Assembly: GCA_013287775.1 (NCBI GenBank) | Contig: JABDDE010000002.1 | Location: 11,988-75,987, forward strand | Direction: 5' to 3' | DNA length: 64,000 nt | Origin: Chlamydiota bacterium | GTDB lineage: Bacteria > Chlamydiota > Chlamydiia > Chlamydiales > FEN-1388 | Shown here: positions 1 through 64,000 of the stretch, piece after piece | Layout of the letters: every line of letters begins with the position of its first letter | Numbering within the stretch: the stretch's first letter is position 1 | Notes under the pieces: model-generated | Databases searched by the model: none | Told to the model about the DNA's origin: nothing | What the model saw: the letters and a program-made list of their open reading frames with translations, nothing else | Translations under genes and position numbers: made by a program

Positions 1-1
1 G

Positions 2-235
2 CTTGCCTATAATCGTGCATTTTGTGCTGTGAAGGATGCAAGCGGTACAGAATATAATAAGTGGGGATTCATTGCCGACTATGCCACAGGGAAGAACACG
101 GGTGGTGGCGGTGGTTTTGGGGTTACTTGTAACTTTACACCCACCATCAACATAACTACAGGCCCCACATGGTTTAATGACCACACTATCAATGGTTCGT
201 GGCAGTGGACTATACAGCTGAGTGTGAGTGTGTAA
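2..235 (+). CDS. 3' end of a gene that begins upstream of the window; Gly-rich hypothetical protein
   Basis: Frame is open from nt 2 to the stop at 233-235 (ORF track shows only 29-235). No family recognised. Confidence 0.35.
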   Translation, partial: LAYNRAFCAVKDASGTEYNKWGFIADYATGKNTGGGGGFGVTCNFTPTINITTGPTWFNDHTINGSWQWTIQLSVSV

Positions 236-289
236 TTAGTTACCATCATGTGCGCATTTTCCTATGGAAAATGGCACATGATGGTAAAT

Positions 290-685
290 TTATGTGTTTG
301 TACCCATTTGGCTCTTGCTACGCAGGACACCTTCAATATGCGCCATACGATTATCTAAAAGCCGTTGATTGTGATCAAGATTACCTACGGCTGCTTTTAC
401 TTCAGTAATTCCTTGAGTTAATCTTGATTCAAGGCTAGTCATGTCATATTTTAATCTTGTTTCAAGGCTATTCATATCGCCTTTTAATCTTGATTCAAGG
501 CTGTGTATATCATCTTTTAGTCGTGTGTCAAGTCTTGATTCAAGGCGTTGCATATCGTCTTTTAATCTCGTTTCAAGTCTCTCCATTTTTTCATTAGAGC
601 GGTGGTAAAAGAACCATACAATCGCCAAGATGGCAATGATATTCTGAATGTCAAAACCTTTTAAAAACTGTACTACCTCGTCCAT
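290..685 (-). CDS. membrane-anchored tandem-repeat (11-residue) coiled-coil protein
   Basis: ATG at 685 is preceded by AAAGGAG. N-terminal TM helix (IIAILAIVWFFY) is followed by five M/I-x-S/R-L-E-S/T-R-L-K-x-D repeats. The ORF-track extension to 796 runs through a palindrome and is unlikely. Confidence 0.6.
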   Translation of the reverse strand: MDEVVQFLKGFDIQNIIAILAIVWFFYHRSNEKMERLETRLKDDMQRLESRLDTRLKDDIHSLESRLKGDMNSLETRLKYDMTSLESRLTQGITEVKAAVGNLDHNQRLLDNRMAHIEGVLRSKSQMGTNT

Positions 686-760
686 ATTTTCTCCTTTTAG
701 GCCACTTGTGGCATAATGGCATCGTGATGATATGTAGCATAGCAATTTAGTGTTTTTTTT

Positions 761-799
761 GTCATGTGCAATTTTCCAAAAGGAAAATTTGTACATGAC
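761..799. repeat. PAL-1 palindrome (subtype A), near-perfect
   Basis: gtcatgtgcaattttcc-aaaa-ggaaaatttgtacatgac, 9 nt downstream of the permease stop at 809. Confidence 0.9.
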
Positions 800-808
800 A
801 TAACATGA

Positions 809-2077
809 TTACGGCAGAATATTCACATCGAAATCGAGTTCACGAACATCGGTCACGGCAGGGATGTGCCCTGTACGCATGAAGACCTCAATAAGCAGCA
901 CGCCCACAAAGAAGGCACACACAAACATAAGAACAGGTTTGGAGCTTGGAATGCGATATGAATCTCCTGCTCGCTTCATATACACGTATCTGCCAAGCCA
1001 GATCATGCATACAGGCATGATGCCATTTAAGATGGCATCCCCAAAGCCTCCTGAGACGTCTAAAGCTAAAAGAAAGATTTTCTCAAGAGATATAGCTGAA
1101 ACAAGTGTGGGCACAATAATGAGGAGTGCAAGCAGCACGCCTCCCTTGCCTTTCTTGGAGATACTCAGGCCGTCACTTAAAAAGTCATATAGCCCCAGCG
1201 ACATGCCAAAAAAAGAAGTCACCAGTGCAAAGAACGCAAAGAAATGCGCACACATCTCAAGAAGGCCATTAGAGACATGCTTGCCAAGATAATGCGTTGC
1301 TGCATGCCCCCCTTTCAAGGCTTCGAGAAGACCGTGTGGACCTGAAACTGGCACTGATCCTAAAACAATGAACTGCCAAATAAGATAGAAAATAAGCGCA
1401 ATGGAAGTGCCGGCGATGATTGCAACTTTTAATGATTTCCCATCATGCTGTAAATAAGGATGCAGGCTTGGCACCATGGTCTGCATGCTAAAAGAGGTAA
1501 GCAACATAGGTAGTGCTAGCGCGGCTATACCCCAATCTTGCCGTTCAAGAAGTTTTGGCTTTACTTCTTGGCTGCCAAGCACCACGATGATCACATAGGC
1601 TGCAAGCATGGCATAAAAGAGCCAGCTGTTTACTTTCCCAAGTATCTTGTGGCTGCAAAAAATAATCGGCCCAAAGAGGAGCATGAAGATAATACAGCCC
1701 ACTCCATGAGAGAGCTCTCCAAGCCTCAGATACTCGGCTGCTTGGGTAATCAAATGACCTCCACCTGCTGTGTAGGCCACAATCGAGGCGTATGAAATGA
1801 AGAGATAGATAATCCATGCAATGGCCTTCCCTGGCAGGCCAAGCAAAGAAGACGACATGGAGATGACATGGGCATCATCTTTTCGCATCCAAAACCCCAC
1901 TTCCGTGAGATACAGCGCCGTCGCTGTCATCGCCGCCCAGGCCACGATCATCATGATGGCGCTAGGAACAAAGCCTATCTGCGCAGTAACTACTGGGAGC
2001 GCAAGCATCCCACCACCAATACAGGTTCCTGCAACCAGAAAAATAGCACTAAAAAGGTCGGGAGAATATTTTTTCAT
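809..2077 (-). CDS. aromatic/hydroxy amino acid permease (HAAAP family, TyrP/Mtr/TnaB-like)
   Basis: 422-aa polytopic membrane protein. The N-terminal FLVAGTCIGGGMLALP motif is typical of this family. Confidence 0.75.
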   Translation of the reverse strand: MKKYSPDLFSAIFLVAGTCIGGGMLALPVVTAQIGFVPSAIMMIVAWAAMTATALYLTEVGFWMRKDDAHVISMSSSLLGLPGKAIAWIIYLFISYASIVAYTAGGGHLITQAAEYLRLGELSHGVGCIIFMLLFGPIIFCSHKILGKVNSWLFYAMLAAYVIIVVLGSQEVKPKLLERQDWGIAALALPMLLTSFSMQTMVPSLHPYLQHDGKSLKVAIIAGTSIALIFYLIWQFIVLGSVPVSGPHGLLEALKGGHAATHYLGKHVSNGLLEMCAHFFAFFALVTSFFGMSLGLYDFLSDGLSISKKGKGGVLLALLIIVPTLVSAISLEKIFLLALDVSGGFGDAILNGIMPVCMIWLGRYVYMKRAGDSYRIPSSKPVLMFVCAFFVGVLLIEVFMRTGHIPAVTDVRELDFDVNILP

Positions 2078-2212
2078 AATTTCGTCTCTACATTATATCC
2101 TGGAGGCACCTTTTTTTGCAAATTTATTTTCCTTTGTATTTTTTTCTTGTCTAAAAAAATTCTTTTTGTTACACCGGAGCCTATATACAACCAAAATTAA
2201 CGGAGAGTATCT

Positions 2213-3382
2213 ATGTTAAAAAAATTATTTACATCGCTTATGTCTCTTGCGGTACTGGTAGTTTCAGTGCCGGAGATGCAGGCGGCAGAAATTCCTTTTT
2301 CTCGACATGAGTTGATTGCAAAAAGGACTGAAAGGACTGAGAGGACAGGCATTGAAATCTTAAAACGAGGCCCTCGTGGTGAGCGCGGCAAACGTGGAAA
2401 ACATGGAAAACATGGCAAAGCTGGCGCAACAGGTGCCACAGGCGCGACAGGTGCGCCAGGCCCAGTAAATTTTATTGCACCGCACGACCTATTTGTGGAT
2501 GCAGCAACGACCCAGGATCAGGCCACGGCAAATGGTACCCTTGCCATGCCCTTCAGCACGGTTCAGGCAGCGATTAATAGGGCCACAACCATACTTCAAC
2601 CCACAAATGCCACACAGTTTATCCTTGGTACTAGTATTTATATAGCCGGTAACACCTATTCTGAGAACCCAGTTATCAATGGTACCTCTAACCGAATTAC
2701 CCTTGTCGCTATGGGTGACGTGATTTTGGGCACTGGTGCTACGACGACAGTAACGTACAATCTTACGGGTGCCAATACGCAATTTGGAACGGAAATTAAC
2801 CCAGCGCTTATCATTGAAAGCTGGACATCCCATGATGCTCCGCAAACAGCATCATCGTTTGTGAGGAACAGTGGAACGCCCGCTTTTCGTTTGTTAGGTG
2901 CCATAGAAATTAATAACAATTCTAACGTGACAGTGAATCTTGTATTCAATGGGGAGGCAACCACTGTTATTCCCAATACCCCTCGTGTTGCTATGAATTT
3001 TTTTAATTCTATCATTCATAATGATTTGAATATAGGGGCAACTAATAACCTTGCAGATGCGGTAAATACTGTGTTTCTCGGTAACGTAATGGGTCAGATC
3101 CGCTATGCTAATGAGTGCGTCTTTGATGGCGGTCTGACGCTTACAAGTGATGTTGTCATTACTCAAGGGGCCGGGGAACAAATTGGCTTTATCAATTGTG
3201 AAATAAACAATTTTTTGAACGCTAATGGCTTTACATTTTTTGTAGATGCATTTACCAATTGTTGGTTAAAAGGTTCCAATGGCCTTTCACCAAGCCCTCC
3301 TAACTATTCGCCACCATTAGTAATGGGAGTGAATGTGATTTCTCCATTTAACAAGAAAATTATTGGCGATACAACACAATAA
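2213..3382 (+). CDS. secreted collagen-like protein with beta-helix-like C-terminal domain
   Basis: Signal peptide, Gly-X-Y run RGPRGERGKRGKHGKHGKAGATGATGATGAPGP (nt 2369-2464), then ~290 aa starting DLFVDAATTQDQATANGTLAMPF..VQAAIN..IYIAGNTY..ITLVAMG. GGAG RBS upstream. Confidence 0.8.
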   Translation: MLKKLFTSLMSLAVLVVSVPEMQAAEIPFSRHELIAKRTERTERTGIEILKRGPRGERGKRGKHGKHGKAGATGATGATGAPGPVNFIAPHDLFVDAATTQDQATANGTLAMPFSTVQAAINRATTILQPTNATQFILGTSIYIAGNTYSENPVINGTSNRITLVAMGDVILGTGATTTVTYNLTGANTQFGTEINPALIIESWTSHDAPQTASSFVRNSGTPAFRLLGAIEINNNSNVTVNLVFNGEATTVIPNTPRVAMNFFNSIIHNDLNIGATNNLADAVNTVFLGNVMGQIRYANECVFDGGLTLTSDVVITQGAGEQIGFINCEINNFLNANGFTFFVDAFTNCWLKGSNGLSPSPPNYSPPLVMGVNVISPFNKKIIGDTTQ

Positions 3383-3459
3383 CAAAAACGTCATGTTCGC
3401 ATTTTTTGTACGGGAAATGGTGCATGACGAAAACATTTAACACGCAAATGGGAGATTTT

Positions 3460-4656
3460 ATGATTAAAAAATATTATACAATTATCGTGGCTTTGATGCT
3501 AAGTACCTGTTTTATGGGGGATATCTCCGCTCGAGAGATTCCTTTTTCACGCGGTCAGTTATATGCCAAAAGGCGAGGCTCTGACATTGATAGATTGCAA
3601 GTGCTCAGAGGGCCTAAAGGGGAACGTGGCAAGCGAGGCAGGCATGGTAGAGATGGTAAACATGGAAAGCATGGAGCTGCCGGTGCAACAGGCGCGACCG
3701 GTGCGACAGGAGCCACAGGAGCCACAGGGGCACCGGGTCCAGTGAATTTTATTGCACCACATGATTTATTCGTCGATGCAGCAACCACACAAGACCAAGC
3801 GACAGCAAATGGTACTCTTGCTATGCCTTACAAAAGCATTCAAGCAGCTATTAATGCAGTTCCAATAGCAACCGACAGCGCTTCGTTTACACTGGGTACA
3901 ACTATTTATATAGCTGGCAATAACTACACTGCTGAAGACTTGACAATTAACGGAGATTCAAAACGCATCACCCTCGTCGCTATGGGGGATGTAGTTGTAG
4001 GCACAGGCAGTGCAGGATCGAGTTCAATAACGTGGTTCACTACAGGTGCAAATAATGATTTTACATCAGGTAAATTGACTACAACACTCACTATTGAAAG
4101 TTTGACGTCTTTGGATAATTCGCAAGCAACTGGGGCATCGCTTGCTATGGACGAAACTCCAGGAATACCTGCATTTCGTCTTCAATCGCAGATCACTGCA
4201 ACGACAGCATCGACGGATGATGTCAGCTTAGTAATCAATGCGGGGCTTCCTACTGTGGTTGCGACGGTAACGGGAAATGGCGACATGAATGTATTCTTCT
4301 ACAATTCTGTTGTTAACCAAGCCCTCAACCTCTCGTCATCGGGCGTGTCTATGAGTGCGGTTAATTCTGTGTTTCTAGGCAGTGTTACGGGCCTCATTCC
4401 GTATGCTTCACGCTCCTGTTTTGAGGGTGGGATAGTGCTTTCTGGCTCTACGATATATACTAGCGGAATTGGTCAGCGTCTTGGTTTCCAGGAATGCACA
4501 ATAAACACATCGTTCAATGGAGCGACCTTCGTTTTCTATGTTGATGCTTATACAAATAGGTGGCTAGAAAATAATGGAGGCACTCCAATTCCTGGGGTTC
4601 CTCAATTCACTCCAACCAACGTTGGTAATAAAGTAATTCTTGCTAGCGTAACCTAA
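3460..4656 (+). CDS. secreted collagen-like protein, paralogue of 2213-3382
   Basis: ATG at 3460 with GGAG 5 nt upstream. Signal peptide, 15 Gly-X-Y triplets (nt 3610-3741), and the same C-terminal domain start as the neighbour. Confidence 0.8.
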   Translation: MIKKYYTIIVALMLSTCFMGDISAREIPFSRGQLYAKRRGSDIDRLQVLRGPKGERGKRGRHGRDGKHGKHGAAGATGATGATGATGATGAPGPVNFIAPHDLFVDAATTQDQATANGTLAMPYKSIQAAINAVPIATDSASFTLGTTIYIAGNNYTAEDLTINGDSKRITLVAMGDVVVGTGSAGSSSITWFTTGANNDFTSGKLTTTLTIESLTSLDNSQATGASLAMDETPGIPAFRLQSQITATTASTDDVSLVINAGLPTVVATVTGNGDMNVFFYNSVVNQALNLSSSGVSMSAVNSVFLGSVTGLIPYASRSCFEGGIVLSGSTIYTSGIGQRLGFQECTINTSFNGATFVFYVDAYTNRWLENNGGTPIPGVPQFTPTNVGNKVILASVT

Positions 4657-4670
4657 ACCTATCATCCCAT

Positions 4671-4709
4671 TTACACTGATGGCGCTCCGTAAGGAGCCCA
4701 TCAGTGTAA
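4671..4709 (+). terminator. hairpin downstream of the collagen-like gene (terminator candidate)
   Basis: ttacactgatggcgctcc-gtaa-ggagcccatcagtgtaa, ~17-bp stem with one bulge, 15 nt after the stop. No clear U tract. Confidence 0.35.
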
Positions 4710-4830
4710 ATGTTCAGTGTAATTGTTCTTCTTGCCTTTTTCTCCCATCCTCCGTATCATATTTGTTACATCGAATAACAAATGAAATATTTTATTATTA
4801 ACATAATCTTAACAAATAGGGTTTACGGGT

Positions 4831-6471
4831 ATGAATTCTTTTATCATTAGCAAGCAGCTTGGTGTCATTGCGGACGAACTACAACATACAGCTGATGCCA
4901 CGCGCGTGGCAATACGACCAGGGCCACAGCGTCGCATCACCATACTACAAGAGTCCAATACATGGGCTGATTGTATTCATCGTCATATCTTGTGGATCGC
5001 ATCACAGATAGGAGCGCTTTTTGGCAAGACGATCCCCTATTCCATCTTAGCACCCGACGACATATCCACAACGCTGAGCTATTTGCAACACATCTTTGGC
5101 GCAAAGCGGCTGCAGCGCCTGGATAAGGCACTTTCCTTCAATCTTTCTGCAAAGGAGGGTTCTCGTGAATATTTTACACGCAAAGATGTGGCAAAGATTT
5201 TTGCTGGTGCTGAAGAGGTGACCTGGGAGGACATGCAGGAGCTCTTTCAGGAGATTAAAACCCCGAGTGCTGCTATTCGATATTTAACCATTATAGAGTC
5301 GGATGTACTTCGCAATACTTTTCGTGATGCTGCAACCCTTGATGGCTGCTGTAAGCGACAATATGATATGCTCAAGCGTCTCCTTGCTCCTTTTGCAAAA
5401 ATCGAGCATGCTTTCCTGCACTCTATGCCGGTTGCTCATCCGGTTATGGAAAGCACACTTACGGAGAAAAAGCTACGCTGCCTTACCTATCATGCGCTGC
5501 GGCACTACCATGCCGATGCTCCACACTTTTCATTTCTTGTGGCCAAAGAGCTCGCTGGGAGGGCTCTTCCGAAAGGAGTTCTTATCCCTCATCATTATGG
5601 TTATTTTGAAAACATGCGCTGCATTGAAGGTGGCGGCGAGCAAAAATACCTGCTCAAAAACCATGGCTCGCCTTGGGTGCCAAGTGCTGTGCTTTATCGA
5701 GGAACGAATCCTGGTAACCCGGCGTCGCTTGCGGCCCTCATTGCGCAGCATATCGGGGAAGATGGGATAAAAGTGAACTTTGAAGAGACTCTACGCTATC
5801 TCACCAGCCCGGCACTTGGATTTGTACGAAAGAGTGATGAGCCTTTGATGGCAATTGGCTTTAGTCAAGGAGGCTGCCATGCCTCATTGTGGTCACATCT
5901 TCTTCCGCACCGATTTCGTCATATCGTAACCATATGTGCGCCGGGCATTGAAAGGAACAAGGCTTTAGAATATGCGCAGCGTGTTGAAGGCTTAAATATC
6001 AAAATTGATCATATAGGGGAACCCGATGATGATATCGATCAATTTGGTGAGGCGCATCTTGGTGTGAATACATCTATTAGGAATGTCGAAGTATCGATTC
6101 ATATTGCCCATCCTGGTGCAGGACGCAGAGCTATCATTCATCGACTTCCTTGCCCTAAATCGATAGGAGCGGCCTTGGGCCGAATCCTCTTTGGCTACCC
6201 TGCAAGCCACTGTAGACCCGCTCTCGGACGCTCGCTTATCTTCACAAAGCTTTCTACGGCCGATGCGACGCAGGCACCGTTGGTTGAGCGATTCTTGTCG
6301 CACGATGGGGCCTTTCGAGATCAGATGTGGGAGCGATACCGAAAGATCTTTGCTGCTGCCATGCGGCGTGTGTTATTCGAATGGCAGACGTCAGTTAAAA
6401 ATGCGTATACTGGATTGCTGGAGCTGGGCGAACTCATGATGCAGGGCGCAGAAGAGGCAAGACCTGCATAG
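4831..6471 (+). CDS. large hypothetical protein with alpha/beta-hydrolase (lipase-like) nucleophile elbow
   Basis: 546 aa with no signal peptide. GFSQGG (G-x-S-x-G) in the C-terminal half. No other family recognised. Confidence 0.55.
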   Translation: MNSFIISKQLGVIADELQHTADATRVAIRPGPQRRITILQESNTWADCIHRHILWIASQIGALFGKTIPYSILAPDDISTTLSYLQHIFGAKRLQRLDKALSFNLSAKEGSREYFTRKDVAKIFAGAEEVTWEDMQELFQEIKTPSAAIRYLTIIESDVLRNTFRDAATLDGCCKRQYDMLKRLLAPFAKIEHAFLHSMPVAHPVMESTLTEKKLRCLTYHALRHYHADAPHFSFLVAKELAGRALPKGVLIPHHYGYFENMRCIEGGGEQKYLLKNHGSPWVPSAVLYRGTNPGNPASLAALIAQHIGEDGIKVNFEETLRYLTSPALGFVRKSDEPLMAIGFSQGGCHASLWSHLLPHRFRHIVTICAPGIERNKALEYAQRVEGLNIKIDHIGEPDDDIDQFGEAHLGVNTSIRNVEVSIHIAHPGAGRRAIIHRLPCPKSIGAALGRILFGYPASHCRPALGRSLIFTKLSTADATQAPLVERFLSHDGAFRDQMWERYRKIFAAAMRRVLFEWQTSVKNAYTGLLELGELMMQGAEEARPA

Positions 6472-6639
6472 GAGTGCTCTCCTCTCCAACCATATCTGAA
6501 TTTTGCTCGCCAAAAATAGCATAGAAAGGCGATAATGTACCCATGGCAATGCCCTGGAGGGGACTATAAATTATGTTATTAAAAGACGACAATGATAGAG
6601 CAATTTTTTTTGGACTCATAAGCGACCGGAGGGAGCTTC

Positions 6640-7491
6640 ATGAGTCCAACTAGTTCAGTACACGCCTACTGCACCGCCAGCTCCTATGCCCTCAAGCAGC
6701 TCTACGAGGGGTTTAAGGTGCGCTATAAGGCCACCCTTATGAAGGACGTCGTGCATATCGAGGCAGAGCATGAAAACGACGAAGTAAAGGATATTTTCTG
6801 CTTCGGGTATGGCGTCACTGTTTTTTGGGGCTTTGAAGAAAAGGAAGAACATCGCTTTCTTAAAAAAATTCGTGCGTTTGAAAGCCGGTCGACAGAGCAG
6901 CCAGAGCGTGAACGGATGCATTTTTCGTTTGGCGAAGTTGCAAAGATCGAAGAAGAAGAGATTATTCTGCCAGATAGAGATCTCTACACACGCCTTGCTA
7001 TTTCACATGGGCTTGCACAGTCCGTAAAGCTTGCCACCTTTGAAAATACCATTCAAAAGACGATCGACACTACAAAAAATATTCCTGAGCAGCTGGCAGC
7101 ACAAGGAAAAATCCCCCTTTCTAAGAGAGAAATCCGAAAAAAAATGGGAGAGCTGTTTGTAGAAAGAAGTTCTGTGAATTTGCACTCAGATATTTTGGAT
7201 GTGCCAGAGTTTTTTTGGGAACATTCAGAGCTCGAGGCGCTTTATAGCATGATTGCGAATCACCTTGACCTGGAAACACGCATCGAAGTCCTCAATCAAC
7301 GCCTCGATACAGTACATGATCTATTCGAGATGCTCGGCAATGAGCTCAATCACCAGCATTCCAGCAAGCTCGAGTGGATCATCATCTGGCTTATTGTGAT
7401 TGAGGTGATTATTAGTTTATTTACACATTACGACCACACGACACGCTATAGGGTGCCACCATCAGTTACTGCTGCCAATGAAAGCCGATAA
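6640..7491 (+). CDS. DUF155 / RMD1 (YagE-like) family protein
   Basis: DIFCFGYGVTVFWGFEEKEE..FL core and a C-terminal TM helix, typical of the RMD1/Sif2/DUF155 family. Confidence 0.65.
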   Translation: MSPTSSVHAYCTASSYALKQLYEGFKVRYKATLMKDVVHIEAEHENDEVKDIFCFGYGVTVFWGFEEKEEHRFLKKIRAFESRSTEQPERERMHFSFGEVAKIEEEEIILPDRDLYTRLAISHGLAQSVKLATFENTIQKTIDTTKNIPEQLAAQGKIPLSKREIRKKMGELFVERSSVNLHSDILDVPEFFWEHSELEALYSMIANHLDLETRIEVLNQRLDTVHDLFEMLGNELNHQHSSKLEWIIIWLIVIEVIISLFTHYDHTTRYRVPPSVTAANESR

Positions 7492-8326
7492 CTATGTTCT
7501 TATTGACAGTGGACAAGGTAGAAAGCTCGAGCGCTTTGGCGACTATGTGCTTTCAAGACCATGTGCGCAAGCAGTCTGGAAACAGACCGCCTTGAAAAGC
7601 GAGTGGCATAGTGCTGATGCTGTCTTTACAAGAGAAGAAGAGAATCGCTGGGAGAAGAAAAAAAACACACCTGACAGCTGGCAGTGCTGTGTAGAAGATA
7701 TCCAATTTCACATTCGCCCTACAGATTTTGGCCATTTGGGCATTTTCCCCGAGCAAAAACCCCTCTGGTGCTGGATTCGAGACATGTGCCGGGCTAGTGC
7801 AGCCAAACGGGGCAGTCCACTCAAGGTGCTGAATCTATTTGCCTATTCTGGAGGCGCAACCCTGGCAGCAGCACAAGGAGGCGCTCAGGTTTGTCATCTC
7901 GATGCCTCAAAAGGAATGGTTGCATGGGCACGAGAAAATGCAGCCCTGAATGGCTTAGAGGGCGCCCCTATTCGCTGGATTATCGATGATGTAATGAAGT
8001 TTTTACAGCGAGAGGAGCGGCGTGGCAGTCTCTATGATGCCATTATTTTAGACCCGCCTACGTTCGGGCGTGGGGCAAAAGGAGAGCTGTTTAAAATCGA
8101 AGAAACCATCATCCCCCTTCTTGAATGTTGTCAAAGGCTTTTATCAAAAAACCCCGCTTTTGTACTCTTATCGTGTCATACGCCAGGCTTTACGCCTGAG
8201 ACGATCCATAACCTCCTTATACAAATTTTTGGTAGTAGCAGCGCCATTGAATGCGCTGAGATGTTACTCTCTTCCCCCAATACGTTCTCGGTTCCAAGCG
8301 GAGTATATGGAAGGTGGGTTGCATGA
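7478..8326 (+). CDS. class I SAM-dependent (rRNA) methyltransferase, RlmI/COG1092-like
   Basis: LNLFAYSGGATLAAA and ILDPPTFGRG motifs. 14-nt overlap with the upstream gene. Confidence 0.7.
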   Translation: MKADNYVLIDSGQGRKLERFGDYVLSRPCAQAVWKQTALKSEWHSADAVFTREEENRWEKKKNTPDSWQCCVEDIQFHIRPTDFGHLGIFPEQKPLWCWIRDMCRASAAKRGSPLKVLNLFAYSGGATLAAAQGGAQVCHLDASKGMVAWARENAALNGLEGAPIRWIIDDVMKFLQREERRGSLYDAIILDPPTFGRGAKGELFKIEETIIPLLECCQRLLSKNPAFVLLSCHTPGFTPETIHNLLIQIFGSSSAIECAEMLLSSPNTFSVPSGVYGRWVA

Positions 8327-9150
8327 AACCGCTTCTCATTACCAGTAGCGCCAATCCCAAAGTAAAGGACGTGCTGCATCTTTATGAAAAGCGCCACCGC
8401 GATGCCACACAGCACTTTATCGTGGAAGGCTACCGAGAAATTCTGCGCGCACTCGATGCAAAGACAGCGCTTATACAGCTCTTTGTTTGTGAAGAGCTGT
8501 TTTTAGGAAGTAATGAACAGGCGCTTATTGAAAAGGCAACAAAGCAGGGCGCTCAAATAATTTCTTGTCATGAATCAGTCTTTCGAAAAATGTCTTATCG
8601 AGACCGTCCTGATGGGTTGATAGCTATTGCCCATGCTTTTGAGGGGACTCTGACGACGATAGAGCGGGCGATAGAGGGAGTACATAGTCCACTTCTTGTG
8701 GTTGCAGAAGCCATTGAAAAGCCCGGGAATTTAGGGACTATACTTCGTACAAGCGATGCTGCAGGGGCGCATGGGGTGATTGTATGCGATCGCTGTACGG
8801 ATATCTATAATCCCAATGTAGTGCGCGCAAGTGTAGGAACGCTCTTTACAGTGCCTGTAGCCGAAGCCTCAAGTAATGAGACTGTGTCCTGGCTACGCTC
8901 TCGAGGCATTAAGATGGTTGCTGCGACGCCGCATTCTCCCAAGAACTACTTTGACGTCGATCTCAAGGGCCCTATTGCCATTATCGTAGGCGCTGAACAA
9001 GTGGGCCTGAGTCCCCTCTGGCTAGAGCAGGCAGACATAACAGTGAAAATCCCTATGCATGGCGCTGCCGATTCCTTGAATGTCGCGCAGGCAACCACCA
9101 TTTTGTTATATGAAGCAGTACGACAGCGCGCGTCCACAGATTCTCTTTGA
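8323..9150 (+). CDS. TrmH/SpoU family RNA 2'-O-methyltransferase
   Basis: ATGA overlap with the upstream stop (8323-8326). GNLGTILRTSDAAG and SLNVAQA motifs. Confidence 0.8.
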   Translation: MKPLLITSSANPKVKDVLHLYEKRHRDATQHFIVEGYREILRALDAKTALIQLFVCEELFLGSNEQALIEKATKQGAQIISCHESVFRKMSYRDRPDGLIAIAHAFEGTLTTIERAIEGVHSPLLVVAEAIEKPGNLGTILRTSDAAGAHGVIVCDRCTDIYNPNVVRASVGTLFTVPVAEASSNETVSWLRSRGIKMVAATPHSPKNYFDVDLKGPIAIIVGAEQVGLSPLWLEQADITVKIPMHGAADSLNVAQATTILLYEAVRQRASTDSL

Positions 9151-9778
9151 GGATAATCACCTACTTTTTGTTGATAAGCCTGCAGGACTGTTAACACAGC
9201 CATCTGGCACTGATGAAGACAGCCTCGAGAGCCATGTAAAGGCATATCTTAAGAACAAGTATCATAAACCTGGCAATGTCTATCTACATGCAGTCCATAG
9301 GCTTGACAAGAGCGCCTCAGGTATTGTTCTCTTTGCAAAAACAAGCAAGGCACTCGGCCGCATGAACGAGCTTATCCGCGAAAGAAAAGTAAAAAAGCAG
9401 TATCTCGCAATAGTGGAAGGGCATTTTGAGAGCAAGAGTGGCACACTGCGGCATTTTCTTGTGCATGACGCACACAAGGCAATTGTGGATGCAGATGAGG
9501 GTGCAAATGGGGGTAAAGAGAGTGTACTGCATTATGAGGTAGTAGATGTTAGGGATAACCGATCTTTAGTGAGGATAGATCTTGAGACGGGGCGCTATCA
9601 TCAAATTCGAGCGCAGCTTGCAGCGGTCCATCATCCCATCCAAGGCGATACGAAGTACGGGAGCCGGCTGGCGTTTCAGGATGGGGCTATAGCGTTGCAA
9701 CACTACGCGATTGAGTTTGTGCACCCAGTGACGCAGGAGCAGATCATATGTAGGGTGCGTGTGCTGCTGGCGTTGTAA
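9110..9778 (+). CDS. RluA family pseudouridine synthase
   Basis: HRLDKSASGIVLFAKT catalytic motif. ATG at 9110 gives a typical N-terminus (ILFEDNHLLFVDKPAG). Confidence 0.8.
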   Translation: MKQYDSARPQILFEDNHLLFVDKPAGLLTQPSGTDEDSLESHVKAYLKNKYHKPGNVYLHAVHRLDKSASGIVLFAKTSKALGRMNELIRERKVKKQYLAIVEGHFESKSGTLRHFLVHDAHKAIVDADEGANGGKESVLHYEVVDVRDNRSLVRIDLETGRYHQIRAQLAAVHHPIQGDTKYGSRLAFQDGAIALQHYAIEFVHPVTQEQIICRVRVLLAL

Positions 9779-9785
9779 GGTTTTG

Positions 9786-10038
9786 TGCAGGGAGAGCTAC
9801 AGGAGAGGGTTAGGAGTGCTTGATGCGTTGGTGAGGCAGGTCAGGGGGGCTTTTTTTCACAGGGAGAGCCACAGGAGAGAGCTTGTCAGAGGCGTGTGGG
9901 GAGCTTGATGCGTTGGTGAGGAAGGTCTGGGGGGCTTTTTTTCACAGGGAGAGCCACAGGAGAGAGCTTGCAGAGAGAGCTTGACAGAGGCGTGTGGGGT
10001 GCTTGATGTGTTGATGGAGAAGGTGTGGGCCGTGTTCT
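9786..10038. repeat. ~85-bp tandem repeat, about 3 units
   Basis: Units at ~9788-9857, 9858-9942 and 9943-10038. The first two units share cacagggagagccacaggagag...gcttgatgcgttggtgagg...ggggggcttttttt; the third is degenerate at its 3' end (gtgggccgtgttct replaces the G-run/T-run). Confidence 0.85.
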
Positions 10039-10146
10039 AAGGTCCGAAGGACCGAAATATGTATAGCCCAGGGTGCAGGAGCCCTGAAGGGGCGACTAAA
10101 CCCTGGCTAAAAAACAAAATAATAGAGGCCTGTAAGGCCGACACAG

Positions 10147-11079
10147 TTAACATCCTTTCGTATGATGCGTATGCACTTTGTGGGTACTTCGATCGTGGTT
10201 ATCAGGGCTTGCTAGTTGCAGCTTTTTATGAGCATGCTTTAGCTTGAAATATATCTTGAGAAGATGTTGTACGGCCTCTTTTGCCGGCTTGCACCAAGCT
10301 ACACAGTGCTTGCCAATTTGTTGACGCTCTATCTCTTTGAGTCCTTTCTTGGTTATCTGATACTTGAGCGTAGCCTCTAAGTTAGAAATTTTAAAATTTC
10401 TATATGGATAAAATGTTGCGGTAGCGGTGAGTATTGCTGTTTTATTCTTTGCATCCTTTTCTTTGTTTATAGAGATGTCAATGCGTCTGCGTGGATATTC
10501 ACGAAAAGAGTGGGATTTTGCGTCTAATGCATAGGATCCATTCATCCGACTCTCTTGCGATGGCACAATTCGAAAAGGAGCAATCACCTCTCGCCCTCGC
10601 GTAGAATGCTGGGTGGAAATGGGTGTAGAAGGTGGAAGATCTCTTTTTCGTGTATGGTATGCATCATAGCAGTGCACATTTTCTAATATTTTGCGGATTG
10701 GCGCGTACCATATCGAGGACGTTTGAAAGCGTGTTCTTTTTATTTTCAATGTGTTATGACGGCCATCCGTAAATCCAATGTGAGATTCTTTCTTATCCAT
10801 CATAAATCGTAAACTGCCCATAAAACGACTTACATGCCACTTTGGGATATCGGACGTCCGACCAAGGTATGGTGGAGGAGGATATGAAGTCCACAGTTGC
10901 ACTCGTAATGGAGGGGCATTGTGCTCTGAGGTCAGGTATATTTTATATGATGAGTGAAAAGAATACCCGAGGGGTTTTATTGTAATTTTGAGTGTGTGGT
11001 GTTTTGCATGCAATGAAGGCATTGTGACACACAGCAAAAGCATGCAGGCTAGAGCAAGCAACTTGGTTTTTATATACAT
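10147..11079 (-). CDS. secreted hypothetical protein
   Basis: ATG at 11079 with GAGGA 8 nt upstream and signal peptide MYIKTKLLALACMLLLCVTMPSLHA. No family recognised. Confidence 0.5.
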   Translation of the reverse strand: MYIKTKLLALACMLLLCVTMPSLHAKHHTLKITIKPLGYSFHSSYKIYLTSEHNAPPLRVQLWTSYPPPPYLGRTSDIPKWHVSRFMGSLRFMMDKKESHIGFTDGRHNTLKIKRTRFQTSSIWYAPIRKILENVHCYDAYHTRKRDLPPSTPISTQHSTRGREVIAPFRIVPSQESRMNGSYALDAKSHSFREYPRRRIDISINKEKDAKNKTAILTATATFYPYRNFKISNLEATLKYQITKKGLKEIERQQIGKHCVAWCKPAKEAVQHLLKIYFKLKHAHKKLQLASPDNHDRSTHKVHTHHTKGC

Positions 11080-11395
11080 AGGCATAATCCTCGTAGAATA
11101 GTTGTGAGGGCAACAAAACAGCCCCATATTTTCCGAACAGATGCATTGCCGTCCATTCAGTACCATCCACGGTAACATATCGCTTTTCGTTTTGTCAACT
11201 AGGATGTTTTGTTTTTATTTTTTTAGATGAGGTGCTTGCAAAATTCCGTTGGAGACAAAATTTGATGATTGTGGCGATGGGAAAAGCCTTTTGCAAATCG
11301 ACATACTCCCTCGAGTAGGCGATTTGCAAAAGGTTTTTTCCCAGCGACAAAAGCGCGAATTTTGGCCCAAACCGGAATTTCGCAAGCGCCTCACG

Positions 11396-11446
11396 TGAGT
11401 GGGCAGCTCGATAGAGCGGTCTCCTCACATCTAGATAATCAAATCC
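11396..11446. repeat. PAL-2 repeat (degenerate copy)
   Basis: gtgagtgggcagctcgatagagcggtctcctcacatctagataatcaaatcc, homologous to the copies at 12281 and 14731. Confidence 0.8.
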
Positions 11447-11516
11447 TTGCAAACAAAAAAGTCCTTGCTTATGTACCATAAAAATGATACACTAAAAATA
11501 AGAGAAGGATTATACA

Positions 11517-11885
11517 ATGCAATACCCTATCGCTTATGCCGGCGAAGAATTTACAATTGAATGGTACCTTGATTTGAAGGGCCACAGTCAAGCACTTGAA
11601 TATTTTTTGGCACAATCACTTGATCGACAACGAAAATTATTACATTTACTTAAATTGATGGGCGATCACGGGAAAATTTTTAATAAGACAAAATTTATGA
11701 ATGAAGGTGATGAGATTTATGCATTTAAACCCCAACCAGATCGTTATCTATGTTTCTTTTATCAGGGCAAGAAAATTATTATCACTAATGCGTTTATGAA
11801 AAAAACGCAAAAATTACCAATTAATGAAAAAGAAAAAGCTTTGAAAGCGCATAAAAACTATATAAATATAATGAATGGATGTTAG
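11517..11885 (+). CDS. RelE/ParE-superfamily toxin (HigB / phage Gp49-like)
   Basis: 122 aa, immediately followed by an XRE HTH gene. Pattern ..IEWYLD..G...A..F....D......L......G...N..KF is typical of Gp49-like killers. Confidence 0.65.
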   Translation: MQYPIAYAGEEFTIEWYLDLKGHSQALEYFLAQSLDRQRKLLHLLKLMGDHGKIFNKTKFMNEGDEIYAFKPQPDRYLCFFYQGKKIIITNAFMKKTQKLPINEKEKALKAHKNYINIMNGC

Positions 11886-11887
11886 TT

Positions 11888-12202
11888 ATGAAGAAAAAAA
11901 TATTATCGACATACGAAGAGTTTATGCAAAATCACGAACAAAAAAAACTTTTTGATGAAGAATACACAGAACTACTGATCTCTGAAATGGTGATAGCAGC
12001 AATGGAGCATGATCATATTTCTGTGAGAAAATTGGCAGCTGCTGCAGGTGTCTCGCCTACTATTATTCAAAGCATAAAAACGAAGTCCAAAATTAACATT
12101 ACTCTTGATACATTATCACGGATTTTGGATGCAATTGGTTATCAAATGCGTTTTGTCCGCAAAGACAACTCTCATCACCAAACAACAGGGTATGCAACGT
12201 GA
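11888..12202 (+). CDS. XRE-family HTH antitoxin (HigA-like)
   Basis: ATG 3 nt after the toxin stop. HTH segment ISVRKLAAAAGVSPTIIQSIKT. Confidence 0.65.
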   Translation: MKKKILSTYEEFMQNHEQKKLFDEEYTELLISEMVIAAMEHDHISVRKLAAAAGVSPTIIQSIKTKSKINITLDTLSRILDAIGYQMRFVRKDNSHHQTTGYAT

Positions 12203-12280
12203 ATGGACTTAAAAAGATAGAAAACCATCCATGCAAATACTTCAGTATCTAACTTTCAGTTATTAATTAAGCTTTCTGGT

Positions 12281-12336
12281 GTGAGTGGGCAGCTTGATAG
12301 AGCTGCTCACTCATATCTAAATAATCAAATCAACGC
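12281..12336. repeat. PAL-2 repeat
   Basis: gtgagtgggcagcttgatagagctgctcactca + tatctaaataatcaaatcaacgc. The tail overlaps the stop of the 12330-12746 gene. Confidence 0.85.
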
Positions 12337-12746
12337 CTCGGGCACATAACAGAAGATGGAAGAGCCTTTATGGCGGCTGGCGATACACCGTGAGGTCCAC
12401 GGATCTTATCGCATTTTGCCGCTAAAACAAAGTCGCTTTCAGATAATCCGTCAATTTTGTGTGTCCATAACAGAACTTTCACTCTGCCATAGGCTAACAA
12501 GATATCAGGATGATGTCCTTCATGCTCTGCAACTGCGCCAATTTTGTTGGTGAAGGCAAGAGCCTCACAAAAGTTTGGAAAGAGATACTCTTTTTCCAAA
12601 TGGTGTTCCTCGATTACCTGCCAGTCATTGCCAAGTTGCTTATGAAGCTTAGCAAGCGACAGTCCTTTCAATGGGGGAATATTTTTGCTACAAGGGACAC
12701 ATGTTTTATTTGATAGTTTGCAATTTGAGTTCATAAAATTCCTCAT
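12330..12746 (-). CDS. phhB: pterin-4-alpha-carbinolamine dehydratase
   Basis: EGHHPD motif and typical PCD core. The C-terminal ~25 codons and the stop lie in or next to the PAL-2 repeat. Confidence 0.75.
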   Translation of the reverse strand: MRNFMNSNCKLSNKTCVPCSKNIPPLKGLSLAKLHKQLGNDWQVIEEHHLEKEYLFPNFCEALAFTNKIGAVAEHEGHHPDILLAYGRVKVLLWTHKIDGLSESDFVLAAKCDKIRGPHGVSPAAIKALPSSVMCPRR

Positions 12747-12750
12747 TTTA

Positions 12751-12790
12751 CGCTACGTGCACTTTTCCTTCAGGAAAAGTGCACGTAGCG
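12751..12790. repeat. PAL-1 palindrome (subtype C), perfect
   Basis: cgctacgtgcacttttcc-ttca-ggaaaagtgcacgtagcg. It fills the gap between the yhhQ stop (12791) and the phhB start (12746). Confidence 0.9.
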
Positions 12791-13468
12791 TTAATTTTTA
12801 TTTGTTAATGATACGTTTTGAGCGCTCAACTGGTTATCGCTTTTGCAGTGTTTTCGAAATATAAAAACACAACAATAAAATAGCGGAGTAGTTGCGACGC
12901 TAAATAAGGCTTTATAGGCATAGGAAAAGATCATTATAGGTACTACCTGCTGTATCTCCATGTTGAGTCCCCAATATAAAAAGATGATATCAATAGCCAC
13001 TGTATCAATCAGTTGTGAGATGCATGTAGAGCCATTATTGCGTAGCCATAGAAGGCGAGGTCCTGTCCATTTTTTTATCAGAGCATACAATTGGATGTCG
13101 GCAAGTTGAGCAATAGCGTACGCAGTGAGTGAAGAGAAAATGCGCAAGCCACTCGCGCCGAGTATCATCTTAAATGCATTATGCTCACCTTCTATATGCG
13201 CAGGAAGCCACAAAGCCAATTCGATGATCCCAAAACTTAAAAGGTTCATTCCCAAGGTAATATAGACCATGAATGTAGCCTTTTTTGGTCCAAAAAATTC
13301 AGTGACCAAGTCGCTCAATAAGAATGTGAGCGGATAGGTCACCAAACCAGCTGGAATAAGCAAGCCAACATAGGGCAGTACGACCATCTTTGCAGAGATG
13401 ATATTGGATAACACCACGAGGACGCAGAAGGCAGCACTCATGGCATGATATATTTTTTCACCTTTCAT
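12791..13468 (-). CDS. yhhQ: YhhQ/DUF165 family (queuosine-precursor-type) transporter
   Basis: 225-aa polytopic protein with a YPLTFLLSDLVTE motif typical of the family. 11-nt overlap with phhA. Confidence 0.7.
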   Translation of the reverse strand: MKGEKIYHAMSAAFCVLVVLSNIISAKMVVLPYVGLLIPAGLVTYPLTFLLSDLVTEFFGPKKATFMVYITLGMNLLSFGIIELALWLPAHIEGEHNAFKMILGASGLRIFSSLTAYAIAQLADIQLYALIKKWTGPRLLWLRNNGSTCISQLIDTVAIDIIFLYWGLNMEIQQVVPIMIFSYAYKALFSVATTPLFYCCVFIFRKHCKSDNQLSAQNVSLTNKN

Positions 13469-14378
13469 ATTTTACCTCCAAAAAGGCTTGTAGATCGGCA
13501 TCACTCACTTTTGGCTCTCCTGGGTTGACATGGTCTAATTTGCCCTCATGTAACCATTGTTCAAGTTGACCGACCTCTTCGTACAGATGCGCAAATGAAT
13601 CAATCACGAATAAAAGAGACTGAAAATGATCAATTTCAAACGCTTGATTGATCACCCATTCAAGTTGAAAAGGATATCTTTGCACACATGGTGATTCAAT
13701 GCAATGCTCGATTTCTCCAGCAGAGCTTAAAAGGCCACTGCCGTAGACACAAATACGCTCTCCCTCACGCATAAGGCCAAATTCAATGCTAAACCAAAAA
13801 AAACGCGAAAGCGCCTGGATGTTGCTCCGAATTTTGGCCAATTTTTCTTCTGCATTGGCAATATGTGCATGTCGCTTGGCAGCTATGTGAGCAAGGGAGC
13901 CAAACTTGACGAGCACATCAGCAAATGTTCTATCTGTATGCATAGGGACATGTCCCGCAATATCATGAAATATATCGGGCTCCGGGAGATAGTGCAGATT
14001 GTTGCTATCTCTTATCGTAACCGTAGTTGGAAATTCCCGATGTTGTAAGCTGTCAAAAAATAAATAGGTAGGTACATACCCGCTGACTGCCTTTGCTTTA
14101 AACCCTGTTAACGGTTCTAAAAATGCATTGATCTCTTCTAATTCAGGAATTCGATCAGGATTCAAGCAAAGCGATTGAATGCCTTCCATGAATTTCTTAT
14201 TGGCATATTTTTCCCACTTTGGGTGTAAAAGAGCATACAGTTTTCTCCATGCTTCTTGATTATTCTCATTATATAGCTCATATGGTTGGTGAATGAAGGT
14301 TTTCCCTTCGTTTTGGGCATTTTCGATAAATGGAGCTTTTGTTGTGGTCAAACCATGACCTATTTCTGGGTGGTGCAT
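13458..14378 (-). CDS. phhA: phenylalanine 4-hydroxylase
   Basis: PEPDIFHDIAGHVPM and YGSGLLSSAGE motifs of biopterin-dependent aromatic amino acid hydroxylases. Confidence 0.85.
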   Translation of the reverse strand: MHHPEIGHGLTTTKAPFIENAQNEGKTFIHQPYELYNENNQEAWRKLYALLHPKWEKYANKKFMEGIQSLCLNPDRIPELEEINAFLEPLTGFKAKAVSGYVPTYLFFDSLQHREFPTTVTIRDSNNLHYLPEPDIFHDIAGHVPMHTDRTFADVLVKFGSLAHIAAKRHAHIANAEEKLAKIRSNIQALSRFFWFSIEFGLMREGERICVYGSGLLSSAGEIEHCIESPCVQRYPFQLEWVINQAFEIDHFQSLLFVIDSFAHLYEEVGQLEQWLHEGKLDHVNPGEPKVSDADLQAFLEVKYER

Positions 14379-14730
14379 ACATCCTCTGAAATTAAAATAA
14401 ATTTTTTATAAAAATTAGTTTATAGCATGAGGCGATAATATCAGAACACATGCTAATAGCACAGCACACTGCCTTTAATGCAGATAAACACTGTAACTAA
14501 ATTAGATAATTAATAAGAATAATAGCAGGGATAATAAGAATAGACAAAAGAAGAAAAGCAAGAAAAAAGAAAAGATGAACCCGTCCTCAGCGGAGGAGCT
14601 TGGGTCGAAGAACATGTTAAAGAACATTCCGTAAACATTTTTTACTCCTTGTGTAACTTTTTGTCAAACGCCATCTGGCGTTAGAACGATTGTATCATAT
14701 AGAAATGGTTTTTAGCAAGACATATTTTTT

Positions 14731-14790
14731 AGATGTGAGTGGGCAGCTCGATAGAGCTGCCCACTCACATCTAAATTACTAAATCAACGC
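14731..14790. repeat. PAL-2 repeat (perfect 19-bp stem)
   Basis: agatgtgagtgggcagctc-gat-agagctgcccactcacatct + aaattactaaatcaacgc. The tail contains the stop codon of the PiT gene. Confidence 0.9.
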
Positions 14791-16203
14791 TTCCAGCACA
14801 TAAAAGCAGAAGATGGAAAGAATAGCCCCTGCAGGGATGGTGATGAACCATGAGAGCACAATGTCTCGAAGGGTGCGAAGGTTCAGCGAGGCAATACCGC
14901 CTGCTAGCCCGACACCAATGACAGAGCCAACGATGGTATGCGTCGTCGAGATGGGAAAGCCAAAACGAGAGGCCAGCAGAATGATGAGAGCAGCCCCAAA
15001 TTCGGCAGCAAAGCCACGGCTGGGAGTAAGCTCTGTGATGCGTTTACCGATAGTTTCAATGACACGCCAGCCCCAGGTTGCAAGCCCAATAACAATGCCG
15101 ACGCCTCCGAGTACTAAAGCCCATGAGGGAAATATCGACTCATGACCAAAGTGGCGCTGTATGGTAGAAACTATGGCAGCCATGGGGCCTATGGCATTGG
15201 AGACATCATTAGAACCGTGCGCAAATGCCATAAGGCAGGCACTCGAGATCTGCAGCAGTCCAAACATTTTTTCTACCCAGAAAAATTCCGTGTGCTTCTC
15301 TTCAGTATCAGTATGCTTTTTCAGGGAATACGAGAGTGTGTCCATATCTTGCACAATATCTGAAAGCTGAAATTTGAGCTCGCCCTCTAACGAATTTTGG
15401 ACGCGAAGAAGGTGCTTCTTTGCTTTATCCACCTCAGTAAGAAGATGCGTATCATGCGTGTGTGCCATAGGCAGCGCATTTGCTACAGCTTTTGCAGAAG
15501 AAAATGTTTTATAATGCACAGCATAATGGGCACAAATGCCGGTAATGACCGCAATTGTGATTGCAATGCAACATTTTATGATAAATGCCGTATCCGGCAA
15601 GATCACACGATACATCATAGTGAGAGAGAGCACCAGAACCACGACTGCTGCGATGTATGGAAAGAATTTTTTTGAAGCCTCGAGAGGATGTGGGTCATAG
15701 AAGATATACTGACGAAGCATCGTAAATACAATATAGGAGGTAAATGCACCTAAAATAGGAGAGGCAACCCAGCTTACCGCTATTTGGAAGACGTTTTCCC
15801 ATTGCACGGCATCAATGCCGCCGACAACAGCACCAAAGCCGACGATGGCTCCCACGATCGTGTGTGTGGTAGAGACAGGCAGGCCACAGTAGGAGGCAAA
15901 CTGGAGCCACAGCCCCGTTGCAAGCAAAGATGCCAGCATGCCATTGATGAAGATGAAGGGGTGGTATACAAAAACATCAGGGTTGACGATATTTTTTTCG
16001 AGGGTTTCAGAGACATTAGAGCCAAAAAACACAGCGCCGAGAAATTCAAAGATAGCGGCTAAAATAACCGCTTCGCGAAGAGAGAGTGCTTTTGAGCCCA
16101 CAGAGGTGCCCATAGCATTGGCAACATCATTGGCACCAATATTCCATGCCGCATAAAAGCCAAATACCAGCGCAATAATAATATATATGAGGTCTGCAGT
16201 CAT
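14779..16203 (-). CDS. inorganic phosphate transporter (PiT family)
   Basis: GANDVANAMGTSVG and GSNDVSNAIGP signature pair. 474 aa, polytopic. Confidence 0.85.
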   Translation of the reverse strand: MTADLIYIIIALVFGFYAAWNIGANDVANAMGTSVGSKALSLREAVILAAIFEFLGAVFFGSNVSETLEKNIVNPDVFVYHPFIFINGMLASLLATGLWLQFASYCGLPVSTTHTIVGAIVGFGAVVGGIDAVQWENVFQIAVSWVASPILGAFTSYIVFTMLRQYIFYDPHPLEASKKFFPYIAAVVVLVLSLTMMYRVILPDTAFIIKCCIAITIAVITGICAHYAVHYKTFSSAKAVANALPMAHTHDTHLLTEVDKAKKHLLRVQNSLEGELKFQLSDIVQDMDTLSYSLKKHTDTEEKHTEFFWVEKMFGLLQISSACLMAFAHGSNDVSNAIGPMAAIVSTIQRHFGHESIFPSWALVLGGVGIVIGLATWGWRVIETIGKRITELTPSRGFAAEFGAALIILLASRFGFPISTTHTIVGSVIGVGLAGGIASLNLRTLRDIVLSWFITIPAGAILSIFCFYVLEALI

Positions 16204-16207
16204 AATG

Positions 16208-16876
16208 CTATTTTACATCAAGGGTTGCACGCACACAGTTGGCCAGCTTTTCAGAAATATTGGAAAGAGACCCAACCACTTCAAATATTTTTTGCCAATG
16301 AATGTAGAGGCCATATGAGAGTTCTCGTTCTGAGGCAAATAGGGCGCGTAGCAGCTCTCGTTGGAGGAGATCTGCCTCATGTTCTTTAAAAGCAACGGCT
16401 TCAACCATGGCCTTTACTTTTTTTGCTTCATTGCCGCCAAAGGAAGATTCTTGCAGATCCTGGAGTTCTTGAATGATTCTTCGTACCATTTCAAAAGAGT
16501 CAATATTTTTTTGTAAAAATTGCAAAAATGGCTCTTCAAAGGTTTTGAGTAGTTTCATGGGTCGCAGCGTTACAAGCACAGCAATATCTTCCGCTTTATC
16601 AGCAAGAGTATCTTGAAGACTGAGCATCTCGAGAAATGAGCTACGATCGAGAGAGAGAAACAAGCTTGAGGGGATATTATTTCGAATCTCATCTTTTGTA
16701 CGATCGGCAGCATGCTCGAGTGATGAGATGTGATCGGCAATTTCTTGCACTTGCTTCTCTTGTCCTTGCTTGATTGCTGTGAAAAGGGCCACAAGTTCAT
16801 GGATGCAATGTGCCACTTTCTCCATATGTTTTTGCAGGGGCTGAAATGGAGAGCGCCCAAAAAGATTAAACAGCAT
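16208..16876 (-). CDS. DUF47 / PhoU-like phosphate transport regulator (TIGR00153-type)
   Basis: 222-aa all-helical protein immediately upstream of the PiT gene, which is the usual pairing. Confidence 0.7.
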   Translation of the reverse strand: MLFNLFGRSPFQPLQKHMEKVAHCIHELVALFTAIKQGQEKQVQEIADHISSLEHAADRTKDEIRNNIPSSLFLSLDRSSFLEMLSLQDTLADKAEDIAVLVTLRPMKLLKTFEEPFLQFLQKNIDSFEMVRRIIQELQDLQESSFGGNEAKKVKAMVEAVAFKEHEADLLQRELLRALFASERELSYGLYIHWQKIFEVVGSLSNISEKLANCVRATLDVK

Positions 16877-16881
16877 ATTTT

Positions 16882-17649
16882 TTATATAACTCTCGCTTGT
16901 TCTTTTGCTACAAAACCCTCTTCGTGAGTGCTTGATTCTACTTTTAGCCAGTTGCCATTGTTAACAACTTGGCGTACAGTGACCTTTGTTCCGGGTATGA
17001 GAGGGAGCCCAGGTAATGTGGGATACTCTGTGCCTGCACCTTTATAGAGGGGTGTAGGGTAAATAATAACGGCTTCGAGTGGGGCAAAAAAGAGCGTCCA
17101 CGCAATACTTGCAGAAAAGACAATGGTAATGCCCAGGGAAACAAAGGCAAGAGTGAGAAATGTGGGTTGTGGCAGCCATACTGCAAAGGAAGCAAAGGCA
17201 AATGTACAGAGCAAAAAGCCTAGTAGACACATCTCACGCTCGTATAAAGAGAGCATTCTATGAAAAAAGAGGAGGGTATCTGCCACCATGTTTTCATTGA
17301 CAGATGGGGGCAGATGCGCAAGCTCCTTTGTGCGTTGTATATTTTGTATAAGTGGCTCTGCACGCGGCATTTCCTTGTAGGCTCTATAGTAATACCACAG
17401 GGCAAGTCCATATTCTTTTAGCTGGCAGTAGCAATTACCAATGTTATAAAGGAGCCTGCCTGATGGGTTTTGCGTAAGCTCGCTCAGATATATTGTGAGG
17501 GCATCATTAAAGGCGTGTCTTTTTTCTTCGGGCGTTTGTGTTTGCTGCCCCTGTGAATATCGTATATACCCCTCGTCAATAAATGCCCCCGCCGCAGGAA
17601 GGCATATGGGACACAAGCAAAGAAAAAGGAAGAGAAGATGGTGATTCAT
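16882..17649 (-). CDS. TPR plus SH3b domain membrane protein (BatE-like)
   Basis: Signal peptide, TPR-like segment (LYNIGNCYCQLKEYGLALWYYYRAY), two TM helices and a C-terminal SH3-like GTKVTVRQVVNNGNWLKVE. Confidence 0.5.
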   Translation of the reverse strand: MNHHLLFLFLCLCPICLPAAGAFIDEGYIRYSQGQQTQTPEEKRHAFNDALTIYLSELTQNPSGRLLYNIGNCYCQLKEYGLALWYYYRAYKEMPRAEPLIQNIQRTKELAHLPPSVNENMVADTLLFFHRMLSLYEREMCLLGFLLCTFAFASFAVWLPQPTFLTLAFVSLGITIVFSASIAWTLFFAPLEAVIIYPTPLYKGAGTEYPTLPGLPLIPGTKVTVRQVVNNGNWLKVESSTHEEGFVAKEQARVI

Positions 17650-17681
17650 CGTCCGAAGTATAGAAGGCTTATATTTTTATG

Positions 17682-17717
17682 TCAATGTACAATTTTCCAA
17701 GGAAAATTGTACATTGA
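17682..17717. repeat. PAL-1 palindrome (variant of subtype A)
   Basis: tcaatgtacaattttcc-aa-ggaaaattgtacattga. Confidence 0.85.
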
Positions 17718-17944
17718 AAAAATGACACCTTGTGTGACTAATCCTACTAGAAAGGTGTGCATGGCGAAAATAGAGCATGCGCCCCGCAGCCCACGATTCG
17801 CGTAAAAAAATGTTACTGCTTCACACTATGATTAGATAAAAAATCATGAATGGTTTTGTGCATCGCGTAGGCCATAATTTTGCAAGAATCTATGTATGTT
17901 TTAATGACATGACTGTTCACCCAATACGAGCAAGTGTCATAGCC

Positions 17945-18546
17945 CCCGCCACGGTAGTGGCGGCTGGTGTTAGCCCCGCGTGACCGAGGGAGCACGCATT
18001 GCGTGCGATCGAGGGAACGTGGGGTTGTGGGATCGAAAGAAGATCCGCGCCGCGGTAGCGGCGCATGAAGAGTGTTAGCCTAAGTGAGGAGCGAAGATTA
18101 CATGTTAATCGTAGTATGAAACAAATTCATAGTGTGCTTGTTGAGGCTATTTTCACTACACGGTTAAAAAAACAGAGCTGCGGTAACAGCGAAACCCATT
18201 TGTGTTGACATATTTAACGTACATATTGTTGTTACAGATACAATTCTGTTTCGCTGCTACCGCAGCTCTGTTTTTATTGATGCCTCATAAACCCCACGTT
18301 CCGCTCGGCCCGCGCGCTAGCGCCGCGGCCTTCACTGCACGCGGGGCTAGAGCCGCATTTCGCCACTACCGTGGCTCGGTTCTGATTGGTTACAGGTTTC
18401 TTTAAGTTGACACCACTCCAGCCTTAGCCTGATGCGTATGCCGCTGCCGAGGTGGGGTCCATATCAACTAGAGGCATAATATGTTATGCGTTTGCCTTAA
18501 GTGAACACTATTGGGTCTTAGCCTGATGCGTATGTGGTAGTGGCGG
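17945..18546. mobile_element. MITE-like modular repeat, rearranged or expanded copy
   Basis: Carries the modules ccacggtagtggcgg, gccccgcgtgaccgag, cgagggaacgtgggg and cagagctgcggtaacagcga with their inverted partners. Right terminus ctttaagttgacacc ends at 18414, followed by extra right-end modules. Confidence 0.7.
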
Positions 18547-18710
18547 TCAGTAAAGGCAAGGGTAGATTTTGCTATGGTGGCGCAAAAGAGTTGCATTTTT
18601 TACATTATCCTTGTTATAGTCTAGAGCGTAAAAGAGAAACCAGCTACACATTGTCGCATCAGTGCTGCGACAATGTCGTTCATAAAGTGGTTAGCGAGTA
18701 AGGAGGAAAA

Positions 18711-19295
18711 ATGAAATATTTCAAAATCTTGATGGTGTCAATTTTCTTGGCAGTAATTGGTGTTGCGCCTACTTCTGGGTGGACAATTGAAGCCTGCCGA
18801 GAAAAGCCAGCTTTAGATGATAATCTATCGTGGCAAAAAGTAGTGCAGTATGCCCAAAAGAATTTGTCATTAACAGGGCAACTGCTTGTAAAATCAGATG
18901 GATTTGCTTACTTGAAGGTTGATGATGCATACATTCACGACCTGTTTCCCATGCTTGGCCTAGAAAAGGATGGATTTAACAAGCCCCCTTACTTCCGGTC
19001 AAAAGAGGCTCCTGGAGCACATATTAGCGTATTTTATAAGGATGAACACATTAAGGCCGCAGAGGTTGGTCAATATTTTCGCTTTGAGCTTAAGCAAATT
19101 GTGATTGTAAAGGCAGACAAAGATACAAGCTATGCAGTGTTACAGGTGGTCTCCCCTGAATTAGAAAGGTTGCGAGAGAAATATGGATTATCTCCTAAAT
19201 TACATGGACATGAATATCATATTTCTTTAGGAAAGAAAACATATCGTTGTGGTAAAAAACATATTAAGGAGTCGAGTGAAACAAATCGCCATTAA
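18711..19295 (+). CDS. secreted 2H-phosphoesterase-like protein (tentative)
   Basis: Signal peptide plus two H-x-S-x motifs (AHISVF, YHISLG) ~68 aa apart in a ~170-aa mature protein. Confidence 0.45.
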   Translation: MKYFKILMVSIFLAVIGVAPTSGWTIEACREKPALDDNLSWQKVVQYAQKNLSLTGQLLVKSDGFAYLKVDDAYIHDLFPMLGLEKDGFNKPPYFRSKEAPGAHISVFYKDEHIKAAEVGQYFRFELKQIVIVKADKDTSYAVLQVVSPELERLREKYGLSPKLHGHEYHISLGKKTYRCGKKHIKESSETNRH

Positions 19296-19989
19296 AATTA
19301 TCTACGATAATTGTACAGCGAATGAACATTTCCAAGCAGGATGGGGATTTTCTTGCGTAGTTGAGGTTGGCCTTCGTAAAATCCTGTTCGATACAGGAGC
19401 AGATGTGCATGCTTTCTTTTCCAATCTTCAAAAATTTGGCATGCAATGTGAGGAAATTACCGACGTCGTATACTCTCATAAACATGCTGATCATATTGCA
19501 GGGTTTGAAGAGGTTATTGGAAAAATCAAACAGAGTGGCCGGCTTTTTCTTCCAAAAAAATTCCCATCTAAAAAACGACCTCCTACTATTCACACAGAAA
19601 TTGTTGAAGAGTTTCAAGAGATAGATTCAGGGATATATTCCTTGGTCTTAAAAGGTGGATTTTTTTTCTATGAGCAAGCGCTTGTAATAGAAACCAAAAA
19701 CGGTTTAGTGGTCATAACAGGATGTGCGCATCCAGGAATTATTACACTATTACAAGAAGTTCAAAAACGATTGAAACAACCTATTCATCTTGTCTTAGGC
19801 GGCTTTCATTTGTTTCGCAGTAAACAAAGCTACATTGACGAAGTGGTGCATCAATTTAAAGCTCTTAAAGTACAAACGGCAGCTCCCTGTCACTGTACTG
19901 GAAGCATGGCAATCGAGCGATTTCACCAAGCTTTTAAAGAGAATTTTTATAAAATTGGAGCAGGGACAATGCTTACATTAGATAAGTAA
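19276..19989 (+). CDS. MBL-fold metallo-hydrolase (COG1237-like)
   Basis: GTG at 19276 with AAGGAG 5 nt upstream. HKHADH (HxHxDH) motif. Confidence 0.7.
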   Translation: MKQIAIKIIYDNCTANEHFQAGWGFSCVVEVGLRKILFDTGADVHAFFSNLQKFGMQCEEITDVVYSHKHADHIAGFEEVIGKIKQSGRLFLPKKFPSKKRPPTIHTEIVEEFQEIDSGIYSLVLKGGFFFYEQALVIETKNGLVVITGCAHPGIITLLQEVQKRLKQPIHLVLGGFHLFRSKQSYIDEVVHQFKALKVQTAAPCHCTGSMAIERFHQAFKENFYKIGAGTMLTLDK

Positions 19990-21100
19990 CTTGTTGTAGA
20001 TAGGCTTCAAATTTCTCCAAAATATCTGGCATATTCTTTTTACCAAATCCGATTCGGAAATAATTTCCAGGAAGGTCAAAAACTGAGCCTGGCATAATTA
20101 AAATCCCGGTCGTACGTACGAGCCCTTTAGCAAACGTATCTATTGGTATGGGCAGCTCTAGCTTCACAACAGCCATTGTGCCGCTTTGCGGTCGGATCCA
20201 TGATAAGCGTTTTTGGTGACGTGTCATACAGGCATCCAGAATCTTGAGATTATGCAGGCAGATGTCCCGGCTTCGTTGTAAAATCTGTTCTTTGGCTCGG
20301 AGCGCCATGATTGCAAGGATTTCACTGGGAGCGCTATTGCAAATAGAGGTGTAGAGCTTATATGAGCCCACTTCTTGTAAAAAATTGGCCTCACGAGTTG
20401 CTATCCAGCCGATTCTTAGTCCTGCAAGACCAAATGATTTTGTCATTACATTAAGAGCAATACCTCTCTCATATGCATCTGCAATGGAAGGCAGCCGCTT
20501 TGCTGCGTCTACTTCCAAGTAGCGATACACCTCATCACAAAAAATATACGCCCCGTGATTTCTGGCGAGCTCGATGAGTTGTTCCAAAGCTCGTTTCTCG
20601 AGTAAGGCTCCTGTGGGGTTATGAGGATAGTTGAGTATGAGTAGCTTAGTATTGGAGCGAAAAGCTGTTTTCACAGCATCTACATCTAGATGCCATTGAT
20701 TCTCGGGTTTGAGTTGTATGGTAGAAACTTCCCCTCCACACACTTCAGGCAGTGTTGCAAGCGATGGATAACAAGGAGCGATGACGATGACATGATCTCC
20801 TGGTTCGAGTAAGACTCGCATCGTGCAATAAATTCCCTCTTCTGCTCCAGCAAAGGTGATGACGTCATCAGCTTTTACAGAGGTATATAGCTGTGCTATT
20901 TCCTCTCGAAGTAGGGGATGTCCTGGAGATTCAGTATAGCCGAGCGCAAGAGAGTTCCATAGTTTTTTAGAATCTGGATCGGCAAGCTTAAGAAGCTCTT
21001 GCAGCGTCCAGGTTTCAGCGTCCGAACAGCAAAGCAGATAGGGCGCGATAAATTCATATTTTTTCCAAAATTCTTCTAATTTAAAGGCAGGGATTTTCAT
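19973..21100 (-). CDS. PLP-dependent aminotransferase, class I/II
   Basis: NYPHNPTG and SKSFGLAGLRIGW (PLP lysine) motifs. Confidence 0.8.
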   Translation of the reverse strand: MKIPAFKLEEFWKKYEFIAPYLLCCSDAETWTLQELLKLADPDSKKLWNSLALGYTESPGHPLLREEIAQLYTSVKADDVITFAGAEEGIYCTMRVLLEPGDHVIVIAPCYPSLATLPEVCGGEVSTIQLKPENQWHLDVDAVKTAFRSNTKLLILNYPHNPTGALLEKRALEQLIELARNHGAYIFCDEVYRYLEVDAAKRLPSIADAYERGIALNVMTKSFGLAGLRIGWIATREANFLQEVGSYKLYTSICNSAPSEILAIMALRAKEQILQRSRDICLHNLKILDACMTRHQKRLSWIRPQSGTMAVVKLELPIPIDTFAKGLVRTTGILIMPGSVFDLPGNYFRIGFGKKNMPDILEKFEAYLQQVTYLM

Positions 21101-21701
21101 CTGTTTTCCTCAAATAATTATAGATAGTGGCGCGAGAAAGGTTGAGCACGTCAGCTGCATATGTGGCTGCGTGTTTAGCATTAAAGGCGCCTTCTCGATG
21201 AAGCGCCTTAATGAGGTCTCGCTTTTTTTCTTTGGACAGCATCTTGAGTGTCGTGCTTTCTCTTTTCAAATAATCGCAAACATAGAGGTTTATTTTTTCT
21301 CTCCAGTCGTTTTTGAAAAGGACCTCAGGCTGATTTTGGTAATTTTGCGTGGCTACCCACTGATCCAAAAAACCGCGAAATTCTTCCCATTTTGAAATGT
21401 CCAAATTGATACATAAGAGACCCATTGGATTTTTATTGTGATCGCGAAGAGTAGCGGTCGTTGCCTTCATTTTCCTGCCATCCCAGTTTGTTTTTGCATA
21501 CACCGGAAAAACGTCTGGGAGTTTGGTATGATCTGCTACCTCTTCAAGCAAAGAGAGATCTCCTACACTCCTCTTGGAAAAATTGTTATAAATAGCCGCG
21601 ATTTTTCCTGACTGTAGATCATGAATAACGACTTCTGCATGCGGCTGCAGTAAAAGTGTAATTGCCTCTGCTATGGGAAAATAATGTTTTAAAGTAGTCA
21701 T
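21081..21701 (-). CDS. YheO-like PAS plus HTH transcriptional regulator
   Basis: N-terminal LLQPHAEVVIHDL pattern and C-terminal HTH (AADVLNLSRATIYNYLRK). 20-nt overlap with the aminotransferase gene. Confidence 0.6.
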   Translation of the reverse strand: MTTLKHYFPIAEAITLLLQPHAEVVIHDLQSGKIAAIYNNFSKRSVGDLSLLEEVADHTKLPDVFPVYAKTNWDGRKMKATTATLRDHNKNPMGLLCINLDISKWEEFRGFLDQWVATQNYQNQPEVLFKNDWREKINLYVCDYLKRESTTLKMLSKEKKRDLIKALHREGAFNAKHAATYAADVLNLSRATIYNYLRKTDENPCL

Positions 21702-21802
21702 ATCCTAACCTTTTTTATATATTTTAGTCTAAATTAGACATAGTTGTCAATGCGTAATCATCTCTTTGCACTATTCGTGTGTGGTGTGCTATTCTTCATG
21801 GC

Positions 21803-22063
21803 ATGAAATCTATTCCACACAAACCAGAGCCTAGTTTTTCAGATGCGGCTCAGAAGATAGTTATCAATGGCTTATACGAGCATTATAAAGGACAGCGGTA
21901 TAGGGTGTTAGCAATTGCACACCATAGTGAAACTCTTGAAGAGCTTGTCGTGTATCAGGCCTTATATGGACAAGAGCGGGTGTGGGTGCGACCTCTTGCG
22001 ATGTTTTTGGAAAATGTTACCGTAGAAGGACAGCCGAAGCCACGATTCAGATTTATCGCGTAA
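21803..22063 (+). CDS. DUF1653 family protein
   Basis: YEHYKGQRYRVL...LVVYQALYG...WVRPLAMF core. Confidence 0.6.
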   Translation: MKSIPHKPEPSFSDAAQKIVINGLYEHYKGQRYRVLAIAHHSETLEELVVYQALYGQERVWVRPLAMFLENVTVEGQPKPRFRFIA

Positions 22064-22096
22064 ATTGCATTTTGCAAACGTGGAAGTGGCAAGTGG

Positions 22097-22966
22097 TTAT
22101 GCCTTTGTAGATAAAAAATCTTTTATGTGTTTAAACCACGCATGAGGTTTTTCAACGTATGGAAAATGACCGCAATTTGTCAGTAACACATATTGTGAAT
22201 CCTTGATGCTTTCATGGATCTTCTGGGCGGCATTTGGAGGAATTGGGTCGGCATCTCCATGTATAATTAACGTTGGCGTTTTTAAGCTCTGTAAAGCACT
22301 ATATAAGTTAAAATATTTTTTATATAAAGTGTTTCGAAACTGTTCATAGACTTGTGAGTATCGTAGGTATGCAGAAGAGGACATGCGCAGGTTTAAGAGC
22401 TGTACTTTTTCTGGATCATAGCAGTAGACACTGAAAAACATTCTGTACAGCTTCTCCATTATTTCTGGGTTTCCTTCCGCAAATGCTTTCGTCAGGTGTA
22501 TAGCGTCTAACTCTTTTTGATAAGGAGTCAAACGGCGAGTCTTTTCTTGTTCAAAAAGAGTATATTCTTCTAATGAAGCGGGTATAGAATTTGAAAGAAT
22601 GAGTTTTGCTACACGCTCGGGATGGGCAATGGTATATTGCATTGCCAAAAAGCCTCCCCAAGAATGCCCAAGAATGGAGATTTTTGGAAAATGAAGAGCC
22701 TCGCGAATGGCATCCAAATCATGCACGAACGTTTCAATGTTCATGGTGCTTGGAGTAATATCTCCGGTTGATTGACCACAGGCTCGTTGATCATAAAAAA
22801 TTATCAGGTTATTTTCTGCCAGCCTGTATAGTTGGGGAAGTAGATAATCCTGGCATAGCCCCGGACCACCGTGCACCACAATTAATGGCTCACCTTTGCC
22901 GGCAGCTCTATAAAAGAGCTTGGCAGTTCCAGCGCAAACAAAATCTTCTTTATGAAACGTGTGCAT
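22097..22966 (-). CDS. alpha/beta hydrolase (proline iminopeptidase-like), cytoplasmic paralogue
   Basis: HGGPG oxyanion motif and GHSWGG nucleophile elbow. Visibly a close paralogue of 24740-25687 by eye, but without a signal peptide. Confidence 0.8.
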   Translation of the reverse strand: MHTFHKEDFVCAGTAKLFYRAAGKGEPLIVVHGGPGLCQDYLLPQLYRLAENNLIIFYDQRACGQSTGDITPSTMNIETFVHDLDAIREALHFPKISILGHSWGGFLAMQYTIAHPERVAKLILSNSIPASLEEYTLFEQEKTRRLTPYQKELDAIHLTKAFAEGNPEIMEKLYRMFFSVYCYDPEKVQLLNLRMSSSAYLRYSQVYEQFRNTLYKKYFNLYSALQSLKTPTLIIHGDADPIPPNAAQKIHESIKDSQYVLLTNCGHFPYVEKPHAWFKHIKDFLSTKA

Positions 22967-22970
22967 GTGT

Positions 22971-23201
22971 ATTTATAACGCGATGTGCGATTTTAAGTGC
23001 TTTCAGGCACAAGTGCCTCAAAAGCACTTAAAGTCGCACAGGCAATTCAACTTATGAGCTGTTCGAATTGCAAGGGTTCATAGCTTTTTTTTGCCCAAAG
23101 GGCAAAATGCTAACCCCCAGGGCAACGCCCTGGGCCAGATGATGACCCAATATTGTTGCCTGAAGGGCAACACCAGCAAAAAGTCGCACATCGCGTATTT
23201 A
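22971..23201. repeat. hairpin-dense element bounded by ~24-bp inverted repeats
   Basis: atttataacgcgatgtgcgatttt (22971) pairs with aaaagtcgcacatcgcgtatttat (23178). Internal hairpins include ttgccc-aaag-ggcaa, cccaggg-caacg-ccctggg and gttgcc-tgaa-gggcaac. Confidence 0.5.
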
Positions 23202-23272
23202 TATGTGCGTATAACTGAATAGCGGCTTTTTGTAAAGGTCTTCCTAGGAATGGTGTTGTCATTTTAGGAACT

Positions 23273-23649
23273 TTATTGCTTTGGAATAACGGGAATTAGA
23301 TTTGCATACAAGCCGCGCTTGTCAAGCTTAGCCATCCACACCTCATGATCTTGCCTGCCGAAAACAACCCAAACACATTGATCATCAATGACAATACCGC
23401 AAGGGAAAACCACGCGGCAAGGCTTTATCATAGTATACTCTGGGCCATGGTAAAAATTCTTGCCTATAATTGGGCTTTGGCTCATTGCCGTTATTGCAAA
23501 TGGTGGCTCCTTTGCAAAGGTATAGGCGCCCATAAAGTAATGTTGTATGGGTTGTCTTTTGGAGCTTCCACTTGCGCAAATGCCCTTGCAATTAGCCCTT
23601 GGGCTGAAATAAAAGAAATTAATAAACAAAGTAATAACTTTTTATTCAT
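23273..23649 (-). pseudogene. frameshifted secreted-protein gene (signal peptide and body in different frames)
   Basis: ATG at 23649 (ATGA overlap with the upstream stop) encodes MNKKLLLCLLISFISAQG... and stops after 51 codons. The long ORF 23273-23629 is in another frame. Confidence 0.4.
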
Positions 23650-23930
23650 TTGGCTCCGCTTCTAAGGAGTGCTTTTACTTGCGATGAGACAAGATCCTGC
23701 TTCAGATAAGGTATATGCGCGCTATGCTTAAATAATTCATTCAATTCTGTAATCTGAAACCATTTTGTAGGGTCATCAACACGGCGTCGCAAATATTTTC
23801 TCTGTGCATTGAGAATATTTTCCGCCTCGACACGGTTGAGATCATGTATATGATGTACCCAAGTAGGAATAAGGCCGCTACAGTCCATTATTGGTGTTGC
23901 ACCTTCGGGAAATTCAAAAAATGACGCCAT
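23646..23930 (-). CDS. truncated Fic-family protein (N-terminal part of mobile mystery protein B type)
   Basis: FPEGATPIMDCSGLIPTWVHHIHDLNRVEAENI matches the N-terminus of this family as remembered. 94 aa only, and no HxFx(D/E)GNGR motif. Confidence 0.5.
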   Translation of the reverse strand: MASFFEFPEGATPIMDCSGLIPTWVHHIHDLNRVEAENILNAQRKYLRRRVDDPTKWFQITELNELFKHSAHIPYLKQDLVSSQVKALLRSGAK

Positions 23931-23931
23931 A

Positions 23932-24393
23932 TCATTCTCCCCACAATTTAGAATCGGGTCCTTGTAAGAGCCGATTTGTTTCTTGCTTCAGCAATTCCTC
24001 ATTAAAACGTTCATCTGGTTGTTGCTCCTCTAAATTCATTGTGCCTTTAAGATATTGTAACTGCGTTGCAGCGATTTTTTTAGCCTGATTGTGCCTCATA
24101 ATATCAATCGGCGCTTTCAGGAAAGGAAGGATCACCAGCTCGCACGAAATGGCGTGAAAAATTTTATTTAGAGTGGTTAAATTAATGTGCTCATGCCCAC
24201 TTTCTATACGTGACACAGTAGATTGAGGGACTCCTGCTCGCTTAGCTAGTGCTTGCTGTGATATTCCTAACTGTTTGCGGATGAGTTGCAGTATTGCGCC
24301 AATACTTAGCCCTTTCAATGCAAGTCTCATTTTTTGAGCGGCATGGGTGATTTCTTCAACAAGAAGTTTTTCGGCAGGAGAATATGATTTCAT
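23932..24393 (-). CDS. XRE-family HTH protein (mobile mystery protein A type)
   Basis: HTH LGISQQALAKRAGVPQSTVSRIESG. 153 aa, 1 nt upstream of the Fic-like gene. Confidence 0.6.
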   Translation of the reverse strand: MKSYSPAEKLLVEEITHAAQKMRLALKGLSIGAILQLIRKQLGISQQALAKRAGVPQSTVSRIESGHEHINLTTLNKIFHAISCELVILPFLKAPIDIMRHNQAKKIAATQLQYLKGTMNLEEQQPDERFNEELLKQETNRLLQGPDSKLWGE

Positions 24394-24413
24394 AGTGCAC
24401 CTCTAGACATAAT

Positions 24414-24496
24414 TATAGCATATTTGCTATAAAAAATGTCAAGTTTTATGCACCATAAGCATAAAAATGGGCAAAACCTATAGCATTTATGCTATA
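24414..24496. promoter_or_regulatory. two TATAGCA-N4-TGCTATA palindromes upstream of the HTH gene (operator candidates)
   Basis: Copies at 24414-24431 and 24479-24496. The first lies 21 nt upstream of the ATG at 24393. Confidence 0.4.
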
Positions 24497-24532
24497 AATG
24501 CCTCATACTTTTACGCCGTTATCTATACTAAT

Positions 24533-24639
24533 GGTGTCAATTTAAAGAAACTTGTAATCAATCAGAACCGAGCCATGGTAGTGGCGGAGTCCATTTACCT
24601 GATAGCATGATTTGTCATACGTTTCCTTAGGGTGACACC
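24533..24639. mobile_element. MITE-like element, 107-bp internal-deletion derivative retaining both ends
   Basis: Left end ggtgtcaatttaaagaaacttgtaatcaatcagaaccgagccatggtagtggcgg is joined to right-end modules ...gtttccttagggtgacacc. Confidence 0.7.
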
Positions 24640-24739
24640 ATTGCCTGGGGAGATACAGCAATTCGGACTTCACGAGGAAGTCCACACCTCATGGTCTTGC
24701 CTGCCGAAAACCACCCACTCACATGTTTCTTCTGAACTG

Positions 24740-25687
24740 TTACGACTTTGTCGTTAAAAAAATTTGTGTGTGATTAAACCACGCATCCGGTTGTTCAACG
24801 TACGGAAAGTGCCCACAATCTGTTAGTACCACATATTTCGAATCCTTGATATTTTCATGGATTTTTTGGGCGGCAATGAGAGGAATAGGATCAGTGTCTC
24901 CATGTATAATTAACGTCGGAATTTTCAAGCGCTGTAGTGCTCCATATAAGTTAAAAGATTTTATAAAAATAGAGCGTCGGAAATATTCATAGACTTGTGC
25001 GCCTCTTAGGGACGCGGAGGGGGGTATGTATAGATTTAAGAGCTGCACTTTTTCTGGATTATAACAGTAAGTGCGCAAAAGCATCCTATACATCTTCTCC
25101 ATTATTTCTGAGTTTCCTTCTGCAAATTCTTTCGTATGCTGAATAGCTTCTAATTCTTTTTGATAAGGAGCCGTGCGCCGAGTGTATTCTTGCATAAAAA
25201 GAGCATATTCTTCCGATGCAGCAGGCATGGAATTTGAGAGAATGAGTTTTTCTACGGATTCAGGATAAGTGAGTGCATATTGCATTGCTAAAAACCCTCC
25301 CCAGGAATGTCCAAGAATGGAGATTTTCTGAAAATGAAGAGTCTGGCGAATGGCATCCAAATCCTGAACAAACGTTTCAATGTTGATCGTGTCGGCATTG
25401 ATGTCTCCAGTTGATGCACCACATCCTCGCTGATCATAAAAGATTACTAGGTTGTTTTCTGCCAATTTGTATAGCTGAGGAAGTAGGTAATCCTGACTTA
25501 ATACTCCGGCACCGCCATGCAAAACAATTAATGGATTTCCTTTTCCAAGCGCTCTGTAGAAGAGTTTGGCGCTTCCAATGCAAACGAAATCTTCTTTTGG
25601 AACTTCTGTATATGCGTTTGCAATGGGCTCCTTCGCTGAAATGAAAGAAATTAATAAGCAAAAGGAAAGTAAAAATTTTTTTATCAT
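24740..25687 (-). CDS. alpha/beta hydrolase (proline iminopeptidase-like), secreted paralogue
   Basis: Signal peptide MIKKFLLSFCLLISFISA, plus HGGAG and GHSWGG motifs. Confidence 0.8.
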   Translation of the reverse strand: MIKKFLLSFCLLISFISAKEPIANAYTEVPKEDFVCIGSAKLFYRALGKGNPLIVLHGGAGVLSQDYLLPQLYKLAENNLVIFYDQRGCGASTGDINADTINIETFVQDLDAIRQTLHFQKISILGHSWGGFLAMQYALTYPESVEKLILSNSMPAASEEYALFMQEYTRRTAPYQKELEAIQHTKEFAEGNSEIMEKMYRMLLRTYCYNPEKVQLLNLYIPPSASLRGAQVYEYFRRSIFIKSFNLYGALQRLKIPTLIIHGDTDPIPLIAAQKIHENIKDSKYVVLTDCGHFPYVEQPDAWFNHTQIFLTTKS

Positions 25688-25774
25688 ATTAACATCATTG
25701 TTATTTTTGTGTGTTTGCGACTTGTGGCCTTCTGAGGCCTACGGGTGTAGATTATATACCTAATTTCGGCTTTT

Positions 25775-25791
25775 GTCATGTGCAATTTTCC
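25775..25791. repeat. PAL-1 half-site (left arm only)
   Basis: gtcatgtgcaattttcc with no right arm. Confidence 0.7.
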
Positions 25792-25931
25792 GCCTCTTTT
25801 CCCATAGTTCCACCTTCACAAGAAGGGAAATAGAAGGACAAGTTTTATGCACCATAAGCATAAAAATGGGCAAAACCTATAGCTTTTATGCTATACATGC
25901 CTCATACTTCTACGCTGTTATCTATACTAAT

Positions 25932-26305
25932 GGTGTCAACTTAAAGAAACTTGTAACCAATCAGAACCGAGCCACGGTAGTGGCGGAAGCTCATTAGCCC
26001 CGCGTGACCGAGCAGCGTGCGCTTAGCGCACGCCGAGGGAACGTGGGGTCATGGAGCATAAATAAAAAACAGAGCTGCGGTAGCAGCGATACAGAAATGT
26101 ATCTGCACCAACGATACAACGCAAATGGGTTTCGCTGCTTCCGCAGCTCTATTTTTTAACCGCTGCCCAACCCCACGTTCCGCCGGCCGTAGCGCATGCG
26201 CTACGGCCGCGCTCCACGCGGGGCTAATGAATTCCACCGCTGCCGCGGTGGGGTCCATATCAACTAGAAGCATAATATGTTACACGTTTGCCTTAAGTTG
26301 ACACC
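25932..26305. mobile_element. MITE-like element, full 374-bp copy (long imperfect inverted duplication)
   Basis: Termini ggtgtcaacttaa / ttaagttgacacc. Both arms carry the same module order. No ORF with coding character. Confidence 0.75.
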
Positions 26306-26343
26306 ACTCCAGCCTTAGCCTGATGTACATGACACTACCCCCT

Positions 26344-29300
26344 CTATTCCAGTGCTTGCAACAAGCCCATGCGTGCCAGCATATCGGCAATAAAGGAGAT
26401 CTTTACTTTTAAGTGAAGAGGGCGATTCTCCAGCGTCCACTGCACTGGAGGCGTTTCATAGATCTGGGTGTCAAGGTATGCGAGTTTCAGCACCTCAACC
26501 ATGCAACGCTCAATTGCCTGGGCGGCCGTTTCATTGGCTTGAATCCTAATACTATGCACTTTGAGCAGTGCCTGCTCTGCTGTTTCATTATTGCGCCTCT
26601 GAATACGATGACTGCTTAAAAATGCTCCAGCATCTTTGGCCTCTCTGAGCTCCTGGAGCCTGTTCTTGGCGGTATCGAGATCCTGAATATCGTCGAAGTA
26701 TCTGCCCCAATCCTCAACCTTACGATCTTTACCCCAAGTATCTGGTACTCTTACAGTGTCATAACACCACTTTCTGAACAACTCTCGTGCGTCCTCACGC
26801 CCTTGTGGACCTACTTCTTGCCTAATACAAGAAGCAAGAGCAAAAGGGGTATACAGCTCTTCAAAGCGTTTTTTTAAGGCTGCTCTATTATTTTCATAAC
26901 GGCCATACAACTGCGTTTGCGTATAAAATGGGTCGTCATAGCGGCCTAAAGTCTCAGTTCCGGGAATTGCCAATTCTTGTCCTGCAAGGCGCAAGAGCGC
27001 CATAAACTGATGAGCCTCACCTTCACTTATGATGTGGGCATTGGCTTCTCTAATGCCACTTAATTCCCTCGCAATTACCGATTCGAAGGTAATAGGTTTA
27101 TTTAATACAATTTGTTGATAGAGATCGATGGCATCTGCGATATATCGTGTGGCGCAAAAACCAGCGCCGCTTATGATGGTTGCCAGGAGCTTGATTTTTT
27201 TGGTTGTCAGTTCTTGGAATGGTAACTGAGTGCTTTCGAGATAAGAGATGACATGAAGAATAGGGTTTTTCACATTGCCCCAAAATTCTCTTCGTGCCTC
27301 GATATTGGCCTCTGGAGGTGCCCCTATAAGGCAGGCCATGTTGTTTATGCTATCAATGTATTTATTTAAGTCTGTTGTAGCGCTCTCTTGGGTCATTGTT
27401 TTAGCGTCAAGCCGGAGCTGCAACCGCGAAAAAGGAATGCTGTTAAAGAGGGTGACAAGGCCTGTCCTTAATGCGCTGTCAGAATTTATTGTGGCAGCAA
27501 GAGGTGCGATGCTGCTATTGTAGCGCACTCTGTTGTAATGATCATCAGAGAGTTTGTAGAAAAAGTTACATTCAAATTCCCCTGTTGTAACCTCATTGAT
27601 GAGGCGCTTCATACGCGGCCGCGAATCAAGAATTGGTGGGTCTGCCAGATGGCTTAAAAGTGTCTTATATTGCTGCTGATCTATCTGATGAGCGGCTTTA
27701 TATATATCATGCAGGCATGTGCGCATACTGCTATGTATTGGACTCAGTTGCTCTGGGGTAGACGTTCTTTCTGCTTCGCATTGATAGTGATCGAGAAGAT
27801 AATAGGCAGTCATGCACTCTATCTGTGTCATCACCTCTTGACTCAATGGGTAGCAGCGTTGCAGATAGCTGCGAAATTTCCCAGTAAGTGATGACTTAAC
27901 TATGCCTTTTGCGTGATACCTACCGATGCGTATAATAGCATCTATATTATCAGTAAGGTAAAAAGGGTATGTGTTTGCTGACAAATTATCAGTGAGGTAA
28001 AAAGGGTGTGTGTTTGTTGTCAAGCCGTGGTAGAGTGCTTCCAGTATTAATTCATATTGCTCATCCATGGTGTTGAGCAAGTTCCATCCAAAAGTGAAAG
28101 CTGTTGATAATTCGAGGATTTTATTTAAAATCGTTATACGAGTACTATGGGCTACGATAGTGCGTGGGGTATTGTTGTAGCGCTGGATATAACGGCACAC
28201 GTCCATATCTGTGTGCAGCCGGGCAACTACGGTGGCATGGTCAGGGATTTTTGTATCAAAATCACGAATATGTTCACGCAATTGGGTATAGAGGGTGTTG
28301 CATTCGTCGGTAGTAAGCTGGAAAGCGACTGTATCTGCTCCTACAATGGACTGGAGGAATGTGAATCTGCTGCTATCTTGAGAAGTACTACGTATGAGAG
28401 TAGCATAGCATATTTGGGAGACAAGAGCCCCGCACTCGGGATACAGTTTGTGAAGCTGTGTTGTTTTTAAAGGGATATCTGCTGACAAATCCCAAATGAG
28501 TTGCAAGCGAGTGGCAGCATCAATTCCTTGCGCTTGTAAGCGTTTGAGGGCCGCCGTGTAGCGCATGACAAAAGCTGCATTATACGTTGTGTTCCTTGTT
28601 ACATCCACCATAAGATCAAGCAGGTGTTGAGGCACAGCTTCGGTATCAAGGATAGCTTCTATATTCTGAATGAGCGCTCGCGCGGTCGCGATATATTGAT
28701 TTTGCTGTTCTGTGGAGGCATTTGCTGGTTTTTCTAAATCGCCAAGACATCTTTCTAATTTAACGACAGCATTTGCGTAGTTTATTGCAGTGTTTACGGA
28801 AGTAATAAAAGAGCCAAGTGGAGACGAAACATGGTGAAATAACAGATCGCAAATTGTGTCATAGTGCTCTTGCAAAAACCCCGCCTCACTCAGTAAATAA
28901 GAAAGTAAGTCACGCAACTCTTTCTGTTGATGCTCTCTTTCAGAATGGCGTTCATTGGAGGGTCCTGGCTGCAGTGTTTTATATTCTTGGTAGGAGTGAT
29001 ACAACCGCATGTATAGCTCACCTATGATCCACAAGCATTGCCAGTTTGATATTCCATAGAACTCTGCAAAGAATGTGCAAGCTGCCTCATCAAAATCATC
29101 AAGCGAAATAGTGGTGAGCCGTGGATCAAATAGGCCATCCCAATAGTGTTCTTCAAGCCTGATACGTCCTGTAAGGAGTGCCCAAGGTTTGTTGCGATTT
29201 GTGGGCGTTTCTTGATGAGTATGCTCTATGATAGAAATCCTTTCTTTGCATTCCGTTATGCTTAAAGAAGTGGGAAATGTATCCAGGCATAAGGTATCAC

Positions 29301-29772
29301 CTATTATGTTATTATAATGGGTAATGGCTAGCGACAATGTAGAATCTGAGTATGCTCTGATTCGTAGAGTTTGTCTGATAAGGTTTTGGCGTCCCGTATT
29401 ACCAAATTTGTTCTCCAATTCAATTATTGTTGCTGTCTGTTTCTCTTTATATGCTGTCTGTAATTTCAAAAAATTTTTAATGTCTTCATTGAGAGTACTT
29501 ACTCGCAGCTGTGTTTGCAGAGACTGTGGCAATGCTGCAATGCTATGAGGAGTAATAACAGAGAACAATTGTGTCAGTTTCTCATCATACGCGCTATGGT
29601 CCTTTCTCTGAATATTCAATACGTCTGTAATGAGAGAACAGATGGTAGTAAGCTCTGGACACTCTGATATATCCGTCACTACACGGCCTTGTAGTTCCCC
29701 ACTTTGTTCCACTGTCGATATGGCTACATTGGTTGTCGTATTATTTGTATGATTGGTATTTGGAATATTCAT
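26344..29772 (-). CDS. 1142-aa hypothetical protein (orphan)
   Basis: Long uninterrupted ORF with no signal peptide, TM helix or recognisable motif. In-frame 39-bp tandem duplication at 27947-28024. Confidence 0.6.
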   Translation of the reverse strand: MNIPNTNHTNNTTTNVAISTVEQSGELQGRVVTDISECPELTTICSLITDVLNIQRKDHSAYDEKLTQLFSVITPHSIAALPQSLQTQLRVSTLNEDIKNFLKLQTAYKEKQTATIIELENKFGNTGRQNLIRQTLRIRAYSDSTLSLAITHYNNIIGDTLCLDTFPTSLSITECKERISIIEHTHQETPTNRNKPWALLTGRIRLEEHYWDGLFDPRLTTISLDDFDEAACTFFAEFYGISNWQCLWIIGELYMRLYHSYQEYKTLQPGPSNERHSEREHQQKELRDLLSYLLSEAGFLQEHYDTICDLLFHHVSSPLGSFITSVNTAINYANAVVKLERCLGDLEKPANASTEQQNQYIATARALIQNIEAILDTEAVPQHLLDLMVDVTRNTTYNAAFVMRYTAALKRLQAQGIDAATRLQLIWDLSADIPLKTTQLHKLYPECGALVSQICYATLIRSTSQDSSRFTFLQSIVGADTVAFQLTTDECNTLYTQLREHIRDFDTKIPDHATVVARLHTDMDVCRYIQRYNNTPRTIVAHSTRITILNKILELSTAFTFGWNLLNTMDEQYELILEALYHGLTTNTHPFYLTDNLSANTYPFYLTDNIDAIIRIGRYHAKGIVKSSLTGKFRSYLQRCYPLSQEVMTQIECMTAYYLLDHYQCEAERTSTPEQLSPIHSSMRTCLHDIYKAAHQIDQQQYKTLLSHLADPPILDSRPRMKRLINEVTTGEFECNFFYKLSDDHYNRVRYNSSIAPLAATINSDSALRTGLVTLFNSIPFSRLQLRLDAKTMTQESATTDLNKYIDSINNMACLIGAPPEANIEARREFWGNVKNPILHVISYLESTQLPFQELTTKKIKLLATIISGAGFCATRYIADAIDLYQQIVLNKPITFESVIARELSGIREANAHIISEGEAHQFMALLRLAGQELAIPGTETLGRYDDPFYTQTQLYGRYENNRAALKKRFEELYTPFALASCIRQEVGPQGREDARELFRKWCYDTVRVPDTWGKDRKVEDWGRYFDDIQDLDTAKNRLQELREAKDAGAFLSSHRIQRRNNETAEQALLKVHSIRIQANETAAQAIERCMVEVLKLAYLDTQIYETPPVQWTLENRPLHLKVKISFIADMLARMGLLQALE

Positions 29773-29886
29773 ATAGCATCTCCCTATATTATTTGTTAAA
29801 TATAGGGAGAATTATAATTGCTAGATATGTTTTTTGCAAACTTGATATTGAAGTTTTGGAATTATGCAAGTACTTCAATACTCCTT

Positions 29887-31107
29887 CTATTGGTTTGCGA
29901 CTACTTTGCGCTCTTGAAAAGAGAGTACTGCAAAGCCACCCACGCCCATGGTGAGGGTGATAGGGATAACAGCTGCAGCATACATCAAGGCCTGCTTTGA
30001 GGTTGGCCCTCCCATGATATCGACAATGCCGCCAATTACACTATGAAACGCATAGCCAAAGATCATAATGATCATATTGGCGCAGGCCGTAGTAAGGCCA
30101 GCAACTTGCGGGCGCACATAGGTGGAGGCTTTGTAGATAGCCAAGATTTGATAGGCGCAGCATACACCAACTATGATGAAGTTTATCGAGAGCACGCCTG
30201 TTGGAAGCTGCCAGGCAAGTAAAGCGGCAAAGGATACGGCCATGATAATGCCTGCGCCGATAATCGTCATAAGGTAGCTGCCAGCTTTATCTGCAATCAA
30301 CGTGAGCACCGGTGCTCCAAAACACATGCCCACAAAAATCATAGAGGGAATACTCGCAGCGAGCGTGCCTGTAAAGCCGTAAACCTCTTGTAAGAATACT
30401 GTTGCCCACACATCTGCAAACCCTTCCAAGGGGCCTACCATGAGTCCTGCACACACACACGAGAACACCACGCGGCCATTACGGAGGACTTCTGTAATGT
30501 CTGATAGGATGGTTTGCTTGGCTTTTTCCTTTGTGTCTGGCACAATCCAGTAGGTGATGGCGGCAAGAAGTAATCCGCATCCAGCAAAGACGTGGAGGAC
30601 GGTTTCATAGCCAAAATGCTCCCGCATATAGCTCACGGGCCCGCCTCCATAGATGGCGCCAATCAAGCCGATAGTGACCGATATGCTGAGCATGCGAGGA
30701 AAACGCTGCTCACTAAAGGTCATACGAATGATCTTGAAAACACCCAAGATGGCAGCCGAGGAGCCAAGACCAATAAGAAACCTGCCACAAATAGGATACG
30801 CCCAATGGGTTGCAAACAAAAGGGGCATTAACCCTATAACCGTGAAAAGTATGCACAGGGTCATGATTTTCTTCGGGCCATAGCGGTCGAGCATGATGCC
30901 TATGGGCAGATGCATGAGCGAATAGCCAATGTAATATACGCCTGAAAATTGTCCGAAGGCTGCGCTACTTATGCCAAATTGCTCCATAATGTCATGCAAC
31001 ATAATATTTGGCATTACTCGTAAAATGTATTGGTATGCATAAAACACCGATGCGATGATCCATACCGCCCACGCAGCAGCGCGCGGGGTTGCAATAGAAT
31101 ACGTCAT
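29887..31107 (-). CDS. MFS transporter
   Basis: 406 aa, ~12 TM helices, with an MLDRYGPKK loop motif between TM2 and TM3. Confidence 0.8.
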   Translation of the reverse strand: MTYSIATPRAAAWAVWIIASVFYAYQYILRVMPNIMLHDIMEQFGISSAAFGQFSGVYYIGYSLMHLPIGIMLDRYGPKKIMTLCILFTVIGLMPLLFATHWAYPICGRFLIGLGSSAAILGVFKIIRMTFSEQRFPRMLSISVTIGLIGAIYGGGPVSYMREHFGYETVLHVFAGCGLLLAAITYWIVPDTKEKAKQTILSDITEVLRNGRVVFSCVCAGLMVGPLEGFADVWATVFLQEVYGFTGTLAASIPSMIFVGMCFGAPVLTLIADKAGSYLMTIIGAGIIMAVSFAALLAWQLPTGVLSINFIIVGVCCAYQILAIYKASTYVRPQVAGLTTACANMIIMIFGYAFHSVIGGIVDIMGGPTSKQALMYAAAVIPITLTMGVGGFAVLSFQERKVVANQ

Positions 31108-31118
31108 AAAAAATCCTT

Positions 31119-31158
31119 ACATATCGTACATTGTGCATGCGCACAATGCACGATATGT
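31119..31158. promoter_or_regulatory. 40-bp palindrome abutting the MFS gene RBS
   Basis: acatatcgtacattgtgc-atgc-gcacaatgcacgatatgt (17/18 paired), starting 12 nt upstream of the ATG at 31107. Confidence 0.4.
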
Positions 31159-31478
31159 ATAAATAAAGTTTCAGCCTCTTAAGGCTATGATAAATAATAA
31201 AAAGGTGTAAAAAAGAGGTATATATGTGTGCCTACAGGCACAGCAGCAGGGGCAGGAGAATACGAGAAGACGGAGCTTGTCCAACCGAGTGTTTGCAGGG
31301 AATAATAAAATAGGACTGTGCGTCTTTTTTCGTGTTCATGTAGATTATTGTAGCATAATCGAGGAAAAACGTGCAAGTGAAAAATTTAATGATTTTGTCT
31401 AGAATTTAGTCTAATAAATTTGGCCCTTGATATGACTTGCCACAATCTGATATGTTGTTTGTGTAAAGGAGATATATT

Positions 31479-32756
31479 ATGAATCCTATATCAAGCAGCT
31501 CATATAGTTCGAGCTCCGGCTATTCCAATGGCTGTTTTTCCAATGACATGTCTATAAGCTCTGTCTCAACGGCTGCATCCATAGGAAGTTCAAGCTCTGT
31601 TTCCAACACAAGTGTAGCGTCAAATCCTGCAAGCGAGCCAACCGATCCCGTGACGCAATATAACTTAGGAGTGGCTTACTGGAATGGCCAGGGCGTAGTA
31701 CAGTCGCGCGAAACTGCAGTACATTGGTTTAGGCGGGCTGCAGAACAAAATAATACCAATGCACAAAATCACTTAGGTGAGGCTTACTGGCATGGTGATG
31801 GCGTGTCCCAATCGTATGAAAACGCATACTATTGGTTCGGATGTGCAGCAATACAAGGCGATGCACGTGGAGAATATAATTTAGGAATGGCCTACCAGTA
31901 TGGCCGAGGCATAGCCCAATCACATGAAACGGCAGTACATTGGTACGAACGCGCTGCAGAACGAGGCAATCCATGTGCGCAATATAATTTAGGTATGGCT
32001 TATTGGAATGGCCAAGGTGTTGATAAATCGTATGAAACGGCGGTAGATTGGTTTAGTCGCGGCGCAGAGCAAGGCGATCGAGATGCGCAATATAATTTAG
32101 GAGTTGCGTGCTTGAATGGGCAAGGCATTCGTCGGTCATATGAAGATGCTGCAGCGTGGTTTCAGAAAGCAGCAGCACAGGACCATGCAAATGCACAATG
32201 CCATTTAGGATGTGCTTACTGGATTGGGAGAGGTGTTTCCCAATCGTATGTAATTGCAGCATACTGGTTCAGACGTGCTGCACAACAGGGCCATGCAGAT
32301 GCACAATGTAACTTAGGTGTTGCGTACTGGAATGGGCAAGGCAGGGCTCAATCACATGGAAAAGCCATAATGTGGTTTAAGAAAGCAGAGGGGAGCGATC
32401 ATCTGCACAAACAGACGCTGCAGCTGACCTCTAAAATGCGGTATCTCTCAGCACAATATGTGCCACTTTTTACGGATAATTTGTGGCGCTCGCTTGCCAT
32501 GCAGGCAAACCAACGAGCCAAAGACATTGCGGCAATCATCCAGGCAACTCCCTATCTTGCGCTCAGTTATCCCGTCGAAACCAATCAGATCTTTTTTACG
32601 GCGCCCGCATCTTGGATCCCTCTTATTCAAGAGGAAATCGCTTGTTATCTTTGGGATCAAGAAAAAAATGAGATTCGATTTATTGCTTCCTGGAACACGT
32701 CTGAAGCAGATGTGCTGGCTGTAGAGGCACTTTTATCACGCATTTCCAAGACATAA
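31479..32756 (+). CDS. Sel1-repeat protein with a C-terminal threonine-aldolase-derived tail (chimeric ORF)
   Basis: Ser-rich N-terminus and seven 36-aa Sel1 repeats (AQYNLGxAYWNGQG...). The last ~100 aa read like the C-terminus of low-specificity threonine aldolase. Confidence 0.75.
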   Translation: MNPISSSSYSSSSGYSNGCFSNDMSISSVSTAASIGSSSSVSNTSVASNPASEPTDPVTQYNLGVAYWNGQGVVQSRETAVHWFRRAAEQNNTNAQNHLGEAYWHGDGVSQSYENAYYWFGCAAIQGDARGEYNLGMAYQYGRGIAQSHETAVHWYERAAERGNPCAQYNLGMAYWNGQGVDKSYETAVDWFSRGAEQGDRDAQYNLGVACLNGQGIRRSYEDAAAWFQKAAAQDHANAQCHLGCAYWIGRGVSQSYVIAAYWFRRAAQQGHADAQCNLGVAYWNGQGRAQSHGKAIMWFKKAEGSDHLHKQTLQLTSKMRYLSAQYVPLFTDNLWRSLAMQANQRAKDIAAIIQATPYLALSYPVETNQIFFTAPASWIPLIQEEIACYLWDQEKNEIRFIASWNTSEADVLAVEALLSRISKT

Positions 32757-32800
32757 ACGTATCCAAATCTGAAAGGATTTGCTGTCAGTTTTTTCATTCC

Positions 32801-32830
32801 CCAATTTTTAACAGATTTGTTAAAAATTGG
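32801..32830 (+). terminator. AT-rich hairpin downstream of the Sel1 gene
   Basis: ccaatttttaaca-gatt-tgttaaaaattgg, 13-bp stem. No U tract. Confidence 0.3.
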
Positions 32831-32900
32831 CAAGTAGAAAAATCGGTAGCCACCAATTCGGATATCCTTAGGAAATCGAATTGCTGTTTATGAGTTTATT

Positions 32901-32938
32901 GTCATATGCAATTTTCCTGGCGGAAAATTGCATATGAC
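32901..32938. repeat. PAL-1 palindrome (subtype A), perfect
   Basis: gtcatatgcaattttcc-tggc-ggaaaattgcatatgac. Confidence 0.9.
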
Positions 32939-33125
32939 AAATTGAAGATCTACGAATCGAGGAAGAGGTTGATATCCCAAAGGCTATCGGAGGCTGTAAC
33001 TTGTGCAGCATGATTTATATGATGCAAAGCTTGATATTCTGAGACGAGTCCTATAATTGAGGATATTTGAACAGAAGGATCCGAATAACTCAGGGTTGAG
33101 CTGATTATCAAGTCCTAATGACAAT

Positions 33126-33295
33126 GGTGTCAACTTAAAGAAACTTGTAACCAATCAGAACCGAGCCACGGTAGTGGCGGAAGCTCATTAGCCCCGCGTG
33201 ACCGAGGATCGTGCGCTATTAGCGCACGATCGAGGGAACGTGGGGTTGTGGAGCATAAATGAAAACAGAGCTGCGGTAGCAGCGACACAGAATTG
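33126..33295. mobile_element. MITE-like element, left half only
   Basis: Nearly identical to 25932-26100. Ends ~40 nt before the ATG at 33338. Confidence 0.75.
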
Positions 33296-33337
33296 AGTGG
33301 TCGATATTATGTGACACAGTGTGATAGGATATCTGTT

Positions 33338-33865
33338 ATGAATAGACCTAAAATTTCCATTTATATTGCCACCAGCATCGATGGATACATTGCGCGTCAA
33401 GACGATAGTATAGATTGGCTTGATAGAGTAGGTGGCTTTGGTGAGGATTATGGGTTTCAGAAGCATCTGAGCAGCATCGATGCACTTATTATTGGTCGAA
33501 AAACGTATGAAATTGCCACAACGGTTGCTGATCCGTATCCAGGCAAGAGAGTTATTGTCTTAAGCAACAGCTTACCAGCGGTACGAGAAGGCATGGAGCT
33601 CTACCGAGGGGATTTGACAGCGCTTATCGCAAAATTACATATTGAGGGAGTGCGCCACATTTGGGTTGATGGCGGCGTGACCATTTCTCAATTTCTTGCG
33701 CTGCAAATAGTTGACATGATGACAATATCTATCATCCCTATAATTTTGGGAGCAGGGCTTCCACTTTTTCATGTGATTGATAAAGAGATTTCATGCCGTC
33801 TACTCTCCAGTCAGTCATATGCAAGTGGGCTTGTGCAAATAACATATGCATTGGGAGTTGGTTAA
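33338..33865 (+). CDS. dihydrofolate reductase-like / RibD C-terminal domain protein
   Basis: MNRPKISIYIATSIDGYIA...DW N-terminus typical of the family. Confidence 0.7.
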   Translation: MNRPKISIYIATSIDGYIARQDDSIDWLDRVGGFGEDYGFQKHLSSIDALIIGRKTYEIATTVADPYPGKRVIVLSNSLPAVREGMELYRGDLTALIAKLHIEGVRHIWVDGGVTISQFLALQIVDMMTISIIPIILGAGLPLFHVIDKEISCRLLSSQSYASGLVQITYALGVG

Positions 33866-33912
33866 TTAAAAATCACCAATAGGTTATTCTTAAGATAACA
33901 TACTGGTTAAAA

Positions 33913-34578
33913 ATGAAAAGATCACTAGGCATTGATACAGGACTTGCTATTTTACTCGAGAAGGCACCGGCAGAAGAGCTCGATTATGGGTTTGTAATGC
34001 ATTGCCTACAAGAATACCAAAATCCTCGAGTAAAACTACACCACCTCTTAAAAATCGAGGCCCTGATTCGCGTCAAAAAAGGGATATATATTTTTGGGAA
34101 ACGATTTGCAAGGGAGCCCTACTCGTCGGAAGTATTAGCAAACATGATTTATGGTCCATCCTATGTTTCCTTAGAATGGGCCTGTCAACATTATCGTTTG
34201 ATTCCTGAGAGAGTGACAACAGTAACCAGCATCACAACACAGCGCTCGCGGCGTTATCAGACACCTCTTGGCCTCTTTACCTATGACCATCTCCCACTCT
34301 CAGTGTATCCTGCAGGTGTGACAATGATGACCGTTTCTCATGGGCGTCATGCTTTAATTGCGACAAAAGAAAAAGCGCTTATTGATTTGTTAGTGGTACG
34401 TAGAGGTCGTTTTTCCTCGATGAAACATTTTCGTGAAACGGTATTTGAAGATCTGCGAATAGAGGAAGAGGATATAAAAAGTTTGGATCGCGAGTTATTG
34501 CAGGAAATATGTAGAGCACGGCAGTGCAGTGCAATACCTTTTGGAGCTGCATCAAAATGCATAATTCTATACACGTAA
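33913..34578 (+). CDS. AbiEi-type (type IV TA) antitoxin
   Basis: wHTH-like N-terminus ending LIRVKKGIYIF, then YGPSYVSLEWACQHYRLIPERV. Its stop overlaps an AbiEii-type start MHNSI. Confidence 0.65.
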   Translation: MKRSLGIDTGLAILLEKAPAEELDYGFVMHCLQEYQNPRVKLHHLLKIEALIRVKKGIYIFGKRFAREPYSSEVLANMIYGPSYVSLEWACQHYRLIPERVTTVTSITTQRSRRYQTPLGLFTYDHLPLSVYPAGVTMMTVSHGRHALIATKEKALIDLLVVRRGRFSSMKHFRETVFEDLRIEEEDIKSLDRELLQEICRARQCSAIPFGAASKCIILYT

Positions 34579-34622
34579 GCTCTTCGGAAATTCTGCAGGA
34601 AATTGCCCTTGTAGGGCCTTGA
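34557..34622 (+). pseudogene. AbiEii-type nucleotidyltransferase toxin, N-terminal stub 1
   Basis: MHNSIHVSSSEILQEIALVGP*, with only 21 codons left. Confidence 0.5.
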
Positions 34623-34719
34623 CAATGGAAGTTTTTTGGGTATGCTGCTTGTATTTTAGGAGTGAGTTGCTTATTATATTGCGGTGTGATAATATGCATT
34701 ACACAACAATGAGGTTATT

Positions 34720-35907
34720 ATGTTCAAGCGAGCCAGCCCACTTGATGAGTGTATTGTAGCTTATTTTGATGCATGCAACAATAAGTATATTGCAAAAGGT
34801 GGGAGCTTGGCCTGGCGCCTCAATAATCCTGGATTACTACATACCCGTGACAGGAACGTATGCAAACAAGGAATAATAGGAGTTCAGTTCCCTTACGTAA
34901 TTTTTGAAAGTGCTCATGTTGGGATAAGTGCTTTACAAGCGTGGCTGAAGTCCCCAAAATTTTTTAACGCAACGCTTGTCGCGATTGCTAAATACTATCA
35001 ACCACAATCTTCAGAAGAATGTTTACAAACACTTTGTGATATAACGGGATTACTTCCTAATAGTAAAGTGGGTACGTTGTCATGCGATGAATTTCGCCGT
35101 TTGATAAAAGCAATTCTGACCCTTTGCCATTTTTCTTCATCCTATGAAGGTGAAATCTTATGTCTCCCTAAAATTTCAGCACTTTATTTCTCGGCGCAAA
35201 GAAATATCGAATATTATCTCATTGATTTCAAGGAAATGCTTACACGGAAAGAGGTAATTTCGCGAATAGAAGCACACTGTTTAGATGCCGTCATTATACA
35301 TAAAAATGATGGATCTGTGTATGTTAGATCACGTCCTGGTCATCGCATTGGCACTGTGCATCTTTCAGAAAAAGAGTGTGTGTCAGACAATATCCAGTTA
35401 GAAAAAGCAATCAGAGAAATCGGCGAGAAGAAAAAAGGCCAATGTCTCTGGGCATATATCAATGGAATATGGAATGATGAAGCAAAGGCACAAGAGTCAA
35501 TTGAACTTATTTCTGAAATCGCTGAGGGCGAACATGTTTTATCTTTAGTAAATAACACAAAAGGTTACGCTTCAGATTTGATAGATTGTTTTCGCCAAAA
35601 GTCAAAATATTTAACAGATGTAGTCAAATTAGCAATTTGTTTTTTTCAATTATTAGTACGTTTAGCAGAAGGGGAAGCCGATACACCTCCGATTATTCTT
35701 TTTGCACATAGCCAGGGCGCTATCATTACAGATTTAGCGCTTGAAAATCTTAAGCCAAATATTCGAGAGAAAATACGAGTTTTTACTTTCGGTGGTGGTT
35801 CTTTCATTTTTCCTGGGAAAGCGCATCCCGAGTCACACAACTATATTAGTTTTGGAGATATGGTGCCTCGAGTGGCTTCTCCTATACGCTCGCCAAGCTC
35901 GCATTAA
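34720..35907 (+). CDS. lipase-like alpha/beta hydrolase, probably frameshifted at its 3' end
   Basis: FAHSQGA nucleophile elbow near the C-terminus. The adjacent frame is open from ~35860 into ORF 35967-36188. Confidence 0.55.
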   Translation: MFKRASPLDECIVAYFDACNNKYIAKGGSLAWRLNNPGLLHTRDRNVCKQGIIGVQFPYVIFESAHVGISALQAWLKSPKFFNATLVAIAKYYQPQSSEECLQTLCDITGLLPNSKVGTLSCDEFRRLIKAILTLCHFSSSYEGEILCLPKISALYFSAQRNIEYYLIDFKEMLTRKEVISRIEAHCLDAVIIHKNDGSVYVRSRPGHRIGTVHLSEKECVSDNIQLEKAIREIGEKKKGQCLWAYINGIWNDEAKAQESIELISEIAEGEHVLSLVNNTKGYASDLIDCFRQKSKYLTDVVKLAICFFQLLVRLAEGEADTPPIILFAHSQGAIITDLALENLKPNIREKIRVFTFGGGSFIFPGKAHPESHNYISFGDMVPRVASPIRSPSSH

Positions 35908-35966
35908 GACTGCATGAAAATCGAAAAAATAAAATAACAGATGAACAGACTATTAGTCACCTGGTT

Positions 35967-36188
35967 ATGGAAGATATAGATTGTTATCTTGATTCGAAAA
36001 ATCCCGAAACTATTCATATTTACGAGAAACAGAGAAGAGAATATTATAAAAAAGAAATAAATAAAATTACTAATGTTACCGTCCTTGAAAAGAGTCAGAA
36101 TGCTACTCTTGGTCGGTGGGAGCATGAGTTTGCATCACCTTGTTACCAAAATGCAGTAAGCTCCATTATAAGAGAGTACAAAAAATGA
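35967..36188 (+). CDS. probable C-terminal continuation of 34720-35907 (separate frame)
   Basis: Frame open upstream back to ~35860. Contains GRWEHEF, a candidate catalytic-His region. Confidence 0.4.
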   Translation: MEDIDCYLDSKNPETIHIYEKQRREYYKKEINKITNVTVLEKSQNATLGRWEHEFASPCYQNAVSSIIREYKK

Positions 36189-36691
36189 GAGTAATAAGAT
36201 TTTTTTTCAAATTAATGGTTTATTTTTTTGCGTTCTGTAATTTTTTTTATTTCATATTTTTGGCCGAAAGATATGTAGACTTGAAAGATGATGAAAAATT
36301 TAGGAATTGGCTGGGGCGAGAATTTGAAATGAAGAAAGGTGTTTTTATTCACCATCAGTTTGCTACAAATAGATTTTATCTTGAAGTATCAACAGCTGCC
36401 GAATCTTTTCCGCAGAATATAGACGAGTATCTCCAATCGCCAGAAAAATGGGGTAATGGTACAGAGGATTGGCGTCAACCCGTTATACCAGGGACAAGGT
36501 TTAAAATTGAACGAATTTATATAGATCAGAAGCCGGCAGTAGTCTCCATATTTATTATTCAAGCAGTGATAGTAAATGGAATACATAAAAATTTGCGTGT
36601 GCAGGCTAGGGAAATTTTTAAGTGTGATCATATAACTCATGAAATTTTTAGCCCGAAAAATGATTTGTGCCGCGAAGTTTTGTATGACTAA
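36185..36691 (+). CDS. hypothetical membrane-anchored protein
   Basis: ATGA overlap with the upstream stop. N-terminal TM helix FFFKLMVYFFAFCNFFYFIFL. Confidence 0.5.
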   Translation: MRVIRFFFKLMVYFFAFCNFFYFIFLAERYVDLKDDEKFRNWLGREFEMKKGVFIHHQFATNRFYLEVSTAAESFPQNIDEYLQSPEKWGNGTEDWRQPVIPGTRFKIERIYIDQKPAVVSIFIIQAVIVNGIHKNLRVQAREIFKCDHITHEIFSPKNDLCREVLYD

Positions 36692-36715
36692 ACATATTTC
36701 ATTAGGTTAATGATA

Positions 36716-36820
36716 ATGCATAATTCTATTAAGCCAATGTTAGGGAGGTATGCATGCCGTTCGTTTCAAGAACACGAGCAAGCTCTTCGCGAAATTCTGC
36801 AGGAAATCGCTCTTGGATGA
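36716..36820 (+). pseudogene. AbiEii-type nucleotidyltransferase toxin, N-terminal stub 2
   Basis: MHNSIKPMLGRYACRSFQEHEQALREILQEIALG*. No NTase core follows. Confidence 0.55.
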
Positions 36821-36854
36821 TGTATACTTAAGTTGTAAATATGGAGGTAAATGT

Positions 36855-37124
36855 ATGAGAAAGCATATGCATGTCTCTGAGGAAAAAACAAAAGTCACAT
36901 TTGAATGCTCCCCCGAGGAGAAGATATATATTAAGATGCTCGCAGCTAAGTCTTGTATGACTCTTGGCGATTTTATACTGTCTTATCTTAAAATTGATTT
37001 CCCAAAGAAAAAAAGAAAAGCAAATAAAGAAACGCTTGAAGCGATTAAAGAATTACGAGAAGGGACGCTTTACGAGTCCATGGAGGATTTTTGGGCAGAT
37101 ATGGGAGTCAAACCAAGTGGATGA
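36855..37124 (+). CDS. orphan RHH-type antitoxin (paralogue of 41328-41615)
   Basis: GGAGG RBS. KVTFECSPEEKIYIKMLAAKSCMTLGDFILSYL parallels RMTIDFPVMKHKQLKAIAALLGIPMKEFILSCV. No toxin gene downstream. Confidence 0.55.
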   Translation: MRKHMHVSEEKTKVTFECSPEEKIYIKMLAAKSCMTLGDFILSYLKIDFPKKKRKANKETLEAIKELREGTLYESMEDFWADMGVKPSG

Positions 37125-37158
37125 CCTCTCATTCAATATTATTCTAGCAGGCTATTTA

Positions 37159-38208
37159 TCAGTAGGTTTCCCAGTACTTGGGTGATAGGAGCACGCCAAC
37201 TGCATTCGCGCCTTGTGTTCCTGCATAGTGGACTTGAGAGATATCGAGAGCTTGCATTATTCCAAGGGCAAGGATGAGATTTGAAACAACGTAGGCTGAT
37301 ACACCTTTGTATTCTTGTGCAATGGAATCTTTCATCATAATTGCATCATCATCGAGATTTACTCTCGATTCGATTTCCTGTTGCAATCGCAGGCTGTTGA
37401 AATCAGTATTCTGTAGCATGCCATATAAGGGATTGATCCCGACTTCCAGTACAATAGTATCTGGACGATGCAATTTTTGACGCAGAGTTGCAGGAACGTC
37501 TTTGAGAGTATCCTTAATGAACTGAAGAGCTTGAGTGACTTGTGGCTTTGAAATGGGGTTTGGACTTACTGTTTGATCTGTCCTGCCTTGGATTTGCAAA
37601 AGAGCAATTTTAAAAGGGATTTTCCCCAGTTTTCCCTGGTAGACCATGTAATGATCATCACATTTCATGGTGATTTGAAAGCTTGCTCCGCCAAAATCCC
37701 ACGAAACTGCATGCACTGGATCTATACCAGATATGCTCACAGCGCTGATAAATCCTAAAATTCCCTCTTCTTCTTGGGAAATTATGGTCACCGGGACTCC
37801 TGCTTCATTCTTGATGCGTTCGGCTAAGGCCTCACCGTTTTTAGCAAGTCGAAGGGTTTCTGTGGCAACGGCGTGGCGAGCTTCAGGATGAAAAGGGGCA
37901 GCTTTTTCTAGTAATTGTACGATTGCTTCCACTGTCTGATTTTGGATATCGGAGCTTAATCTTCCATCGAGACTTTTTACTAAACTTTCTCGTAATTTCA
38001 CCGTGGCGATGTCGGTCAGTAATACATTAACAATCTTATTCGCTGTAATATCGACATCGGATACCTGCATCTTTATCTGGCCAGAGCCTATATCAAATGC
38101 TGCCCTTCGTTCTATTTTGTGTGGCTGGGGAGCATTAGTGCCAAAAATTACTCCTACAGGAGCTACTGTTAGCAATACAGCTACAAGCAGATAGAGTGTT
38201 TTTTTCAT
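37159..38208 (-). CDS. secreted ASKHA-fold phosphatase, Ppx/GppA - GDA1/CD39 (NTPDase) superfamily
   Basis: ATG at 38208 with GAGGAA RBS and a signal peptide. Motifs FDIGSGQIKM, ATETLRLA, QEEEGILGF and DFGGASFQ. Confidence 0.6.
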   Translation of the reverse strand: MKKTLYLLVAVLLTVAPVGVIFGTNAPQPHKIERRAAFDIGSGQIKMQVSDVDITANKIVNVLLTDIATVKLRESLVKSLDGRLSSDIQNQTVEAIVQLLEKAAPFHPEARHAVATETLRLAKNGEALAERIKNEAGVPVTIISQEEEGILGFISAVSISGIDPVHAVSWDFGGASFQITMKCDDHYMVYQGKLGKIPFKIALLQIQGRTDQTVSPNPISKPQVTQALQFIKDTLKDVPATLRQKLHRPDTIVLEVGINPLYGMLQNTDFNSLRLQQEIESRVNLDDDAIMMKDSIAQEYKGVSAYVVSNLILALGIMQALDISQVHYAGTQGANAVGVLLSPKYWETY

Positions 38209-38233
38209 AAGTTCCTCACTTTTCATATTCTTG

Positions 38234-38743
38234 TTAGGAGATAGCCTCCCTTTCTAGCAGCCATTTTTTGCGCTCGATGCCGCCACTATACCCACCTAAT
38301 TCGCCATCCTTACAAATGACTCGATGGCAAGGCACCACAATGGTGAGCAGGTTACTTGCAATTGCCTTGGCAACGCCTCTACAAGCCGTAGGTCTTCCAA
38401 TTTTGGAGGCAATATCAGAATAGGATAGGGTCTCACCATAAGGGATATTGCACAGCTCTTTCCATACTCGTTTTTGAAACGGGGTACCGAGTAGTTGCAC
38501 GGGCGTTGTAAAGGTCTTGAGTGTGCCTTTGAAATAGCTCCGGAGCTCTGCATCTATTGTACGAATTGGAGAGGACATGCCCTGGACGACGGTGGCATCG
38601 AATTGTGACTCCATTCTGGCAATATTTCTGATAGCGTCTTGTTTCGAAATAAACCACAAGAGAATGAGTTTGTTCGCATTCGAAATCACGGTAAGTTCCC
38701 CAAGAGGGGTCTCTAGCCATGCTACGTTGAGTTTACGACCCAT
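38234..38743 (-). CDS. ogt: methylated-DNA-protein-cysteine methyltransferase
   Basis: VPCHRV active-site motif and YGETLSYSDIA. Confidence 0.8.
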   Translation of the reverse strand: MGRKLNVAWLETPLGELTVISNANKLILLWFISKQDAIRNIARMESQFDATVVQGMSSPIRTIDAELRSYFKGTLKTFTTPVQLLGTPFQKRVWKELCNIPYGETLSYSDIASKIGRPTACRGVAKAIASNLLTIVVPCHRVICKDGELGGYSGGIERKKWLLEREAIS

Positions 38744-39276
38744 TTTGTAATATGTGCAGCGAGCTGCTTTGAGAGTTCTGGTAGTCTTGCCATAATATGT
38801 TTAGAGGTATCGGCAGTACAGTAATCGGAAACGATCTTGTGCATAGTGAGGGGAACGTTTTTCTCTTGCGCAAACTGTGCAATCGAAAAGCCCTCCATAT
38901 CGATGATGTCATAGTTTTTTGCTAAGGTATCGCGCAGCTGTGGGTCATGCAGCGGCACGGGTGATGAAATAAGCTTCAGACCATCTCTTTGGAGCTGAAT
39001 GGATTGCTCATCTCGTCCAACGAGCTGCACTGCATGAATTGACCCGACATGAATATTTGTTTTGAGGGCGCCCACAATACCAAAATTACTAATCTTAGTA
39101 ATAGCATGCATGTGGCTGCTGAGCCGCTCATAGGTGGTTGTGAGGCCCATGCCAGTAATTAAAATATGGCCATACGGACAATGATACAAGTGGCTCTCTA
39201 TTTTTGTTGCTTGTAGCGATGCTAGGGACGCCTCTGCTTCTTTTTCTGTGGCAAAACAAATAAGCGTGCTCATCAT
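38722..39276 (-). CDS. nucleoside phosphorylase/nucleosidase superfamily protein (MTAN/futalosine hydrolase-like)
   Basis: DMEGF motif and GMG near the N-terminus. ATG at 39276 lies 2 nt after the upstream stop. Confidence 0.5.
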   Translation of the reverse strand: MMSTLICFATEKEAEASLASLQATKIESHLYHCPYGHILITGMGLTTTYERLSSHMHAITKISNFGIVGALKTNIHVGSIHAVQLVGRDEQSIQLQRDGLKLISSPVPLHDPQLRDTLAKNYDIIDMEGFSIAQFAQEKNVPLTMHKIVSDYCTADTSKHIMARLPELSKQLAAHITKWVVNST

Positions 39277-39277
39277 T

Positions 39278-40045
39278 TTATTTTGGTTTTTGTACAATGG
39301 CGTACACAACGCTCCATGGCACCACTTTTCCATCCAGATTTTCTGCCTCTCCATCAAGAGAAGTACAGCACTGAATAATAGTATATTTGCCATCAAGTAA
39401 TTTTTTTACTTCCTCTGGGGAAAAGGTGCTTAGGTTGTGGTCCTTCGCACGAATATCGCCTTTGCCCCAAAAGGTTGCTGCAAAAATACCGCCAGGCTTC
39501 AGATGATGATAAACAGTATCTAATACAGAGTCAAGATCTTTTCGAGGGACGAAGCATAAACTGTTATTGGCAATGATAAGATCCACATTTTGAGGCAGAT
39601 GCATATCACGAAAATCTTCGTTCTGTAAAACGAGGCGTTGTTTGTCTGCTTCAGATGTTGATGCAGCGAGCGCTTTTAATGATTCTGGAAAGACATCTAC
39701 GGCATGCACTATCCATGTTTTGAGACTGAGTAAGTGCTTTGTCCATACGCCAGTGCCAGAGCCCAAATCTACGGCCACACCTTGAGAGATGCCATGTGTA
39801 TTGGCTACTCTCAGTACCTTATCGAGAAAGTCTGTGTTTGAGCCATATTTAATTTCTGAGACTTTCTGAATTTCCATCATGTTCATAAGCCCACAATCCG
39901 TATGAAACACGAGTTCATTTAAGTTGGGCGGATTTTGTAATAATGTCTCATATTTTTTCTGGCATTCCGGAGTATTCTGAGCAGCATAGATACAGCTCAT
40001 GCTTAATACCTGCATACACAATATGCATATTTTCCATATATTCAT
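39278..40045 (-). CDS. class I SAM-dependent methyltransferase with signal peptide
   Basis: VDLGSGTGVW motif I. ATG at 40045 with GAGGTG 7 nt upstream. Confidence 0.7.
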   Translation of the reverse strand: MNIWKICILCMQVLSMSCIYAAQNTPECQKKYETLLQNPPNLNELVFHTDCGLMNMMEIQKVSEIKYGSNTDFLDKVLRVANTHGISQGVAVDLGSGTGVWTKHLLSLKTWIVHAVDVFPESLKALAASTSEADKQRLVLQNEDFRDMHLPQNVDLIIANNSLCFVPRKDLDSVLDTVYHHLKPGGIFAATFWGKGDIRAKDHNLSTFSPEEVKKLLDGKYTIIQCCTSLDGEAENLDGKVVPWSVVYAIVQKPK

Positions 40046-40101
40046 AATATTACACCTCATTGATACAAACACTATAGCACACCAGGATAAAAGGGGGCAA
40101 G

Positions 40102-41034
40102 ATGAGATGTGCTATCGATGGAAAGGTGTGGTGTATTGATGATGGGGCGGCCCATTTGGTGGCCTCTTTGCAAGCCCTTGGCAACATACTTCCTAAGGGG
40201 CCTGTTTGGAATTTTGCCATTGGGACGGGTGTAGGAATAGGTTTTACTGACAGCGAACATCACATTCGAGACTTATCGGGTGCATGGGTGTTTTTTGATG
40301 GAAATCCCTGGGGTATGAAGGAGCCACGTTCTGGATTACCAATGTGGCAGGCTTGTGGATCGCGCTCTGGGTTTGATCAGATTGTTTCGGAGAATCAGGG
40401 AATTGTAAATGACAGTGTGTTTCTAGAATTTGCGCTTCGTTGGAAAGCCTATATCGAGCATTGTGTTTTTGAGCATGCCACAAATATGTTGTGGGCAAGA
40501 CCTGCGTCAATCATTTTTACAGGTGGCCATATTGATGTCTATGCGGATCGCTTGGTGAATATACTCCAGACATACTCTCTGCCGGTTCCTCTATTTACTG
40601 GTCCGAAACATGGTGGTCTATTGGGTGCAGCGTGGTATACAGTGCTCCATTCTTTTGGTGAAGAAGCATTGATCGAGGCGATTGTTTCTAAAAAGGTAGA
40701 ACAAGTTGCGGGGCTTCTCCAGCAAGGTGCCGACGTGAATAAAAAGGATACCTTAGGCAAAAGTCCTCTCATGGCTGCCGTTGCAACAGGCTCGCTTGCA
40801 ATAGTAGAGTTATTGATACAACATGGTGCTGCAATAGATGCAGCCGATTTTGCAGGACAGACCCCTCTGTTTCACGCAGTCAAAACGGGTAAGGATGATA
40901 TCGCTGCCTTTTTATTAGAACATGGTGCTGATAGCAGGCATACCGATTACTGGTGCCACACAGCCGCATTTTTTGCGAAGCGGAATCAGGACATGGAAAA
41001 GATCTTACCATTACATTGCGCTGCAAAAATGTAA
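40102..41034 (+). CDS. ROK/sugar-kinase-like (ASKHA) domain fused to three ankyrin repeats
   Basis: FAIGTGVGIGF and IIFTGGH...GLLGAAWY are followed by ANK repeats (GKSPLMAAVATGSLAIVELLIQHGAAID, GQTPLFHAVKTGKDDIAAFLLEHGAD). Confidence 0.6.
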   Translation: MRCAIDGKVWCIDDGAAHLVASLQALGNILPKGPVWNFAIGTGVGIGFTDSEHHIRDLSGAWVFFDGNPWGMKEPRSGLPMWQACGSRSGFDQIVSENQGIVNDSVFLEFALRWKAYIEHCVFEHATNMLWARPASIIFTGGHIDVYADRLVNILQTYSLPVPLFTGPKHGGLLGAAWYTVLHSFGEEALIEAIVSKKVEQVAGLLQQGADVNKKDTLGKSPLMAAVATGSLAIVELLIQHGAAIDAADFAGQTPLFHAVKTGKDDIAAFLLEHGADSRHTDYWCHTAAFFAKRNQDMEKILPLHCAAKM

Positions 41035-41046
41035 AAAATAATAATG

Positions 41047-41172
41047 GGTGTCGCAGCTACCGCAGCTCTATTTTTTAACAATTCCAGTAACCCCACGTTC
41101 CCTCGGCTGCACGCATAGCGGCATCCTTCGGTCACATGGGGCTAGAACACAAATTTTGCCGCTACCGCGGCA
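41047..41172. mobile_element. MITE-like element, internal right-arm fragment
   Basis: gcagctaccgcagctctattttttaac...ccccacgttccctcgg...ggggctag...gccgctaccgcgg modules. Confidence 0.6.
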
Positions 41173-41327
41173 GGAGCGTATTTCCTAAAAACGTCTTTAC
41201 GCTTTAATGCATATATAGTATAATTGAATTAAAAGGAAGAGCTGCATGCAAAATTTGCTTTGGAGCCAAAGTTATCGAATTTTGGGCCAAATGGAATTTT
41301 GTAAGTAGCTCTGGAGGGAGAGATTAT

Positions 41328-41615
41328 ATGGCTACACATTCTCATTCACATTCTCATCAAGATTTTGCACGCATGACAATAGATTTTCCCGTTATGAAAC
41401 ATAAGCAACTAAAAGCAATTGCAGCGTTGCTTGGTATTCCCATGAAAGAATTTATATTATCATGTGTTCTCGAAAAATTAGAGAGTAAAGAAATAGTAAA
41501 ATCTCTTGAAGATCAAAGGGATATCGCAGCAGGTGAACGTGGCATAAAAAGCATTAGGGAACGTGGGTATGATACTTTAGAGGAAGTAAAGCGCTACTTA
41601 GGACTAGATGATTGA
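41328..41615 (+). CDS. RHH-type antitoxin (RelB/ParD-like)
   Basis: 95 aa with an ATGA overlap to the RelE-like gene. Confidence 0.65.
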   Translation: MATHSHSHSHQDFARMTIDFPVMKHKQLKAIAALLGIPMKEFILSCVLEKLESKEIVKSLEDQRDIAAGERGIKSIRERGYDTLEEVKRYLGLDD

Positions 41616-41872
41616 TGTATACGATTATTTTTGAGATAGATTTAAAGAAAACCCTAAAAAAAATTCCAAAGCAAGATGCTAAAAAAATTATTGACACTAT
41701 CGACACACTTGCCAATAACCCAAGACCAAGATGGGTAGAACAACTGAAAGGGCACATTGAAACACTATATAGAATAAGAGTGGGTAGCTATCGGGTTATT
41801 TATACGATAAATGACAATACACTAGTTGTGTGTGTCGTAGATGTCGATCATAGAAAAGACGTATACAGATAG
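41612..41872 (+). CDS. RelE/ParE family toxin
   Basis: 86 aa. KKIIDTIDTLANNPRP...LYRIRVGSYRVIYTINDNTLVVCVVDVDHRKDVY is the classic RelE/StbE pattern. Confidence 0.75.
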   Translation: MMYTIIFEIDLKKTLKKIPKQDAKKIIDTIDTLANNPRPRWVEQLKGHIETLYRIRVGSYRVIYTINDNTLVVCVVDVDHRKDVYR

Positions 41873-41959
41873 ATGGTTTAGTAGACGCTGGTATTGAAAA
41901 AATGCGTCATAATATGCCATTCAATGTAGCGTGAGCTATACAGGGGGGGGGGCTATTTA

Positions 41960-41998
41960 CGTCATGTGCCATTTTCCGCAGGAAAATGGCACATGACG
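41960..41998. repeat. PAL-1 palindrome (subtype B), perfect
   Basis: cgtcatgtgccattttcc-gca-ggaaaatggcacatgacg. Confidence 0.9.
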
Positions 41999-42078
41999 CT
42001 ACAACACCACACTCCCTTCTATCAAGCTGCGATAATATGTTGATCGTCTAAGTAATTCTTGGGCAGAGTATGCCTTAA
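41981..42078. repeat. direct repeat DR1: PAL-1 right arm plus pseudo-copy of the last ~25 codons of the ABC gene
   Basis: Aligns with 44453-44558 apart from an 8-bp gap and a few substitutions. Followed by a solo MITE terminus at 42072-42087. Confidence 0.8.
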
Positions 42079-42208
42079 GTTGACACCATCAAGGGCTATT
42101 ACTCATCCAAAAGGATGCAATAAAAATCGGAATGTGATATCTTTAAGATATGCAGGTTACATTCATGGAACGTGAACTTAATCTGCACGAATTAGGAGTT
42201 TAAAATTC

Positions 42209-42817
42209 ATGGATCATGAACATAAAATTCACAAAAGAAATATCGATATCACTGTCGTGGCATTAGAGCAAGCATTAGACATGTTAGGGCAGTTACTTGC
42301 CGATCGTGGAGAGTATCACGAAGTTGTAATTATTGGAGGTGGAGGGCTTCTGTTATTGAGGTATATCGAGCGCACGACTAAGGATCTTGATTTAATTGCG
42401 TTAGTTAAGGAAGGAAAATTGATTACACCGAATCCCTTACCTCATGGGTTATTGCAGGCAGTTGATGAGGTAGGTCGTGCTCTTGAATTAGGAAAAGAGT
42501 GGTTCAATACAGGCCCGGCTTCGTTACTAGATTTGGGGTTGCCGTCGGGGTTTGAAAAACGAATGCAAACGAGTCGTTATGGCAGCTTAATAGTGCATCT
42601 TGCTAGCCGATTTGACCAAATATGTTTTAAGCTGTATGCTGCGATAGATCAGGGGCCATATAGTAAACATTTTTCCGATCTTAAAGTATTATCCCCCACA
42701 CGAGAAGAATTAGTCACAGCAAAAGAATGGTGCATTACACAAGACGCATCCCAAGAGTTCGTTACAGAGCTTGATAAAGCAGTATATGCATTGGAGACAA
42801 CAGATGGGAGCTCTTAG
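42209..42817 (+). CDS. minimal nucleotidyltransferase-fold protein (AbiEii/MNT/DUF6036-like)
   Basis: IIGGGGLLLLRYIERTTKDLDLI fits the hG[GS]-x9-13-D-x-D NTase motif. 202 aa. Confidence 0.55.
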   Translation: MDHEHKIHKRNIDITVVALEQALDMLGQLLADRGEYHEVVIIGGGGLLLLRYIERTTKDLDLIALVKEGKLITPNPLPHGLLQAVDEVGRALELGKEWFNTGPASLLDLGLPSGFEKRMQTSRYGSLIVHLASRFDQICFKLYAAIDQGPYSKHFSDLKVLSPTREELVTAKEWCITQDASQEFVTELDKAVYALETTDGSS

Positions 42818-43706
42818 TGCGCAGCTAGAGGCATATTTACTCGATCTTTCATGGAGCTTGTGGACTGAATTAGGTGTGGCAGGCGTGAAACGACAGCATC
42901 AAGATTTTCTTATTGACCCTGAAGCGCTCATCTTGTTGACGTCAGCTATAATGGAAAGCGATCCTAGGCTTCGTGATGAGGCTCTGGATTGGTGTGTTCA
43001 TAATCATCATTTTATTTCTGTAAGTCGACTTCGTGTTCTTGTCAAAGCACTTGAATCGTATATTGCAATTCCCTTTTCAGTGTTTTCTGGAACAGTAAAC
43101 GCTGTTGCTGGTGTCCATTGGCCTACTTTCACATCAGTATCACCATTAGCATTCGTACCAAGCAATAAGTCTACGTCGCCAAAATTAAATATGCCAGCAT
43201 TGCTGTATTTTCGATTGCGTACTTTATTTGGTGTGAGTGCGCGTGCTGATGTGCTTGCATTTTTTTTATCAGAGGAAAAGACTGATTTTGCTGCAGCAGA
43301 TGTGGCCGAAATTGGGTATAGTAAGCGTAACCTCTTTGATATATTAGAAGGATTTTCAAAAACAGGATTGTTTAATAGAAAATCAATTCGAAATCAGCAG
43401 CGATATTCTTTAGAGAAGCGAGCTCAAATGGAAAAGATAGCAGGGCCCCTGCCGAAATATTTTTTGCCCTGGCGAGCCTTTTTGGAAGTGATATTGCCAC
43501 TGCGTGCGTGTATTAAAGCCACTGAAAATAAATCGTTGAGTACAAAGGTTGTGGAAATACGTAATCTGTTATTACAGTTAGAAAATAAGTTAGTAGTCTT
43601 GCGTTATGCTCCTCCGGTTATGCAAGCAGATATTCAAGTTTATTGGGAATCATTTAGTCAATGGTTCTTGGCGAGAATACAAGAGGTTGCCTGTCAAGGC
43701 ATATAA
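42804..43706 (+). CDS. hypothetical protein with probable winged-helix segment, partner of the NTase
   Basis: 14-nt overlap with the NTase gene. AADVAEIGYSKRNLFDILEGFSKTGLF resembles a wHTH. Confidence 0.5.
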   Translation: MGALSAQLEAYLLDLSWSLWTELGVAGVKRQHQDFLIDPEALILLTSAIMESDPRLRDEALDWCVHNHHFISVSRLRVLVKALESYIAIPFSVFSGTVNAVAGVHWPTFTSVSPLAFVPSNKSTSPKLNMPALLYFRLRTLFGVSARADVLAFFLSEEKTDFAAADVAEIGYSKRNLFDILEGFSKTGLFNRKSIRNQQRYSLEKRAQMEKIAGPLPKYFLPWRAFLEVILPLRACIKATENKSLSTKVVEIRNLLLQLENKLVVLRYAPPVMQADIQVYWESFSQWFLARIQEVACQGI

Positions 43707-43717
43707 AAACCTATTTT

Positions 43718-43756
43718 CGTCATATGCCATTTTCCGCAGGAAAATGGCATATGACG
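43718..43756. repeat. PAL-1 palindrome (subtype B), perfect
   Basis: cgtcatatgccattttcc-gca-ggaaaatggcatatgacg, between convergent stops at 43706 and 43763. Confidence 0.9.
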
Positions 43757-43762
43757 CAGGTT

Positions 43763-44449
43763 TTACATCTGTTGAATAAGCTCTGACACGAGGAGGGACA
43801 CTTTTGGTTCCGTTTCGTGTGCAATCCGAATGATTTCTGGGATATTCACAGGTTGTAATGAATCCGGATGGCAATTGTCCGTAATAATTGAAATTCCAAC
43901 GACTCTCATGCCCATATGTTTTGCGGCGAGGTTTTCTGGAACGGTTGACATGCCAATTGCATCAGCTCCAATGATATAGAGCATTCTATATTCTGCACGT
44001 GTCTCGAGTGCAGGGCCTTTAAGTGCCGCATACACGCCTTTTTGGACAGGGATGTTATTAGTGTATGCAATTTGCTCGAGTTTAGAAATGAGCTGCAGGT
44101 CATATGGCTCGAACATATCAGGCCATCTAGGACCTACTTTGGGATCATTACGACCAATGAGAGGACTGTCCGACAGTAAATTAATGTGATCATTGATGAT
44201 CATAATATCACCAGGCTGAAACGTTGGATTAATCCCACCAGCGATATTGGTTACTATTAATGTTTGTGCACCAAGAGCTTTCATAACCCGGATAGGGAAT
44301 GTTACCTGCTGTGGCGTATACCCTTCATACAGATGAAGCCTTCCTTCCATAGCTACAACGACTTTGCCTCTACACTTGCCCAATAGCAGCTTACCAGCAT
44401 GATGATCTGTAGTAGCTGAAGGAAAGCCGGGAATATCTTCATAATTCAG
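43763..44449 (-). pseudogene. purine nucleoside phosphorylase (PunA/XapA-type), 5'-truncated
   Basis: Homology ([20 protein letters not shown]...GRLHLYEGY...) runs up to a stop at 44450-44452 next to a PAL-1 half-site. About 30 N-terminal codons and any start are missing. Confidence 0.6.
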
Positions 44450-44452
44450 TTA

Positions 44453-44558
44453 GGAAAATGGCATATGACGCAACAACACTACAGTACCACACTCCCTTCT
44501 ATCAAGCTGCGATAGTACGCTGATCGTCTAAGTAATTCTTGGGCAGAGTATGCCTTAA
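44453..44558. repeat. direct repeat DR2: PAL-1 half-site (44453-44470) plus authentic 3' end of the ABC gene
   Basis: Partner of 41981-42078. Confidence 0.8.
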
Positions 44559-46290
44559 TTTGATGAGTGTCTGCAAGCTCAGATAAGTCGATGAGACCCG
44601 CCGCGCCTTCCACAGTTTTGAGTCTGTGGGCTATCACCAGAGTAATCGCCGAGCGCGCAAGCTGAGACATCATCTCCGTAATTTTTACTTCACTAATTTC
44701 ATCTAAGCTGCTAGTGGGTTCGTCAATCAAGAGAACAGATGGTTTATAATAGGTAGCACGCAAATACAGAGCGGCAAAATTGAGACGCTGGCGCTGGCCT
44801 CCTGAAAGATTCAACCCACCTTCACCGATTTTTGTTTGAAGGCCTTTATAGGTGCTCAGAACAGCAAAAAGACCAACGGCGTCTAAGATGGCAAGAAGCT
44901 CATCATCACTGTAAATAGGCTCTTCTGGCAAACCTTCTGGCAAGCCAAGGAGTAAATTGTCCTTCACAGTGCCCTTCACGTTCGTTGCTACTTGCCCTTG
45001 GAGCGCAATAAGCTGACGACGCACAGCATCACTGGTTTGATATATGTCAATATTGTCAATAACAACACTGCCACTAATAGGCTTGAGTTGCCCACCTAAA
45101 ATAGAGAGAAAAGTGGTTTTGCCAACGCCTGAAGGGCCTATAATGCCGTACAGTTTATTTGGCTGCTCCTGAGCAGCGGTCATCGCAAATGAATGATTGT
45201 TATAGAGCACTGCGCCGCCGTAGTCAAAGTGAATATTTTCAGCGCTTATGGTGATGGGATCTGTTTTAACTACTTGTGGTTGACTATCGCCAAAAACGGG
45301 GATTTGCTGTTTTCCAAACGCAGGGATAAAGGCAAAAAGATCATGGATGGCTGCCAGGCTTCGCATCGTTTTTCTAAAAAGCTTCATGGTTACTACAAGC
45401 ATTTTAGTGCCTTGCATGTAGGATAAAAATAATCCAATAGCAGACGCTGTTGTGGCAAGCGAATGATTTACTTGCCAGACGAGAAATACAGCCAAGATAA
45501 ACAACGAGGCCAAATGGAGCAAAGCAAGGAAATGGAAGGTTGCAGAATAGGAGAGCCATAGCGCCCCTTCGGTGTATACATTTGAAAGCACATTATTCTT
45601 AAGGCGCTGACTTCTAAAGTCGGCTGCAAAGGTAGATCGAATAAGCTGTATTTGTGCAAGATTCTCCACTGCAGTGGTCTTACACGCATCATCGGATTTG
45701 AGGAAATCTTTTTCGAAAGAAGCAGAGATACGAGTTGTGAAATAATACCCTATGCTTATGATAGATATAATAAACAGGGCCATGATTGCCGCTATGGTGT
45801 ATGAATAGTACACTACCATGATGATGACGGTGATGAGGCTGAAAATAAGAGGAGTAAAGTCGTCAGTAATCTGGTCGAGAAGATCTTCGCAGCCACGCGC
45901 TCCACGATCTATTTTGCCAAGGATAGCGCCACTTGATCGATGCACGTGGTATTGTGGGTCAACGGATAATAAATGCAGGTGCGCTGCCTGATAAATGCTA
46001 TAGATGCACTGCAGCTGGAATTTGGGATTTTGTTGGCGTGCCAGTTTTTGAAGTATGTCGAGGATAAACCAAATGCCGAAAATCACAAAGCACATATACA
46101 TGCCATGTGACTCAAAAATGAGCGCCGCCAAAAAAGGTGTTATTGTCGTAAACACTTGATATATGGCCGTCATGGCCAAAATGCAAAAGCAGGTGCCTTT
46201 CTGATAGGCAATCAACTGCCACCAGGGCTTCGTAAAGTCAATTGGAAAGATAGTTGGATTTTTTATCTTTTTAAATTTCATAAACTGCAA
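44479..46290 (-). CDS. ABC transporter, fused permease/ATP-binding protein (exporter type)
   Basis: Walker A GPSGVGKTT, signature LSGGQRQR, Walker B LLIDEPTS, and six N-terminal TM helices. Confidence 0.85.
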   Translation of the reverse strand: MQFMKFKKIKNPTIFPIDFTKPWWQLIAYQKGTCFCILAMTAIYQVFTTITPFLAALIFESHGMYMCFVIFGIWFILDILQKLARQQNPKFQLQCIYSIYQAAHLHLLSVDPQYHVHRSSGAILGKIDRGARGCEDLLDQITDDFTPLIFSLITVIIMVVYYSYTIAAIMALFIISIISIGYYFTTRISASFEKDFLKSDDACKTTAVENLAQIQLIRSTFAADFRSQRLKNNVLSNVYTEGALWLSYSATFHFLALLHLASLFILAVFLVWQVNHSLATTASAIGLFLSYMQGTKMLVVTMKLFRKTMRSLAAIHDLFAFIPAFGKQQIPVFGDSQPQVVKTDPITISAENIHFDYGGAVLYNNHSFAMTAAQEQPNKLYGIIGPSGVGKTTFLSILGGQLKPISGSVVIDNIDIYQTSDAVRRQLIALQGQVATNVKGTVKDNLLLGLPEGLPEEPIYSDDELLAILDAVGLFAVLSTYKGLQTKIGEGGLNLSGGQRQRLNFAALYLRATYYKPSVLLIDEPTSSLDEISEVKITEMMSQLARSAITLVIAHRLKTVEGAAGLIDLSELADTHQIKAYSAQELLRRSAYYRSLIEGSVVL

Positions 46291-46739
46291 TTTTGCAATT
46301 CCAAAGCAAAATGATGGCCGACGATTTTAAAGCCATGGTTTAAGTAGAGTCGATGCGCGTCGTGACGTTGAGGACCGCTGTCTAAATGGACTTGGTCGCA
46401 GTATGCGTTCTTGGCCTGCGCAATAACCCACTGCAGTAGTGTGCTCCCGTAGCCTTGTCTTCTTGTTGTGGAGTCGGTGATGAGGTCATCGATATAGCAT
46501 ACCTTTCCCCACGCTAAAAACTCTAAAAATCTATATCCAACAACTGCATGCACTTTCTCGCCTTGTTGATAATATGCGAGTTTATATCCTACAGCCATTT
46601 GTCGCTGGACTTGGTTGATAAAGCTTGCCTCATCAGGTACATGAGGGCGCAGCTCACGCACAATCTGAAAGCAGGGACGAATGTGCTCGATAGAAGTGGC
46701 CTCATGAATATGTGTGGGCGTGCTATTTTGGTGTTTCAT
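46278..46739 (-). CDS. GNAT family N-acetyltransferase
   Basis: RRQGYGSTLLQWVIAQAK acetyl-CoA binding motif. Confidence 0.75.
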   Translation of the reverse strand: MKHQNSTPTHIHEATSIEHIRPCFQIVRELRPHVPDEASFINQVQRQMAVGYKLAYYQQGEKVHAVVGYRFLEFLAWGKVCYIDDLITDSTTRRQGYGSTLLQWVIAQAKNAYCDQVHLDSGPQRHDAHRLYLNHGFKIVGHHFALELQNCSL

Positions 46740-47389
46740 TTTGGCAAGAAAATTTGCTCATGAAATTTTTCTGCTGAAAGTTGGTTTTCTCGTGCCTGTT
46801 TGGTATCTTTTCCACTGTAGAAATAGAAACAGCCTTTGTAATGCATGTCGAAATAATCACTAGTTTGGGAAAAGGGGTCTTCAAAGCCTTTGGGCATCGA
46901 GCTGCCATAGGAAGTAATAATATAGAGATCTTTATTTGCCAGGCGACGGCCAAGATCTTTTCGTATACTGAGTAAATCAGTCCAACGGTCGATAAAGGTT
47001 TTCATTACTGCGCTCATCGAATACCAATATACTGGTGTTGCCAAAATGATAGGATTATGCTCCATCATTTTTTCAGCTAGCGGGATAAAATCATCAGAGG
47101 CATTCATAGAGTCGTAGTCATAGTCTGAAATATTCAAACCACGTAAGTCTATCACAGGGACTGGTTGATTTTTTATGACTAATTTGATTGCTTGCAGAGT
47201 ATTTCCATCACTACGGGAGCTGCCAAAAATAATAATTGGATTATATGCTGGAGTCTTTTGTGATTGAGGTGCAGTTGCTTCCACGAGTGAGCTATCAATT
47301 TGTTTCATGTTGGTTGGAGATGTCGTCTCGCCATAACAAGACACGGTAAAGCTCATAGCAAAACATAGTATGATTAGTATACGTAGCAT
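46736..47389 (-). CDS. flavodoxin-like NAD(P)H-dependent FMN reductase with N-terminal signal-like segment
   Basis: IIIFGSSRSDGNT motif. ATGA overlap with the GNAT gene. Confidence 0.65.
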   Translation of the reverse strand: MLRILIILCFAMSFTVSCYGETTSPTNMKQIDSSLVEATAPQSQKTPAYNPIIIFGSSRSDGNTLQAIKLVIKNQPVPVIDLRGLNISDYDYDSMNASDDFIPLAEKMMEHNPIILATPVYWYSMSAVMKTFIDRWTDLLSIRKDLGRRLANKDLYIITSYGSSMPKGFEDPFSQTSDYFDMHYKGCFYFYSGKDTKQARENQLSAEKFHEQIFLPK

Positions 47390-47520
47390 ATAAACCTGCT
47401 TTATTTTATTTGGATGTCTTGGTAAGTGTAGCAGATTTTTTCAAATTGTGGAATTGGTTTTCTCTATAGTTTCACCCCCCTATTAAAGGGGGGTGGTGAA
47501 TAGTCGCAGCAAATATTTTT

Positions 47521-47559
47521 GCCATGTGCACTTTTCCGGAAGGAAAAGTCGCACATGGC
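47521..47559. repeat. PAL-1 palindrome (subtype C)
   Basis: gccatgtgcacttttcc-gga-aggaaaagtcgcacatggc, 6 nt after the stop at 47566. Confidence 0.85.
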
Positions 47560-47565
47560 GTACTG

Positions 47566-49116
47566 TTACCGGTGGATACGGTAGGTATATTGATCGTTAG
47601 GAGTGGTTGAGGAAGTGCCTGAAGCTGTTGTCACAGTGACATTTACTGTGCCAGCAGCCCCTGCAGGTGCAGTTGCATGAATAACTGTTGGTGATATTAC
47701 TGTAAAATCTGAAACAGTATTTGTACCAAATGCAATACCACTTACGTTAACGAAATTGACCCCATGAATCACAACCATGTTTCCACCCGCCGTAGAGCCC
47801 TGATGTGGACTTACGCTGGTTACTGCAGGAGCAGGAAACCACGAGGCTGCAAAAATCTTTGTTTGTGTTTCATTGGTCCAATTGGCAACAGCAAGTCCTG
47901 TATGATCAACTGCAATTTGAGGAAAGTCTGCTATCTCACCTACAGATGAGAGGGTCGTCACCGAACTCCAACTTCCGCCAAATGGCAGTGTTGCTGATTG
48001 AATAAGCGTATCTGTCCCTACGGTATTATCCCAAATGGCAATCGCATTGCCTGCTTGGTCAACTGCTACGCGTACATCAAAGGCCTGCTCTCCTGTATTG
48101 GTAAGCGTGGTAGTTGAAGACCAACTAGTAGCACCAAAAGCAAGGGTCGCGGCTTGGGCAAAGATATCTGATCCAGTACTATTGCTCCACAAAGCAGTCG
48201 CATTGCCAGCATGGTCGATAGCAACAATAGGCTCAAAGTTAAGAGCGCCGCTGCTAACACTCAAAGGTGAGCTCCAGCTGCCTCCAAATGGTAGTGTGGC
48301 TGACTCAATTTCAAAAAGGCCACTATTATCTCTTGCCCATACTGCAATAGCATAGCCAGCAGCATTGACAGCCACTTCAGGTGTTCCAGCTTGGGTGCCC
48401 GAAATAGTTGTAAAAGGCGACCAGAGTGCAGATCCAAATGGCAGAGTCGCTGCTTGAATGGTCTGGTAGGTAACGTTTGACCAGACAGCAACAGCATTGC
48501 CGTTTTGGTCAACACCTAATTGTGGGACATAGGTATCTTCAGGGGCTGCAGAAAGATCGGAAGTAGGCGTCCAAAATAGCTCGCCAAAGGCAAGGGTTGC
48601 ACCTTGTGTGACATTCCTGCCTAATATATTTATCCTTTGCCAGACAGCAACAGCATTGCCGTGAGGATCCAAAGCAACTTGTGGTACAAACGCATCTGCT
48701 CCTGGAAGTGATAGATCACTCGTTGGTGTCCAGCTGGAGGCTCCAAATGGAAGAACAGCACCTTGAATGATCGTATTTGTGCCATCTGATCGCACCCATA
48801 CTGCCACAGCATTACCATGCGAGTCGACAGCTACTTGTGGGACCGTAGCATCCTGTCCAGCAACAGAAATGTTTACTGGAGTAGTCCATCCTCCACCAGT
48901 AGGTAGTGTTGCACCCATAATGATAGAATTGGAGCCATTAGACCCTTGCCAAATAGCAACGGCATTTCCATGTGAATCAATGCCAATTTCAGGACTATTT
49001 GAATTGGTAGATGAGATGGGAACTGCAGGCAGATTCCATGCCGCCTCCATCTGCGTGAAAGAAAAAATGCACAGCAGCATGCAGGCATTTAAAATGTAAG
49101 AAATAATTTTCTTCAT
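47566..49116 (-). CDS. secreted repeat protein (eight ~46-aa GNAVAVW repeats) with C-terminal IPT/TIG domain
   Basis: Signal peptide, repeats D-x-x-GNAVAVW...IQ-x-ATLPFG-x-x-W-x-x-P, and C-terminal VTSVSPHQGSTAGGNMVVIHGVNF... Confidence 0.7.
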   Translation of the reverse strand: MKKIISYILNACMLLCIFSFTQMEAAWNLPAVPISSTNSNSPEIGIDSHGNAVAIWQGSNGSNSIIMGATLPTGGGWTTPVNISVAGQDATVPQVAVDSHGNAVAVWVRSDGTNTIIQGAVLPFGASSWTPTSDLSLPGADAFVPQVALDPHGNAVAVWQRINILGRNVTQGATLAFGELFWTPTSDLSAAPEDTYVPQLGVDQNGNAVAVWSNVTYQTIQAATLPFGSALWSPFTTISGTQAGTPEVAVNAAGYAIAVWARDNSGLFEIESATLPFGGSWSSPLSVSSGALNFEPIVAIDHAGNATALWSNSTGSDIFAQAATLAFGATSWSSTTTLTNTGEQAFDVRVAVDQAGNAIAIWDNTVGTDTLIQSATLPFGGSWSSVTTLSSVGEIADFPQIAVDHTGLAVANWTNETQTKIFAASWFPAPAVTSVSPHQGSTAGGNMVVIHGVNFVNVSGIAFGTNTVSDFTVISPTVIHATAPAGAAGTVNVTVTTASGTSSTTPNDQYTYRIHR

Positions 49117-49303
49117 GTGATCTCCTTTAGGTTATACTCAAAGGCGTTAATTTTTTTCGTTTGTGAAAAAAATCAACACCTCATTGTATAGGTTACTTTT
49201 TGATTTGTCTGTATCGAAATATACTGCGGCCGCTCATTTTGTGTCAAGCAGTGCAAAAGAACATGCAAGAGAGAGAAAAAATTCCTGGAAACGTATATTC
49301 CTC

Positions 49304-49333
49304 GAGCGACTTTTCTTTCAGGAAAAGTCGCTC
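49304..49333. repeat. PAL-1-related short palindrome (subtype C core only)
   Basis: gagcgacttttc-tttca-ggaaaagtcgctc, 15 nt after the stop at 49349. Confidence 0.7.
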
Positions 49334-49348
49334 TTGAGTTTGTCCCTA

Positions 49349-51217
49349 TTACTTCTTCACGATCTGCAATGGGCGCATCATATCATGATCCTCATGGGAA
49401 AGAATATGGCAATGCCACACATATTTTCCAGGAAGGCCAAAGTGCATAATAATGCGAGTCCTTTGTCCAAGAGCATTGACAGGTCCCCCATTTTTTGGGA
49501 ACACGTTAACCGTGTCAAATAAGCCATGCTCAGCAGGAAGAGGGGGTATAGGCTTGCCAAGCAGTTGTATGTTGCTCAGAGCCCCAGTGGTTGGATCTTG
49601 AGTGCCACTAAAATACTGCCTGTCCAAGATCTGGAAGTTTCCAGCATGCAAGTGGATAGGGTGCGAAACGCCTGTGGTGTTATAGATCTCCCAAATCTCT
49701 GTGGTTCCAAGACGTGGTTTTTCCGTTATAGGATCATCCCAGTGAAGGCCACCCAATTTTGGTGTACCAAGGAGTGTTAGTACTCGACCATACGTATCCA
49801 TTGTTTCAAAGAGCAGTACTTTTCGAGACTTAGTAGTGGGTTTCAGCTTCTTTATAGAATGCTTGCGTAATTTTTTTGGCAGGTGTGTACGAGGCTGATC
49901 AGAATCGGCCTTATGCTTTACTTTAAAAGCCATAACGAGTCCTATTGAATGAGGATTGGGCGGTGTTCCACCAGGAAAAGGAGCATTGGCAGTATTTTTC
50001 ATGATGAGCGTTTGCCCTTTATAATCAGAAAAATCAATAACCAGATCTGCCCTCTGCGCTGCGCCTAAGAGAATATGTGCGATTTTCACAGGTGCATTGA
50101 GAAATCCTTGATCGGTGGCAATTTGTGTAAAGCGAACCTTGTGTGTGGACTTAGGCGATGTAAGATGGAGATCTAAAAAGCGAGAATCACAGGCATTCAA
50201 TACACGGAAACGATACTTACGAGGCTCCACTTCTAAATAGGGCCACGCTTTACCATTTACCAGCATAAAGTCACCCAAAAATTCAGGCTGTATACTTGGC
50301 TGAGGCTCATTTGGAAAATTGACGGGATCGTAATAGGGAAAAAACAGATCACCTTTAGTGGTAAACATTTTATCTGCGATCATAAGTGGCACTTCATACT
50401 TTCCTGTGGGCAAATTGTGCTTTTTAATGAGGCTTTCTTCTTCTTGATCGCGTATAATATAGATACCATTGAGTCCAGAATAGTTTGTAAGGCGAGTAAA
50501 GCCAAGGGGATGCTCATGATACCAAAGCATCATCGATTCTTGAGCATTATCGTATCGAAATACTTTCTTCTTAAACAGCGGGCCTGTTTGAGCAAAATTG
50601 GGTGTTGTCCATGCATCAGGATTGCCATCACTTAGGTCCTCAGTGAATCCTCCGTGAAGATGTACGACTGCTGGCAAGCCACTCTGTGGATATGTTGGAT
50701 AGTCGGGCATGGCTATATGAATGGTCTCGTCTACAGGGACATAGCGAAACTCAGGAAGTGGCTCGCCATGCTTGTTTACCAGTTTGTTTTGCCAAAATAC
50801 CCTAATAGGCTTTTGGCTATTAACAACAAACGTCCTTCCAGGATAGGTCGGCTTTTGATGTGGCGCCGCAAACCCAAACATGGGTGTATGAAGATGGTGG
50901 CCTTTCTTATTCACAATACCTAAGTCAGCTAAAAAGGCAGTTCTGTATATTTTATATAGAGGCACTCCATGAAAGGTATGAATTGGTTGAAATATAAAGT
51001 CCTTATCAAGGACGTTGACCAATTTGTTAACAAACTTCGGCTGCTTTGTTCCGTCCAGAAGCTCTGGCAATGGAGGGTTTGGAGGAAGTGATTTAGCTTG
51101 CAATGCTTTGTCTTGCAACGCTTTGTCTTGCAGCGTATGTGCTGCTTGTGCATGTACCGATAGTTGTAATGCAACCAAGCCCACAGCTGAATATGAAAGC
51201 AGTTTTCTTAAAAACAT
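49349..51217 (-). CDS. multicopper oxidase (CotA/bilirubin-oxidase-like)
   Basis: HPIHLHAGNFQ and WHCHILSHEDHDMM copper motifs. ATG at 51217 with AAAGGA RBS and a signal peptide. Confidence 0.8.
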   Translation of the reverse strand: MFLRKLLSYSAVGLVALQLSVHAQAAHTLQDKALQDKALQAKSLPPNPPLPELLDGTKQPKFVNKLVNVLDKDFIFQPIHTFHGVPLYKIYRTAFLADLGIVNKKGHHLHTPMFGFAAPHQKPTYPGRTFVVNSQKPIRVFWQNKLVNKHGEPLPEFRYVPVDETIHIAMPDYPTYPQSGLPAVVHLHGGFTEDLSDGNPDAWTTPNFAQTGPLFKKKVFRYDNAQESMMLWYHEHPLGFTRLTNYSGLNGIYIIRDQEEESLIKKHNLPTGKYEVPLMIADKMFTTKGDLFFPYYDPVNFPNEPQPSIQPEFLGDFMLVNGKAWPYLEVEPRKYRFRVLNACDSRFLDLHLTSPKSTHKVRFTQIATDQGFLNAPVKIAHILLGAAQRADLVIDFSDYKGQTLIMKNTANAPFPGGTPPNPHSIGLVMAFKVKHKADSDQPRTHLPKKLRKHSIKKLKPTTKSRKVLLFETMDTYGRVLTLLGTPKLGGLHWDDPITEKPRLGTTEIWEIYNTTGVSHPIHLHAGNFQILDRQYFSGTQDPTTGALSNIQLLGKPIPPLPAEHGLFDTVNVFPKNGGPVNALGQRTRIIMHFGLPGKYVWHCHILSHEDHDMMRPLQIVKK

Positions 51218-51353
51218 AGTTTTTCCTTTGATTGTAGCCAAGGCTTGTGGATGACAAGCCTATGCTAATATGTTAAAAAATAATTTAAATTTCGGCATAC
51301 CCTCCCTGAATGTACGCCATATGTAAATTTTCTGTAAAGGAATAATAGCATAA

Positions 51354-52913
51354 TTAAGAAGAGGTGAGTAACCCTAGCAAATGATCCCCAACACGTAGCG
51401 CATTTGCTATGGCCGTAAGCGAGGGATTCACAGCGCCAATGCTCGGGAAAAAACTGGTGTCTACAACATAGAGATTGTCTAGCTCGTGAGCTTTGCAATT
51501 CACATCAATCACAGAGGTTTTGGGGTCCTTGCCGAAGCGGCAAGTGCCTGCTTGATGGGCGACGCCTGCAATGGGGATATCAGTTTTGAAATACATGGAG
51601 CGAGGAATTAAATGCTCAGGGTGCATGCCAAGATGGCCGAGCATGCTTTTAAGCTGTTCGTAGAGCTTGTTTTTGGGCACTTGATTGTTGGGTGTATAAC
51701 TCAGAGTTATGTCTCCTGCATTATTGACAGTGATGCGATTGCTTACATTAGGTAAGTCTTCTGTGGAGAGCCAGAAGTCGACAGCATGGCGCGAAATCTC
51801 TTCTAAGAGCATATGCGGCACGAGTGCGGTTTCTATGGGTTTTTCGCCCTTATACATGGCTGGTAGTGACTTTCCAACCATTTGGATATTGCCCATGGGG
51901 TAGGGAAAATCTTTTGTGCCAAAGTAAAAATCGTTAAGTGCCATCGTTTTCTGAAAGTAGGTAGGATTTGGCTCTCGAGAAATCGCAAGAACCGCTTGGC
52001 TGTTATGATACATGTAGTTGCAGCCCACCATGCCAGAGCCGTTGGCAAGGCCGTGAGGGTGTTTATCATTTGCAGACTTCAATAGGAGTGCGGCCGAGTT
52101 TGCCGCCCCACACGATACCACAACAATATCAGCTGTAAATGACTGCAGGCTTCCATCTTTTTCAACGATAACCTCATTTACGGATGTCCCTGAGGCATTA
52201 GTGGTGAGCTTCACAGCCTTTGCTTCTGTGCACAAGGTGACATTGGTATACTCTATGGCCGGGCGGCAGGCAATCATCTCCGCATCAGCTTTTGCTTGTA
52301 CCAAACAAGGAAATCCATCGCACGTTTGGCAGCGAATGCAGCGGCTCATCTCTCTTTTTTGTTCATTGAGCATAATAGCACAGGGAGCTGGAAAAGGGTG
52401 ATAGCCAGCTTTTTTCAGGTTATCATAGAGCTGTTGTATGCGCGGCTCATGAGAGACTGCAGGGTATGGGTATGGACCACTTGCGTCAGGCTCAGTCGGA
52501 TCTATCCCACGCTCGCCGTGCACCTGATAGAGCTGTTCAGCTTTCAGATAGTAGGGCTCAAACTCCTCATAGCTCACGGGCCAAGCAGGAGAGATGCCAT
52601 CGTAGTGTTTGAGCTCGCCGAAATCCTCTCTCCGAAGCCTGTAAAGGGCTGCGCCATACATTTTTGTAGCGCCGCCGACATAGTAGTGTACTTGGGGCTG
52701 AAAGGCTTTGCCAGTGCTATCATACCATGTGTCGGGTGAGATATAGCGGTTTTGTACAAAGACAGACGTTGCATCCCAATTTTCGACTTCACGTTTGAGC
52801 CATCCACCACGCTCTAAGAGCAGGATTCGCTTGCCAGAAGGGGCAAGATGGCGAGCGAGTGTCCCACCGCCTGCCCCGCTCCCAATAATGATCACGTCAT
52901 AATGTTCACTCAT
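51354..52913 (-). CDS. GMC family FAD-dependent oxidoreductase
   Basis: DVIIIGSGAGGGTLA dinucleotide-binding motif. 519 aa. Confidence 0.8.
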   Translation of the reverse strand: MSEHYDVIIIGSGAGGGTLARHLAPSGKRILLLERGGWLKREVENWDATSVFVQNRYISPDTWYDSTGKAFQPQVHYYVGGATKMYGAALYRLRREDFGELKHYDGISPAWPVSYEEFEPYYLKAEQLYQVHGERGIDPTEPDASGPYPYPAVSHEPRIQQLYDNLKKAGYHPFPAPCAIMLNEQKREMSRCIRCQTCDGFPCLVQAKADAEMIACRPAIEYTNVTLCTEAKAVKLTTNASGTSVNEVIVEKDGSLQSFTADIVVVSCGAANSAALLLKSANDKHPHGLANGSGMVGCNYMYHNSQAVLAISREPNPTYFQKTMALNDFYFGTKDFPYPMGNIQMVGKSLPAMYKGEKPIETALVPHMLLEEISRHAVDFWLSTEDLPNVSNRITVNNAGDITLSYTPNNQVPKNKLYEQLKSMLGHLGMHPEHLIPRSMYFKTDIPIAGVAHQAGTCRFGKDPKTSVIDVNCKAHELDNLYVVDTSFFPSIGAVNPSLTAIANALRVGDHLLGLLTSS

Positions 52914-52929
52914 ATAAGTCCTATCTTCT

Positions 52930-53412
52930 TTAGCTCCATTTATTTAAGAGCTGCTCCACATCACTCCAGGGGAGACGACTGCCTTTTTCTTTCATTGAAT
53001 CAAAACTATGTTTAGCCTGAGCTTGTGCAATAATTTTTTGATTCAGTAGCTCTTCAACGATCCACATGGTTCCATGTACTTCTATTCCTTCACTTTTCGC
53101 AGCAGTTCGAAGATACTTATCACCTGTAAGGAGCGGACATCTCTCTTGCATTGCAAGAGCTAAAGCTGAGTGATCCATGATACTTGGTCGTGGATATTTG
53201 CAATTCAAAAACTCAGCTTTTTTAACCGATTCTGCAGTGAGGCTACGTACTTGTAATCCTGCTTGCAAAAGATGCCCATGTTGTTCTTTGAGCTCTAATT
53301 CAAAGAGAGTGTCAGGCACCGCAATTTCATAAGGAAGGCGAAAAATAACGGGTGTTAAGTTGCCATCCTCCATGTCTATGAGAATGTTAGCATCGCTGAT
53401 AAGTAAAATCAT
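52930..53412 (-). CDS. PIN-domain protein (putative toxin/nuclease)
   Basis: N-terminal LISDANILID, mid E residues and LLTGDKYL acidic positions typical of PIN. 26-nt overlap with the upstream HTH-ImmA gene. Confidence 0.6.
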   Translation of the reverse strand: MILLISDANILIDMEDGNLTPVIFRLPYEIAVPDTLFELELKEQHGHLLQAGLQVRSLTAESVKKAEFLNCKYPRPSIMDHSALALAMQERCPLLTGDKYLRTAAKSEGIEVHGTMWIVEELLNQKIIAQAQAKHSFDSMKEKGSRLPWSDVEQLLNKWS

Positions 53413-54463
53413 GTGAATTTTGTACCTGACGAAGTGCTTTCAACTGTGAAAGCGAGCAGGATAATAGTTCTGCTGCTTTTGATTCTCCAATATATTCTTC
53501 CCCTAAGGCATGAAATAACATTTGGTTGAAGGTATGTGCTTTTTCAGGAGGTGTTGCTAAGCCTGGTTCTTTGAGATGCCATCCTCGTGCACGGAAACGA
53601 ATGATAAGATTTTTGAAGTAAGATTCTTTAATGATCATTAGGTCTTTAAGGCGATAGCAAATGGCGCTCATGCTTAACTGGAATTGTTCTTTGAGGAGAA
53701 GAAGTTCCTGCCATTCAATAGTGCGACGCTCTTTTCCGATTATCTGGAATACAGTTTCTCGGGGGAGTAGGAAAGCACCTGCAAATCTATTACAGGCTTG
53801 TTCTTCATCGAGTTTAGGTGATAGACGATTGATAAAAATATAATGAGCAAGCTCATGTGCTACATTAAAGCGTTGTCGATCGCCCGGCCACTTTGTGCTA
53901 ATTACTATAATGGGTTGATCGTCGATAGTGGTAGACAGCCCATCAAAATGTTCCTCATCAGTATCGATAACAAAAACTCTTATTCCATGGCTTTCACACA
54001 CATCAGTAAGGTCATGAATAGCATCAAATCCCAGCTTCCAAGAGGCTCGCAGATTTTCTGCAATGACTTCTATTTCTTCAAAATTATTGATTTCCTGAGG
54101 AAAGTTTGTTGGAAGAACAAATGGCGATACAGGAGGAGTGGGGTAAAGATTTTCTAACTCCAGACGGCGTTCTATTTGATTAATAACTGTAAATTTAATT
54201 GCACTTTCTGCTTTCCCTTGCAGTTTTTTCCGTTTGCGAAATTTGACATTTTCTAGGGAAACTTTGGCAGGACGAAAGAAAAAATCAATACATACTTGTA
54301 ATGCTTTTGCCAATTTGATAAGAATGTCTGACGAAGGATAGGTATCTCCATCTTCATATTTTTTAATTGCGGTGTGACTAAGCTTAACAACGGTTGCAAG
54401 ATCTCGAAGACTCATCCCTGCAGCTTTCCTGGCCTGTTGCAGACGTGTGCCTATAATGCTCAT
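53387..54463 (-). CDS. XRE HTH fused to ImmA/IrrE (COG2856) zinc metallopeptidase
   Basis: ATG at 54463 (MSIIGTRLQQARKAAGMSLRDLA...), an HELAHYIF HExxH motif, and DRQRFNVA upstream of it. Confidence 0.7.
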   Translation of the reverse strand: MSIIGTRLQQARKAAGMSLRDLATVVKLSHTAIKKYEDGDTYPSSDILIKLAKALQVCIDFFFRPAKVSLENVKFRKRKKLQGKAESAIKFTVINQIERRLELENLYPTPPVSPFVLPTNFPQEINNFEEIEVIAENLRASWKLGFDAIHDLTDVCESHGIRVFVIDTDEEHFDGLSTTIDDQPIIVISTKWPGDRQRFNVAHELAHYIFINRLSPKLDEEQACNRFAGAFLLPRETVFQIIGKERRTIEWQELLLLKEQFQLSMSAICYRLKDLMIIKESYFKNLIIRFRARGWHLKEPGLATPPEKAHTFNQMLFHALGEEYIGESKAAELLSCSLSQLKALRQVQNSHDFTYQRC

Positions 54464-54550
54464 AATGCCTCTATTTATTATTGGTTTACAGCATATAAAA
54501 AAATGGTATTTTTGTAAACTAGCAGAAAAATGAATAGTGTGAGCCATTTT

Positions 54551-54590
54551 TGTCATGTGCAATTTTTCGTAGAAAAATTCGCACATGACA
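54551..54590. repeat. PAL-1 palindrome (subtype A variant)
   Basis: tgtcatgtgcaatttttc-gta-gaaaaattcgcacatgaca, 6 nt after the stop at 54597. Confidence 0.85.
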
Positions 54591-54596
54591 TAACAC

Positions 54597-57287
54597 TCAT
54601 ATAAGTCCTATCTTTTCTTTTTCTATGGTTGCTGCAGGCTCATGCTGCAGGACAAATTTTCCATACTGCTGTATAAGCTTGGCTACAAGGGCTGTCCAGC
54701 CGGTTTGATGGCTTGCTCCGAGGCCGCAGCCACTGTCTCCATGAAAGTACTCATGAAATGGGATGTAGCCATTAAAATGGGGGTCAGTTTGAAATTTTTC
54801 GACGCTGCCATACACAGGCCTTCTTCCATGCTCATCTTTAAGAAAAATATTTACAATTCGTTTGGAAAGCTCTGAGGCTACTTCCCAGAGGTTTAAGTAG
54901 CTGCCTGAACCTGTAGGACATTCTACTTTGAGATCGTCGCCAAAATAGTAATGAAATTTTTGAAGCGATTCTATAAGGAGAAAATTCAGTGGCAGCCAAA
55001 TAGGGCCTCGCCAGTTGGAGTTGCCTCCAAAAAGGCCTGTAGTGGATTCTGCGGGCTCATAGTCGAGTCTAAAAACTTGGTTGCTAATATGGACGACAAA
55101 GGGCTCTGTAGCGTGCCTTTTTGAAACAGAACGAATACCAAAGGGGCTTAAAAACTCCTGAGAGTTGAGTACTTTTTTCAGCACTCTCATGAGTTTTGTA
55201 CTATTAGCAAAGGCAAGCAGGACGCGTCCTTCGACACCCAATTTTTCAAGATTTGCAATGTTTTGAAGCATATGGGGCCTGTTTTCAATAAACCAGTGAA
55301 AGCGCTTTCTGTATTCTGGAAAGCGATGAGCAATCTTAGCTTCATTGGTGGCTACAGCAAATAAGGGAATAACGGAGGTCATGGTGTCTTGGCGCATCCG
55401 GATAGAGCGACCATCAGGGAGCATTAAAAGGCCATAGTAAAACCCATTTTCTCGGTCCCATAAGCCCTCAGATTGGCCTGTGACGTTATTAATAGCATCG
55501 GCAATATAGACAAAGTGCTCGAAAAACTTGGTTGCCATGTCCTCATACACAGGATTTTCAATTGCCAGCTCCAAGGCAATCTGAAGACAGTTCAGGCAGT
55601 ACATGCCCATCCAGCCCGTTGCATCGGTCTGTTCGAGGATACCACCTGTGGGGGGCTGAAGAGAGCGATCGAAAGCACCAATATTATCGAGGCCCATAAA
55701 GCCGCCTTCAAAGATATTGCGCCCTTGGCTGTCTTTTCTGTTGACCCACCAAGTGAAGTTCAGGAGGAGTTTATGGAACATTTTTTCTAAAAAGATGCGA
55801 TCAGCTGTGCCATACATAGCGTGCTCAATTTGGTAGACGCGCATGGCTGCCCAGGCATGTACAGGAGGGTTGGCATCACTGAATTGCCACTCGTAGGCAG
55901 GAATTTGCCCGCAGGGAGCCATGTACCACTCGCGTGTCAGGAGTAGAAGTTGGTTTTTGGCAAAGGCCGGATCGATCATAGCGAGCGTCACTGTATGGAA
56001 GGCAAGATCCCATGCGGCAAACCATGGGTATTCCCATTTGTCAGGCATAGAAAAGATCTCGAAGGCATCAAGATAGGGCCATTCATGATTTCTTGTAACT
56101 TCACGCTCTTCAGGAGGCTTTGGCTGCAGAGGATCACCTCGCAGCCATGTGCGTACGTTGTAATGATAGCATTGCTTATTCCATAATAGCCCTGCAAAGG
56201 CTTGTCGCTGGATAGAGCGCATATCTTCAGGCAGTGGATAGGGCGTAACCGCTTGGTAGAAGGCGTTAGCTTCACTTTGCCTTTTTACAAAAAGCGCATC
56301 AAAAGCTTTGTCAAATGGATGTGTCAGGGCATTTTTCGAGGTGAGCCGAAGCTTTACTATTTTTTCTTCTCCTGCTTGCAGCTCCAGCTGATAGGCAAGG
56401 CATGCCTTTGTTCCTTTTTGCTCCGGATGTACTGCCGTCTTACACCCATGTACAAAATAGTCATGAAAGCTGTCCTTAACATAAGGCGCAGCATTGGGAA
56501 CTTGAAAGAGGCGCGCTATGTTCGTTTCATTCTCGGTAAATAATGCAGGAGGTTGTCCCTCATAGTAGAGCCAGTATTGCCCCAGAGTGTCTTCGGTTGC
56601 GTGGAGAGCGCCTTGAGTGAGGTCGAGGTGTGGTTTTAGCCCTCCTTCCCAGCTCCAGGTATTTCGAAACCATAGATGTGGCAAAAGATAGATGGAAGAT
56701 GCTTCAGGGCCACGATTGGCAATGCGATACCGAATCAGAATATCCTCAGAATCACTTTTGGCATATTCAATAAACACATCAAAGTATCGATTATCATCAA
56801 AAATCTTCGTATCTATAAGTTCATACTCAGGCTCGTATCGATTTCTTTGTCGGTTGGTGGTCAGAAGATCATTATAGGGAAAGGGGCTTTGAGGATACTT
56901 ATAAAGGTATTTCATGTAGGAATGTGTTGGGGTATTATCGAGATAATAATAATACTCCTTTACATCTTCACCATGATTGCCTTCATTGTTGGTGAGGCCA
57001 AATAAGCGCTCCTTCAAAATGGGGTCTTTGCCATTCCAAAGAGCTGTTGCAAAACAAAGGCGCTGCTTTGTATCAGAGATGCCGGCGATGCCATCTTCGC
57101 CCCAGCGGTAGGCGCGCGAGCGTGCATGGTCATGAGGAAAATAATTCCATGCATCTCCATTTGCGCTATAGTCCTCACGCACAACGCCCCATTGCCGCTC
57201 GCTGAGATACGGCCCCCATATTCGCCAGGGGGCATCTATTGCTGTGCTCGCAGCAAGGCGCTTGCCTTCTTCGGTGTCAGATATCAT
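54597..57287 (-). CDS. GH63-like (alpha/alpha)6-barrel glucosidase (MGH1-like)
   Basis: 896 aa. The pattern of W/Y-rich conserved blocks (WAAWDLAFH, GGFMGLDNIG, HQTGWTA) is as in bacterial GH63-like glucosidases. Confidence 0.6.
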   Translation of the reverse strand: MISDTEEGKRLAASTAIDAPWRIWGPYLSERQWGVVREDYSANGDAWNYFPHDHARSRAYRWGEDGIAGISDTKQRLCFATALWNGKDPILKERLFGLTNNEGNHGEDVKEYYYYLDNTPTHSYMKYLYKYPQSPFPYNDLLTTNRQRNRYEPEYELIDTKIFDDNRYFDVFIEYAKSDSEDILIRYRIANRGPEASSIYLLPHLWFRNTWSWEGGLKPHLDLTQGALHATEDTLGQYWLYYEGQPPALFTENETNIARLFQVPNAAPYVKDSFHDYFVHGCKTAVHPEQKGTKACLAYQLELQAGEEKIVKLRLTSKNALTHPFDKAFDALFVKRQSEANAFYQAVTPYPLPEDMRSIQRQAFAGLLWNKQCYHYNVRTWLRGDPLQPKPPEEREVTRNHEWPYLDAFEIFSMPDKWEYPWFAAWDLAFHTVTLAMIDPAFAKNQLLLLTREWYMAPCGQIPAYEWQFSDANPPVHAWAAMRVYQIEHAMYGTADRIFLEKMFHKLLLNFTWWVNRKDSQGRNIFEGGFMGLDNIGAFDRSLQPPTGGILEQTDATGWMGMYCLNCLQIALELAIENPVYEDMATKFFEHFVYIADAINNVTGQSEGLWDRENGFYYGLLMLPDGRSIRMRQDTMTSVIPLFAVATNEAKIAHRFPEYRKRFHWFIENRPHMLQNIANLEKLGVEGRVLLAFANSTKLMRVLKKVLNSQEFLSPFGIRSVSKRHATEPFVVHISNQVFRLDYEPAESTTGLFGGNSNWRGPIWLPLNFLLIESLQKFHYYFGDDLKVECPTGSGSYLNLWEVASELSKRIVNIFLKDEHGRRPVYGSVEKFQTDPHFNGYIPFHEYFHGDSGCGLGASHQTGWTALVAKLIQQYGKFVLQHEPAATIEKEKIGLI

Positions 57288-58054
57288 TATAATCCAGAGC
57301 TCTGATGCATAAGACCGCCATCGACAAAGAGTGTGGTTGCGGTCATGTAACTTGCTGCGTCCGATGCCAAGAAGGCCACCACATTGGCAATCTCCTCAGG
57401 CTTTGCCATCCTGCCGAGGGGGATTGCAGTGTCGAGCTTTTGTAACAAGCTTGGGTCCTGCATGGTAGAACGGTTAATAGGTGTTGCAACAGCCCCTGGG
57501 CCTACGCCGTTTACAAGGATATTATGTTTTGCAAGCTCGACGCCTGCAGTTCTCGTGAGCATGCGCATACCGCCTTTTGAGAGGCAGTAGGCCGTGTTAT
57601 TTGGCATAGGCCAGTCTTCATGGACGGATGTGATGTTAATAATACGCCCGCCGCTGCCCTGTTTGATCATTTGGTTGGCGGCAATTTGTGTGCCAAAAAA
57701 GGCGCTTTTGAGGTTGATGGCAAGCACTCTATCATACTGGGCCTCTGTGGTATCCAGAACGGAGGTACGACTCTCTACCCCTGCATTATTGACCATAATG
57801 TCTATGTGACCAAATTGTTTCACAGCAGCGTCAACAAGCTTTTGGAGATCTTCTACCCGGCTGACATCTGCATCTATGCCAATGGCTTGATCGCCGAGGG
57901 CAATCACTTGTTGTTCAAGAGCCTGTGTAGAGGCAGGATTCACCACATAGTCGATGACAATGCTCATGCCTTGTTTTGCGAGGGCAAGTACAATACTTGC
58001 CCCGATTCCTGAATTGCCACCTGTGACGATGGCTACTTTTTGTTTTGTATTCAT
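57287..58054 (-). CDS. SDR family oxidoreductase (glucose 1-dehydrogenase-like)
   Basis: TGGNSGIG, NNAG and YCLSK motifs. Its stop codon (57287-57289) shares 1 nt with the GH63-like start codon (57285-57287). Confidence 0.8.
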   Translation of the reverse strand: MNTKQKVAIVTGGNSGIGASIVLALAKQGMSIVIDYVVNPASTQALEQQVIALGDQAIGIDADVSRVEDLQKLVDAAVKQFGHIDIMVNNAGVESRTSVLDTTEAQYDRVLAINLKSAFFGTQIAANQMIKQGSGGRIINITSVHEDWPMPNNTAYCLSKGGMRMLTRTAGVELAKHNILVNGVGPGAVATPINRSTMQDPSLLQKLDTAIPLGRMAKPEEIANVVAFLASDAASYMTATTLFVDGGLMHQSSGL

Positions 58055-58065
58055 GGTATAATTAA

Positions 58066-58097
58066 GTGGTCAATCCCCCTATCGGGGGACCGACCAC
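58066..58097 (-). terminator. GC-rich hairpin downstream of the collagen-like gene
   Basis: gtggtc-aa-tccccc-tatc-ggggga-cc-gaccac, followed on the minus strand by UUAAUUAUA. Confidence 0.35.
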
Positions 58098-58115
58098 TAA
58101 AAAAGTTTAAAGTTA

Positions 58116-58838
58116 TTAACTCGGTGTATAGTTGAATGATGCAGAAAATGCTGCAGGCTGGATATCAAACGTATTAAACCCGCTGGGGCTTATCACAACC
58201 GTGAGCATAGTTCCTGCGGTTACCAAAGCAGTATTGATAGTATTTTGAAATGTAGCAGTCAGTGGAGAGCCTGGACTGATCGACAAGGTGCCTGTACTTA
58301 GGGTAAGTGTAGTAGCCGTCCAACTCCCTAGAGGTACAGGTGTTCCAATTGGCGAACTCGATCCATATACAGTAAAAATAAAGGAGGGGCTAGCAGTTGC
58401 TGTAGATGAGATGTCGAGGCGTGCTGTGAGATTGGATATCGTGCCATCTGTTGGTACTAAGAAAGTACTGGTATAGATTGGCGGGACTGGAATAGTGGTG
58501 GTTGGATCAAACTGATCAGGAAGGTTCTGGCTATCGGATGGGTAAAAAGAAAAATCATAGTTCGGAACCACCGCAAGCGCCGTACTAAAAGGCACAGTTT
58601 GCCCTCTGGGATCTGCAGTCCCGGTGGCACCAGTGGCACCAGTCGCTCCTGTTCCGCCAACTCTACCACGAGGGCCTCTATGACCGCGGTGGCCTCGCCG
58701 CCCTCGCCTATGATGATGCTGGCTTTTTGCAATAAGCTCTTGAGGCATAACAGGGGTAAAAACGGGCTCTGCAAACATGTCAGAGCATGCAAAACTGAGC
58801 CATGCCGAGAATATAAAATAAAAAACTTGTTTTATCAT
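58116..58838 (-). CDS. secreted collagen-like protein with distinct ~160-aa C-terminal head
   Basis: Signal peptide, leader MPQELIAKSQHHH, and Gly-X-Y run RRGRRGHRGHRGPRGRVGGTGATGATGATG (nt 58602-58703). Confidence 0.75.
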   Translation of the reverse strand: MIKQVFYFIFSAWLSFACSDMFAEPVFTPVMPQELIAKSQHHHRRGRRGHRGHRGPRGRVGGTGATGATGATGTADPRGQTVPFSTALAVVPNYDFSFYPSDSQNLPDQFDPTTTIPVPPIYTSTFLVPTDGTISNLTARLDISSTATASPSFIFTVYGSSSPIGTPVPLGSWTATTLTLSTGTLSISPGSPLTATFQNTINTALVTAGTMLTVVISPSGFNTFDIQPAAFSASFNYTPS

Positions 58839-58911
58839 AATGCCTTATTTGGGTAATGGGTAAAAACCGCATCTTAAGCAAGGAGAGTATTATTCTGGAA
58901 GGGAAATTTAT

Positions 58912-58950
58912 GCCATGTGCGACTTTTCCTTCCAGAAAAGTGCACATGGC
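58912..58950. repeat. PAL-1 palindrome (subtype C)
   Basis: gccatgtgcgacttttc-cttcca-gaaaagtgcacatggc. Confidence 0.85.
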
Positions 58951-58991
58951 ATAAAATCATAAACCAGCGAAAACGCATGCTTTTTCATCGA

Positions 58992-59077
58992 TTTTCGCCA
59001 GATTAAATCATCAACTTGGCGAAAACTGGTATAAAAAGTTGACTTTTCGCCAAGTTAAGGTGTATAATTGGCGAAAA
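58992..59077 (+). promoter_or_regulatory. sigma70-like promoter with two 10-N14-10 inverted-repeat operators
   Basis: -35 TTGACT at 59039-59044 and -10 TATAAT at 59063-59068 (18-nt spacer). TTTTCGCCAg-N14-TTGGCGAAAA at 58992-59025 and TTTTCGCCAA-N14-TTGGCGAAAA at 59044-59077. Confidence 0.55.
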
Positions 59078-59090
59078 ATGGGGGGGAATC

Positions 59091-60545
59091 ATGGAAAACG
59101 CTATCGTAGGGAGAGACGCCGAGCTTGAAATACTCAAGCAGATATATGCCTCGAAAGAGCCACATTTCTTGACTGTATATGGCCGTAGAAGGATTGGAAA
59201 GACATTTTTGATAAGCGAATTTTTTAAAGATAAGGGGATTTATTTTGCAATAACGGGGATGAAAAATGGCACTCTGCGCGAGCAGCTCTTTCAATATGCG
59301 TATGAATTTGCGCGTCAATTTAATGATGGTCAGCCAATATCGCCTCCAAAAAGCTGGGACGAGGCACTACACGAACTTCGAAAAGCTATAGAAAAGGCAG
59401 ATAAGAACCAAAAATGCATCTTATTTTTTGATGAAGTCCCCTGGCTGGCATCGCCTCGTTCGCGATTTCTTAGTGCCCTGGAGTATTTCTGGAACCATTA
59501 TGCATCGAAAAATGCTAACATAATCATGATTATTTGTGGCTCTTCGGCATCATGGATTCTTCGAAATATCATACACAACACACGTGGTCTCTATGGAAGG
59601 GTAACGAGAACCATACGGCTTTTGCCATTCACTCTTGGAGAGACAGAGCAGTATTTACAATCGCGGCATATTGCACTGGACAAAAAGCAGATTATTGATA
59701 TCTACATGGCCCTTGGTGGTGTTCCAAAATACCTCTCATACATACAACGAGGCAAGTCAGCCGCACAAAACATTAATGATATATGTTTTTCTTACCATGG
59801 CGCTTTATATAACGAATTTGATAATCTCTACAAATCCCTCTTTGATCACCATGAGCATCATATAGCTATGGTTAAGGCGCTTAGCGCCACAAGAGATGGT
59901 CTTACGAAAGATGAGCTTTTACAAAAAACAAAACTGACTTCAGGTGGCTCTTCAAGCAGGATTATTGAGGATTTGGTGGATGCGGGATTTATAGTCTGTG
60001 TGCCATCTTTTCATAAAAAAAAGGTAGGCGGGGTATATCGTCTTATCGATGAGTATACGCTGTTCTATTTATCATGGCTTGTGGATGCTTCAAAAGTGGC
60101 TTTTGGAAGAGGCGATACCACAGTGTGGATAAAAAAATGTGGCACACCTGCGTGGAGAGCGTGGAGTGGGCTTGCTTTTGAGTCACTCTGTTTGAAGCAT
60201 CTTGAAAAGATACGACAAGCGCTCGGTATTGCTGGCGTTACTACGATGGCCTCTGGATGGCGCTATAGGCCGAAAAGGGGACAAGGTGCGGGAGCACAAA
60301 TTGATTTAGTCATAGATAGGGCAGATAAGTGCATCAACCTCTGTGAAATGAAATATAGCGATACGGAATTTACGGTTGATAAGTCCTATGGGGAAAAGCT
60401 GCGTTACAAAAAAGAGATTTTTCGGCAGCAAACAAAGACAATGAAAGCATTATTTTTGACTATGATTACGACGTATGGTGCTGTCAAGAATATGCATTAT
60501 CTCTCTGAAGTTGATGCTGAGGTGACTATGGAGAGTTTATTTTAG
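59091..60545 (+). CDS. AAA+ ATPase of the archaeal-ATPase/DUF234 type
   Basis: IVGRDAELEIL N-terminus, Walker A GRRRIGKT, Walker B ILFFDEVPW, and GGGGGGA RBS. Confidence 0.7.
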   Translation: MENAIVGRDAELEILKQIYASKEPHFLTVYGRRRIGKTFLISEFFKDKGIYFAITGMKNGTLREQLFQYAYEFARQFNDGQPISPPKSWDEALHELRKAIEKADKNQKCILFFDEVPWLASPRSRFLSALEYFWNHYASKNANIIMIICGSSASWILRNIIHNTRGLYGRVTRTIRLLPFTLGETEQYLQSRHIALDKKQIIDIYMALGGVPKYLSYIQRGKSAAQNINDICFSYHGALYNEFDNLYKSLFDHHEHHIAMVKALSATRDGLTKDELLQKTKLTSGGSSSRIIEDLVDAGFIVCVPSFHKKKVGGVYRLIDEYTLFYLSWLVDASKVAFGRGDTTVWIKKCGTPAWRAWSGLAFESLCLKHLEKIRQALGIAGVTTMASGWRYRPKRGQGAGAQIDLVIDRADKCINLCEMKYSDTEFTVDKSYGEKLRYKKEIFRQQTKTMKALFLTMITTYGAVKNMHYLSEVDAEVTMESLF

Positions 60546-60586
60546 CGTCATGTGCCATTTTCCTGCCGGAAAAATGGCACATGACG
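60546..60586. repeat. PAL-1 palindrome (subtype B)
   Basis: cgtcatgtgccattttcc-tgcc-ggaaaaatggcacatgacg, starting 1 nt after the ATPase stop. Confidence 0.9.
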
Positions 60587-60600
60587 TTAAATAACATGTG

Positions 60601-61332
60601 TTATCTAATCTGCTTAATGGTAACAAAAGCCGAAGCGGTACCCCCAAAGGCAACTAAGGGATCTACTAACTCAACAATGCCTCCTACATTCACTCCAGCC
60701 GCTACTATTTCAAATATAGTCGATGCTGGTACATTAAAAGTTAATGATTTCGTTGCCCAACCCTCTGCGCCTGCTGCTTGTGAAAGCCGGCTTTCTGTTA
60801 CTTCTACGCCATTAATACGTATGGCGATAACGGGATTGGTATCGCCGTTAGTACCAGTAAATCGCGCGCCGAATGTGACTTCATAATCACCTGCATCGGT
60901 AGTGACAAAAATACCACTGGGTGGGGTAAAACTAATAGAGCCTGCCGAATCGGTTACTACATTGAATTGTATTGCATCATTAGCAGTTATTGATTGATCG
61001 CTGAATCCGGAGCCATTTGCAACGACGCTAATAAAATTGTTGATGCCGCCACTGCCAGCAGGACCAGTCGCGCCAGCAGGACCAGTCGCACCAGTTGCTC
61101 CCGTTGCGCCCATTGCCCCAGTTGCACCCATTGTGCCTATGCCTCGCTGGCCACGGTGTCCGCGATGTCCGCGGTGACCACGATGCCCGCGTCGTCCCTT
61201 ATGATCATGCTTGCCTTTTGCAATCAACTCCTTAGGCATAGTTGGTTGGGTAAGCAGAGAGTCTGCAAATCCTTCTCGACACACAAAAAGTAATAGGAAA
61301 CAAGTAATAAAATAAAAAATTTTTCTAAACAT
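60601..61332 (-). CDS. secreted collagen-like protein with BclA/C1q-like C-terminal head (tentative)
   Basis: GGAGG RBS, signal peptide, leader MPKELIAKGKHDH, and (GHR)4 then GAT/GPA triplets (nt 61054-61197). The C-terminal ~140 aa are beta-rich (GDYEVTFGARF...). Confidence 0.75.
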   Translation of the reverse strand: MFRKIFYFITCFLLLFVCREGFADSLLTQPTMPKELIAKGKHDHKGRRGHRGHRGHRGHRGQRGIGTMGATGAMGATGATGATGPAGATGPAGSGGINNFISVVANGSGFSDQSITANDAIQFNVVTDSAGSISFTPPSGIFVTTDAGDYEVTFGARFTGTNGDTNPVIAIRINGVEVTESRLSQAAGAEGWATKSLTFNVPASTIFEIVAAGVNVGGIVELVDPLVAFGGTASAFVTIKQIR

Positions 61333-61413
61333 GATACCTCCATTGTTGATTGGTTAAACCGCACAGTATTTCAGGAAGGAGGTATTTGACAAGAAAAAAG
61401 TATATATTACTAG

Positions 61414-61454
61414 CGTCATGTGCCATTTTTCTGTCGAAAAAATGGCACATGACG
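61414..61454. repeat. PAL-1 palindrome (subtype B)
   Basis: cgtcatgtgccatttttc-tgtc-gaaaaaatggcacatgacg. Flanks (tagcg...ttaaa) are also shared with the 60546 copy. Confidence 0.9.
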
Positions 61455-61686
61455 TTAAAACTCGTTCAGTTTTTGTGATTTATGACAAAAAAGTCGATGT
61501 ATTTTTGTGAAATTTTCACGTTTTCCGAACATAATGTTGTGGATAATAGGGTTTCTTGGCATCAGTTATACGGTGGGCGATTTCTTTAAACGATCCCTTA
61601 TTTCCAGTCACATTCTGAATAGAAACATCCTTGAGAGATAGCCTTCAGAGCTTCTGCGATATAATCGATGGTGTTTGGCGGCAAGC

Positions 61687-62196
61687 TTAGGTGTTGACAT
61701 TGGCACTAGAACGTGTTTTTTTGGCGGATTTCTGTATGTAAAAATCGAGCATATACTGGCCGCCCAGTACAAGTGAAAGATCTTTTACTTGTGGGATAGT
61801 TGTCCATGTATATGCACGATGCTCTGTAGAGAGGTGGATAGGTACCGTTGTATCTATATTCAAACCAAAAACATGGAAGACAAACTCGATGGTGACTTCG
61901 TGCGTCGTTTTGCGGATATACACTGTGCCAAGAGGTTGTAAGGCATTTTCTGACTCAATAGTGATACCAGTTTCTTCAAAAAGCTCTCGTCTGGCTCCTT
62001 GTATAGGCGTTTCATGAGCCTCGATTTTCCCACCAGGAATGGCACATTTTCCTGTTTCTGGCTTAGTGTCGGCATATTCTAAAAACAGCAATTTATCGGC
62101 TACTTTTACGTAGATGCCCGCTGCTTGAATAGTCGTAGAGAACCCTTCAGGCAAACTCTCGTAAATCTGGATGTCAGGGACTATGTTAGTCATCAA
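61687..62196 (-). CDS. NUDIX hydrolase
   Basis: Nudix box GGKIEAHETPIQGARRELFEETGI. Confidence 0.8.
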   Translation of the reverse strand: MMTNIVPDIQIYESLPEGFSTTIQAAGIYVKVADKLLFLEYADTKPETGKCAIPGGKIEAHETPIQGARRELFEETGITIESENALQPLGTVYIRKTTHEVTIEFVFHVFGLNIDTTVPIHLSTEHRAYTWTTIPQVKDLSLVLGGQYMLDFYIQKSAKKTRSSANVNT

Positions 62197-62232
62197 TGTG
62201 TTATTAATTTATGGTGAATAAATACCTTGAAA

Positions 62233-62306
62233 TTGCACCGAAGAGGACTCGAACCTCTAACCACCTGGTTCGAAGCCAGGTACTCTATCCGATTGAGCTA
62301 TCGGTG
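62233..62306 (-). tRNA. tRNA-Arg (anticodon UCG)
   Basis: Reverse complement is GCACCGATAGCTCAATCGGATAGAGTACCTGGCTTCGAACCAGGTGGTTAGAGGTTCGAGTCCTCTTCGGTGCA. 7-bp acceptor stem, anticodon stem CCTGG/CCAGG with loop CUUCGAA, and a TTCGAGT T-loop. CCA is not encoded. Confidence 0.9.
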
Positions 62307-62420
62307 CATAAAATAATAAACCTCAGTATATCAGGTCACAGCTTTTTTCGGAAGAAACTTCAAACATCATCAAACATTTGATGGAATGAAAATTATGAGT
62401 GTGATATAAGTATTAGGTAA

Positions 62421-62460
62421 CGTCATGTGTCATTTTCCTTTCGGAAAATGGCACATGACG
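62421..62460. repeat. PAL-1 palindrome (subtype B variant)
   Basis: cgtcatgtgtcattttcc-tttc-ggaaaatggcacatgacg. Confidence 0.9.
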
Positions 62461-62503
62461 AAAATAGCGCGTGGATAATGTAAACGGAACATGGGAAAAA
62501 CAT

Positions 62504-62809
62504 ATGTTTGAATACACACAAATCATTGCCAATATTGTTATTGTCATCGCAACTGTAGCCTCGGGCTGTGCTTGGATGCTAAGCCGTCTCGATAAAAAAT
62601 TCGAGGCTACGGACAAAAAGTTCGAAGCAAGGTTTGAAGCTATGGACAGAAGGTTCGAGGCTGTAGACAAAAAGTTTGAAACAGTGCATAAAGATTTGGC
62701 CGAGATTAATGGTCGTCTTAGTGTTGTTGAAAACCGTCTTACTGCAGTAGAAACCATTCTAGCTATAATGGGAGCCCCTATTCGCAGTTTCAAAACCAAA
62801 GATACTTAA
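62504..62809 (+). CDS. membrane-anchored tandem-repeat coiled-coil protein (same architecture as 290-685)
   Basis: TM helix IIANIVIVIATVASGCAWML, repeats DKKFEA-TDKKFEARFEAMDRRFEAVDKKFETV, and a C-terminal NRLTAVETIL similar to NRMAHIEGVL in 290-685. Confidence 0.6.
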   Translation: MFEYTQIIANIVIVIATVASGCAWMLSRLDKKFEATDKKFEARFEAMDRRFEAVDKKFETVHKDLAEINGRLSVVENRLTAVETILAIMGAPIRSFKTKDT

Positions 62810-62869
62810 ATAACATCTTCATGCATCTTATTGTCAGAGCTTGCTCTGACAATAGGATGCATAGCATCT

Positions 62870-63442
62870 ATGCTACGCAGCGTCGAAGGCATTATTCTAA
62901 AAACAGCTTCTTTCGGAGAGGCATCACACATTATCACGCTTATTACCAAAGAGTGTGGCGTCGTATCTTTAGTTGCAAAAAAACACAACTGTAAGGGGAT
63001 GCCAAGCTACTCGCCGCTGATCAAAGTTGAGGCTGAGGTCATACAGAGTCATAAAGAGCTTTGGAAATGCGGCTCATTGCAGCTCATTGCTTCATACCAG
63101 AGGCTGCGCCTCGACCTCATGCGGCTCAAGATGGCATCCTTTCTTGCAAAGTTTCTTCTGGCAGTACTTGTGCCTCATGCTCCTGTTGAAAAACTCTATA
63201 CCTATTTTGATGACTGTTTAACGCTTCTTGCCGAGCGTGATAACCCTCACACTATCGTGTCAGCCTTTTTACTTAAATTGCTGCATGAAGAAGGGCAGTT
63301 GGCAAGCTCACTGTTCTTTTCTCAAGAAGAGCAGGCGCTGTGCCATTTCTTGGTACACACCCCCTTTCAAGAGCTCTGTGAACCATATTGCAGCGAGAAT
63401 TTTGCGAGGAAAGTTGCACGCTATATAACGCATCGTACTTGA
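62870..63442 (+). CDS. recO: DNA repair protein RecO
   Basis: MLRSVEGIILKTASFGEASHIITLITKECGVVSLVAKK is a typical RecO OB-fold N-terminus. The ORF-track start at 62831 lies inside a hairpin. Confidence 0.7.
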   Translation: MLRSVEGIILKTASFGEASHIITLITKECGVVSLVAKKHNCKGMPSYSPLIKVEAEVIQSHKELWKCGSLQLIASYQRLRLDLMRLKMASFLAKFLLAVLVPHAPVEKLYTYFDDCLTLLAERDNPHTIVSAFLLKLLHEEGQLASSLFFSQEEQALCHFLVHTPFQELCEPYCSENFARKVARYITHRT

Positions 63443-63488
63443 CATCCAATATATGTCGTGATATGTAAGGCGATAAAAAAGGCTATAT

Positions 63489-64000
63489 ATGCGTTGTGCT
63501 TGTTTACTGCTACTTTTCTTTTTATCATCCGCTGCATGGGCAGCGCCTGCCATCACTTCTGTAAGTCCTCATTCTGGGCCGACTGTTGGCGGTAATATGG
63601 TCACCATCACTGGAAGTGGCTTTACCGGCGCGACCAGTGTGCTGTTTGGGGAGGCGAGCGCAGCCTTTATCGTCAATAATGATAGCTCCATCTCAGCAAC
63701 AGCCCCTGCAAGCGTGCCTGGCGCTGTAAATATTACTGTCGCTGTTGGAGCTCAAACATCGCCAATCTCTCGTGCCGACATCTACACCTATACAGGAGAT
63801 TGGTTTGCCTATGTTGCCGTGACGGGAGCTAATTCTGTCAAACCAATTAACATACGAACAAACGTCGTAGGCAGTCCCATCCCGGTGGGTGCATCGCCAT
63901 TTGCTATCGCTGCTCAACCAGATACAAGGCTCGCTGTGACAGCAAACTTTTCAGGCGCTAACGCAAGTGTGATTAATCTCGTAACCAATACCGTTGCAGC
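63489..64000 (+). CDS. secreted IPT/TIG domain protein followed by beta-propeller-like repeats (3' end outside the window)
   Basis: ATG at 63489, signal peptide MRCACLLLLFFLSSAAWA, ITSVSPHSGPTVGGNMVTITGSGF..., then FAYVAVTGANSVKPINIRTN (YVTN-like). Open to nt 64000 and not in the ORF track. Confidence 0.65.
   Translation, partial: MRCACLLLLFFLSSAAWAAPAITSVSPHSGPTVGGNMVTITGSGFTGATSVLFGEASAAFIVNNDSSISATAPASVPGAVNITVAVGAQTSPISRADIYTYTGDWFAYVAVTGANSVKPINIRTNVVGSPIPVGASPFAIAAQPDTRLAVTANFSGANASVINLVTNTVA

Follow-up and report, generated by a model that had tools for sequence, protein, structure and literature searches.

A family of short, REP-like palindromic repeats in the intergenic DNA of a Parachlamydiaceae-like chlamydia

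The window analysed here, a 64-kb stretch of DNA from a Parachlamydiaceae-like chlamydia, carries 15 full and two half copies of a palindromic repeat family, designated P1. Each palindrome spans 36–41 bp, with a 17–19 bp stem and a 2–6 nt loop. Copies were sought with a covariance model trained on 14 copies, which returned 15 full copies at a cut-off of E ≤ 1e-5, the next match having E = 0.19. The arm motif was matched 14 times against 0.43 expected, and the two-arm pattern 10 times against 0.00, while unpaired arms with at most one mismatch occur only at 25775–25791 and 44452–44470. The initial annotation had listed 13 full and two half copies; every coordinate it gave holds a P1 copy and both halves stand, but the full copies were under-counted, those at 240–287 and 3389–3430 (degenerate) having been overlooked. 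The latter lay outside the training set, so that its score of 31 bits represents an independent detection. A second, independent Logan assembly (run SRR8434706) also contains copies 12751 and 3389, which are therefore not assembly artefacts. With 15 copies counted in the 64-kb window, the high density of P1 could be a local property.

The three sequence subtypes proposed earlier, AA, CA and AC, were confirmed. At the left end of the window, a CA copy (240–287; 59.5 bits, its left arm bulged by 1 nt) lies between the converging stop codons 233–235 and 290–292, and an AA copy (761–799; 60.6 bits) lies 9 nt from the stop of an aromatic amino-acid permease gene (809–2077, minus strand). The degenerate copy 3389–3430 (31.1 bits, E = 1e-5) follows the stop of a collagen-like gene (2213–3382). 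Perfect 19-bp stems occur in the AC copy 12751–12790, within the phhA-yhhQ-phhB operon, and in an AA copy with ATATG (32901–32938), 144 nt past the stop of a Sel1-repeat gene. Between these two lie a divergent AA copy (17682–17718; GTACAATTTTCC; 51.7 bits) in a 5′ or divergent region, and the first half copy (25775–25791, plus strand), a left arm ending exactly at the stem–loop boundary. Two CA copies with the loop GCA follow: one (41960–41998) adjoins a 27-codon pseudo-fragment of the 3′ end of an ABC gene, and the other (43718–43756), which has ATATG, is flanked by converging stops 11 and 6 nt away. The second half copy (44452–44472, plus strand) is a right arm and an exact 21-nt repeat of 43738–43758. 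Further downstream, an AC copy with a GGAA loop and a bulged C (47521–47560) is separated from the stop of the upstream gene by 5 nt and from the next start by 131 nt, a short degenerate copy with a weak score (49304–49334; GAGCGACTTTTC...; 34.6 bits) lies 14 nt from the stop of a multicopper oxidase gene, and an AA copy (54552–54589) has the GH63 stop 7 nt away and the true start of an HTH-M78 gene 88 nt away. The remaining copies are an AC copy 73 nt upstream of collagen-like paralogue A (58912–58951) and three CA copies: 60546–60586 (68.5 bits), 14 nt from a converging stop; 61414–61454, 81 nt upstream of collagen-like paralogue B; and 62421–62460, 112 nt upstream of tRNA-Arg(TCG).

The claim that P1 is confined to intergenic DNA proved correct, since all 17 elements are non-coding in a window whose coding fraction is 0.854 (P ~1e-14). 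Three copies do run into a longest ORF, but only into its artificial 5′ extension, the first ATG falling within the arm sequence GTCATG. For ORF 53387–54586, predicted at 399 aa, the true start is placed at 54463 because homologues comprise 356–358 aa. The association with stop codons also holds: 10 of the 17 elements lie 0–14 nt from one, the ten distances listed initially fall within the same range, and the overlooked copies contribute two more at copy 240 (4 and 2 nt) and one at copy 3389 (6 nt). In the three tandem gaps with room for a choice of position (133, 176 and 232 nt), the copy lies 5–14 nt from the stop, with a joint chance of ~0.001. Four of the 15 full copies occupy 5′ or divergent regions rather than 3′ ends. 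The window also contains an unrelated palindrome family, P2, likewise located near stop codons.

The repeated entity is a discrete unit of 47–52 nt, consisting of stem, loop and a few subfamily-specific flanking bases, and likeness between copies ends sharply at its edges. Loops, bulges and short flanks, all asymmetric features, have been passed on from one copy to another. For example, copies 761 and 54552 and the half copy 25775 have the flanks TTTTT...ATAACA in common, the half copy aligning with 761 as far as TTTTCC and diverging thereafter; 47521 is near-identical to 58912 in inverted orientation, down to the GGAA loop and bulged base; and 60546 and 61414 are 94% identical over 49 nt, with TAG...TTAAA in common. 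The TAG of unit 60546 is itself the stop codon of an ATPase gene (59091–60545). A single bulged base recurs at the same stem position in several copies. Variation within the stem is strongly mirrored: double changes occur at 11 of 17 stem pairs, in 27 double-change cells as opposed to 6 one-sided ones, with almost no G-U, and extend to the outermost positions, whereas TTTT/AAAA next to the loop is invariant. Even in two near-identical copy pairs, two of three differences are mirrored, as between 41960 and 43718. Symmetry kept almost exclusively by Watson–Crick double changes points to a constraint at the level of DNA. No target-site duplication was found beside any solo copy.

Comparison with other genomes indicates a restricted distribution. 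The gap between yhhQ and phhB, reported earlier to be filled by copy 12751, is indeed 44 nt long and filled, with the copy abutting the yhhQ stop, whereas the same gap is 7–16 nt and empty in relatives L025 and L026. Likewise, the junction between the GH63 and GMC genes is palindrome-free in relatives L078 and L079, where the two genes are adjacent (gaps of 18 and 9 nt). This orthologous comparison comprises these two sites in nearest relatives that are distant (~70–91% amino-acid identity), and gave no direct view of a recent gain or loss. No P1 copy was found in 81 kb of relatives' DNA, as against 15 in 64 kb here; scans of 185,579 species genomes and of metagenomes yielded chance singletons only, plasmid and phage collections yielded nothing, and Rfam gave no match. 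On this evidence P1 is a lineage-restricted family, whose units have spread as copies into many intergenic positions, leaving no target-site duplication behind.

Folding energies of the P1 hairpins range from −21 to −35 kcal/mol, with z-scores of −6.4 to −9.5. The absence of a U tract, noted initially, was borne out, the flanks being T-rich 5′ and A-rich 3′ on both strands. Among nine copies in the 43–63 kb interval, one was flagged as terminator-like, and that on the antisense strand; canonical terminators are not enriched in the region (13 found vs 17.7 expected). P1 shares with intrinsic terminators a stable hairpin shortly past stop codons, but was not assigned to them, lacking a 3′ U tract; it also differs in its AT-rich stems (~40% GC), in a sequence common to unrelated genes and in having one copy in an operon.

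A REP/BIME-type identity had been suggested for these elements. The REP part is supported as a working analogy because P1 units are dispersed, extragenic, discrete, subfamilied, near stops and absent from the orthologous sites of relatives, but the BIME part is not, all 15 full copies being singletons with no clustered or alternating arrangement. The GTAG-tagged, RAYT-moved REPs of E. coli, Pseudomonas and Stenotrophomonas are similarly short, dispersed, extragenic and subfamilied within one genome; according to passages of PMC3733652 and PMC12306157, they also insert without target duplication, often lie within 15 nt of stops, may provide a TAG stop codon from the element end (PMC3733652) and are lineage-specific in sequence. 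However, P1 could not be placed among tagged REPs: it has no unpaired GTAG or CGTC tag and no REPIN or BIME doublets, its near-perfect stems of 17–19 bp differ from the imperfect 5–13 bp stems of REPs, its host belongs to the phylum Chlamydiota, and the window contains no RAYT gene. CGTC-tagged REPs (Di Nocera et al. 2013), which include Neisseria dRS3 and Rickettsia RPE-4 and RPE-6, resemble P1 in lacking a dedicated transposase and also occur in obligate intracellular bacteria. CGTC begins 7 of the 15 P1 copies, the others beginning with GTC, GCC, GCT or TCA. Yet the published elements carry CGTC as an unpaired tag at one end, with 8–9 bp stems, 4–5 nt loops and a 3-nt CCA-like tail, whereas in P1 it pairs with its own mirror image at the opposite end (CGTCATG...CATGACG). 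The class that fits P1 best, though loosely and only descriptively defined, is that of the untagged REP-like stem-loop families described in Mycobacterium, Deinococcus, Bordetella, Brucella and cyanobacteria (PMC3733652), which are likewise dispersed intergenic palindromes with no conserved terminal tag and no known enzyme; their sequences are unrelated to P1, and no chlamydial member has been reported.

We therefore favor, with a probability of roughly 0.6, an explanation of P1 as short, REP-like palindromic repeats that are non-autonomous and form a family specific to the lineage of this Parachlamydiaceae-like chlamydia. As stated in the initial annotation, the window holds no cognate enzyme such as a RAYT or an integron integrase, and searches of its ~60 ORFs against Pfam, NCBIfam and PHROGs revealed no transposase, HUH or integrase domain; the copies would depend for their spread on an enzyme acting in trans, its gene lying elsewhere in the genome. 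Given the lack of target duplications, the best candidate would be an HUH/Y1 transposase of the RAYT/IS200 type, recognising a single-strand hairpin, although a near-perfect palindrome offers such an enzyme no obvious strand asymmetry, which counts against this explanation. Arm symmetry may be upheld in the DNA itself, either through quasi-palindrome correction templated by the hairpin or because the enzyme requires it for recognition.

An unlikely alternative is a minimal MITE, in which the palindrome represents two joined terminal inverted repeats of a DDE-type insertion sequence, with its transposase elsewhere in the genome and a parent element that would end in CGTCATGTGCC.../...GGCACATGACG. 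Discrete units that are essentially two 17–19 bp inverted arms, with subfamilies, are consistent with this possibility, as is a separate MITE-like element of ~375 bp in the window, indicating that the genome tolerates such elements. Nevertheless, P1 did not class as a MITE: solo copies lack target-site duplications, the window has no insertion sequence bearing these termini, and mirrored variation at the outermost stem positions is not required of terminal repeats.

We also consider it improbable that P1 copies are non-mobile regulatory structures in RNA or DNA (processing sites, stabilisers or non-canonical terminators), selected at gene ends and alike in sequence because they bind a common factor. 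The stop-codon proximity of 10 of 17 elements, the very stable hairpins, the canonical terminators that are not enriched and the P2 palindromes near stops would all suit such a role. However, the same gene ends in relatives have no hairpin, one copy is inserted within an operon, four occupy 5′ regions, and distant copies inherit loops, bulges and flanks; in addition, no U tract is present, and the near absence of G-U pairs argues against selection at the RNA level.

Of the two half copies, 44452 bears out a proposed link between P1 and rearrangement breakpoints, the PNP gene being truncated exactly at the left edge of this half copy. The link is only suggestive for the 25775 half copy: the direct repeat 24435/25834 exists, but the half copy ends 42 nt before it. 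The first event belongs to a composite rearrangement (41953–44563), in which an NTase module (42084–43710) lies between the two copies of a 131-nt direct repeat made up of P1 and the final 27 ABC-gene codons, and a 5′-truncated PNP fragment of 693 nt (43759–44451) lies between the 21-nt repeats 43738–43758 and 44452–44472. At a further locus (52907–54614), the two exact copies of a 21-nt direct repeat, CACTCATATAAGTCCTATCTT, at 52907–52927 and 54594–54614 enclose an insertion of 1666 nt (52928–54593) that contains DUF3368, an HTH_3/Peptidase_M78 gene and P1 copy 54552. The association is drawn from two or three events. It is also partly confounded, since palindromes are limited to DNA just past stops, and so are tolerated insertions.

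These arrangements bear on the idea that P1 copies are attC-like or other structure-specific recombination sites bounding mobile cassettes, with a recombinase cutting the hairpin centre. Single accessory genes lie between neighbouring copies (58912/60546/61414 and 41960/43718), each half copy stops at the loop, and P1 occurs at the junction of two insertions with exact 21-nt direct repeats. Moreover, attC sites are also imperfect palindromes beside accessory genes, are active as folded single strands and may carry extrahelical bases, comparable to the recurrent bulge in P1 stems. The cassette reading offered initially is nonetheless very doubtful. P1 is too short (36–41 bp vs 57–141 bp for attC) and has neither the GTTRRRY/RYYYAAC core nor the R''/L''-L'/R' architecture; flanking genes are in mixed orientation rather than a co-oriented array, attI, intI and any integrase are absent from the window, and copies also lie in 5′ regions and core operons, including the conserved phhA-yhhQ-phhB operon. 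Nor does P1 belong to the HTH-M78/DUF3368 module of other chlamydiae, which carry the module but lack the palindrome; here the copy at the edge of the inserted module is upstream of it, not at its 3′ end. Finally, P1 cannot have served as the target for the GH63|GMC insertion, given that in the ancestral arrangement the GH63 stop and the GMC start overlapped.

Double-stranded sites for a dimeric protein (nucleoid-associated, partition-type or repressor) would account for the strict dyad symmetry, its upkeep by Watson–Crick changes only and the invariant TTTT/AAAA beside the loop, but are most improbable given arms that vary at 11 of 17 positions, intolerable to a single protein, spacers of 2 to 6 nt, location by stop codons instead of promoters, and no match to the chlamydial HrcA, PhoB or Euo motifs.

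For P1 as a REP-like repeat family, consequences may follow both in DNA and in RNA. An extruded hairpin would be a fragile point in the DNA, and fragility at its centre would account for the half copies ending exactly at the loop. Transcribed hairpins, having no U tract, would not be expected to cause canonical intrinsic termination, but would probably act as barriers to 3′ exonucleases, and the hairpin energies make a protective role at mRNA 3′ ends plausible. REPs within 15 nt of a stop stall ribosomes, according to a passage of PMC12306157 citing Liang 2015, and P1 hairpins at such distances may similarly hinder terminating ribosomes, as in E. coli.

A covariance model (R1), trained on an alignment of 14 copies of P1, the dispersed palindrome family, and run over the whole window with filters off, recovered 15 full copies at E ≤ 1e-5, with the next match only at E = 0.19. 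Every palindrome coordinate in the initial annotation corresponds to a P1 copy, and its two half copies also stand; its count of 13 full copies was too low, having overlooked a good copy at 240–287 and a degenerate one at 3389–3430, the latter outside the training set of R1. Copy 49304 (copies are named by their start) is a short, weak one. In the window, the arm motif is present 14 times against 0.43 expected, and the two-arm pattern 10 times against 0.00 expected, counts so far above expectation that chance is excluded. DNA uptake sequences, such as the Neisseria DUS and the Pasteurellaceae USS, are abundant as single copies on both strands, inside genes too, with pairs a minority; P1 as inverted pairs of such sequences was rejected, since the only unpaired arms in the window with at most one mismatch are 25775–25791 and 44452–44470, neither in coding sequence. 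An independent assembly of short reads from run SRR8434706 also contains two P1 copies. One Logan contig of this run reads through copies 12751 and 17682; another ends inside copy 761, at window position ~770, where the break may reflect further near-identical copies of the AA subtype elsewhere in the genome.

The P1 consensus is TTTa-CGTCATGTGCmATTTTCC-loop-GGAAAATkGCACATGACG-tAAA, with stems of 17–19 bp, loops of 2–6 nt, and a palindrome length of 36–41 bp. A single bulged base occurs in seven copies, which often share its place in the stem (GTGC(G)...), and RNA folding of the hairpins gives –21 to –35 kcal/mol (z-scores between –6.4 and –9.5). On both strands the 5′ flank is T-rich and the 3′ flank A-rich, and in pairwise alignments similarity among copies ends abruptly at the edges of the unit. 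Asymmetric features are inherited: copies 41960 and 43718 have CTATTT...GACGC and the loop GCA in common, copies 60546 and 61414 TAG...TTAAA, and copies 761 and 54552 and half copy 25775 TTTTT...ATAACA, while copies 47521 and 58912, inverted relative to each other, match almost throughout, GGAA loop and bulge included. Together with the sharp edges, these features identify P1 as discrete units of 47–52 nt that have been copied, rather than as independently evolved hairpins. The higher plus-strand scores of 13 of 15 copies, an apparent orientation bias, were disregarded: R1 had been trained on plus strands, which makes the comparison circular.

Changes on both sides are found at 11 of the 17 stem pairs. 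Overall, 92% of cells are paired, and double-change cells number 27 compared to 8.8 in shuffles, none of 500 shuffles reaching the observed value. One-sided changes are limited to six and G–U pairs are hardly seen; in the two most similar pairs of copies, two of the three differences mirror each other. Because selection on an RNA helix would tolerate G–U, the strict Watson–Crick symmetry points to a constraint on DNA. Hairpin-templated correction of quasi-palindromes, an established mutational mechanism, is one candidate cause; an enzyme that would recognise the DNA hairpin is the other.

On the placement of P1 relative to genes, the initial annotation, which had described the copies as intergenic and close to stop codons, was borne out: all 17 elements are non-coding in a window with a coding fraction of 0.854, and 10 of them lie 0–14 nt from a stop codon. 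The yhhQ stop codon abuts the stem of copy 12751, the stop codon of the ATPase gene 59091–60545 is the TAG of copy 60546 itself, and converging stops enclose copy 240 at distances of 4 and 2 nt. Where tandem genes leave enough room (three gaps, of 133, 176, and 232 nt), the copies are placed 5–14 nt from the stop and 88–187 nt from the next start, a stop-proximal position with a joint chance of ~0.001. Four copies (17682, 58912, 61414, and 62421) occupy 5′ or divergent regions. Inspection by eye found no target motif shared between stop codon and stem. Two of these features have precedents among REPs: a TAG stop codon can come from the end of a REP (PMC3733652), and ribosomes stall at REPs that lie within 15 nt of a stop codon, as stated in a passage of PMC12306157 that cites Liang et al. 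2015; P1 may likewise have consequences at the RNA level.

For three copies, the only overlap is with the 5′ extension of a longest ORF, whose first ATG is that of the arm motif GTCATG. The ORFs starting there are 290–796 (a coiled-coil gene with a 33-nt coding tandem repeat at 389–586), 3406/3424–4656, and 53387–54586, and at least one automatic gene call (3424–4656) starts at the arm ATG. Homologues of ORF 53387–54586 are 356–358 aa long, placing its true start at 54463, 41 codons downstream. ATGs borne by P1 inflate gene models in this way, with at least three over-extended genes in the window. The collagen-like paralogues 58116–58838 and 60601–61332 have N-terminal coding and 5′ regions in common (upstream to 58951 and 61454, respectively), and each is preceded by a P1 copy 73–81 nt before the ATG, though the subtypes differ (AC and CA); either the copy is older than the gene duplication, both of its arms having co-evolved at that site, or one spot received a copy on two occasions. 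Promoter-like ATGGCA hexamers in the arms upstream of these genes were dismissed, as they occupy differing arm positions and occur at background frequency.

Comparison with relatives reveals empty orthologous sites. The window's phenylalanine hydroxylase is 77–91% identical to proteins of Parachlamydiaceae and other environmental chlamydiae. As previously proposed, one P1 copy fills a gap inside the phhA-yhhQ-phhB operon, between yhhQ and phhB; this gap is 44 nt in the window, compared to 16 nt in locus L025 (87% PhhA identity) and 7 nt in locus L026 (89%), both without the palindrome. Similarly, the SDR, GH63, and GMC-oxidoreductase genes adjoin one another in two other relatives (loci L078 and L079), with gaps of 18 and 9 nt, whereas a 1666-nt insert with an HTH-M78/DUF3368 module and P1 copy 54552 separates GH63 from GMC in the window. 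The next-best homologue of the GH63-like protein is only 71% identical, leaving no close relative to compare. R1 found no P1 copy in 81 kb of relatives' DNA, where long hairpins of any kind are very few. Scanning 185,579 species genomes, a collection that excludes the window's own, with GTGCNNTTTTCC-N2-6-GGAAAANNGCAC gave 23 single matches in unrelated taxa and none in chlamydiae; viral contigs held no match, and BLAST against plasmids and phages returned nothing relevant to P1. Absence from relatives, together with chance-level singletons in the collections, makes P1 specific to this lineage. A metagenome scan with a looser two-arm pattern yielded at least 46 stretches, which were rejected as unrelated palindromes: they scored 27–39 bits versus 47–68 for real copies, one per locus.

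The best-supported reading is that P1 is a lineage-specific, non-autonomous palindromic repeat working like REP elements, which a mobilising enzyme would move. It is demonstrated that the units are discrete and copied, lack duplications, have empty orthologous sites in relatives, and favour stop codons; the enzyme, symmetrisation at the DNA level, consequences for RNA, and a fragile hairpin centre are inferred. The REP/BIME-type assignment made earlier holds insofar as P1 is a short, multi-copy extragenic palindrome with a stop-codon bias, but does not extend to a GTAG tag, doublets, or clusters. GTAG REPs are short (20–40 bp) extragenic palindromes in many copies, with an unpaired GTAG at the 5′ foot and frequent inverted doublets (REPINs) or clusters (BIMEs), and their systems include a gene for a RAYT, an IS200-like Y1 transposase, flanked by repeats. 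P1 resembles them in its many copies (15 full copies of 36–41 bp in 64 kb). Unlike GTAG REPs, however, its alignment lacks GTAG, its outermost bases sit in the stem and covary, and its copies are all singletons, the smallest spacing being 521 bp with a gene between. No RAYT gene was found among the ~60 ORFs of the 64-kb window; nor did searches of these ORFs with Pfam, NCBIfam, and PHROGs detect transposase, HUH, or integrase domains, in agreement with the earlier statement that the window encodes no cognate enzyme. CGTC-tagged REPs (Di Nocera 2013) combine an unpaired CGTC tag at one end with an 8–9 bp stem, a 4–5 nt loop, and a 3-nt tail (PMC3733652). CGTC does occur in 7 of the 15 P1 copies, but it is paired and mirrored, loops are 2–6 nt, and the 17–19 bp stems are twice as long as those of either REP class. 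P1 fits among the loosely defined, untagged REP-like stem-loop repeats, and departs in its defining features from all the families compared with it (GTAG and CGTC REPs, attC, intrinsic terminators, and MITEs).

Among the alternatives, P1 could be a minimal MITE, its arms serving as terminal repeats. A MITE is bounded by terminal inverted repeats, is flanked by a target-site duplication, and is related to an autonomous insertion sequence. Solo P1 copies show no target-site duplication, the longest direct match between flanks being at background, and the window contains no parent insertion sequence with P1 ends, so that this reading fails at least one direct test. A likeness of the arms to IS5 and IS26 termini was judged too weak to use. 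The view of P1 as purely regulatory hairpins is also contradicted by at least one direct test. In an intrinsic terminator, a U-rich tract on the transcribed strand begins within 0–2 nt after the hairpin; P1 has no U tract in either transcription direction, which upholds the earlier view that the copies are not canonical terminators, and a terminator scan of 43–63 kb flagged only one of nine copies (49304, on the antisense strand). More generally, 43001–63000 is essentially devoid of recognisable intrinsic terminators, hairpins with a T tract numbering 13 versus 17.7 expected from shuffles, without enrichment. Rfam has no match to P1 in the window, where its only match is a tRNA-Arg(TCG) gene. 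Integron attC sites carry RYYYAAC (R″) and GTTRRRY (R′) core sites, span 57–141 bp, and form a co-oriented cassette array next to intI/attI. By inspection of aligned ends, the core sites are missing from P1, only copy 60546 having a chance GTTAAAT; with palindromes of 36–41 bp, flanking genes on both strands, no array, and no integrase in the window, the attC-like reading raised initially is not supported. The interpretation of P1 as protein operators fails at least one direct test as well; separately, the chlamydial HrcA, PhoB, and Euo transcription-factor motifs gave no match.

The window's genes include a core (phhA-yhhQ-phhB, PHO4/PhoU, and RecO) and an accessory set (HigBA, ParDE, an AbiEii-like nucleotidyltransferase pair, the HTH-M78/DUF3368 module, collagen-like proteins, and an ATPase), and some P1 elements lie at rearrangements. 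Half copy 44452 begins a sequence repeated from 41980 on, comprising the right arm and the last 27 codons of an ABC gene, and the left edge of this half copy is exactly where the PNP frame is interrupted, as first noted. A 131-nt repeat, made up of P1 and the 3′ end of the ABC gene, lies on both sides of the nucleotidyltransferase module, and a lone terminal repeat (42072–42089) from an unrelated MITE-like element falls exactly at the end of the duplicated ABC fragment. An exact 21-nt repeat, AGGAAAATGGCATATGACGCA, occurs at 43738–43758, in the arm of copy 43718, and at 44452–44472, with a 693-nt PNP fragment between the two. A second, CACTCATATAAGTCCTATCTT, surrounds the GH63/GMC insert at 52907–52927 and 54594–54614, with P1 4 nt from the repeat. 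These two independent insertions (the 693-nt fragment and the 1666-nt module) have exact direct repeats of equal length; we know of no mechanism that gives 21-nt duplications.

Half copies 25775 and 44452 both end at the stem-loop boundary, which would fit breakage at an extruded hairpin and fragility at its centre. The link between palindromes and rearrangements drawn in the initial annotation is real for half copy 44452, at the PNP cut, and suggestive for half copy 25775, but the association is partly confounded. At GH63/GMC, the ancestral GH63 stop and GMC start overlapped (ATGA), so that P1 cannot have been the target of the insertion; in other chlamydiae the HTH-M78/DUF3368 module follows topA and has no P1, and the conserved operator-like region of the module starts ~30 nt inside of P1. 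The overlapping ancestral codons and the occurrence of the module without P1 indicate that P1 is not a cassette end. Copy 54552 was most likely inserted beside the GH63 stop once intergenic space existed there. A far more speculative proposal, which we consider very improbable, is that P1 is a self-symmetrising DNA-level hairpin cut structure-specifically at the loop and stem base, the cuts serving as entry points for accessory modules in an integrase-independent cassette system. Its footprints would be the two exact 21-nt direct repeats that have P1 at the junction, along with both half copies, whose ends fall precisely at the loop; structure-specific cutting as a route to accessory DNA rests on two or three events.

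Other repeats share the window with P1. A second, unrelated palindrome family, P2 (TTTAGATGTGAGTGGGCAGCTC-GATA-GAGCTGCCCACTCACATCTAAA), occurs at 11388–11436 (degenerate), 12273–12331, and 14724–14785, 3–6 nt after stop codons, and has an outer TTTA..ATGTG / CACAT..TAAA motif in common with P1. Two P2 copies bracket the HigBA module (11517–12202). P2 reaches into the last 9–10 codons of phhB and PHO4 in differing frames, giving phhB a C-terminal tail unlike that of relatives. A MITE-like repeat of ~375 bp with terminal inverted repeats ATGGTGTCAACTTAAAG is found at 25929–26307, 33123 to ~33500, ~18000–18511, and 24531–24641, in addition to the solo end at 42072–42089; across the 95 nt compared, copies 25929 and 33123 show 98% identity. 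The alpha/beta-hydrolase paralogues 22097–22966 and 24740–25687 show ~77% DNA identity, and the second lies between 154-nt direct repeats (24435–24588 and 25834–25987, 94% identical) that run into MITE copies, an arrangement that suggests a segmental duplication. In the relative GCA_000829755.1 (L025, 4613–6904), a YheO-like PAS/HTH gene and an aminotransferase gene directly follow phhB; in the window (12330–21701) they lie 7–9 kb off, on the other side of the phh operon, and the intervening DNA holds PHO4/PhoU, one P1 copy, and MITE copies. The displacement indicates a local rearrangement. Besides the coding repeat at 389–586, tandem repeats comprise an 85–98 nt, G-rich, non-coding array at 9779–10029, after a pseudouridine synthase gene, and a 108-nt Sel1 repeat at 31737–32361, within 31479–32756.

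With its strict Watson–Crick symmetry and its breakpoints at the loop, P1 lends itself naturally as a data set to studies of palindrome fragility and of how quasi-palindromes are corrected. In an organism not readily amenable to genetic manipulation, the copies that lie within 15 nt of stops and the one inside phhA-yhhQ-phhB are testable cases of how hairpins affect translation termination and the differential stability of mRNA. A full-text literature search found no description of REP-type repeats in environmental chlamydiae. With ~1 copy per 4 kb and none in relatives, P1 would show that a reduced, obligately intracellular lineage is still capable of a burst of small mobile DNA, for which Rickettsia (RPEs) and Wolbachia are precedents.

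What the first reader, a model, noticed from the sequence alone, without database searches (positions are those of the whole stretch)
2213..4656. Tandem collagen-like genes with a basic His/Lys/Arg Gly-X-Y stalk fused to a beta-helix-like head; the stalk module is shared with two distant genes
Both genes encode the same domain order. It starts with a signal peptide, then a conserved leader (EIPFSR..L.AKR), then a basic triple-helix segment (RGPRGERGKRGKHGKHGK / RGPKGERGKRGRHGRDGKHGKHG). (GAT)3 or (GAT)5 and GAPGP follow, then a ~290-aa domain. The start of that domain (DLFVDAATTQDQATANGTLAMPF/Y..IQAAIN, IYIAGN.Y, ITLVAMGDV) reads like the cap and first rungs of a right-handed beta-helix of the pectin-lyase/DUF1565 type. 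The same leader plus basic collagen stalk (..ELIAK.. then RGHRGHRG.., GATGATGATG) reappears at 58116-58838 and 60601-61332 on unrelated C-terminal heads. That implies shuffling of a trimerising stalk onto different heads. The Gly-X-Y DNA consists of imperfect 9-bp repeats, and the GAT copy number differs between paralogues, which is compatible with slippage-driven length variation. A stalk-plus-beta-helix layout resembles tailspikes or fibres, but no phage genes are nearby.
Basis: partly seen in the sequence, partly recalled or inferred. Interest (0 to 1): 0.6.

Follow-up and report, generated by a model that had tools for sequence, protein, structure and literature searches.

The report
Chlamydial collagen-stalked fibres with beta-helix heads
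An uncultured relative of Chlamydia carries two neighbouring genes for exported proteins with a short, positively charged collagen stalk and a phage-tailspike-like head; they are most likely surface fibres for gripping host cells, a design not reported for chlamydiae in the papers I searched.

Summary
Genes 2213-3382 and 3460-4656 are old paralogues (48% identity). Each has a Sec-type signal peptide, an EIPFSR..L.AK leader, 11 or 15 Gly-X-Y triplets (basic His/Lys/Arg part, then (GAT)3 or (GAT)5), and a ~300-aa head.

The head has no Pfam family. A head-only AlphaFold model (pTM 0.78) matches only right-handed beta-helix proteins: pectin methylesterases, lyases, tailspikes and tail fibres. Its first ~60 residues give sub-threshold profile hits to Pectinesterase, DUF1565 and a phage tail-protein PHROG.

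The host is an uncultured chlamydial MAG. The signal-leader-basic-stalk module occurs 9 times in this genome on at least three head types (beta-helix, BclA/C1q-like, unknown). It is in all 23 genomes of its family and is rare elsewhere in the phylum. The head family is confined to that family.

My best reading is Sec/type II-exported trimeric fibres that act as adhesins, analogous to Legionella Lcl, Bacillus BclA and phage tailspikes. Export, trimerisation, location and ligand are inferred, not shown.

This scan has already noted BclA-headed collagen fibres in other chlamydial genomes. The beta-helix head and short basic stalk are a new variant.

The parts
2202..2205 (+). Shine-Dalgarno GGAG, 7 nt upstream of the gene 1 ATG
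   Evidence: Read from the sequence.
2213..3382 (+). Gene 1 (389 aa): signal peptide, leader, 11-triplet collagen stalk, beta-helix head
   Evidence: ORF list. Paralogue comparison. Family members in other assemblies.
2213..2284 (+). Gene 1 Sec-type signal peptide (aa 1-24, MLKK plus a 16-residue uncharged h-region); the cleavage site is not predicted by any tool
   Evidence: Hydropathy gives KD12 2.46 and an uncharged run over residues 5-20. This is by inspection only.
2285..2368 (+). Gene 1 leader (aa 25-52, AEIPFSRHELIAKRTERTERTGIEILKR) containing the conserved hydrophobic-hydrophobic-[A/E]-K motif
   Evidence: The motif is present in 6 of 9 module genes, against 2.1% of background windows. 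It recurs as LIEK, VIEK or IFEK in other genomes.
2369..2467 (+). Gene 1 collagen-like region (aa 53-85): basic triplets GPR GER GKR GKH GKH GKA, then (GAT)3 at 2423-2449, then GAP GPV
2468..3379 (+). Gene 1 head (aa 86-389): neck/cap NFIAPHDLFVDAATTQ..GTLAMPF..VQAAIN, about 8 beta-helix coils, the VDAFTNCW motif and a C-terminal strand KKIIGD
   Evidence: AF2 model m59adc2fdb82d. Foldseek. Profile hits. Family alignment A4.
3460..4656 (+). Gene 2 (398 aa from ATG 3460; an alternative TTG at 3406 is unlikely); same architecture with 15 triplets
3610..3744 (+). Gene 2 collagen-like region (aa 51-95), with (GAT)5 at 3682-3726
3745..4653 (+). Gene 2 beta-helix head
   Evidence: Alignments A2 and A4. 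phrog_4577 E 9e-4.
4668..4712 (+). Strong hairpin 12 nt after the gene 2 stop; probably the terminator or mRNA end of the two-gene unit
   Evidence: Fold energy -34.3 kcal/mol, z = -9.9, 0 of 200 shuffles as stable. No comparable hairpin lies between the two genes.
58116..58838 (-). Distant gene with the same N-terminal module (..PQELIAKSQHHH RRGRRGHRGHRGPRG..GATGATGATG) and an unknown 160-aa head
   Evidence: Profile E 1.3e-8. No Pfam or PDB hit for the head.
60601..61332 (-). Distant gene with the same N-terminal module and a BclA_C/C1q-like head
   Evidence: PF18573 E 7e-5 and 1.9e-5 on the head alone. PDB 1wck BclA E 4e-6. Profile E 1.1e-13.

Best explanation
The two genes encode exported, lollipop-shaped proteins that most likely assemble as trimers.

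Shown:
- Each has a Sec-type N-terminus, a short conserved leader and a 33- or 45-residue Gly-X-Y stalk. The N-proximal half of the stalk is strongly cationic (8-9 Lys/Arg plus 2-3 His). The distal half is neutral (GAT)n.
- Each has a ~300-aa head predicted to be a right-handed beta-helix.
- Both genes are under purifying selection.
- They belong to a lineage-specific family that exists in tandem arrays.
- The N-terminal module is reused on other heads.

Inferred:
- After Sec export, three chains register at the extremely conserved neck and head and zip the triple helix.
- The trimer leaves the periplasm through the type II secretion system that the genome encodes.
- It stays on the bacterial surface through the leader and the polybasic stalk base, which bind the anionic outer surface.
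- The beta-helix heads point outward, about 10-13 nm of stalk plus the head, and bind a host (amoeba or other protist) surface polysaccharide or glycoprotein, as tailspikes, Lcl and BclA do.
- The variable body of the head sets ligand specificity, and paralogues widen the range.

No polar residue is conserved along the central coils. I therefore favour binding over catalysis.
For: Selection. The 34 residues from GAPGPVNF to TLAMP are 100% identical between the paralogues, while 18 of 30 codons differ synonymously. The rest of the head is 30-50% identical. This indicates an old duplication, a strongly constrained neck and a diverging head body.

Fold. Full-length proteins also hit phage tail-fibre PHROGs across the collagen region and into the start of the head (phrog_5073, residues 52-209, E 1e-7).

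Signal peptide. A KK n-region is followed by a 14-16-residue uncharged h-region, which is too short for a membrane anchor.

Export route. A secretin gene lies about 2.3 kb from a GspF gene on contig C5.

Lineage.
- Three NTT transporter genes are present. The best hits are chlamydial MAGs at 70-75% identity.
- The module is in 23 of 23 family genomes, and in 8 of 199 others sampled in the phylum.
- The head is in 15 of 23 family genomes, and in 1 marginal hit of 199 others.
- Tandem arrays of the head family are also seen in L009 (3 genes), L070 (3) and G008 (2 and 3-4).

Precedent. Legionella Lcl is a type II-secreted lollipop-shaped trimer whose N-terminal region re-binds the bacterial surface and whose C-terminal trimer binds host glycosaminoglycans (PMC11162425).
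Against: - No experiment, expression data or trimer model supports the reading. Only monomer prediction was available.
- Foldseek E-values against the PDB are weak (6e-3 or worse) and TM-scores are 0.3-0.5. Only the fold class is supported.
- The stalk is short and Pro-poor (3 Pro), so triple-helix stability is uncertain without the head.
- The leader shows no amphipathic-helix signal above shuffles. The Lcl-type anchor is therefore not reproduced, and surface retention is a guess.
- Signal-peptide cleavage was judged by eye.
- Some distant family members (P0006, P0007, P0030) have 22-23-residue hydrophobic N-termini that look like uncleaved anchors. That would place them in the periplasm.
- The host organism and any ligand are unknown.
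Confidence: 0.55

Rival explanations
1. The proteins are secreted carbohydrate-active enzymes (esterase, lyase or depolymerase, as in tailspikes and CE8 pectin methylesterases) held as trimers on a collagen stalk. They would modify or digest a host or prey polysaccharide rather than only bind it.
For: The top structural and profile neighbours are pectin methylesterases, pectate, rhamnogalacturonan and alginate lyases, and depolymerase tailspikes. Family-invariant acidic residues exist: D11, E66 and D260 in head numbering.
Against: Pfam Pectinesterase hits are sub-threshold (at most 21 bits against a 27-bit cut-off). They cover only profile positions ~6-77, which is the N-terminal cap, and the two window genes do not hit at all. 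In the 25-member alignment, the central coils (head residues ~90-250) conserve only F140, A198, G222 and G240. There is no Q/D/D/R set like the CE8 active site. The invariant D, Y and E residues lie in the cap motifs FVD and G.Y.E, which are structural in this fold (established knowledge of pectin-lyase-fold proteins).
Confidence: 0.2
2. The proteins are periplasmic or envelope-internal struts, not surface fibres. Trimeric collagen rods of defined length would link or space envelope layers of the chlamydial cell.
For: Only a Sec signal is evident, and no outer-membrane anchor or autotransporter domain is present. Some distant members have signal-anchor-like N-termini. The C80 paralogues have lipobox-like LLSC/FLSC sequences. 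The ~750-aa relatives in genus g7 end in a Cys-rich tail, which resembles disulfide-cross-linked chlamydial envelope proteins. Stalk plus head is of periplasmic dimensions.
Against: Rapidly diverging heads, tandem amplification and head swapping are typical of proteins that face an external partner. Stalk length ranges from 11 to more than 70 triplets within the head family, which does not fit a fixed spacer. A type II secretion system is available.
Confidence: 0.12
3. The genes are remnants or parts of a prophage, tailocin or contractile injection system tail fibre.
For: PHROG tail-fibre and tail-protein hits. PDB hits to Agrobacterium phage 7-7-1 tail fibres and tailspikes. A head-only relative lacking signal peptide and collagen (P0207) sits next to an endolysin-like gene in a high-GC contig.
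Against: Both window genes have Sec signal peptides, which virion proteins lack. The neighbours are a Trp/Tyr permease, an alpha/beta-hydrolase-like orphan, a DUF155 protein and a methyltransferase. GC content matches the genome. No homologue was found in 50,697 phage records, IMG/VR or JGI metagenome contigs. The family is conserved across 6 genera of one chlamydial family.
Confidence: 0.05
4. The shared leader and stalk are a low-complexity coincidence, and the ORFs are not real genes.
For: Pairwise BLASTP of gene 1 against gene 60601 is not significant. Nucleotide alignments show little beyond the Gly-codon periodicity.
Against: Strong purifying selection acts on the neck. About 40 representative clusters of the head family exist in a library of 1.8 billion proteins. 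Both genes have good ribosome-binding sites. The order of basic then neutral triplets is conserved in 9 of 9 genes, and the leader motif is enriched.
Confidence: 0.02

Closest known systems
Lcl, the collagen-like adhesin of Legionella pneumophila (PMC11162425)
   Same: Both come from Gram-negative intracellular bacteria of amoebae. Both have a Sec signal, a short N-terminal region, a collagen-like stalk with variable repeat number and a C-terminal trimeric head, giving lollipop-shaped trimers. Lcl is exported by type II secretion, which this genome also encodes, and is re-bound to the cell surface.
   Different: The heads are unrelated: no PDB sequence hit to Lcl-CTD. Lcl's N-terminal amphipathic helix is not reproduced here. 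The stalk here is much shorter and polybasic and His-rich. There are many paralogues with swapped heads, rather than one gene.
BclA / BclA1-3 exosporium and endospore-appendage collagen-like glycoproteins (PDB 1WCK; Pfam BclA_C PF18573)
   Same: Both run from an N-terminal anchor region through a GXT-rich collagen stalk to a C-terminal trimeric knob. The Thr-rich triplets (GAT here, GPT in BclA) are potential O-glycosylation sites. Sister genes in this genome (60601, C23, C80a) have BclA_C-like heads.
   Different: The two genes of the finding have a ~300-aa beta-helix head, not the ~130-aa C1q/TNF-like jelly roll. The organism is Gram-negative and non-sporulating. A Sec signal peptide is present. 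No glycosyltransferase is adjacent.
Phage tailspikes and tail fibres with right-handed beta-helix receptor-binding domains (P22 TSP, CBA120 TSP2, Agrobacterium phage 7-7-1 fibres 9RKV; PHROG 4577, 5073)
   Same: Both have a trimerising N-terminal rod followed by a parallel beta-helix. The cap motif is alike: LRVDEVTGDDATADGSLQKPYKTIVAAI in the 7-7-1 fibre against LFVDAATTQDPLTADGTLAKPYKTIQAAI in close relatives of the window genes. Collagen-like segments are common in tail fibres. Both show a conserved N-terminus with a variable distal part.
   Different: The proteins here carry a signal peptide. The genes are chromosomal and non-phage. Similarity is only sub-threshold and limited to the cap. 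No phage homologue is found by tblastn.
Pectin methylesterases (CE8, Pfam PF01095) and DUF1565 (PF07602), pectin-lyase-fold clan
   Same: The predicted fold is the same. The N-terminal motif is the same: P-F-x-T-I-Q-x-A-I ... I-x-I-x-x-G-x-Y-x-E.
   Different: Scores are below the curated cut-offs. The alignment stops after ~70 residues. The CE8 catalytic residues are not conserved.
C1q and collectins (eukaryotic defence collagens)
   Same: Both have a short N-terminal region, a collagen stalk and a globular trimeric recognition head. Both have tandem paralogue genes. The cationic collagen segment is reminiscent of the polyanion-binding collagen domains of scavenger receptors (recalled knowledge, not tested).
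   Different: The heads are not homologous. This is a bacterial protein, and no hydroxyproline machinery was examined.

Membership tests
Collagen triple-helix repeat proteins (Pfam PF01391) | An uninterrupted (Gly-X-Y)n run scoring above the Pfam gathering threshold | tested here: met
   Gene 2 scores 33.0 bits against a 27.2-bit cut-off. Gene 1 scores 24.6 bits, just below, but has 11 perfect triplets.
Collagen triple-helix repeat proteins (Pfam PF01391) | Formation of a trimeric triple helix | not testable with these tools
   Only monomer prediction was available. The test needs CD melting curves and SEC-MALS.
BclA family (collagen stalk plus BclA_C/C1q-like head) | A C-terminal BclA_C (PF18573) jelly-roll domain | tested here: not met
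   Genes 1 and 2 show no BclA_C or C1q hit. Their heads are predicted to be beta-helices. The sister genes 60601, C23 and C80a give sub-threshold BclA_C hits of 1e-5 to 1e-7.
Pectinesterase CE8 (PF01095) | A profile match above the curated cut-off over the catalytic domain | tested here: not met
   The window genes have no hit even at E 10. Relatives score at most 21.4 bits against a 27-bit cut-off, over profile positions 6-77 only.
Pectinesterase CE8 (PF01095) | Conserved catalytic Gln/Asp/Asp/Arg residues in the central coils | tested here: not met
   The only conserved central positions in the 25-member alignment are F140, A198, G222 and G240. No residue-level alignment to a CE8 enzyme beyond the cap could be obtained.
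Right-handed parallel beta-helix (pectin-lyase fold) | The three-dimensional fold | tested here: met
   The test used a predicted model only: pTM 0.78. All top-50 PDB hits share this fold, with probability up to 0.96. BFVD gives E 2.8e-5 and TM 0.51. E-values are weak and no solved structure exists.
Phage tail fibre or tailspike proteins | Homology to a phage tail protein family | tested here: inconclusive
   For phrog_4577, 23 of 25 heads score E<=0.01 (best 4.6e-9), and the window genes score 0.016 and 9e-4, over the first 60-70 residues only. tblastn against phages gives no match.
Phage tail fibre or tailspike proteins | Encoded among virion structural genes, with no secretion signal | tested here: not met
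   The neighbours are non-phage. Sec-type N-termini are present.
Lcl-type type II-secreted collagen-like adhesins | A Sec signal plus a type II secretion system in the genome | tested here: met
   The signal peptide was judged by inspection and hydropathy. A secretin and GspF lie ~2.3 kb apart on C5. Actual secretion was not tested.
Lcl-type type II-secreted collagen-like adhesins | An N-terminal amphipathic helix that re-anchors the protein, and the Lcl C-terminal domain | tested here: not met
   The hydrophobic moment of the leaders is not above shuffles. No sequence match to any PDB chain of Lcl was found.

The most novel reading that the evidence does not exclude
One uncultured chlamydial family may have evolved a modular fibre toolkit. 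A conserved cassette of export signal, leader, polybasic stalk and neck would be combined with interchangeable receptor-binding heads (tailspike-like beta-helix, C1q/BclA-like jelly roll and others). The genes would then be amplified in tandem arrays. These include a strict three-gene B-A-C unit repeated nearly four times in a relative, which suggests C1q-style heterotrimers. The repertoire would act as a host-range-determining adhesin set, the cellular counterpart of phage receptor-binding-protein swapping. The His-rich cationic stalk might add pH-dependent attachment inside the acidifying phagosome.
Probability: 0.22. Interest if true: 0.75.

Novelty: new variant of a known kind. Interest (0 to 1): 0.5.

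Why it matters
How environmental chlamydiae attach to and choose their protist hosts is largely unknown. The adhesins known from Chlamydia (OmcB, Pmps; recalled knowledge) do not explain it.

These genes point to a lineage-wide, rapidly diversifying family of collagen-stalked proteins with tailspike-like or C1q-like heads. That gives concrete candidates for attachment and host specificity. It also adds a new head family, which has no Pfam model, to the bacterial collagen-like proteins. It is a clear case of phage-style domain swapping in cellular surface proteins.

The very short, Pro-poor, His/Lys/Arg-rich triple helix would also interest collagen biophysics and protein design, if it folds.

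I found no paper in the searchable library that mentions collagen-like proteins of chlamydiae.

Tried and rejected
- Amphipathic-helix anchor in the leader, as in Lcl-N. The hydrophobic moment is no higher than in shuffles, so I rejected it.
- Nucleotide-level relatedness of the four N-terminal modules. The alignment shows only Gly-codon periodicity. Synonymous sites are saturated even between the tandem pair, so the test is uninformative.
- Gene conversion as the cause of the identical 34-aa neck. Rejected, because 18 of 30 codons differ synonymously.
- Close relatives elsewhere. Pattern scans with alignment A2 found none in 185,579 GTDB species genomes, IMG/VR or JGI metagenome contigs. P0207 found none in IMG/VR. 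The head found nothing in 50,697 phage records by tblastn. The diverse alignment A4 could not be used for pattern scans.
- The search for homologous proteins with the full-length alignment. It was swamped by collagen words. The head-only alignment returned 5 proteins. The exhaustive HMMER search was the useful one.
- First AF2 model, full length with 5 sequences. It was poor, with pLDDT 55. It was replaced by the head-only model.
- 16S rRNA. It is not in the assembly. Identity was inferred from the NTT transporters instead.
- Cluster look-ups gave no names.
Expression and read-level repeat variation could therefore not be examined.
- The promoter scan found nothing convincing upstream of gene 1. 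The one '+' site near gene 2 overlaps its start codon.
Full report
**Observation**

The window holds two same-strand ORFs at 2213-3382 (389 aa) and 3406/3460-4656. For gene 2, ATG 3460 is the likely start. It is preceded by GGGAG and gives an MIKK N-terminus like the rest of the family. Gene 1 has GGAG upstream.

The proteins are 48% identical, E 4e-97. Each reads as follows:
- a KK n-region and a 16-residue uncharged h-region;
- a leader, AEIPFSRHELIAKR.. or REIPFSRGQLYAKR..;
- 11 or 15 perfect Gly-X-Y triplets, whose first part is GPR/GER/GKR/GKH-type (9-11 basic residues) and whose last part is (GAT)3 or (GAT)5 followed by GAP-GPV;
- a head of about 300 residues.

Pfam sees only Collagen, at 24.6 and 33.0 bits against a cut-off of 27.2. 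TRF reports period-9 arrays in both stalks. A strong hairpin (-34 kcal/mol, z -9.9) follows gene 2, and none separates the genes. This suggests one transcription unit (inference).

**Are they real genes?**

Yes. Across the neck (GAPGPVNFIAPHDLFVDAATTQDQATANGTLAMP) the paralogues are 100% identical in protein, while 18 of 30 codons differ synonymously. Elsewhere in the head identity falls to 30-50%. This means an old duplication, saturated silent sites, a very strongly constrained stalk-head junction and a diverging head body. Gene conversion is excluded.

**Organism**

The assembly is 2.17 Mb in 128 contigs, 73% complete, 44% GC. The collagen genes have the same composition. It encodes three NTT nucleotide transporters. 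The closest NTT relatives, at 70-75% identity, are MAGs labelled uncultured bacterium, Chlamydiae or Parachlamydiaceae. It is therefore an environmental chlamydia.

Its family in the genome collection has 23 species-level genomes. Two of them map to unnamed MAGs (CAZOAJ01, CAYRUD01). Named Parachlamydiaceae (HS-T3, SSA5, a Parachlamydia sp.) lack the module.

**The head**

A direct search of 5.8 billion clustered proteins found only one relative, P0002. It lies on a 4-kb Logan contig with three tandem family genes. An exhaustive HMMER search of 1.8 billion representatives found 88 hits, about 40 of which cover the head.

The family signature is FVD..T....DGS(I/L)..P(F/Y).TIQ.AI(N/D), then ..I.IA.G.Y.E.L.I.G..(K/R)RI.LVALG.V.L, and near the end VD.(Y/F)TN(Y/F)W. 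The invariant residues are V10, D11, G23, P28, A35, Y64, E66 and D260 in head numbering.

The first full-length AF2 model was poor, with pLDDT 55.

Foldseek against the PDB returned only right-handed parallel beta-helix proteins in the top 50. These were pectin methylesterases, pectate, rhamnogalacturonan and alginate lyases, AlgE4, phage 7-7-1 tail fibres and tailspikes. Probability reached 0.96, the best E was 6e-3, and TM-scores were 0.3-0.37. BFVD gave E 2.8e-5 with TM 0.51 for an unnamed viral protein, then phage tail fibres and tailspikes and giant-virus pectinesterase-like proteins.

The head profile against PDB sequences hits pectinesterases (E 0.0027) and phage 7-7-1 and Milano-type fibres (0.024-0.034). 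All hits fall on the cap motif. Scanned one by one, 14 of 25 heads hit Pfam Pectinesterase (best 8e-5), 3 hit DUF1565, and 23 hit phrog_4577 'tail protein' (best 4.6e-9). The window genes score 0.016 and 9e-4. All of these are below curated cut-offs and confined to the first 60-70 residues.

I conclude that the fold class is well supported and that membership of CE8 or DUF1565 is not. The central coils conserve only hydrophobic and Gly positions. A conserved active site is therefore unlikely.

**The shared module**

The genome has 12 collagen-like ORFs. Nine share the following layout:
- M-(L/I/F)-K-K signal peptide;
- a leader usually containing hydrophobic-hydrophobic-[A/E]-K, in 6 of 9 genes against 2.1% of background windows;
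- basic His/Arg/Lys triplets;
- GAT/GAP triplets.

Their heads differ:
- beta-helix in the two genes of the finding;
- BclA_C-like in 60601-61332, C23 and C80a, at sub-threshold E 1e-5 to 1e-7, with 1wck at 4e-6;
- unknown in 58116-58838.

Pairwise significance is uneven. Gene 1 against a C80 paralogue gives E 4e-5, and the alignment runs through the neck. Gene 1 against 58116 gives 1e-3. Gene 1 against 60601 is not significant. A profile built without these genes finds them at 1e-13 and 1e-8, but collagen composition inflates such values.

A model of the module finds it in 23 of 23 family genomes, at 1-11 copies, on ORFs of 210-870 aa. It is found in only 8 of 199 other genomes sampled across the phylum, and in none of 28 small Chlamydiaceae-sized genomes. 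The head family is in 15 of 23 family genomes, spanning 6 of 12 genera. Outside the family there is one marginal hit in 199 genomes.

Neighbours of family members differ from locus to locus, so there is no conserved operon partner.

**Stalk length**

Head-family relatives in G008 carry more than 70 GXT triplets (GTTGATG...). One of these repeats contains an assembly gap. The stalk therefore varies at least six-fold in evolution. This fits repeat expansion and contraction.

**Mechanism**

The following are shown: the architecture, purifying selection, the predicted fold, lineage restriction, tandem amplification, module reuse, and the presence of a secretin gene about 2.3 kb from GspF.

The following are inferred:
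- Sec export.
- Trimerisation nucleated at the neck and head.
- Type II secretion.
- Retention on the anionic cell surface through the leader and the polybasic stalk base.
- Outward-facing beta-helix heads binding a host glycan.

The closest working analogue is Legionella Lcl. It is a type II-secreted lollipop trimer whose N-terminal region re-binds the bacterium and whose C-terminal trimer binds glycosaminoglycans (PMC11162425). Lcl's amphipathic N-helix is not reproduced here, and the heads are unrelated.

BclA and phage tailspikes are the other models. The Thr-rich GAT triplets could be O-glycosylated as in BclA (established for BclA; speculation here).

The rivals are an enzyme on a stalk, a periplasmic strut and a phage remnant. 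They are weighed in their own sections.

**Literature and earlier scan notes**

No paper in the searchable library links collagen-like proteins with Parachlamydiaceae or chlamydiae.

Notes of this scan report BclA-headed collagen fibres in other chlamydial genomes, often beside glycosyltransferases. I did not test those notes. They make the general theme less surprising within this project.

**Verdict**

This is a new variant of the bacterial collagen-like surface protein theme. It has a previously unannotated, lineage-restricted beta-helix head and a reusable N-terminal module. Function and location remain inferred.

Noticed in passing
L100 = G009:C1:17500-30500 (relative, MAG CAYRUD01): There are eleven tandem collagen-like genes (263-345 aa) on one strand. 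Three head types recur in strict order, B-A-C three times and then B-A. Type A ends ..GKGHFSIKRIY, type B ends ..GSFSIKKIG and type C ends ..GNFSIRRISPL. Type B is weakly BclA_C-like. This looks like a C1q A/B/C-style three-gene cassette amplified nearly fourfold, and it hints at heterotrimers.
   Followed up: partly
G000 contig C80:970-3560 (own genome, outside the window): Four tandem 220-228-aa collagen-like genes alternate between two subtypes. They have lipobox-like LLSC/FLSC signal peptides and a Cys immediately before the triple helix. One of the four heads tested gives a BclA_C-like hit.
   Followed up: partly
G000 contig C52 (own genome, outside the window): Three further collagen-like genes belong to a different class. 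They have 22-23 triplets with Cys inside the Gly-X-Y run and an acidic/basic GERGERGKRG end. Their ~130-aa heads have no Pfam hit.
   Followed up: no
L014:1141-3336 (G017, genus g7) and orthologues in 9 species: These ~750-aa versions of the beta-helix-head protein have a His6 run before the stalk. The head is split by a ~250-aa Ser/Thr/Lys-rich low-complexity insert. The C-terminal tail is Cys-rich (..CPPEVTTCQPGVPAGCPTTAECTGCLPCVQ).
   Followed up: no
L071:6961-8079 (P0207; Logan SRR17639018, high-GC contig): This head-family relative has no signal peptide and no collagen stalk. It has an extra ~100-aa C-terminal domain and sits directly after a PG_binding_1/endolysin-like gene. It may be a phage-borne cousin of the head.
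   Followed up: partly
window 4668-4712: A perfect 15-bp-arm hairpin with an inner 5-bp stem (-34 kcal/mol) lies 12 nt after the gene 2 stop.
   Followed up: partly
window 4831-6471: This 546-aa orphan lies downstream of the pair. It has only a weak alpha/beta-hydrolase match (PF00561, E 7.5e-5, residues 335-382) and no signal peptide.
   Followed up: no
window 290-796 and 62471-62809: Small proteins with tandem coiled-coil-like repeats flank the region (period-33 and period-21 DNA repeats in TRF).
   Followed up: no

Follow-up and report, generated by a model that had tools for sequence, protein, structure and literature searches.

REP/REPIN-RAYT systems (TnpA-REP; Nunvar 2010; Bertels & Rainey 2011, PMC3116915; Ton-Hoang 2012, PMC3333891) combine a Y1/HUH gene bracketed by inverted hairpin repeats, intergenic scattering of the repeat as inverted doublets and singlets, and a fixed, apparently single-copy transposase locus with no target duplications, and all of these features recur in the system described here. 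However, the protein found here belongs to class 1 (IS200-like, Y---Q--HH) rather than class 2 (Y---NP), the repeat is a three-hairpin module of about 110 nt instead of a 20-40-nt palindrome, and GTAG is located within a hairpin loop and stem, not in a 5' foot.

Among Y1 transposases, subclass 1.2 (Quentin et al. 2018, PMC6006769) shares with this protein the motifs DH[IV]H, WQ and Y---Q--HH, a length of about 150 aa, a conserved C-terminal tail and a low copy number. Its members were described without REP and mainly from Cyanobacteria and Bacteroidetes, whereas those found here carry a conserved flanking module and are widespread in Chlamydiota-like genomes. The subclass possibly corresponds to 'IS200 Group 3' of Bertels et al. 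2017 (PMC5581495), in which abundant flanking 16-mers occur without gene duplicates.

IS4-family MITEs and mobile insertion cassettes (MIC231; PMC2266710), as well as ISPa1635, are short non-coding or cargo-bearing units with IS4-type inverted repeats (CAT/AATR...TCAAC..TAA), and the parDE genes, which separate an arm from a solo end in the DNA studied here, are reminiscent of such cargo. Unlike those elements, the ones described here have neither 8-13-bp direct repeats nor a cognate transposase in the window, and inside them lies a mobile repeat of a second, unrelated kind. The IS200/IS605 family (IS608, ISDra2) has the same transposase fold family and subterminal hairpin ends read on one strand, but its ends are differing hairpins on the same strand, while the arms found here are inverted copies of one module, and the transposase gene is apparently not multi-copy. 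Mosaic repeats, such as the BIMEs of E. coli, the Correia/NIME repeats of Neisseria and ERIC, are likewise modular, hairpin-forming and intergenic, with full, half and rearranged forms; none of them is known to have sequence similarity to the present elements or a three-hairpin arm. Correia and ERIC elements are of the TIR type with TA duplications.

Arm modules and element copies in the window

The stretch of DNA analysed, 64 kb in length and referred to here as the window, contains elements whose interior is built of arm modules, each about 95-130 nt long and comprising three hairpins. In hairpin 1, C-GGYA-G closes a stem of 5-7 bp whose sequence is free, with GGYA as the loop. The core is a long irregular hairpin, TAGCCCCGCGTG...GGAACGTGGGG, with G-T wobble at its base (CCCCGCGT/ACGTGGGG) and a variable GC palindrome at its tip; it is followed by an A-rich linker and hairpin 3, GAGCYGC-GGNA-GCRGC. 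The three hairpins form as single-stranded DNA on one strand only. The minimal core hairpin includes GCGAAGC, an exceptionally stable DNA mini-hairpin.

A covariance-model scan of the window revealed six strong arms, at 17948-18062 (+), 18253-18375 (-), 25971-26087 (+), 26134-26249 (-), 33165-33283 (+) and 41053-41171 (-), with scores of 64-85 bits (E = 1e-11 to 5e-16). Nearly identical copies are separated by compensated changes, and the arms remain well folded. A seventh, divergent arm, absent from the initial annotation, was found at 10041-10139 (+; 29.3 bits, E = 1.5e-4; fold z = -5.4) and represents a second subfamily, consisting of hairpin 1 GGTCC-GAA-GGACC, a core stem TAGCCCAGGGT/ACCCTGGCTA, an A-rich linker and hairpin 3 GGCC-TGTA-AGGCC with GACACAG.

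The initial annotation described a modular MITE-like element in several forms, and every copy that it listed exists. Its full copy of 374 bp (25932-26305) is an imperfect inverted duplication with the module order given there, and as DNA it folds into a long hairpin (-121 kcal/mol, compared with -58.8 ± 4.1 for shuffled sequences, z = -15). The complete composite element extends over 25928..26309 (+), with arms scoring 82.6 and 84.7 bits, and aligns end to end with a copy in another organism (L074). It comprises a left IS4-type end and outer segment (25928-25970), a left arm (25971-26087, +), a spacer at the position of the transposase gene in autonomous units (26088-26133), a right arm (26134-26251, -), and a right outer segment and end (26252-26309).

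The remaining copies are partial or rearranged. In a rearranged cluster, an arm without the left outer segment (17946..18064, +, 76.3 bits) is followed at 18065..18252 by a degenerate second (+) arm, in which only the A-run and hairpin 3 (18167-18192) are recognisable, and a central spacer like that of L074; then comes a minus-strand unit (18253..18419, 84.9 bits; repeat match 97% over 58 nt) made of an arm (18253-18375) and a left-type outer segment with its IS4-type end (18376-18419). Positions 18171-18425 match L074 1743-1990 at 87%. Next to this lies a solo right end (18441..18513, +; 91% to 26237-26304) with a hairpin 1 remnant, a right outer segment and a degenerate end TGCCTTAAGTGAACACT, having CTTAGCCTGATG motifs on either side, at 18423 and 18517. 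A mini derivative of 115 bp (24529..24643, +) retains both ends and outer segments around a single hairpin 1 (GCCAT-GGTA-GTGGC, 24572-24585), with no core hairpin. The left half at 33122..33325 (+; 83.2 bits) includes an end with outer segment (33122-33164), an arm (33165-33283) and a spacer remnant, and lacks the right arm.

What had been called an internal fragment at 41047-41172 is actually a complete solo arm of the right-arm type (41047..41175, -), which scored 64.1 bits although it was left out of model building. A toxin-antitoxin pair (ParD/ParE) separates it from the next outer segment. The solo terminus annotated at 42072-42087 forms the tip of a solo right outer segment of about 80 nt (42012..42091, +), which has a 21-nt insertion and the end ...GCCTTAAGTTGACACCATCA; a truncated paralogue, ending at GCCTTAATTTGA, is located at 44490..44563 (+; 92% repeat match). 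Open reading frames inside the elements, already regarded as artefacts, have no Pfam match, and tblastn searches of the window for Y1 and IS4-family transposases found none.

Arms and a Y1/HUH transposase gene in other bacteria

The core-hairpin pattern occurs in at least 48 metagenome contigs, where the arms mostly form inverted pairs. In about 65 instances hairpin 1 lies 7-12 nt upstream and hairpin 3 20-29 nt downstream of the core. Because the instances were selected with the exact core pattern plus a filter for hairpins, conservation is inflated and the core stem is invariant by construction. Covariation among copies, suggested earlier as a check, proved strong: in 46 sequences pairing in hairpins 1 and 3 is complete (100%), double changes occur at six of seven pairs of hairpin 1 and five of seven of hairpin 3, and the covariation score of 0.346 (0.109 for shuffles, none of 500 reaching 0.346) falls to at most 0.075 with slid partners. 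In DNA palindromes, covariation may originate from hairpin-templated repair and not from selection.

At nine loci (L038, L041, L054, L055, L081, L082, L083, L089 and L095) the arms flank a gene, tnpA, for an IS200-like Y1/HUH transposase of 150 aa. All nine have a sense arm directly upstream of it, and seven have an antisense arm directly downstream. Many of the carriers are environmental Chlamydiota. The protein matches Pfam Y1_Tnp (91-99 bits) and NCBIfam IS200 (65 bits, cut-off 55), fails the NCBIfam REP-transposase model (31 bits, cut-off 80), and has the motifs DHIH, WQ and YIKNQEKHH, matching subclass 1.2 of PMC6006769. The nearest solved structures by sequence include ISHp608 TnpA (2a6m, 2vhg), along with 2fyx and 2xm3, titled only 'transposase'.

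The gene apparently behaves like a fixed, single-copy one. Two proteins, P0030 and P0110, were each found in identical form in 7-8 contigs, always in the same gene context. The P0030 contigs come from several metagenome samples, the P0110 contigs from several JGI and Logan samples. Contigs frequently end about 100 nt upstream of tnpA, which fits a single-copy gene beside multi-copy arms. The loci L054 and L055, encoding proteins 98.7% identical in differing flanks, look IS-like and are awkward for the fixed-gene view. The arms are also dispersed away from the gene, as illustrated by the window, with its seven arms per 64 kb and no tnpA, and by L082, where an arm doublet lies 8 kb from tnpA.

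Terminal repeats and outer segments

The termini noted in the initial annotation are real and lie at the sites named there. With up to two mismatches, GGTGTCAACTTAA occurs eight times in the window, compared with 1.5 expected, and none of 100 shuffles reached eight; the sites are 18402, 24533, 24627, 25932, 26293, 33126 and 42075. The terminus is longer than had been reported, extending to CAATGGTGTCAACTTAARGAAAC, with the extended form (C/T)AATGGTGTCAACTTAARGAAAC. The short motif CTTAGCCTGATG follows three termini. The exact boundary of the element is uncertain, since three ends also have a 12-nt stretch in common just past the terminus (ACTYCAGCCTT).

Judged by sequence, the CAATGGTGTCAACTTAARGAAAC termini are a terminal inverted repeat of the IS4-family type. 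In one MAG, L006, the extended end precedes an IS4-family transposase gene (NF033592, 127 bits, cut-off 115) by 120 nt, and the ends of ISPa1635, CAATGTCATCAAC..., are similar. The end also agrees with the signatures tabulated for IS4/IS231 ends (PMC2266710, Table 1). IS4-family elements usually generate target duplications of 8-13 bp (PMC2266710); none was found at any of eight complete elements with these end repeats.

Probable origin of the elements

The elements are probably composite, non-autonomous mobile DNA, consisting of a REPIN-like Y1 doublet in an IS4-type shell. The interior is assigned to the REP/REPIN type, with hairpins of single-stranded DNA, because its arms are homologous to those flanking the Y1/HUH gene elsewhere; the core would be an inverted arm pair, and the window doublets would represent the Y1 transposase unit minus the gene. 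On the model of IS608 TnpA and of TnpA-REP from E. coli, a Y1 transposase presumably recognises the arm hairpins in single-stranded form, then cuts and rejoins the DNA with no target duplication. In this lineage the doublet is enclosed by a shell of two outer segments ending in CAATGGTGTCAACTTAARGAAAC. A full composite with the same ends (L074, 1590-1983) is 85% identical to the window copy in largely unrelated flanks, and since in two organisms the copies stop precisely at the repeats, the shell delimits the moved unit; it could be mobilised in trans by an IS4-family DDE transposase. Against this reading stand the lack of both transposases from the window, that of IS4-type target duplications, and also the arms, which are about three times REP length and have no canonical REP layout, GTAG lying in the loop and 3' stem. 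The original MITE reading was correct about non-coding, modular, repeated, mobile-element-like DNA with genuine TIRs retained in deletion derivatives, but the interior is not MITE filler and the complete copies have no target-site duplications.

It is possible, if doubtful, that the elements are simply IS4-family MITEs of the DDE type, in which only the TIRs matter, the transposase is encoded elsewhere in the genome and the hairpin interior is a Y1-derived passenger. The exact ends in two organisms, the 115-bp derivative without core hairpins, the association of the end with a transposase gene in L006, the resemblance to ISPa1635, and mini elements made of end repeats alone in other phyla (L019, L015, L004) agree with it. 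However, the missing target-site duplications, the absence of an IS4-family transposase from the window and related loci, and the arms lacking ends at 41053-41171, 10041-10139 and 17946-18064 do not, and neither do arms that still fold well, with compensated changes between nearly identical copies. The association of arm and end recurs in an unrelated lineage (L043), which argues for more than a chance passenger.

The whole unit of about 380 bp, including outer segments and termini, is unlikely to be a lineage-specific Y1 arm set with only coincidental or convergent likeness to IS4. HUH/Y1 transposition does predict the lack of target duplications, end and arm are associated both in the window group and in L043, which are two arm lineages, and the first 75 nt (end, outer segment and hairpin 1) differ at one position between the window and L025 though the core tip differs. 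Yet the CAATGGTGTCAACTTAARGAAAC-type end is absent from all nine tnpA units examined, is present with no arm in Poribacteria, cyanobacteria and others, and adjoins an IS4-family transposase gene.

It is less probable still that the copies are immobile relics, spread in the region only by segmental duplication and gene conversion and possibly used by the host as terminators or insulators. On their upstream side, the copies at 24529 and 25928 have 98 nt of flank in common (a repeat of 154 nt at 94% identity with the left end included) and adjoin paralogous hydrolase genes, several copies are truncated or rearranged, and hairpin 3 with its T-run is terminator-like in both directions. Nevertheless, the flanks at 33122, 41047 and 10041 are unrelated, and homologous full elements occupy other contexts in another organism (L074, L025, L056, L061). 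Short-read contigs of the same organism break near some elements, one (L001) starting about 70 nt past the full copy and another (L086) ending near the 85-nt tandem repeats that immediately precede the 10041 arm, which is weak evidence of further genomic copies; such breaks also occur at an unrelated palindrome.

A structured non-coding or cis-regulatory RNA (a UTR element or sRNA, for example), the alternative offered in the initial annotation, is very improbable: strand-specific features (G-U-compatible wobble, GNNA-like loops, tandem G-A-compatible internal loops), stem covariation, a sense arm always just 5' of tnpA that could belong to its 5' UTR, and an antisense hairpin 3 with T-run resembling a small intrinsic terminator would suit it, but no Rfam family was matched at the gathering score, a lenient scan giving only generic long-hairpin (miRNA precursor) models, the arms come as inverted pairs and in either orientation relative to neighbouring genes and tnpA, so that half of them would give transcripts of the wrong strand, the minimal core contains the DNA mini-hairpin GCGAAGC, and the arms show a consistent link to a transposase of single-stranded DNA.

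Hairpin-dense elements of the window

The presence of repeated, hairpin-dense elements in the window, first reported in the initial annotation, is confirmed. The terminus motif GGTGTCAACTTAA, with up to two mismatches, occurs eight times in the window against 1.5 expected, a number reached by none of 100 shuffles, and the sites found by this pattern count agree with the termini listed in the initial annotation. A repeat finder returned 58-nt blocks at 18358-18415, 25931-25988 and 33125-33182 that are 97-100% alike. The elements are 115-394 bp in size; the order of their modules, as originally described, was borne out on reading of the sequence, and their internal ORFs have no match in Pfam. 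Each arm comprises hairpin 1, a long core hairpin, an A-rich linker and hairpin 3. Seven arms are present in 64 kb of an 85-kb contig, all of them intergenic, while a solo outer segment lies at 18441-18513 and a solo IS4-type right outer segment at 42012-42091.

The full copy (25932-26305, 374 nt) is composite, with an inverted pair of arms enclosed by two outer segments that form a shell. Its left and right tips are mutually inverted, with 13 nt exact and a motif in common that runs for about 22 nt. As single-stranded DNA, this copy folds into a single long irregular hairpin of -121 kcal/mol, versus a mean of -58.8 ± 4.1 kcal/mol for its shuffled versions (z = -15). In each half a small hairpin, GCCAC-GGTA-GTGGC, is followed by a linker of about 10 nt and by a long hairpin with the base TAGCCCCGCGTG...GGAACGTGGGG and a variable GC palindrome at its tip; next come an A-rich stretch and the small hairpin GAGCTGC-GGTA-GCAGC.

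The metagenome collection was scanned with the base of the long hairpin alone (TAGCCCCGCGTG, 26-48 nt, ACGTGGGG), which matched at least 48 contigs, many with one copy per strand; arms paired on opposite strands were found in about 20 of the at least 48 metagenome loci listed. The same pattern had no match in the viral contig collection. Eight loci among the matches listed are chance occurrences without similarity around the pattern, and the approximately 65 other instances listed have a common architecture despite differing stem sequences. Hairpin 1 is located 7-12 nt upstream of the core, with stems including GCCAC, ATCGC, ACCGC, CCCCC, GCCGC and GCTGC and a loop that, in the matches listed, is GGTA 30 times and GGCA 19 times. 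Hairpin 3 is located 20-29 nt downstream, its stems include GCCGC, GCTGC, GCCCC, GTTGC and GTCGC, and its loop is GGTA, GGCA and GGAA in 31, 10 and 5 of the matches listed, respectively.

The three hairpins of the arm are strand-specific and conserved, and the small-hairpin stems covary among copies, as the initial annotation had proposed to check. For this analysis only instances possessing both small hairpins were used (56, found with a slightly relaxed core pattern), and in the resulting alignment of 46 sequences every cell (100%) of hairpins 1 and 3 is paired. Compensatory double changes affect six of seven pairs of hairpin 1 and five of seven pairs of hairpin 3. The covariation score was 0.346; shuffles gave 0.109, with none of the 500 scoring as high, and slid partners gave at most 0.075. 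The core stem is invariant in this set by construction, as it was fixed by the search pattern. In divergent copies the core stem has compensated or shifted pairs, namely CCCCGTGT/ACGCGGGG in metagenome locus L043, CCCCATGT/ACGTGGGG in the window arm at 41053 and AGCCCAGGGT/ACCCTGGCT in that at 10041. The shortest core is that of locus L082 (TAGCCCCGCGTG-AAGCGAAGCGA-AACGTGGGG). GCGAAGC is a classic DNA mini-hairpin of unusual stability. With its three hairpins, fixed spacing and fixed loop sequences, the arm is a well-defined, sequence-conserved single-strand substrate for biochemistry. A blastn search of the 374-bp copy against plasmids gave no match. No relevant paper emerged when the literature was searched for the core sequences; one eLife paper contains an 11-mer on both strands, and these are assumed to be primers.

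A Y1/HUH transposase gene between inverted arms

In four related loci (L038, L041, L054 and L055) an ORF of 150-151 aa, tnpA, lies between two convergent modules and scores 91-99 bits against Pfam Y1_Tnp. The transposase passes the NCBIfam IS200/IS605 model (65 bits, cut-off 55) and fails the model for REP-associated tyrosine transposases, NF047646 (31 bits, cut-off 80). Among its nearest solved structures are ISHp608 TnpA (2a6m, 2vhg) and related chains whose deposited name is just 'transposase'. A homologue search found 1036 proteins at E ≤ 1e-10, of which several are named from Chlamydiae/Chlamydiales MAGs. Five more loci were obtained by exact protein (L081, L082, L083, L089 and L095), and all five have a sense arm directly upstream of tnpA, with hairpin 3 abutting the ribosome-binding site. 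An antisense arm directly downstream is present in seven of nine loci, and tnpA flanked by inverted arms, the REPtron layout, was seen in nine related loci. The arms are physically associated with a Y1/HUH gene, and gene-less doublets of them are dispersed.

In the window itself, where the initial annotation had noted no transposase, tblastn found neither tnpA nor an IS4-family transposase gene. Exact-protein look-ups led to short Logan contigs from the same organism, in which there was no transposase. Since the full copy has the layout of a tnpA unit, with a spacer of about 45 nt where the gene would be, it qualifies as a REPIN-like doublet.

In its motifs DHIH, WQ and YIKNQEKHH, in its length and in its C-terminal tail, TnpA matches 'subclass 1.2', as read from translations against Table 1 of Quentin et al. 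2018 (PMC6006769), where this subclass is described by DH[IV]H, WQ, Y---Q--HH, a length of about 148 aa and a C-terminal tail. The literature gives these IS200-like Y1 transposases no associated REP repeats (PMC6006769). Bertels et al. 2017 (PMC5581495) described an 'IS200 Group 3' with no duplicates and with abundant flanking 16-mers, which may be the same group as subclass 1.2.

The behaviour of the gene was followed through two TnpA proteins. Identical P0030 sequences occur on 7-8 contigs from several metagenome samples, and identical P0110 sequences on 7-8 contigs from several JGI and Logan samples, in both cases always with the same neighbour genes; several of these contigs end about 100 nt upstream of tnpA. 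Constant context together with contig breaks is expected of a fixed single-copy gene beside a multi-copy repeat, and resembles the situation of RAYT genes. However, loci L054 and L055 have in common a unit of about 840 bp alone (88.8% nucleotide and 98.7% amino acid identity) between differing flanks, which counts against a fixed, vertically inherited single-copy tnpA. In L082 an arm doublet lies 8 kb from tnpA.

The chief example of a domesticated transposase that keeps a population of non-autonomous repeats is provided by REP/REPIN-RAYT systems. As in these systems, the Y1/HUH gene of the related loci is bracketed by an inverted repeat, and the arms, like REPINs, are dispersed in intergenic DNA as inverted doublets. 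However, whereas RAYT/TnpA-REP proteins belong to class 2 with the motif Y---NP, the arm-associated TnpA has YIKNQEKHH, and while a REP is a palindrome of 20-40 nt whose 5' foot carries GT[AG]G, the arm measures 95-125 nt, has three hairpins and contains GTAG within hairpins 1 and 3, in their loop and 3' stem (C-GGTA-G). Canonical IS200/IS605 elements differ in two ways: their left and right subterminal hairpins are distinct and share a strand, where the arms are one module in inverted copies, and their near-identical transposase genes are multi-copy, where an apparently fixed single locus was seen in two cases (P0030 and P0110). To our knowledge, all well-studied REP/REPIN-RAYT cases involve one transposase clade and short GTAG-footed palindromes. 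The present case links a conserved hairpin module of far greater complexity to another clade, which is IS200-like and was reported to be without such repeats. This suggests that the lifestyle arose more than once or predates the split of the two transposase clades.

Two distant subclass-1.2 members on Bacteroidota plasmids (37% identity) have inverted hairpin repeats on both sides, unrelated in sequence to the chlamydial-type arm. These repeats lie at 2880-3000 and 3470-3560 in L084 and at 2880-2990 and 3450-3550 in L085, around tnpA of Bernardetia and Persicobacter plasmids, with three hairpins per side on the Persicobacter plasmid. The covariance model did not detect the arms of Bacteroidota tnpA, which are visible by eye and differ in sequence. 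In metagenome locus L078 the place occupied in other loci by the Y1 transposase gene is taken, between two convergent arms, by a gene for a group II intron reverse transcriptase/maturase (RVT_1 and GIIM, 682-2040). In L043 an arm doublet with an IS4-type terminus at its end directly adjoins an ISNCY-family transposase gene (17-907); within 1.6 kb, mobile elements of three kinds are nested.

IS4-type ends of the composite element

Further copies in relatives, for which the initial annotation had proposed a search, were found as homologues of the full copy in a related organism from one heated-water metagenome series (L074, L056, L025 and L061; the related MAG contig L025 carries the label Gammaproteobacteria). 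Similarity to these homologues stops on the left at (C/A/T)A(A/T/G)T-GGTGTCAAC and on the right at GTTGACACC-A(N)T. L074 contains a complete element 85% identical to the full copy of the window, and the flanks of L074, L025 and L056 are unlike those in the window. IS4-type ends therefore delimit the composite in two organisms.

The window-element end, CAATGGTGTCAACTTAARGAAAC, fits the signatures of the IS4 and IS231 subgroups given in Table 1 of De Palmenaer et al. 2008 (PMC2266710). The initial annotation had proposed a search for an autonomous insertion sequence with the same termini. In genome-collection locus L006 the end precedes an IS4-family transposase gene by 120 nt (DDE_Tnp_1; NF033592, 127 bits, cut-off 115), and the nearest annotated relative, ISPa1635, has similar ends (CAATGTCATCAACTT... 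and ...GTTGATGACATTG). No IS4-family transposase is encoded in the window or the related loci. The tnpA units are without the IS4-type end; among arm-bearing loci the exception is L043, which has no tnpA and carries a similar end 51 nt before hairpin 1. In the window lineage the arm doublet is thus inside an IS4-type shell, a compact example of two transposition systems sharing one element.

The extended end CAWT-GGTGTCAAYTTAAGGAAA was present in about half of 31 genome-collection matches to the terminus pattern, although the search pattern had not demanded the extension. Some of the 31 loci contain several copies of the end or tiny elements consisting of end repeats only (65 bp in L019, 230 bp in L015 and two elements in L004), and no Y1-type arm was found in these loci. 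The extended end is common to small repeated elements in very distant phyla, including Poribacteria (L002, L004, L007, L027 and L028), Coleofasciculus (L019 and L020), Chlamydiales (L017) and a Rickettsia endosymbiont (L003), in addition to L015. L002 has one strict copy of the end (6943) and four tandem GACGCC variants at 1429-2019, and the 65-bp element of L019 is barely more than two inverted repeats. No target duplication was seen at these elements of distant phyla.

IS4-family elements usually generate target-site duplications of 8-13 bp (PMC2266710). At the boundaries of the three complete copies of the window lineage there is no direct repeat of at least 4 nt, and the duplications sought on the basis of the initial annotation are absent at all eight complete elements, ISPa1635 included, the single 4-nt match being at chance level.

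Interpretation and genomic setting

The repeated element is real and now largely explained as a REPIN-like doublet that belongs to an under-described Y1 clade and is enclosed by a MITE shell of IS4 type. More tentatively, it might be proposed that subclass-1.2 transposases run a third, independent REP/RAYT-like system, in which a single-copy gene maintains a genome-wide population of arms of about 110 nt (with conserved GGYA loops, a G-T wobble and a GCGAAGC-type core) that spread as inverted doublets in environmental Chlamydiota and other bacteria, the doublet of the window lineage having been captured between IS4-type inverted repeats. By analogy with the established mechanisms of IS608 and TnpA-REP, the Y1 transposase would bind the folded arms on single-stranded DNA and would cleave and rejoin them without duplications; the shell may in addition permit movement by an IS4-family transposase in trans. 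If the doublet was captured in this way, it would be a REPIN hitch-hiking within a DDE-type MITE, with two possible routes of movement. In chlamydia-like metagenome bins, the arm family accounts for breaks in contigs and for spurious small ORFs, and the covariance model built here can be used to mask or annotate such elements.

A pure IS4-type MITE would account for the boundaries. The terminal inverted repeats match IS4-type ends, and the elements are small, non-coding, present in several copies and placed in unrelated flanks. This reading is nevertheless rather doubtful, leaving unexplained the missing duplications, the solo arms and the recurring association of end and arm. Still less probable is that the copies are immobile relics spread through local duplication: the pair at 24529 and 25928, with its duplicated flanks (repeat D6), fits such a history, but copies in unrelated flanks and in other organisms do not. 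The reading of the arms as structured RNA, an alternative raised in the initial annotation, is unlikely, since no Rfam family matches, both arm orientations occur and the arms are linked to a DNA transposase; at the gathering score of Rfam 15 the only match in the window was a tRNA-Arg, and what lenient scans returned were generic miRNA-precursor hairpins with scores well under threshold. Inspection of the sequence led to the rejection of integron attC sites, CRISPR repeats, DGR hairpins and hammerhead or twister ribozymes; CTGATG, a motif found near the ends, forms no hammerhead core. Tyrosine recombinase sites were also rejected, an integrase-like gene being near tnpA in L055 and L082 and not in the other loci.

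Beside the nested REPIN-like doublet, several features of its surroundings were recorded. Paralogous alpha/beta-hydrolase genes (22097-22966 and 24740-25687) are 77% identical over 300 nt, and a 98-nt stretch occurs twice (24435-24532 and 25834-25931), each time directly left of an element end; the gene downstream of it is the second hydrolase gene in one case and an HTH regulator gene in the other. Repeat D6 (154 nt, 94% identity) includes the 98 nt and the left end of the element. The duplicated genes and flank point to a local segmental duplication that took in the element. A parD/parE toxin-antitoxin pair (41328-41872) lies between the solo arm at 41053-41171 and the solo outer segment at 42012-42091, an arrangement resembling the cargo of a mobile insertion cassette. 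The motif CTTAGCCTGATG, preceded in the window by ACTCCAGC or ATTGGGT, follows three window element ends (18423-18434, 18517-18528 and 26314-26325), and a similar ACTTCAGCCTTTGG follows an element end at about 1984-1995 in L074; this motif may mark a favoured target, or the element may extend further than has been recognised.

Hairpin 3 with a T-run, in antisense, fits the intrinsic-terminator consensus at 26074-26087 (-), 26134-26147 (+) and 33270-33283 (-), so that by this consensus match the full element looks like a weak bidirectional terminator, possibly a side effect for the host. An outward-facing TTGACA in the terminus and a flanking GATAAT form a promoter-like site at 33133-33104.

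The region contains housekeeping-type genes, including those for a PiT phosphate transporter, an RluA-type synthase, an aminotransferase and Ppx/GppA, mixed with genes for Sel1, ankyrin, toxin-antitoxin and unknown large proteins. The best named relatives of the phosphate transporter are chlamydial (about 52% identity), and its closest relative is 69% identical. A contig of the same organism reaching about 2.3 kb past the right edge of the window (L087) contains a type-III-secretion export gene (Bac_export_1, 126-938), recO and a NUDIX gene. Taken with the chlamydial relatives of the phosphate transporter, this gene content hints that the uncultured host bacterium is probably chlamydia-like.

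A second, unrelated repeat family consists of near-perfect palindromes of about 37-45 nt, GTCATGTGCCATTTTCC-NNNN-GGAAAATGGCACATGAC, located at 235-281, 757-805, 3386-3434, 12747-12799, 32897-32945, 41953-41999, 43711-43757, 47513-47565, 54542-54588, 58908-58956, 60540-60591, 61411-61460 and 62412-62468. Their stems covary between copies, and the majority are placed at the 3' end of a gene or between two genes that converge. A role as hairpin terminators is possible, as is membership of another REP-like family. A third small family, the palindrome GTGAGTGGGCAGCTCGATAGAGCTGCCCACTCAC followed by ATCTAAATAATCAAATC, occurs at 11395-11445, 12281-12356 and 14727-14810. Tandem repeats with a period of about 85 nt (9779-10029) are found just after the gene for the RluA-type pseudouridine synthase, with the divergent arm at 10041 following directly, and others with a 33-nt period (389-586) lie inside an ORF at 290-796.
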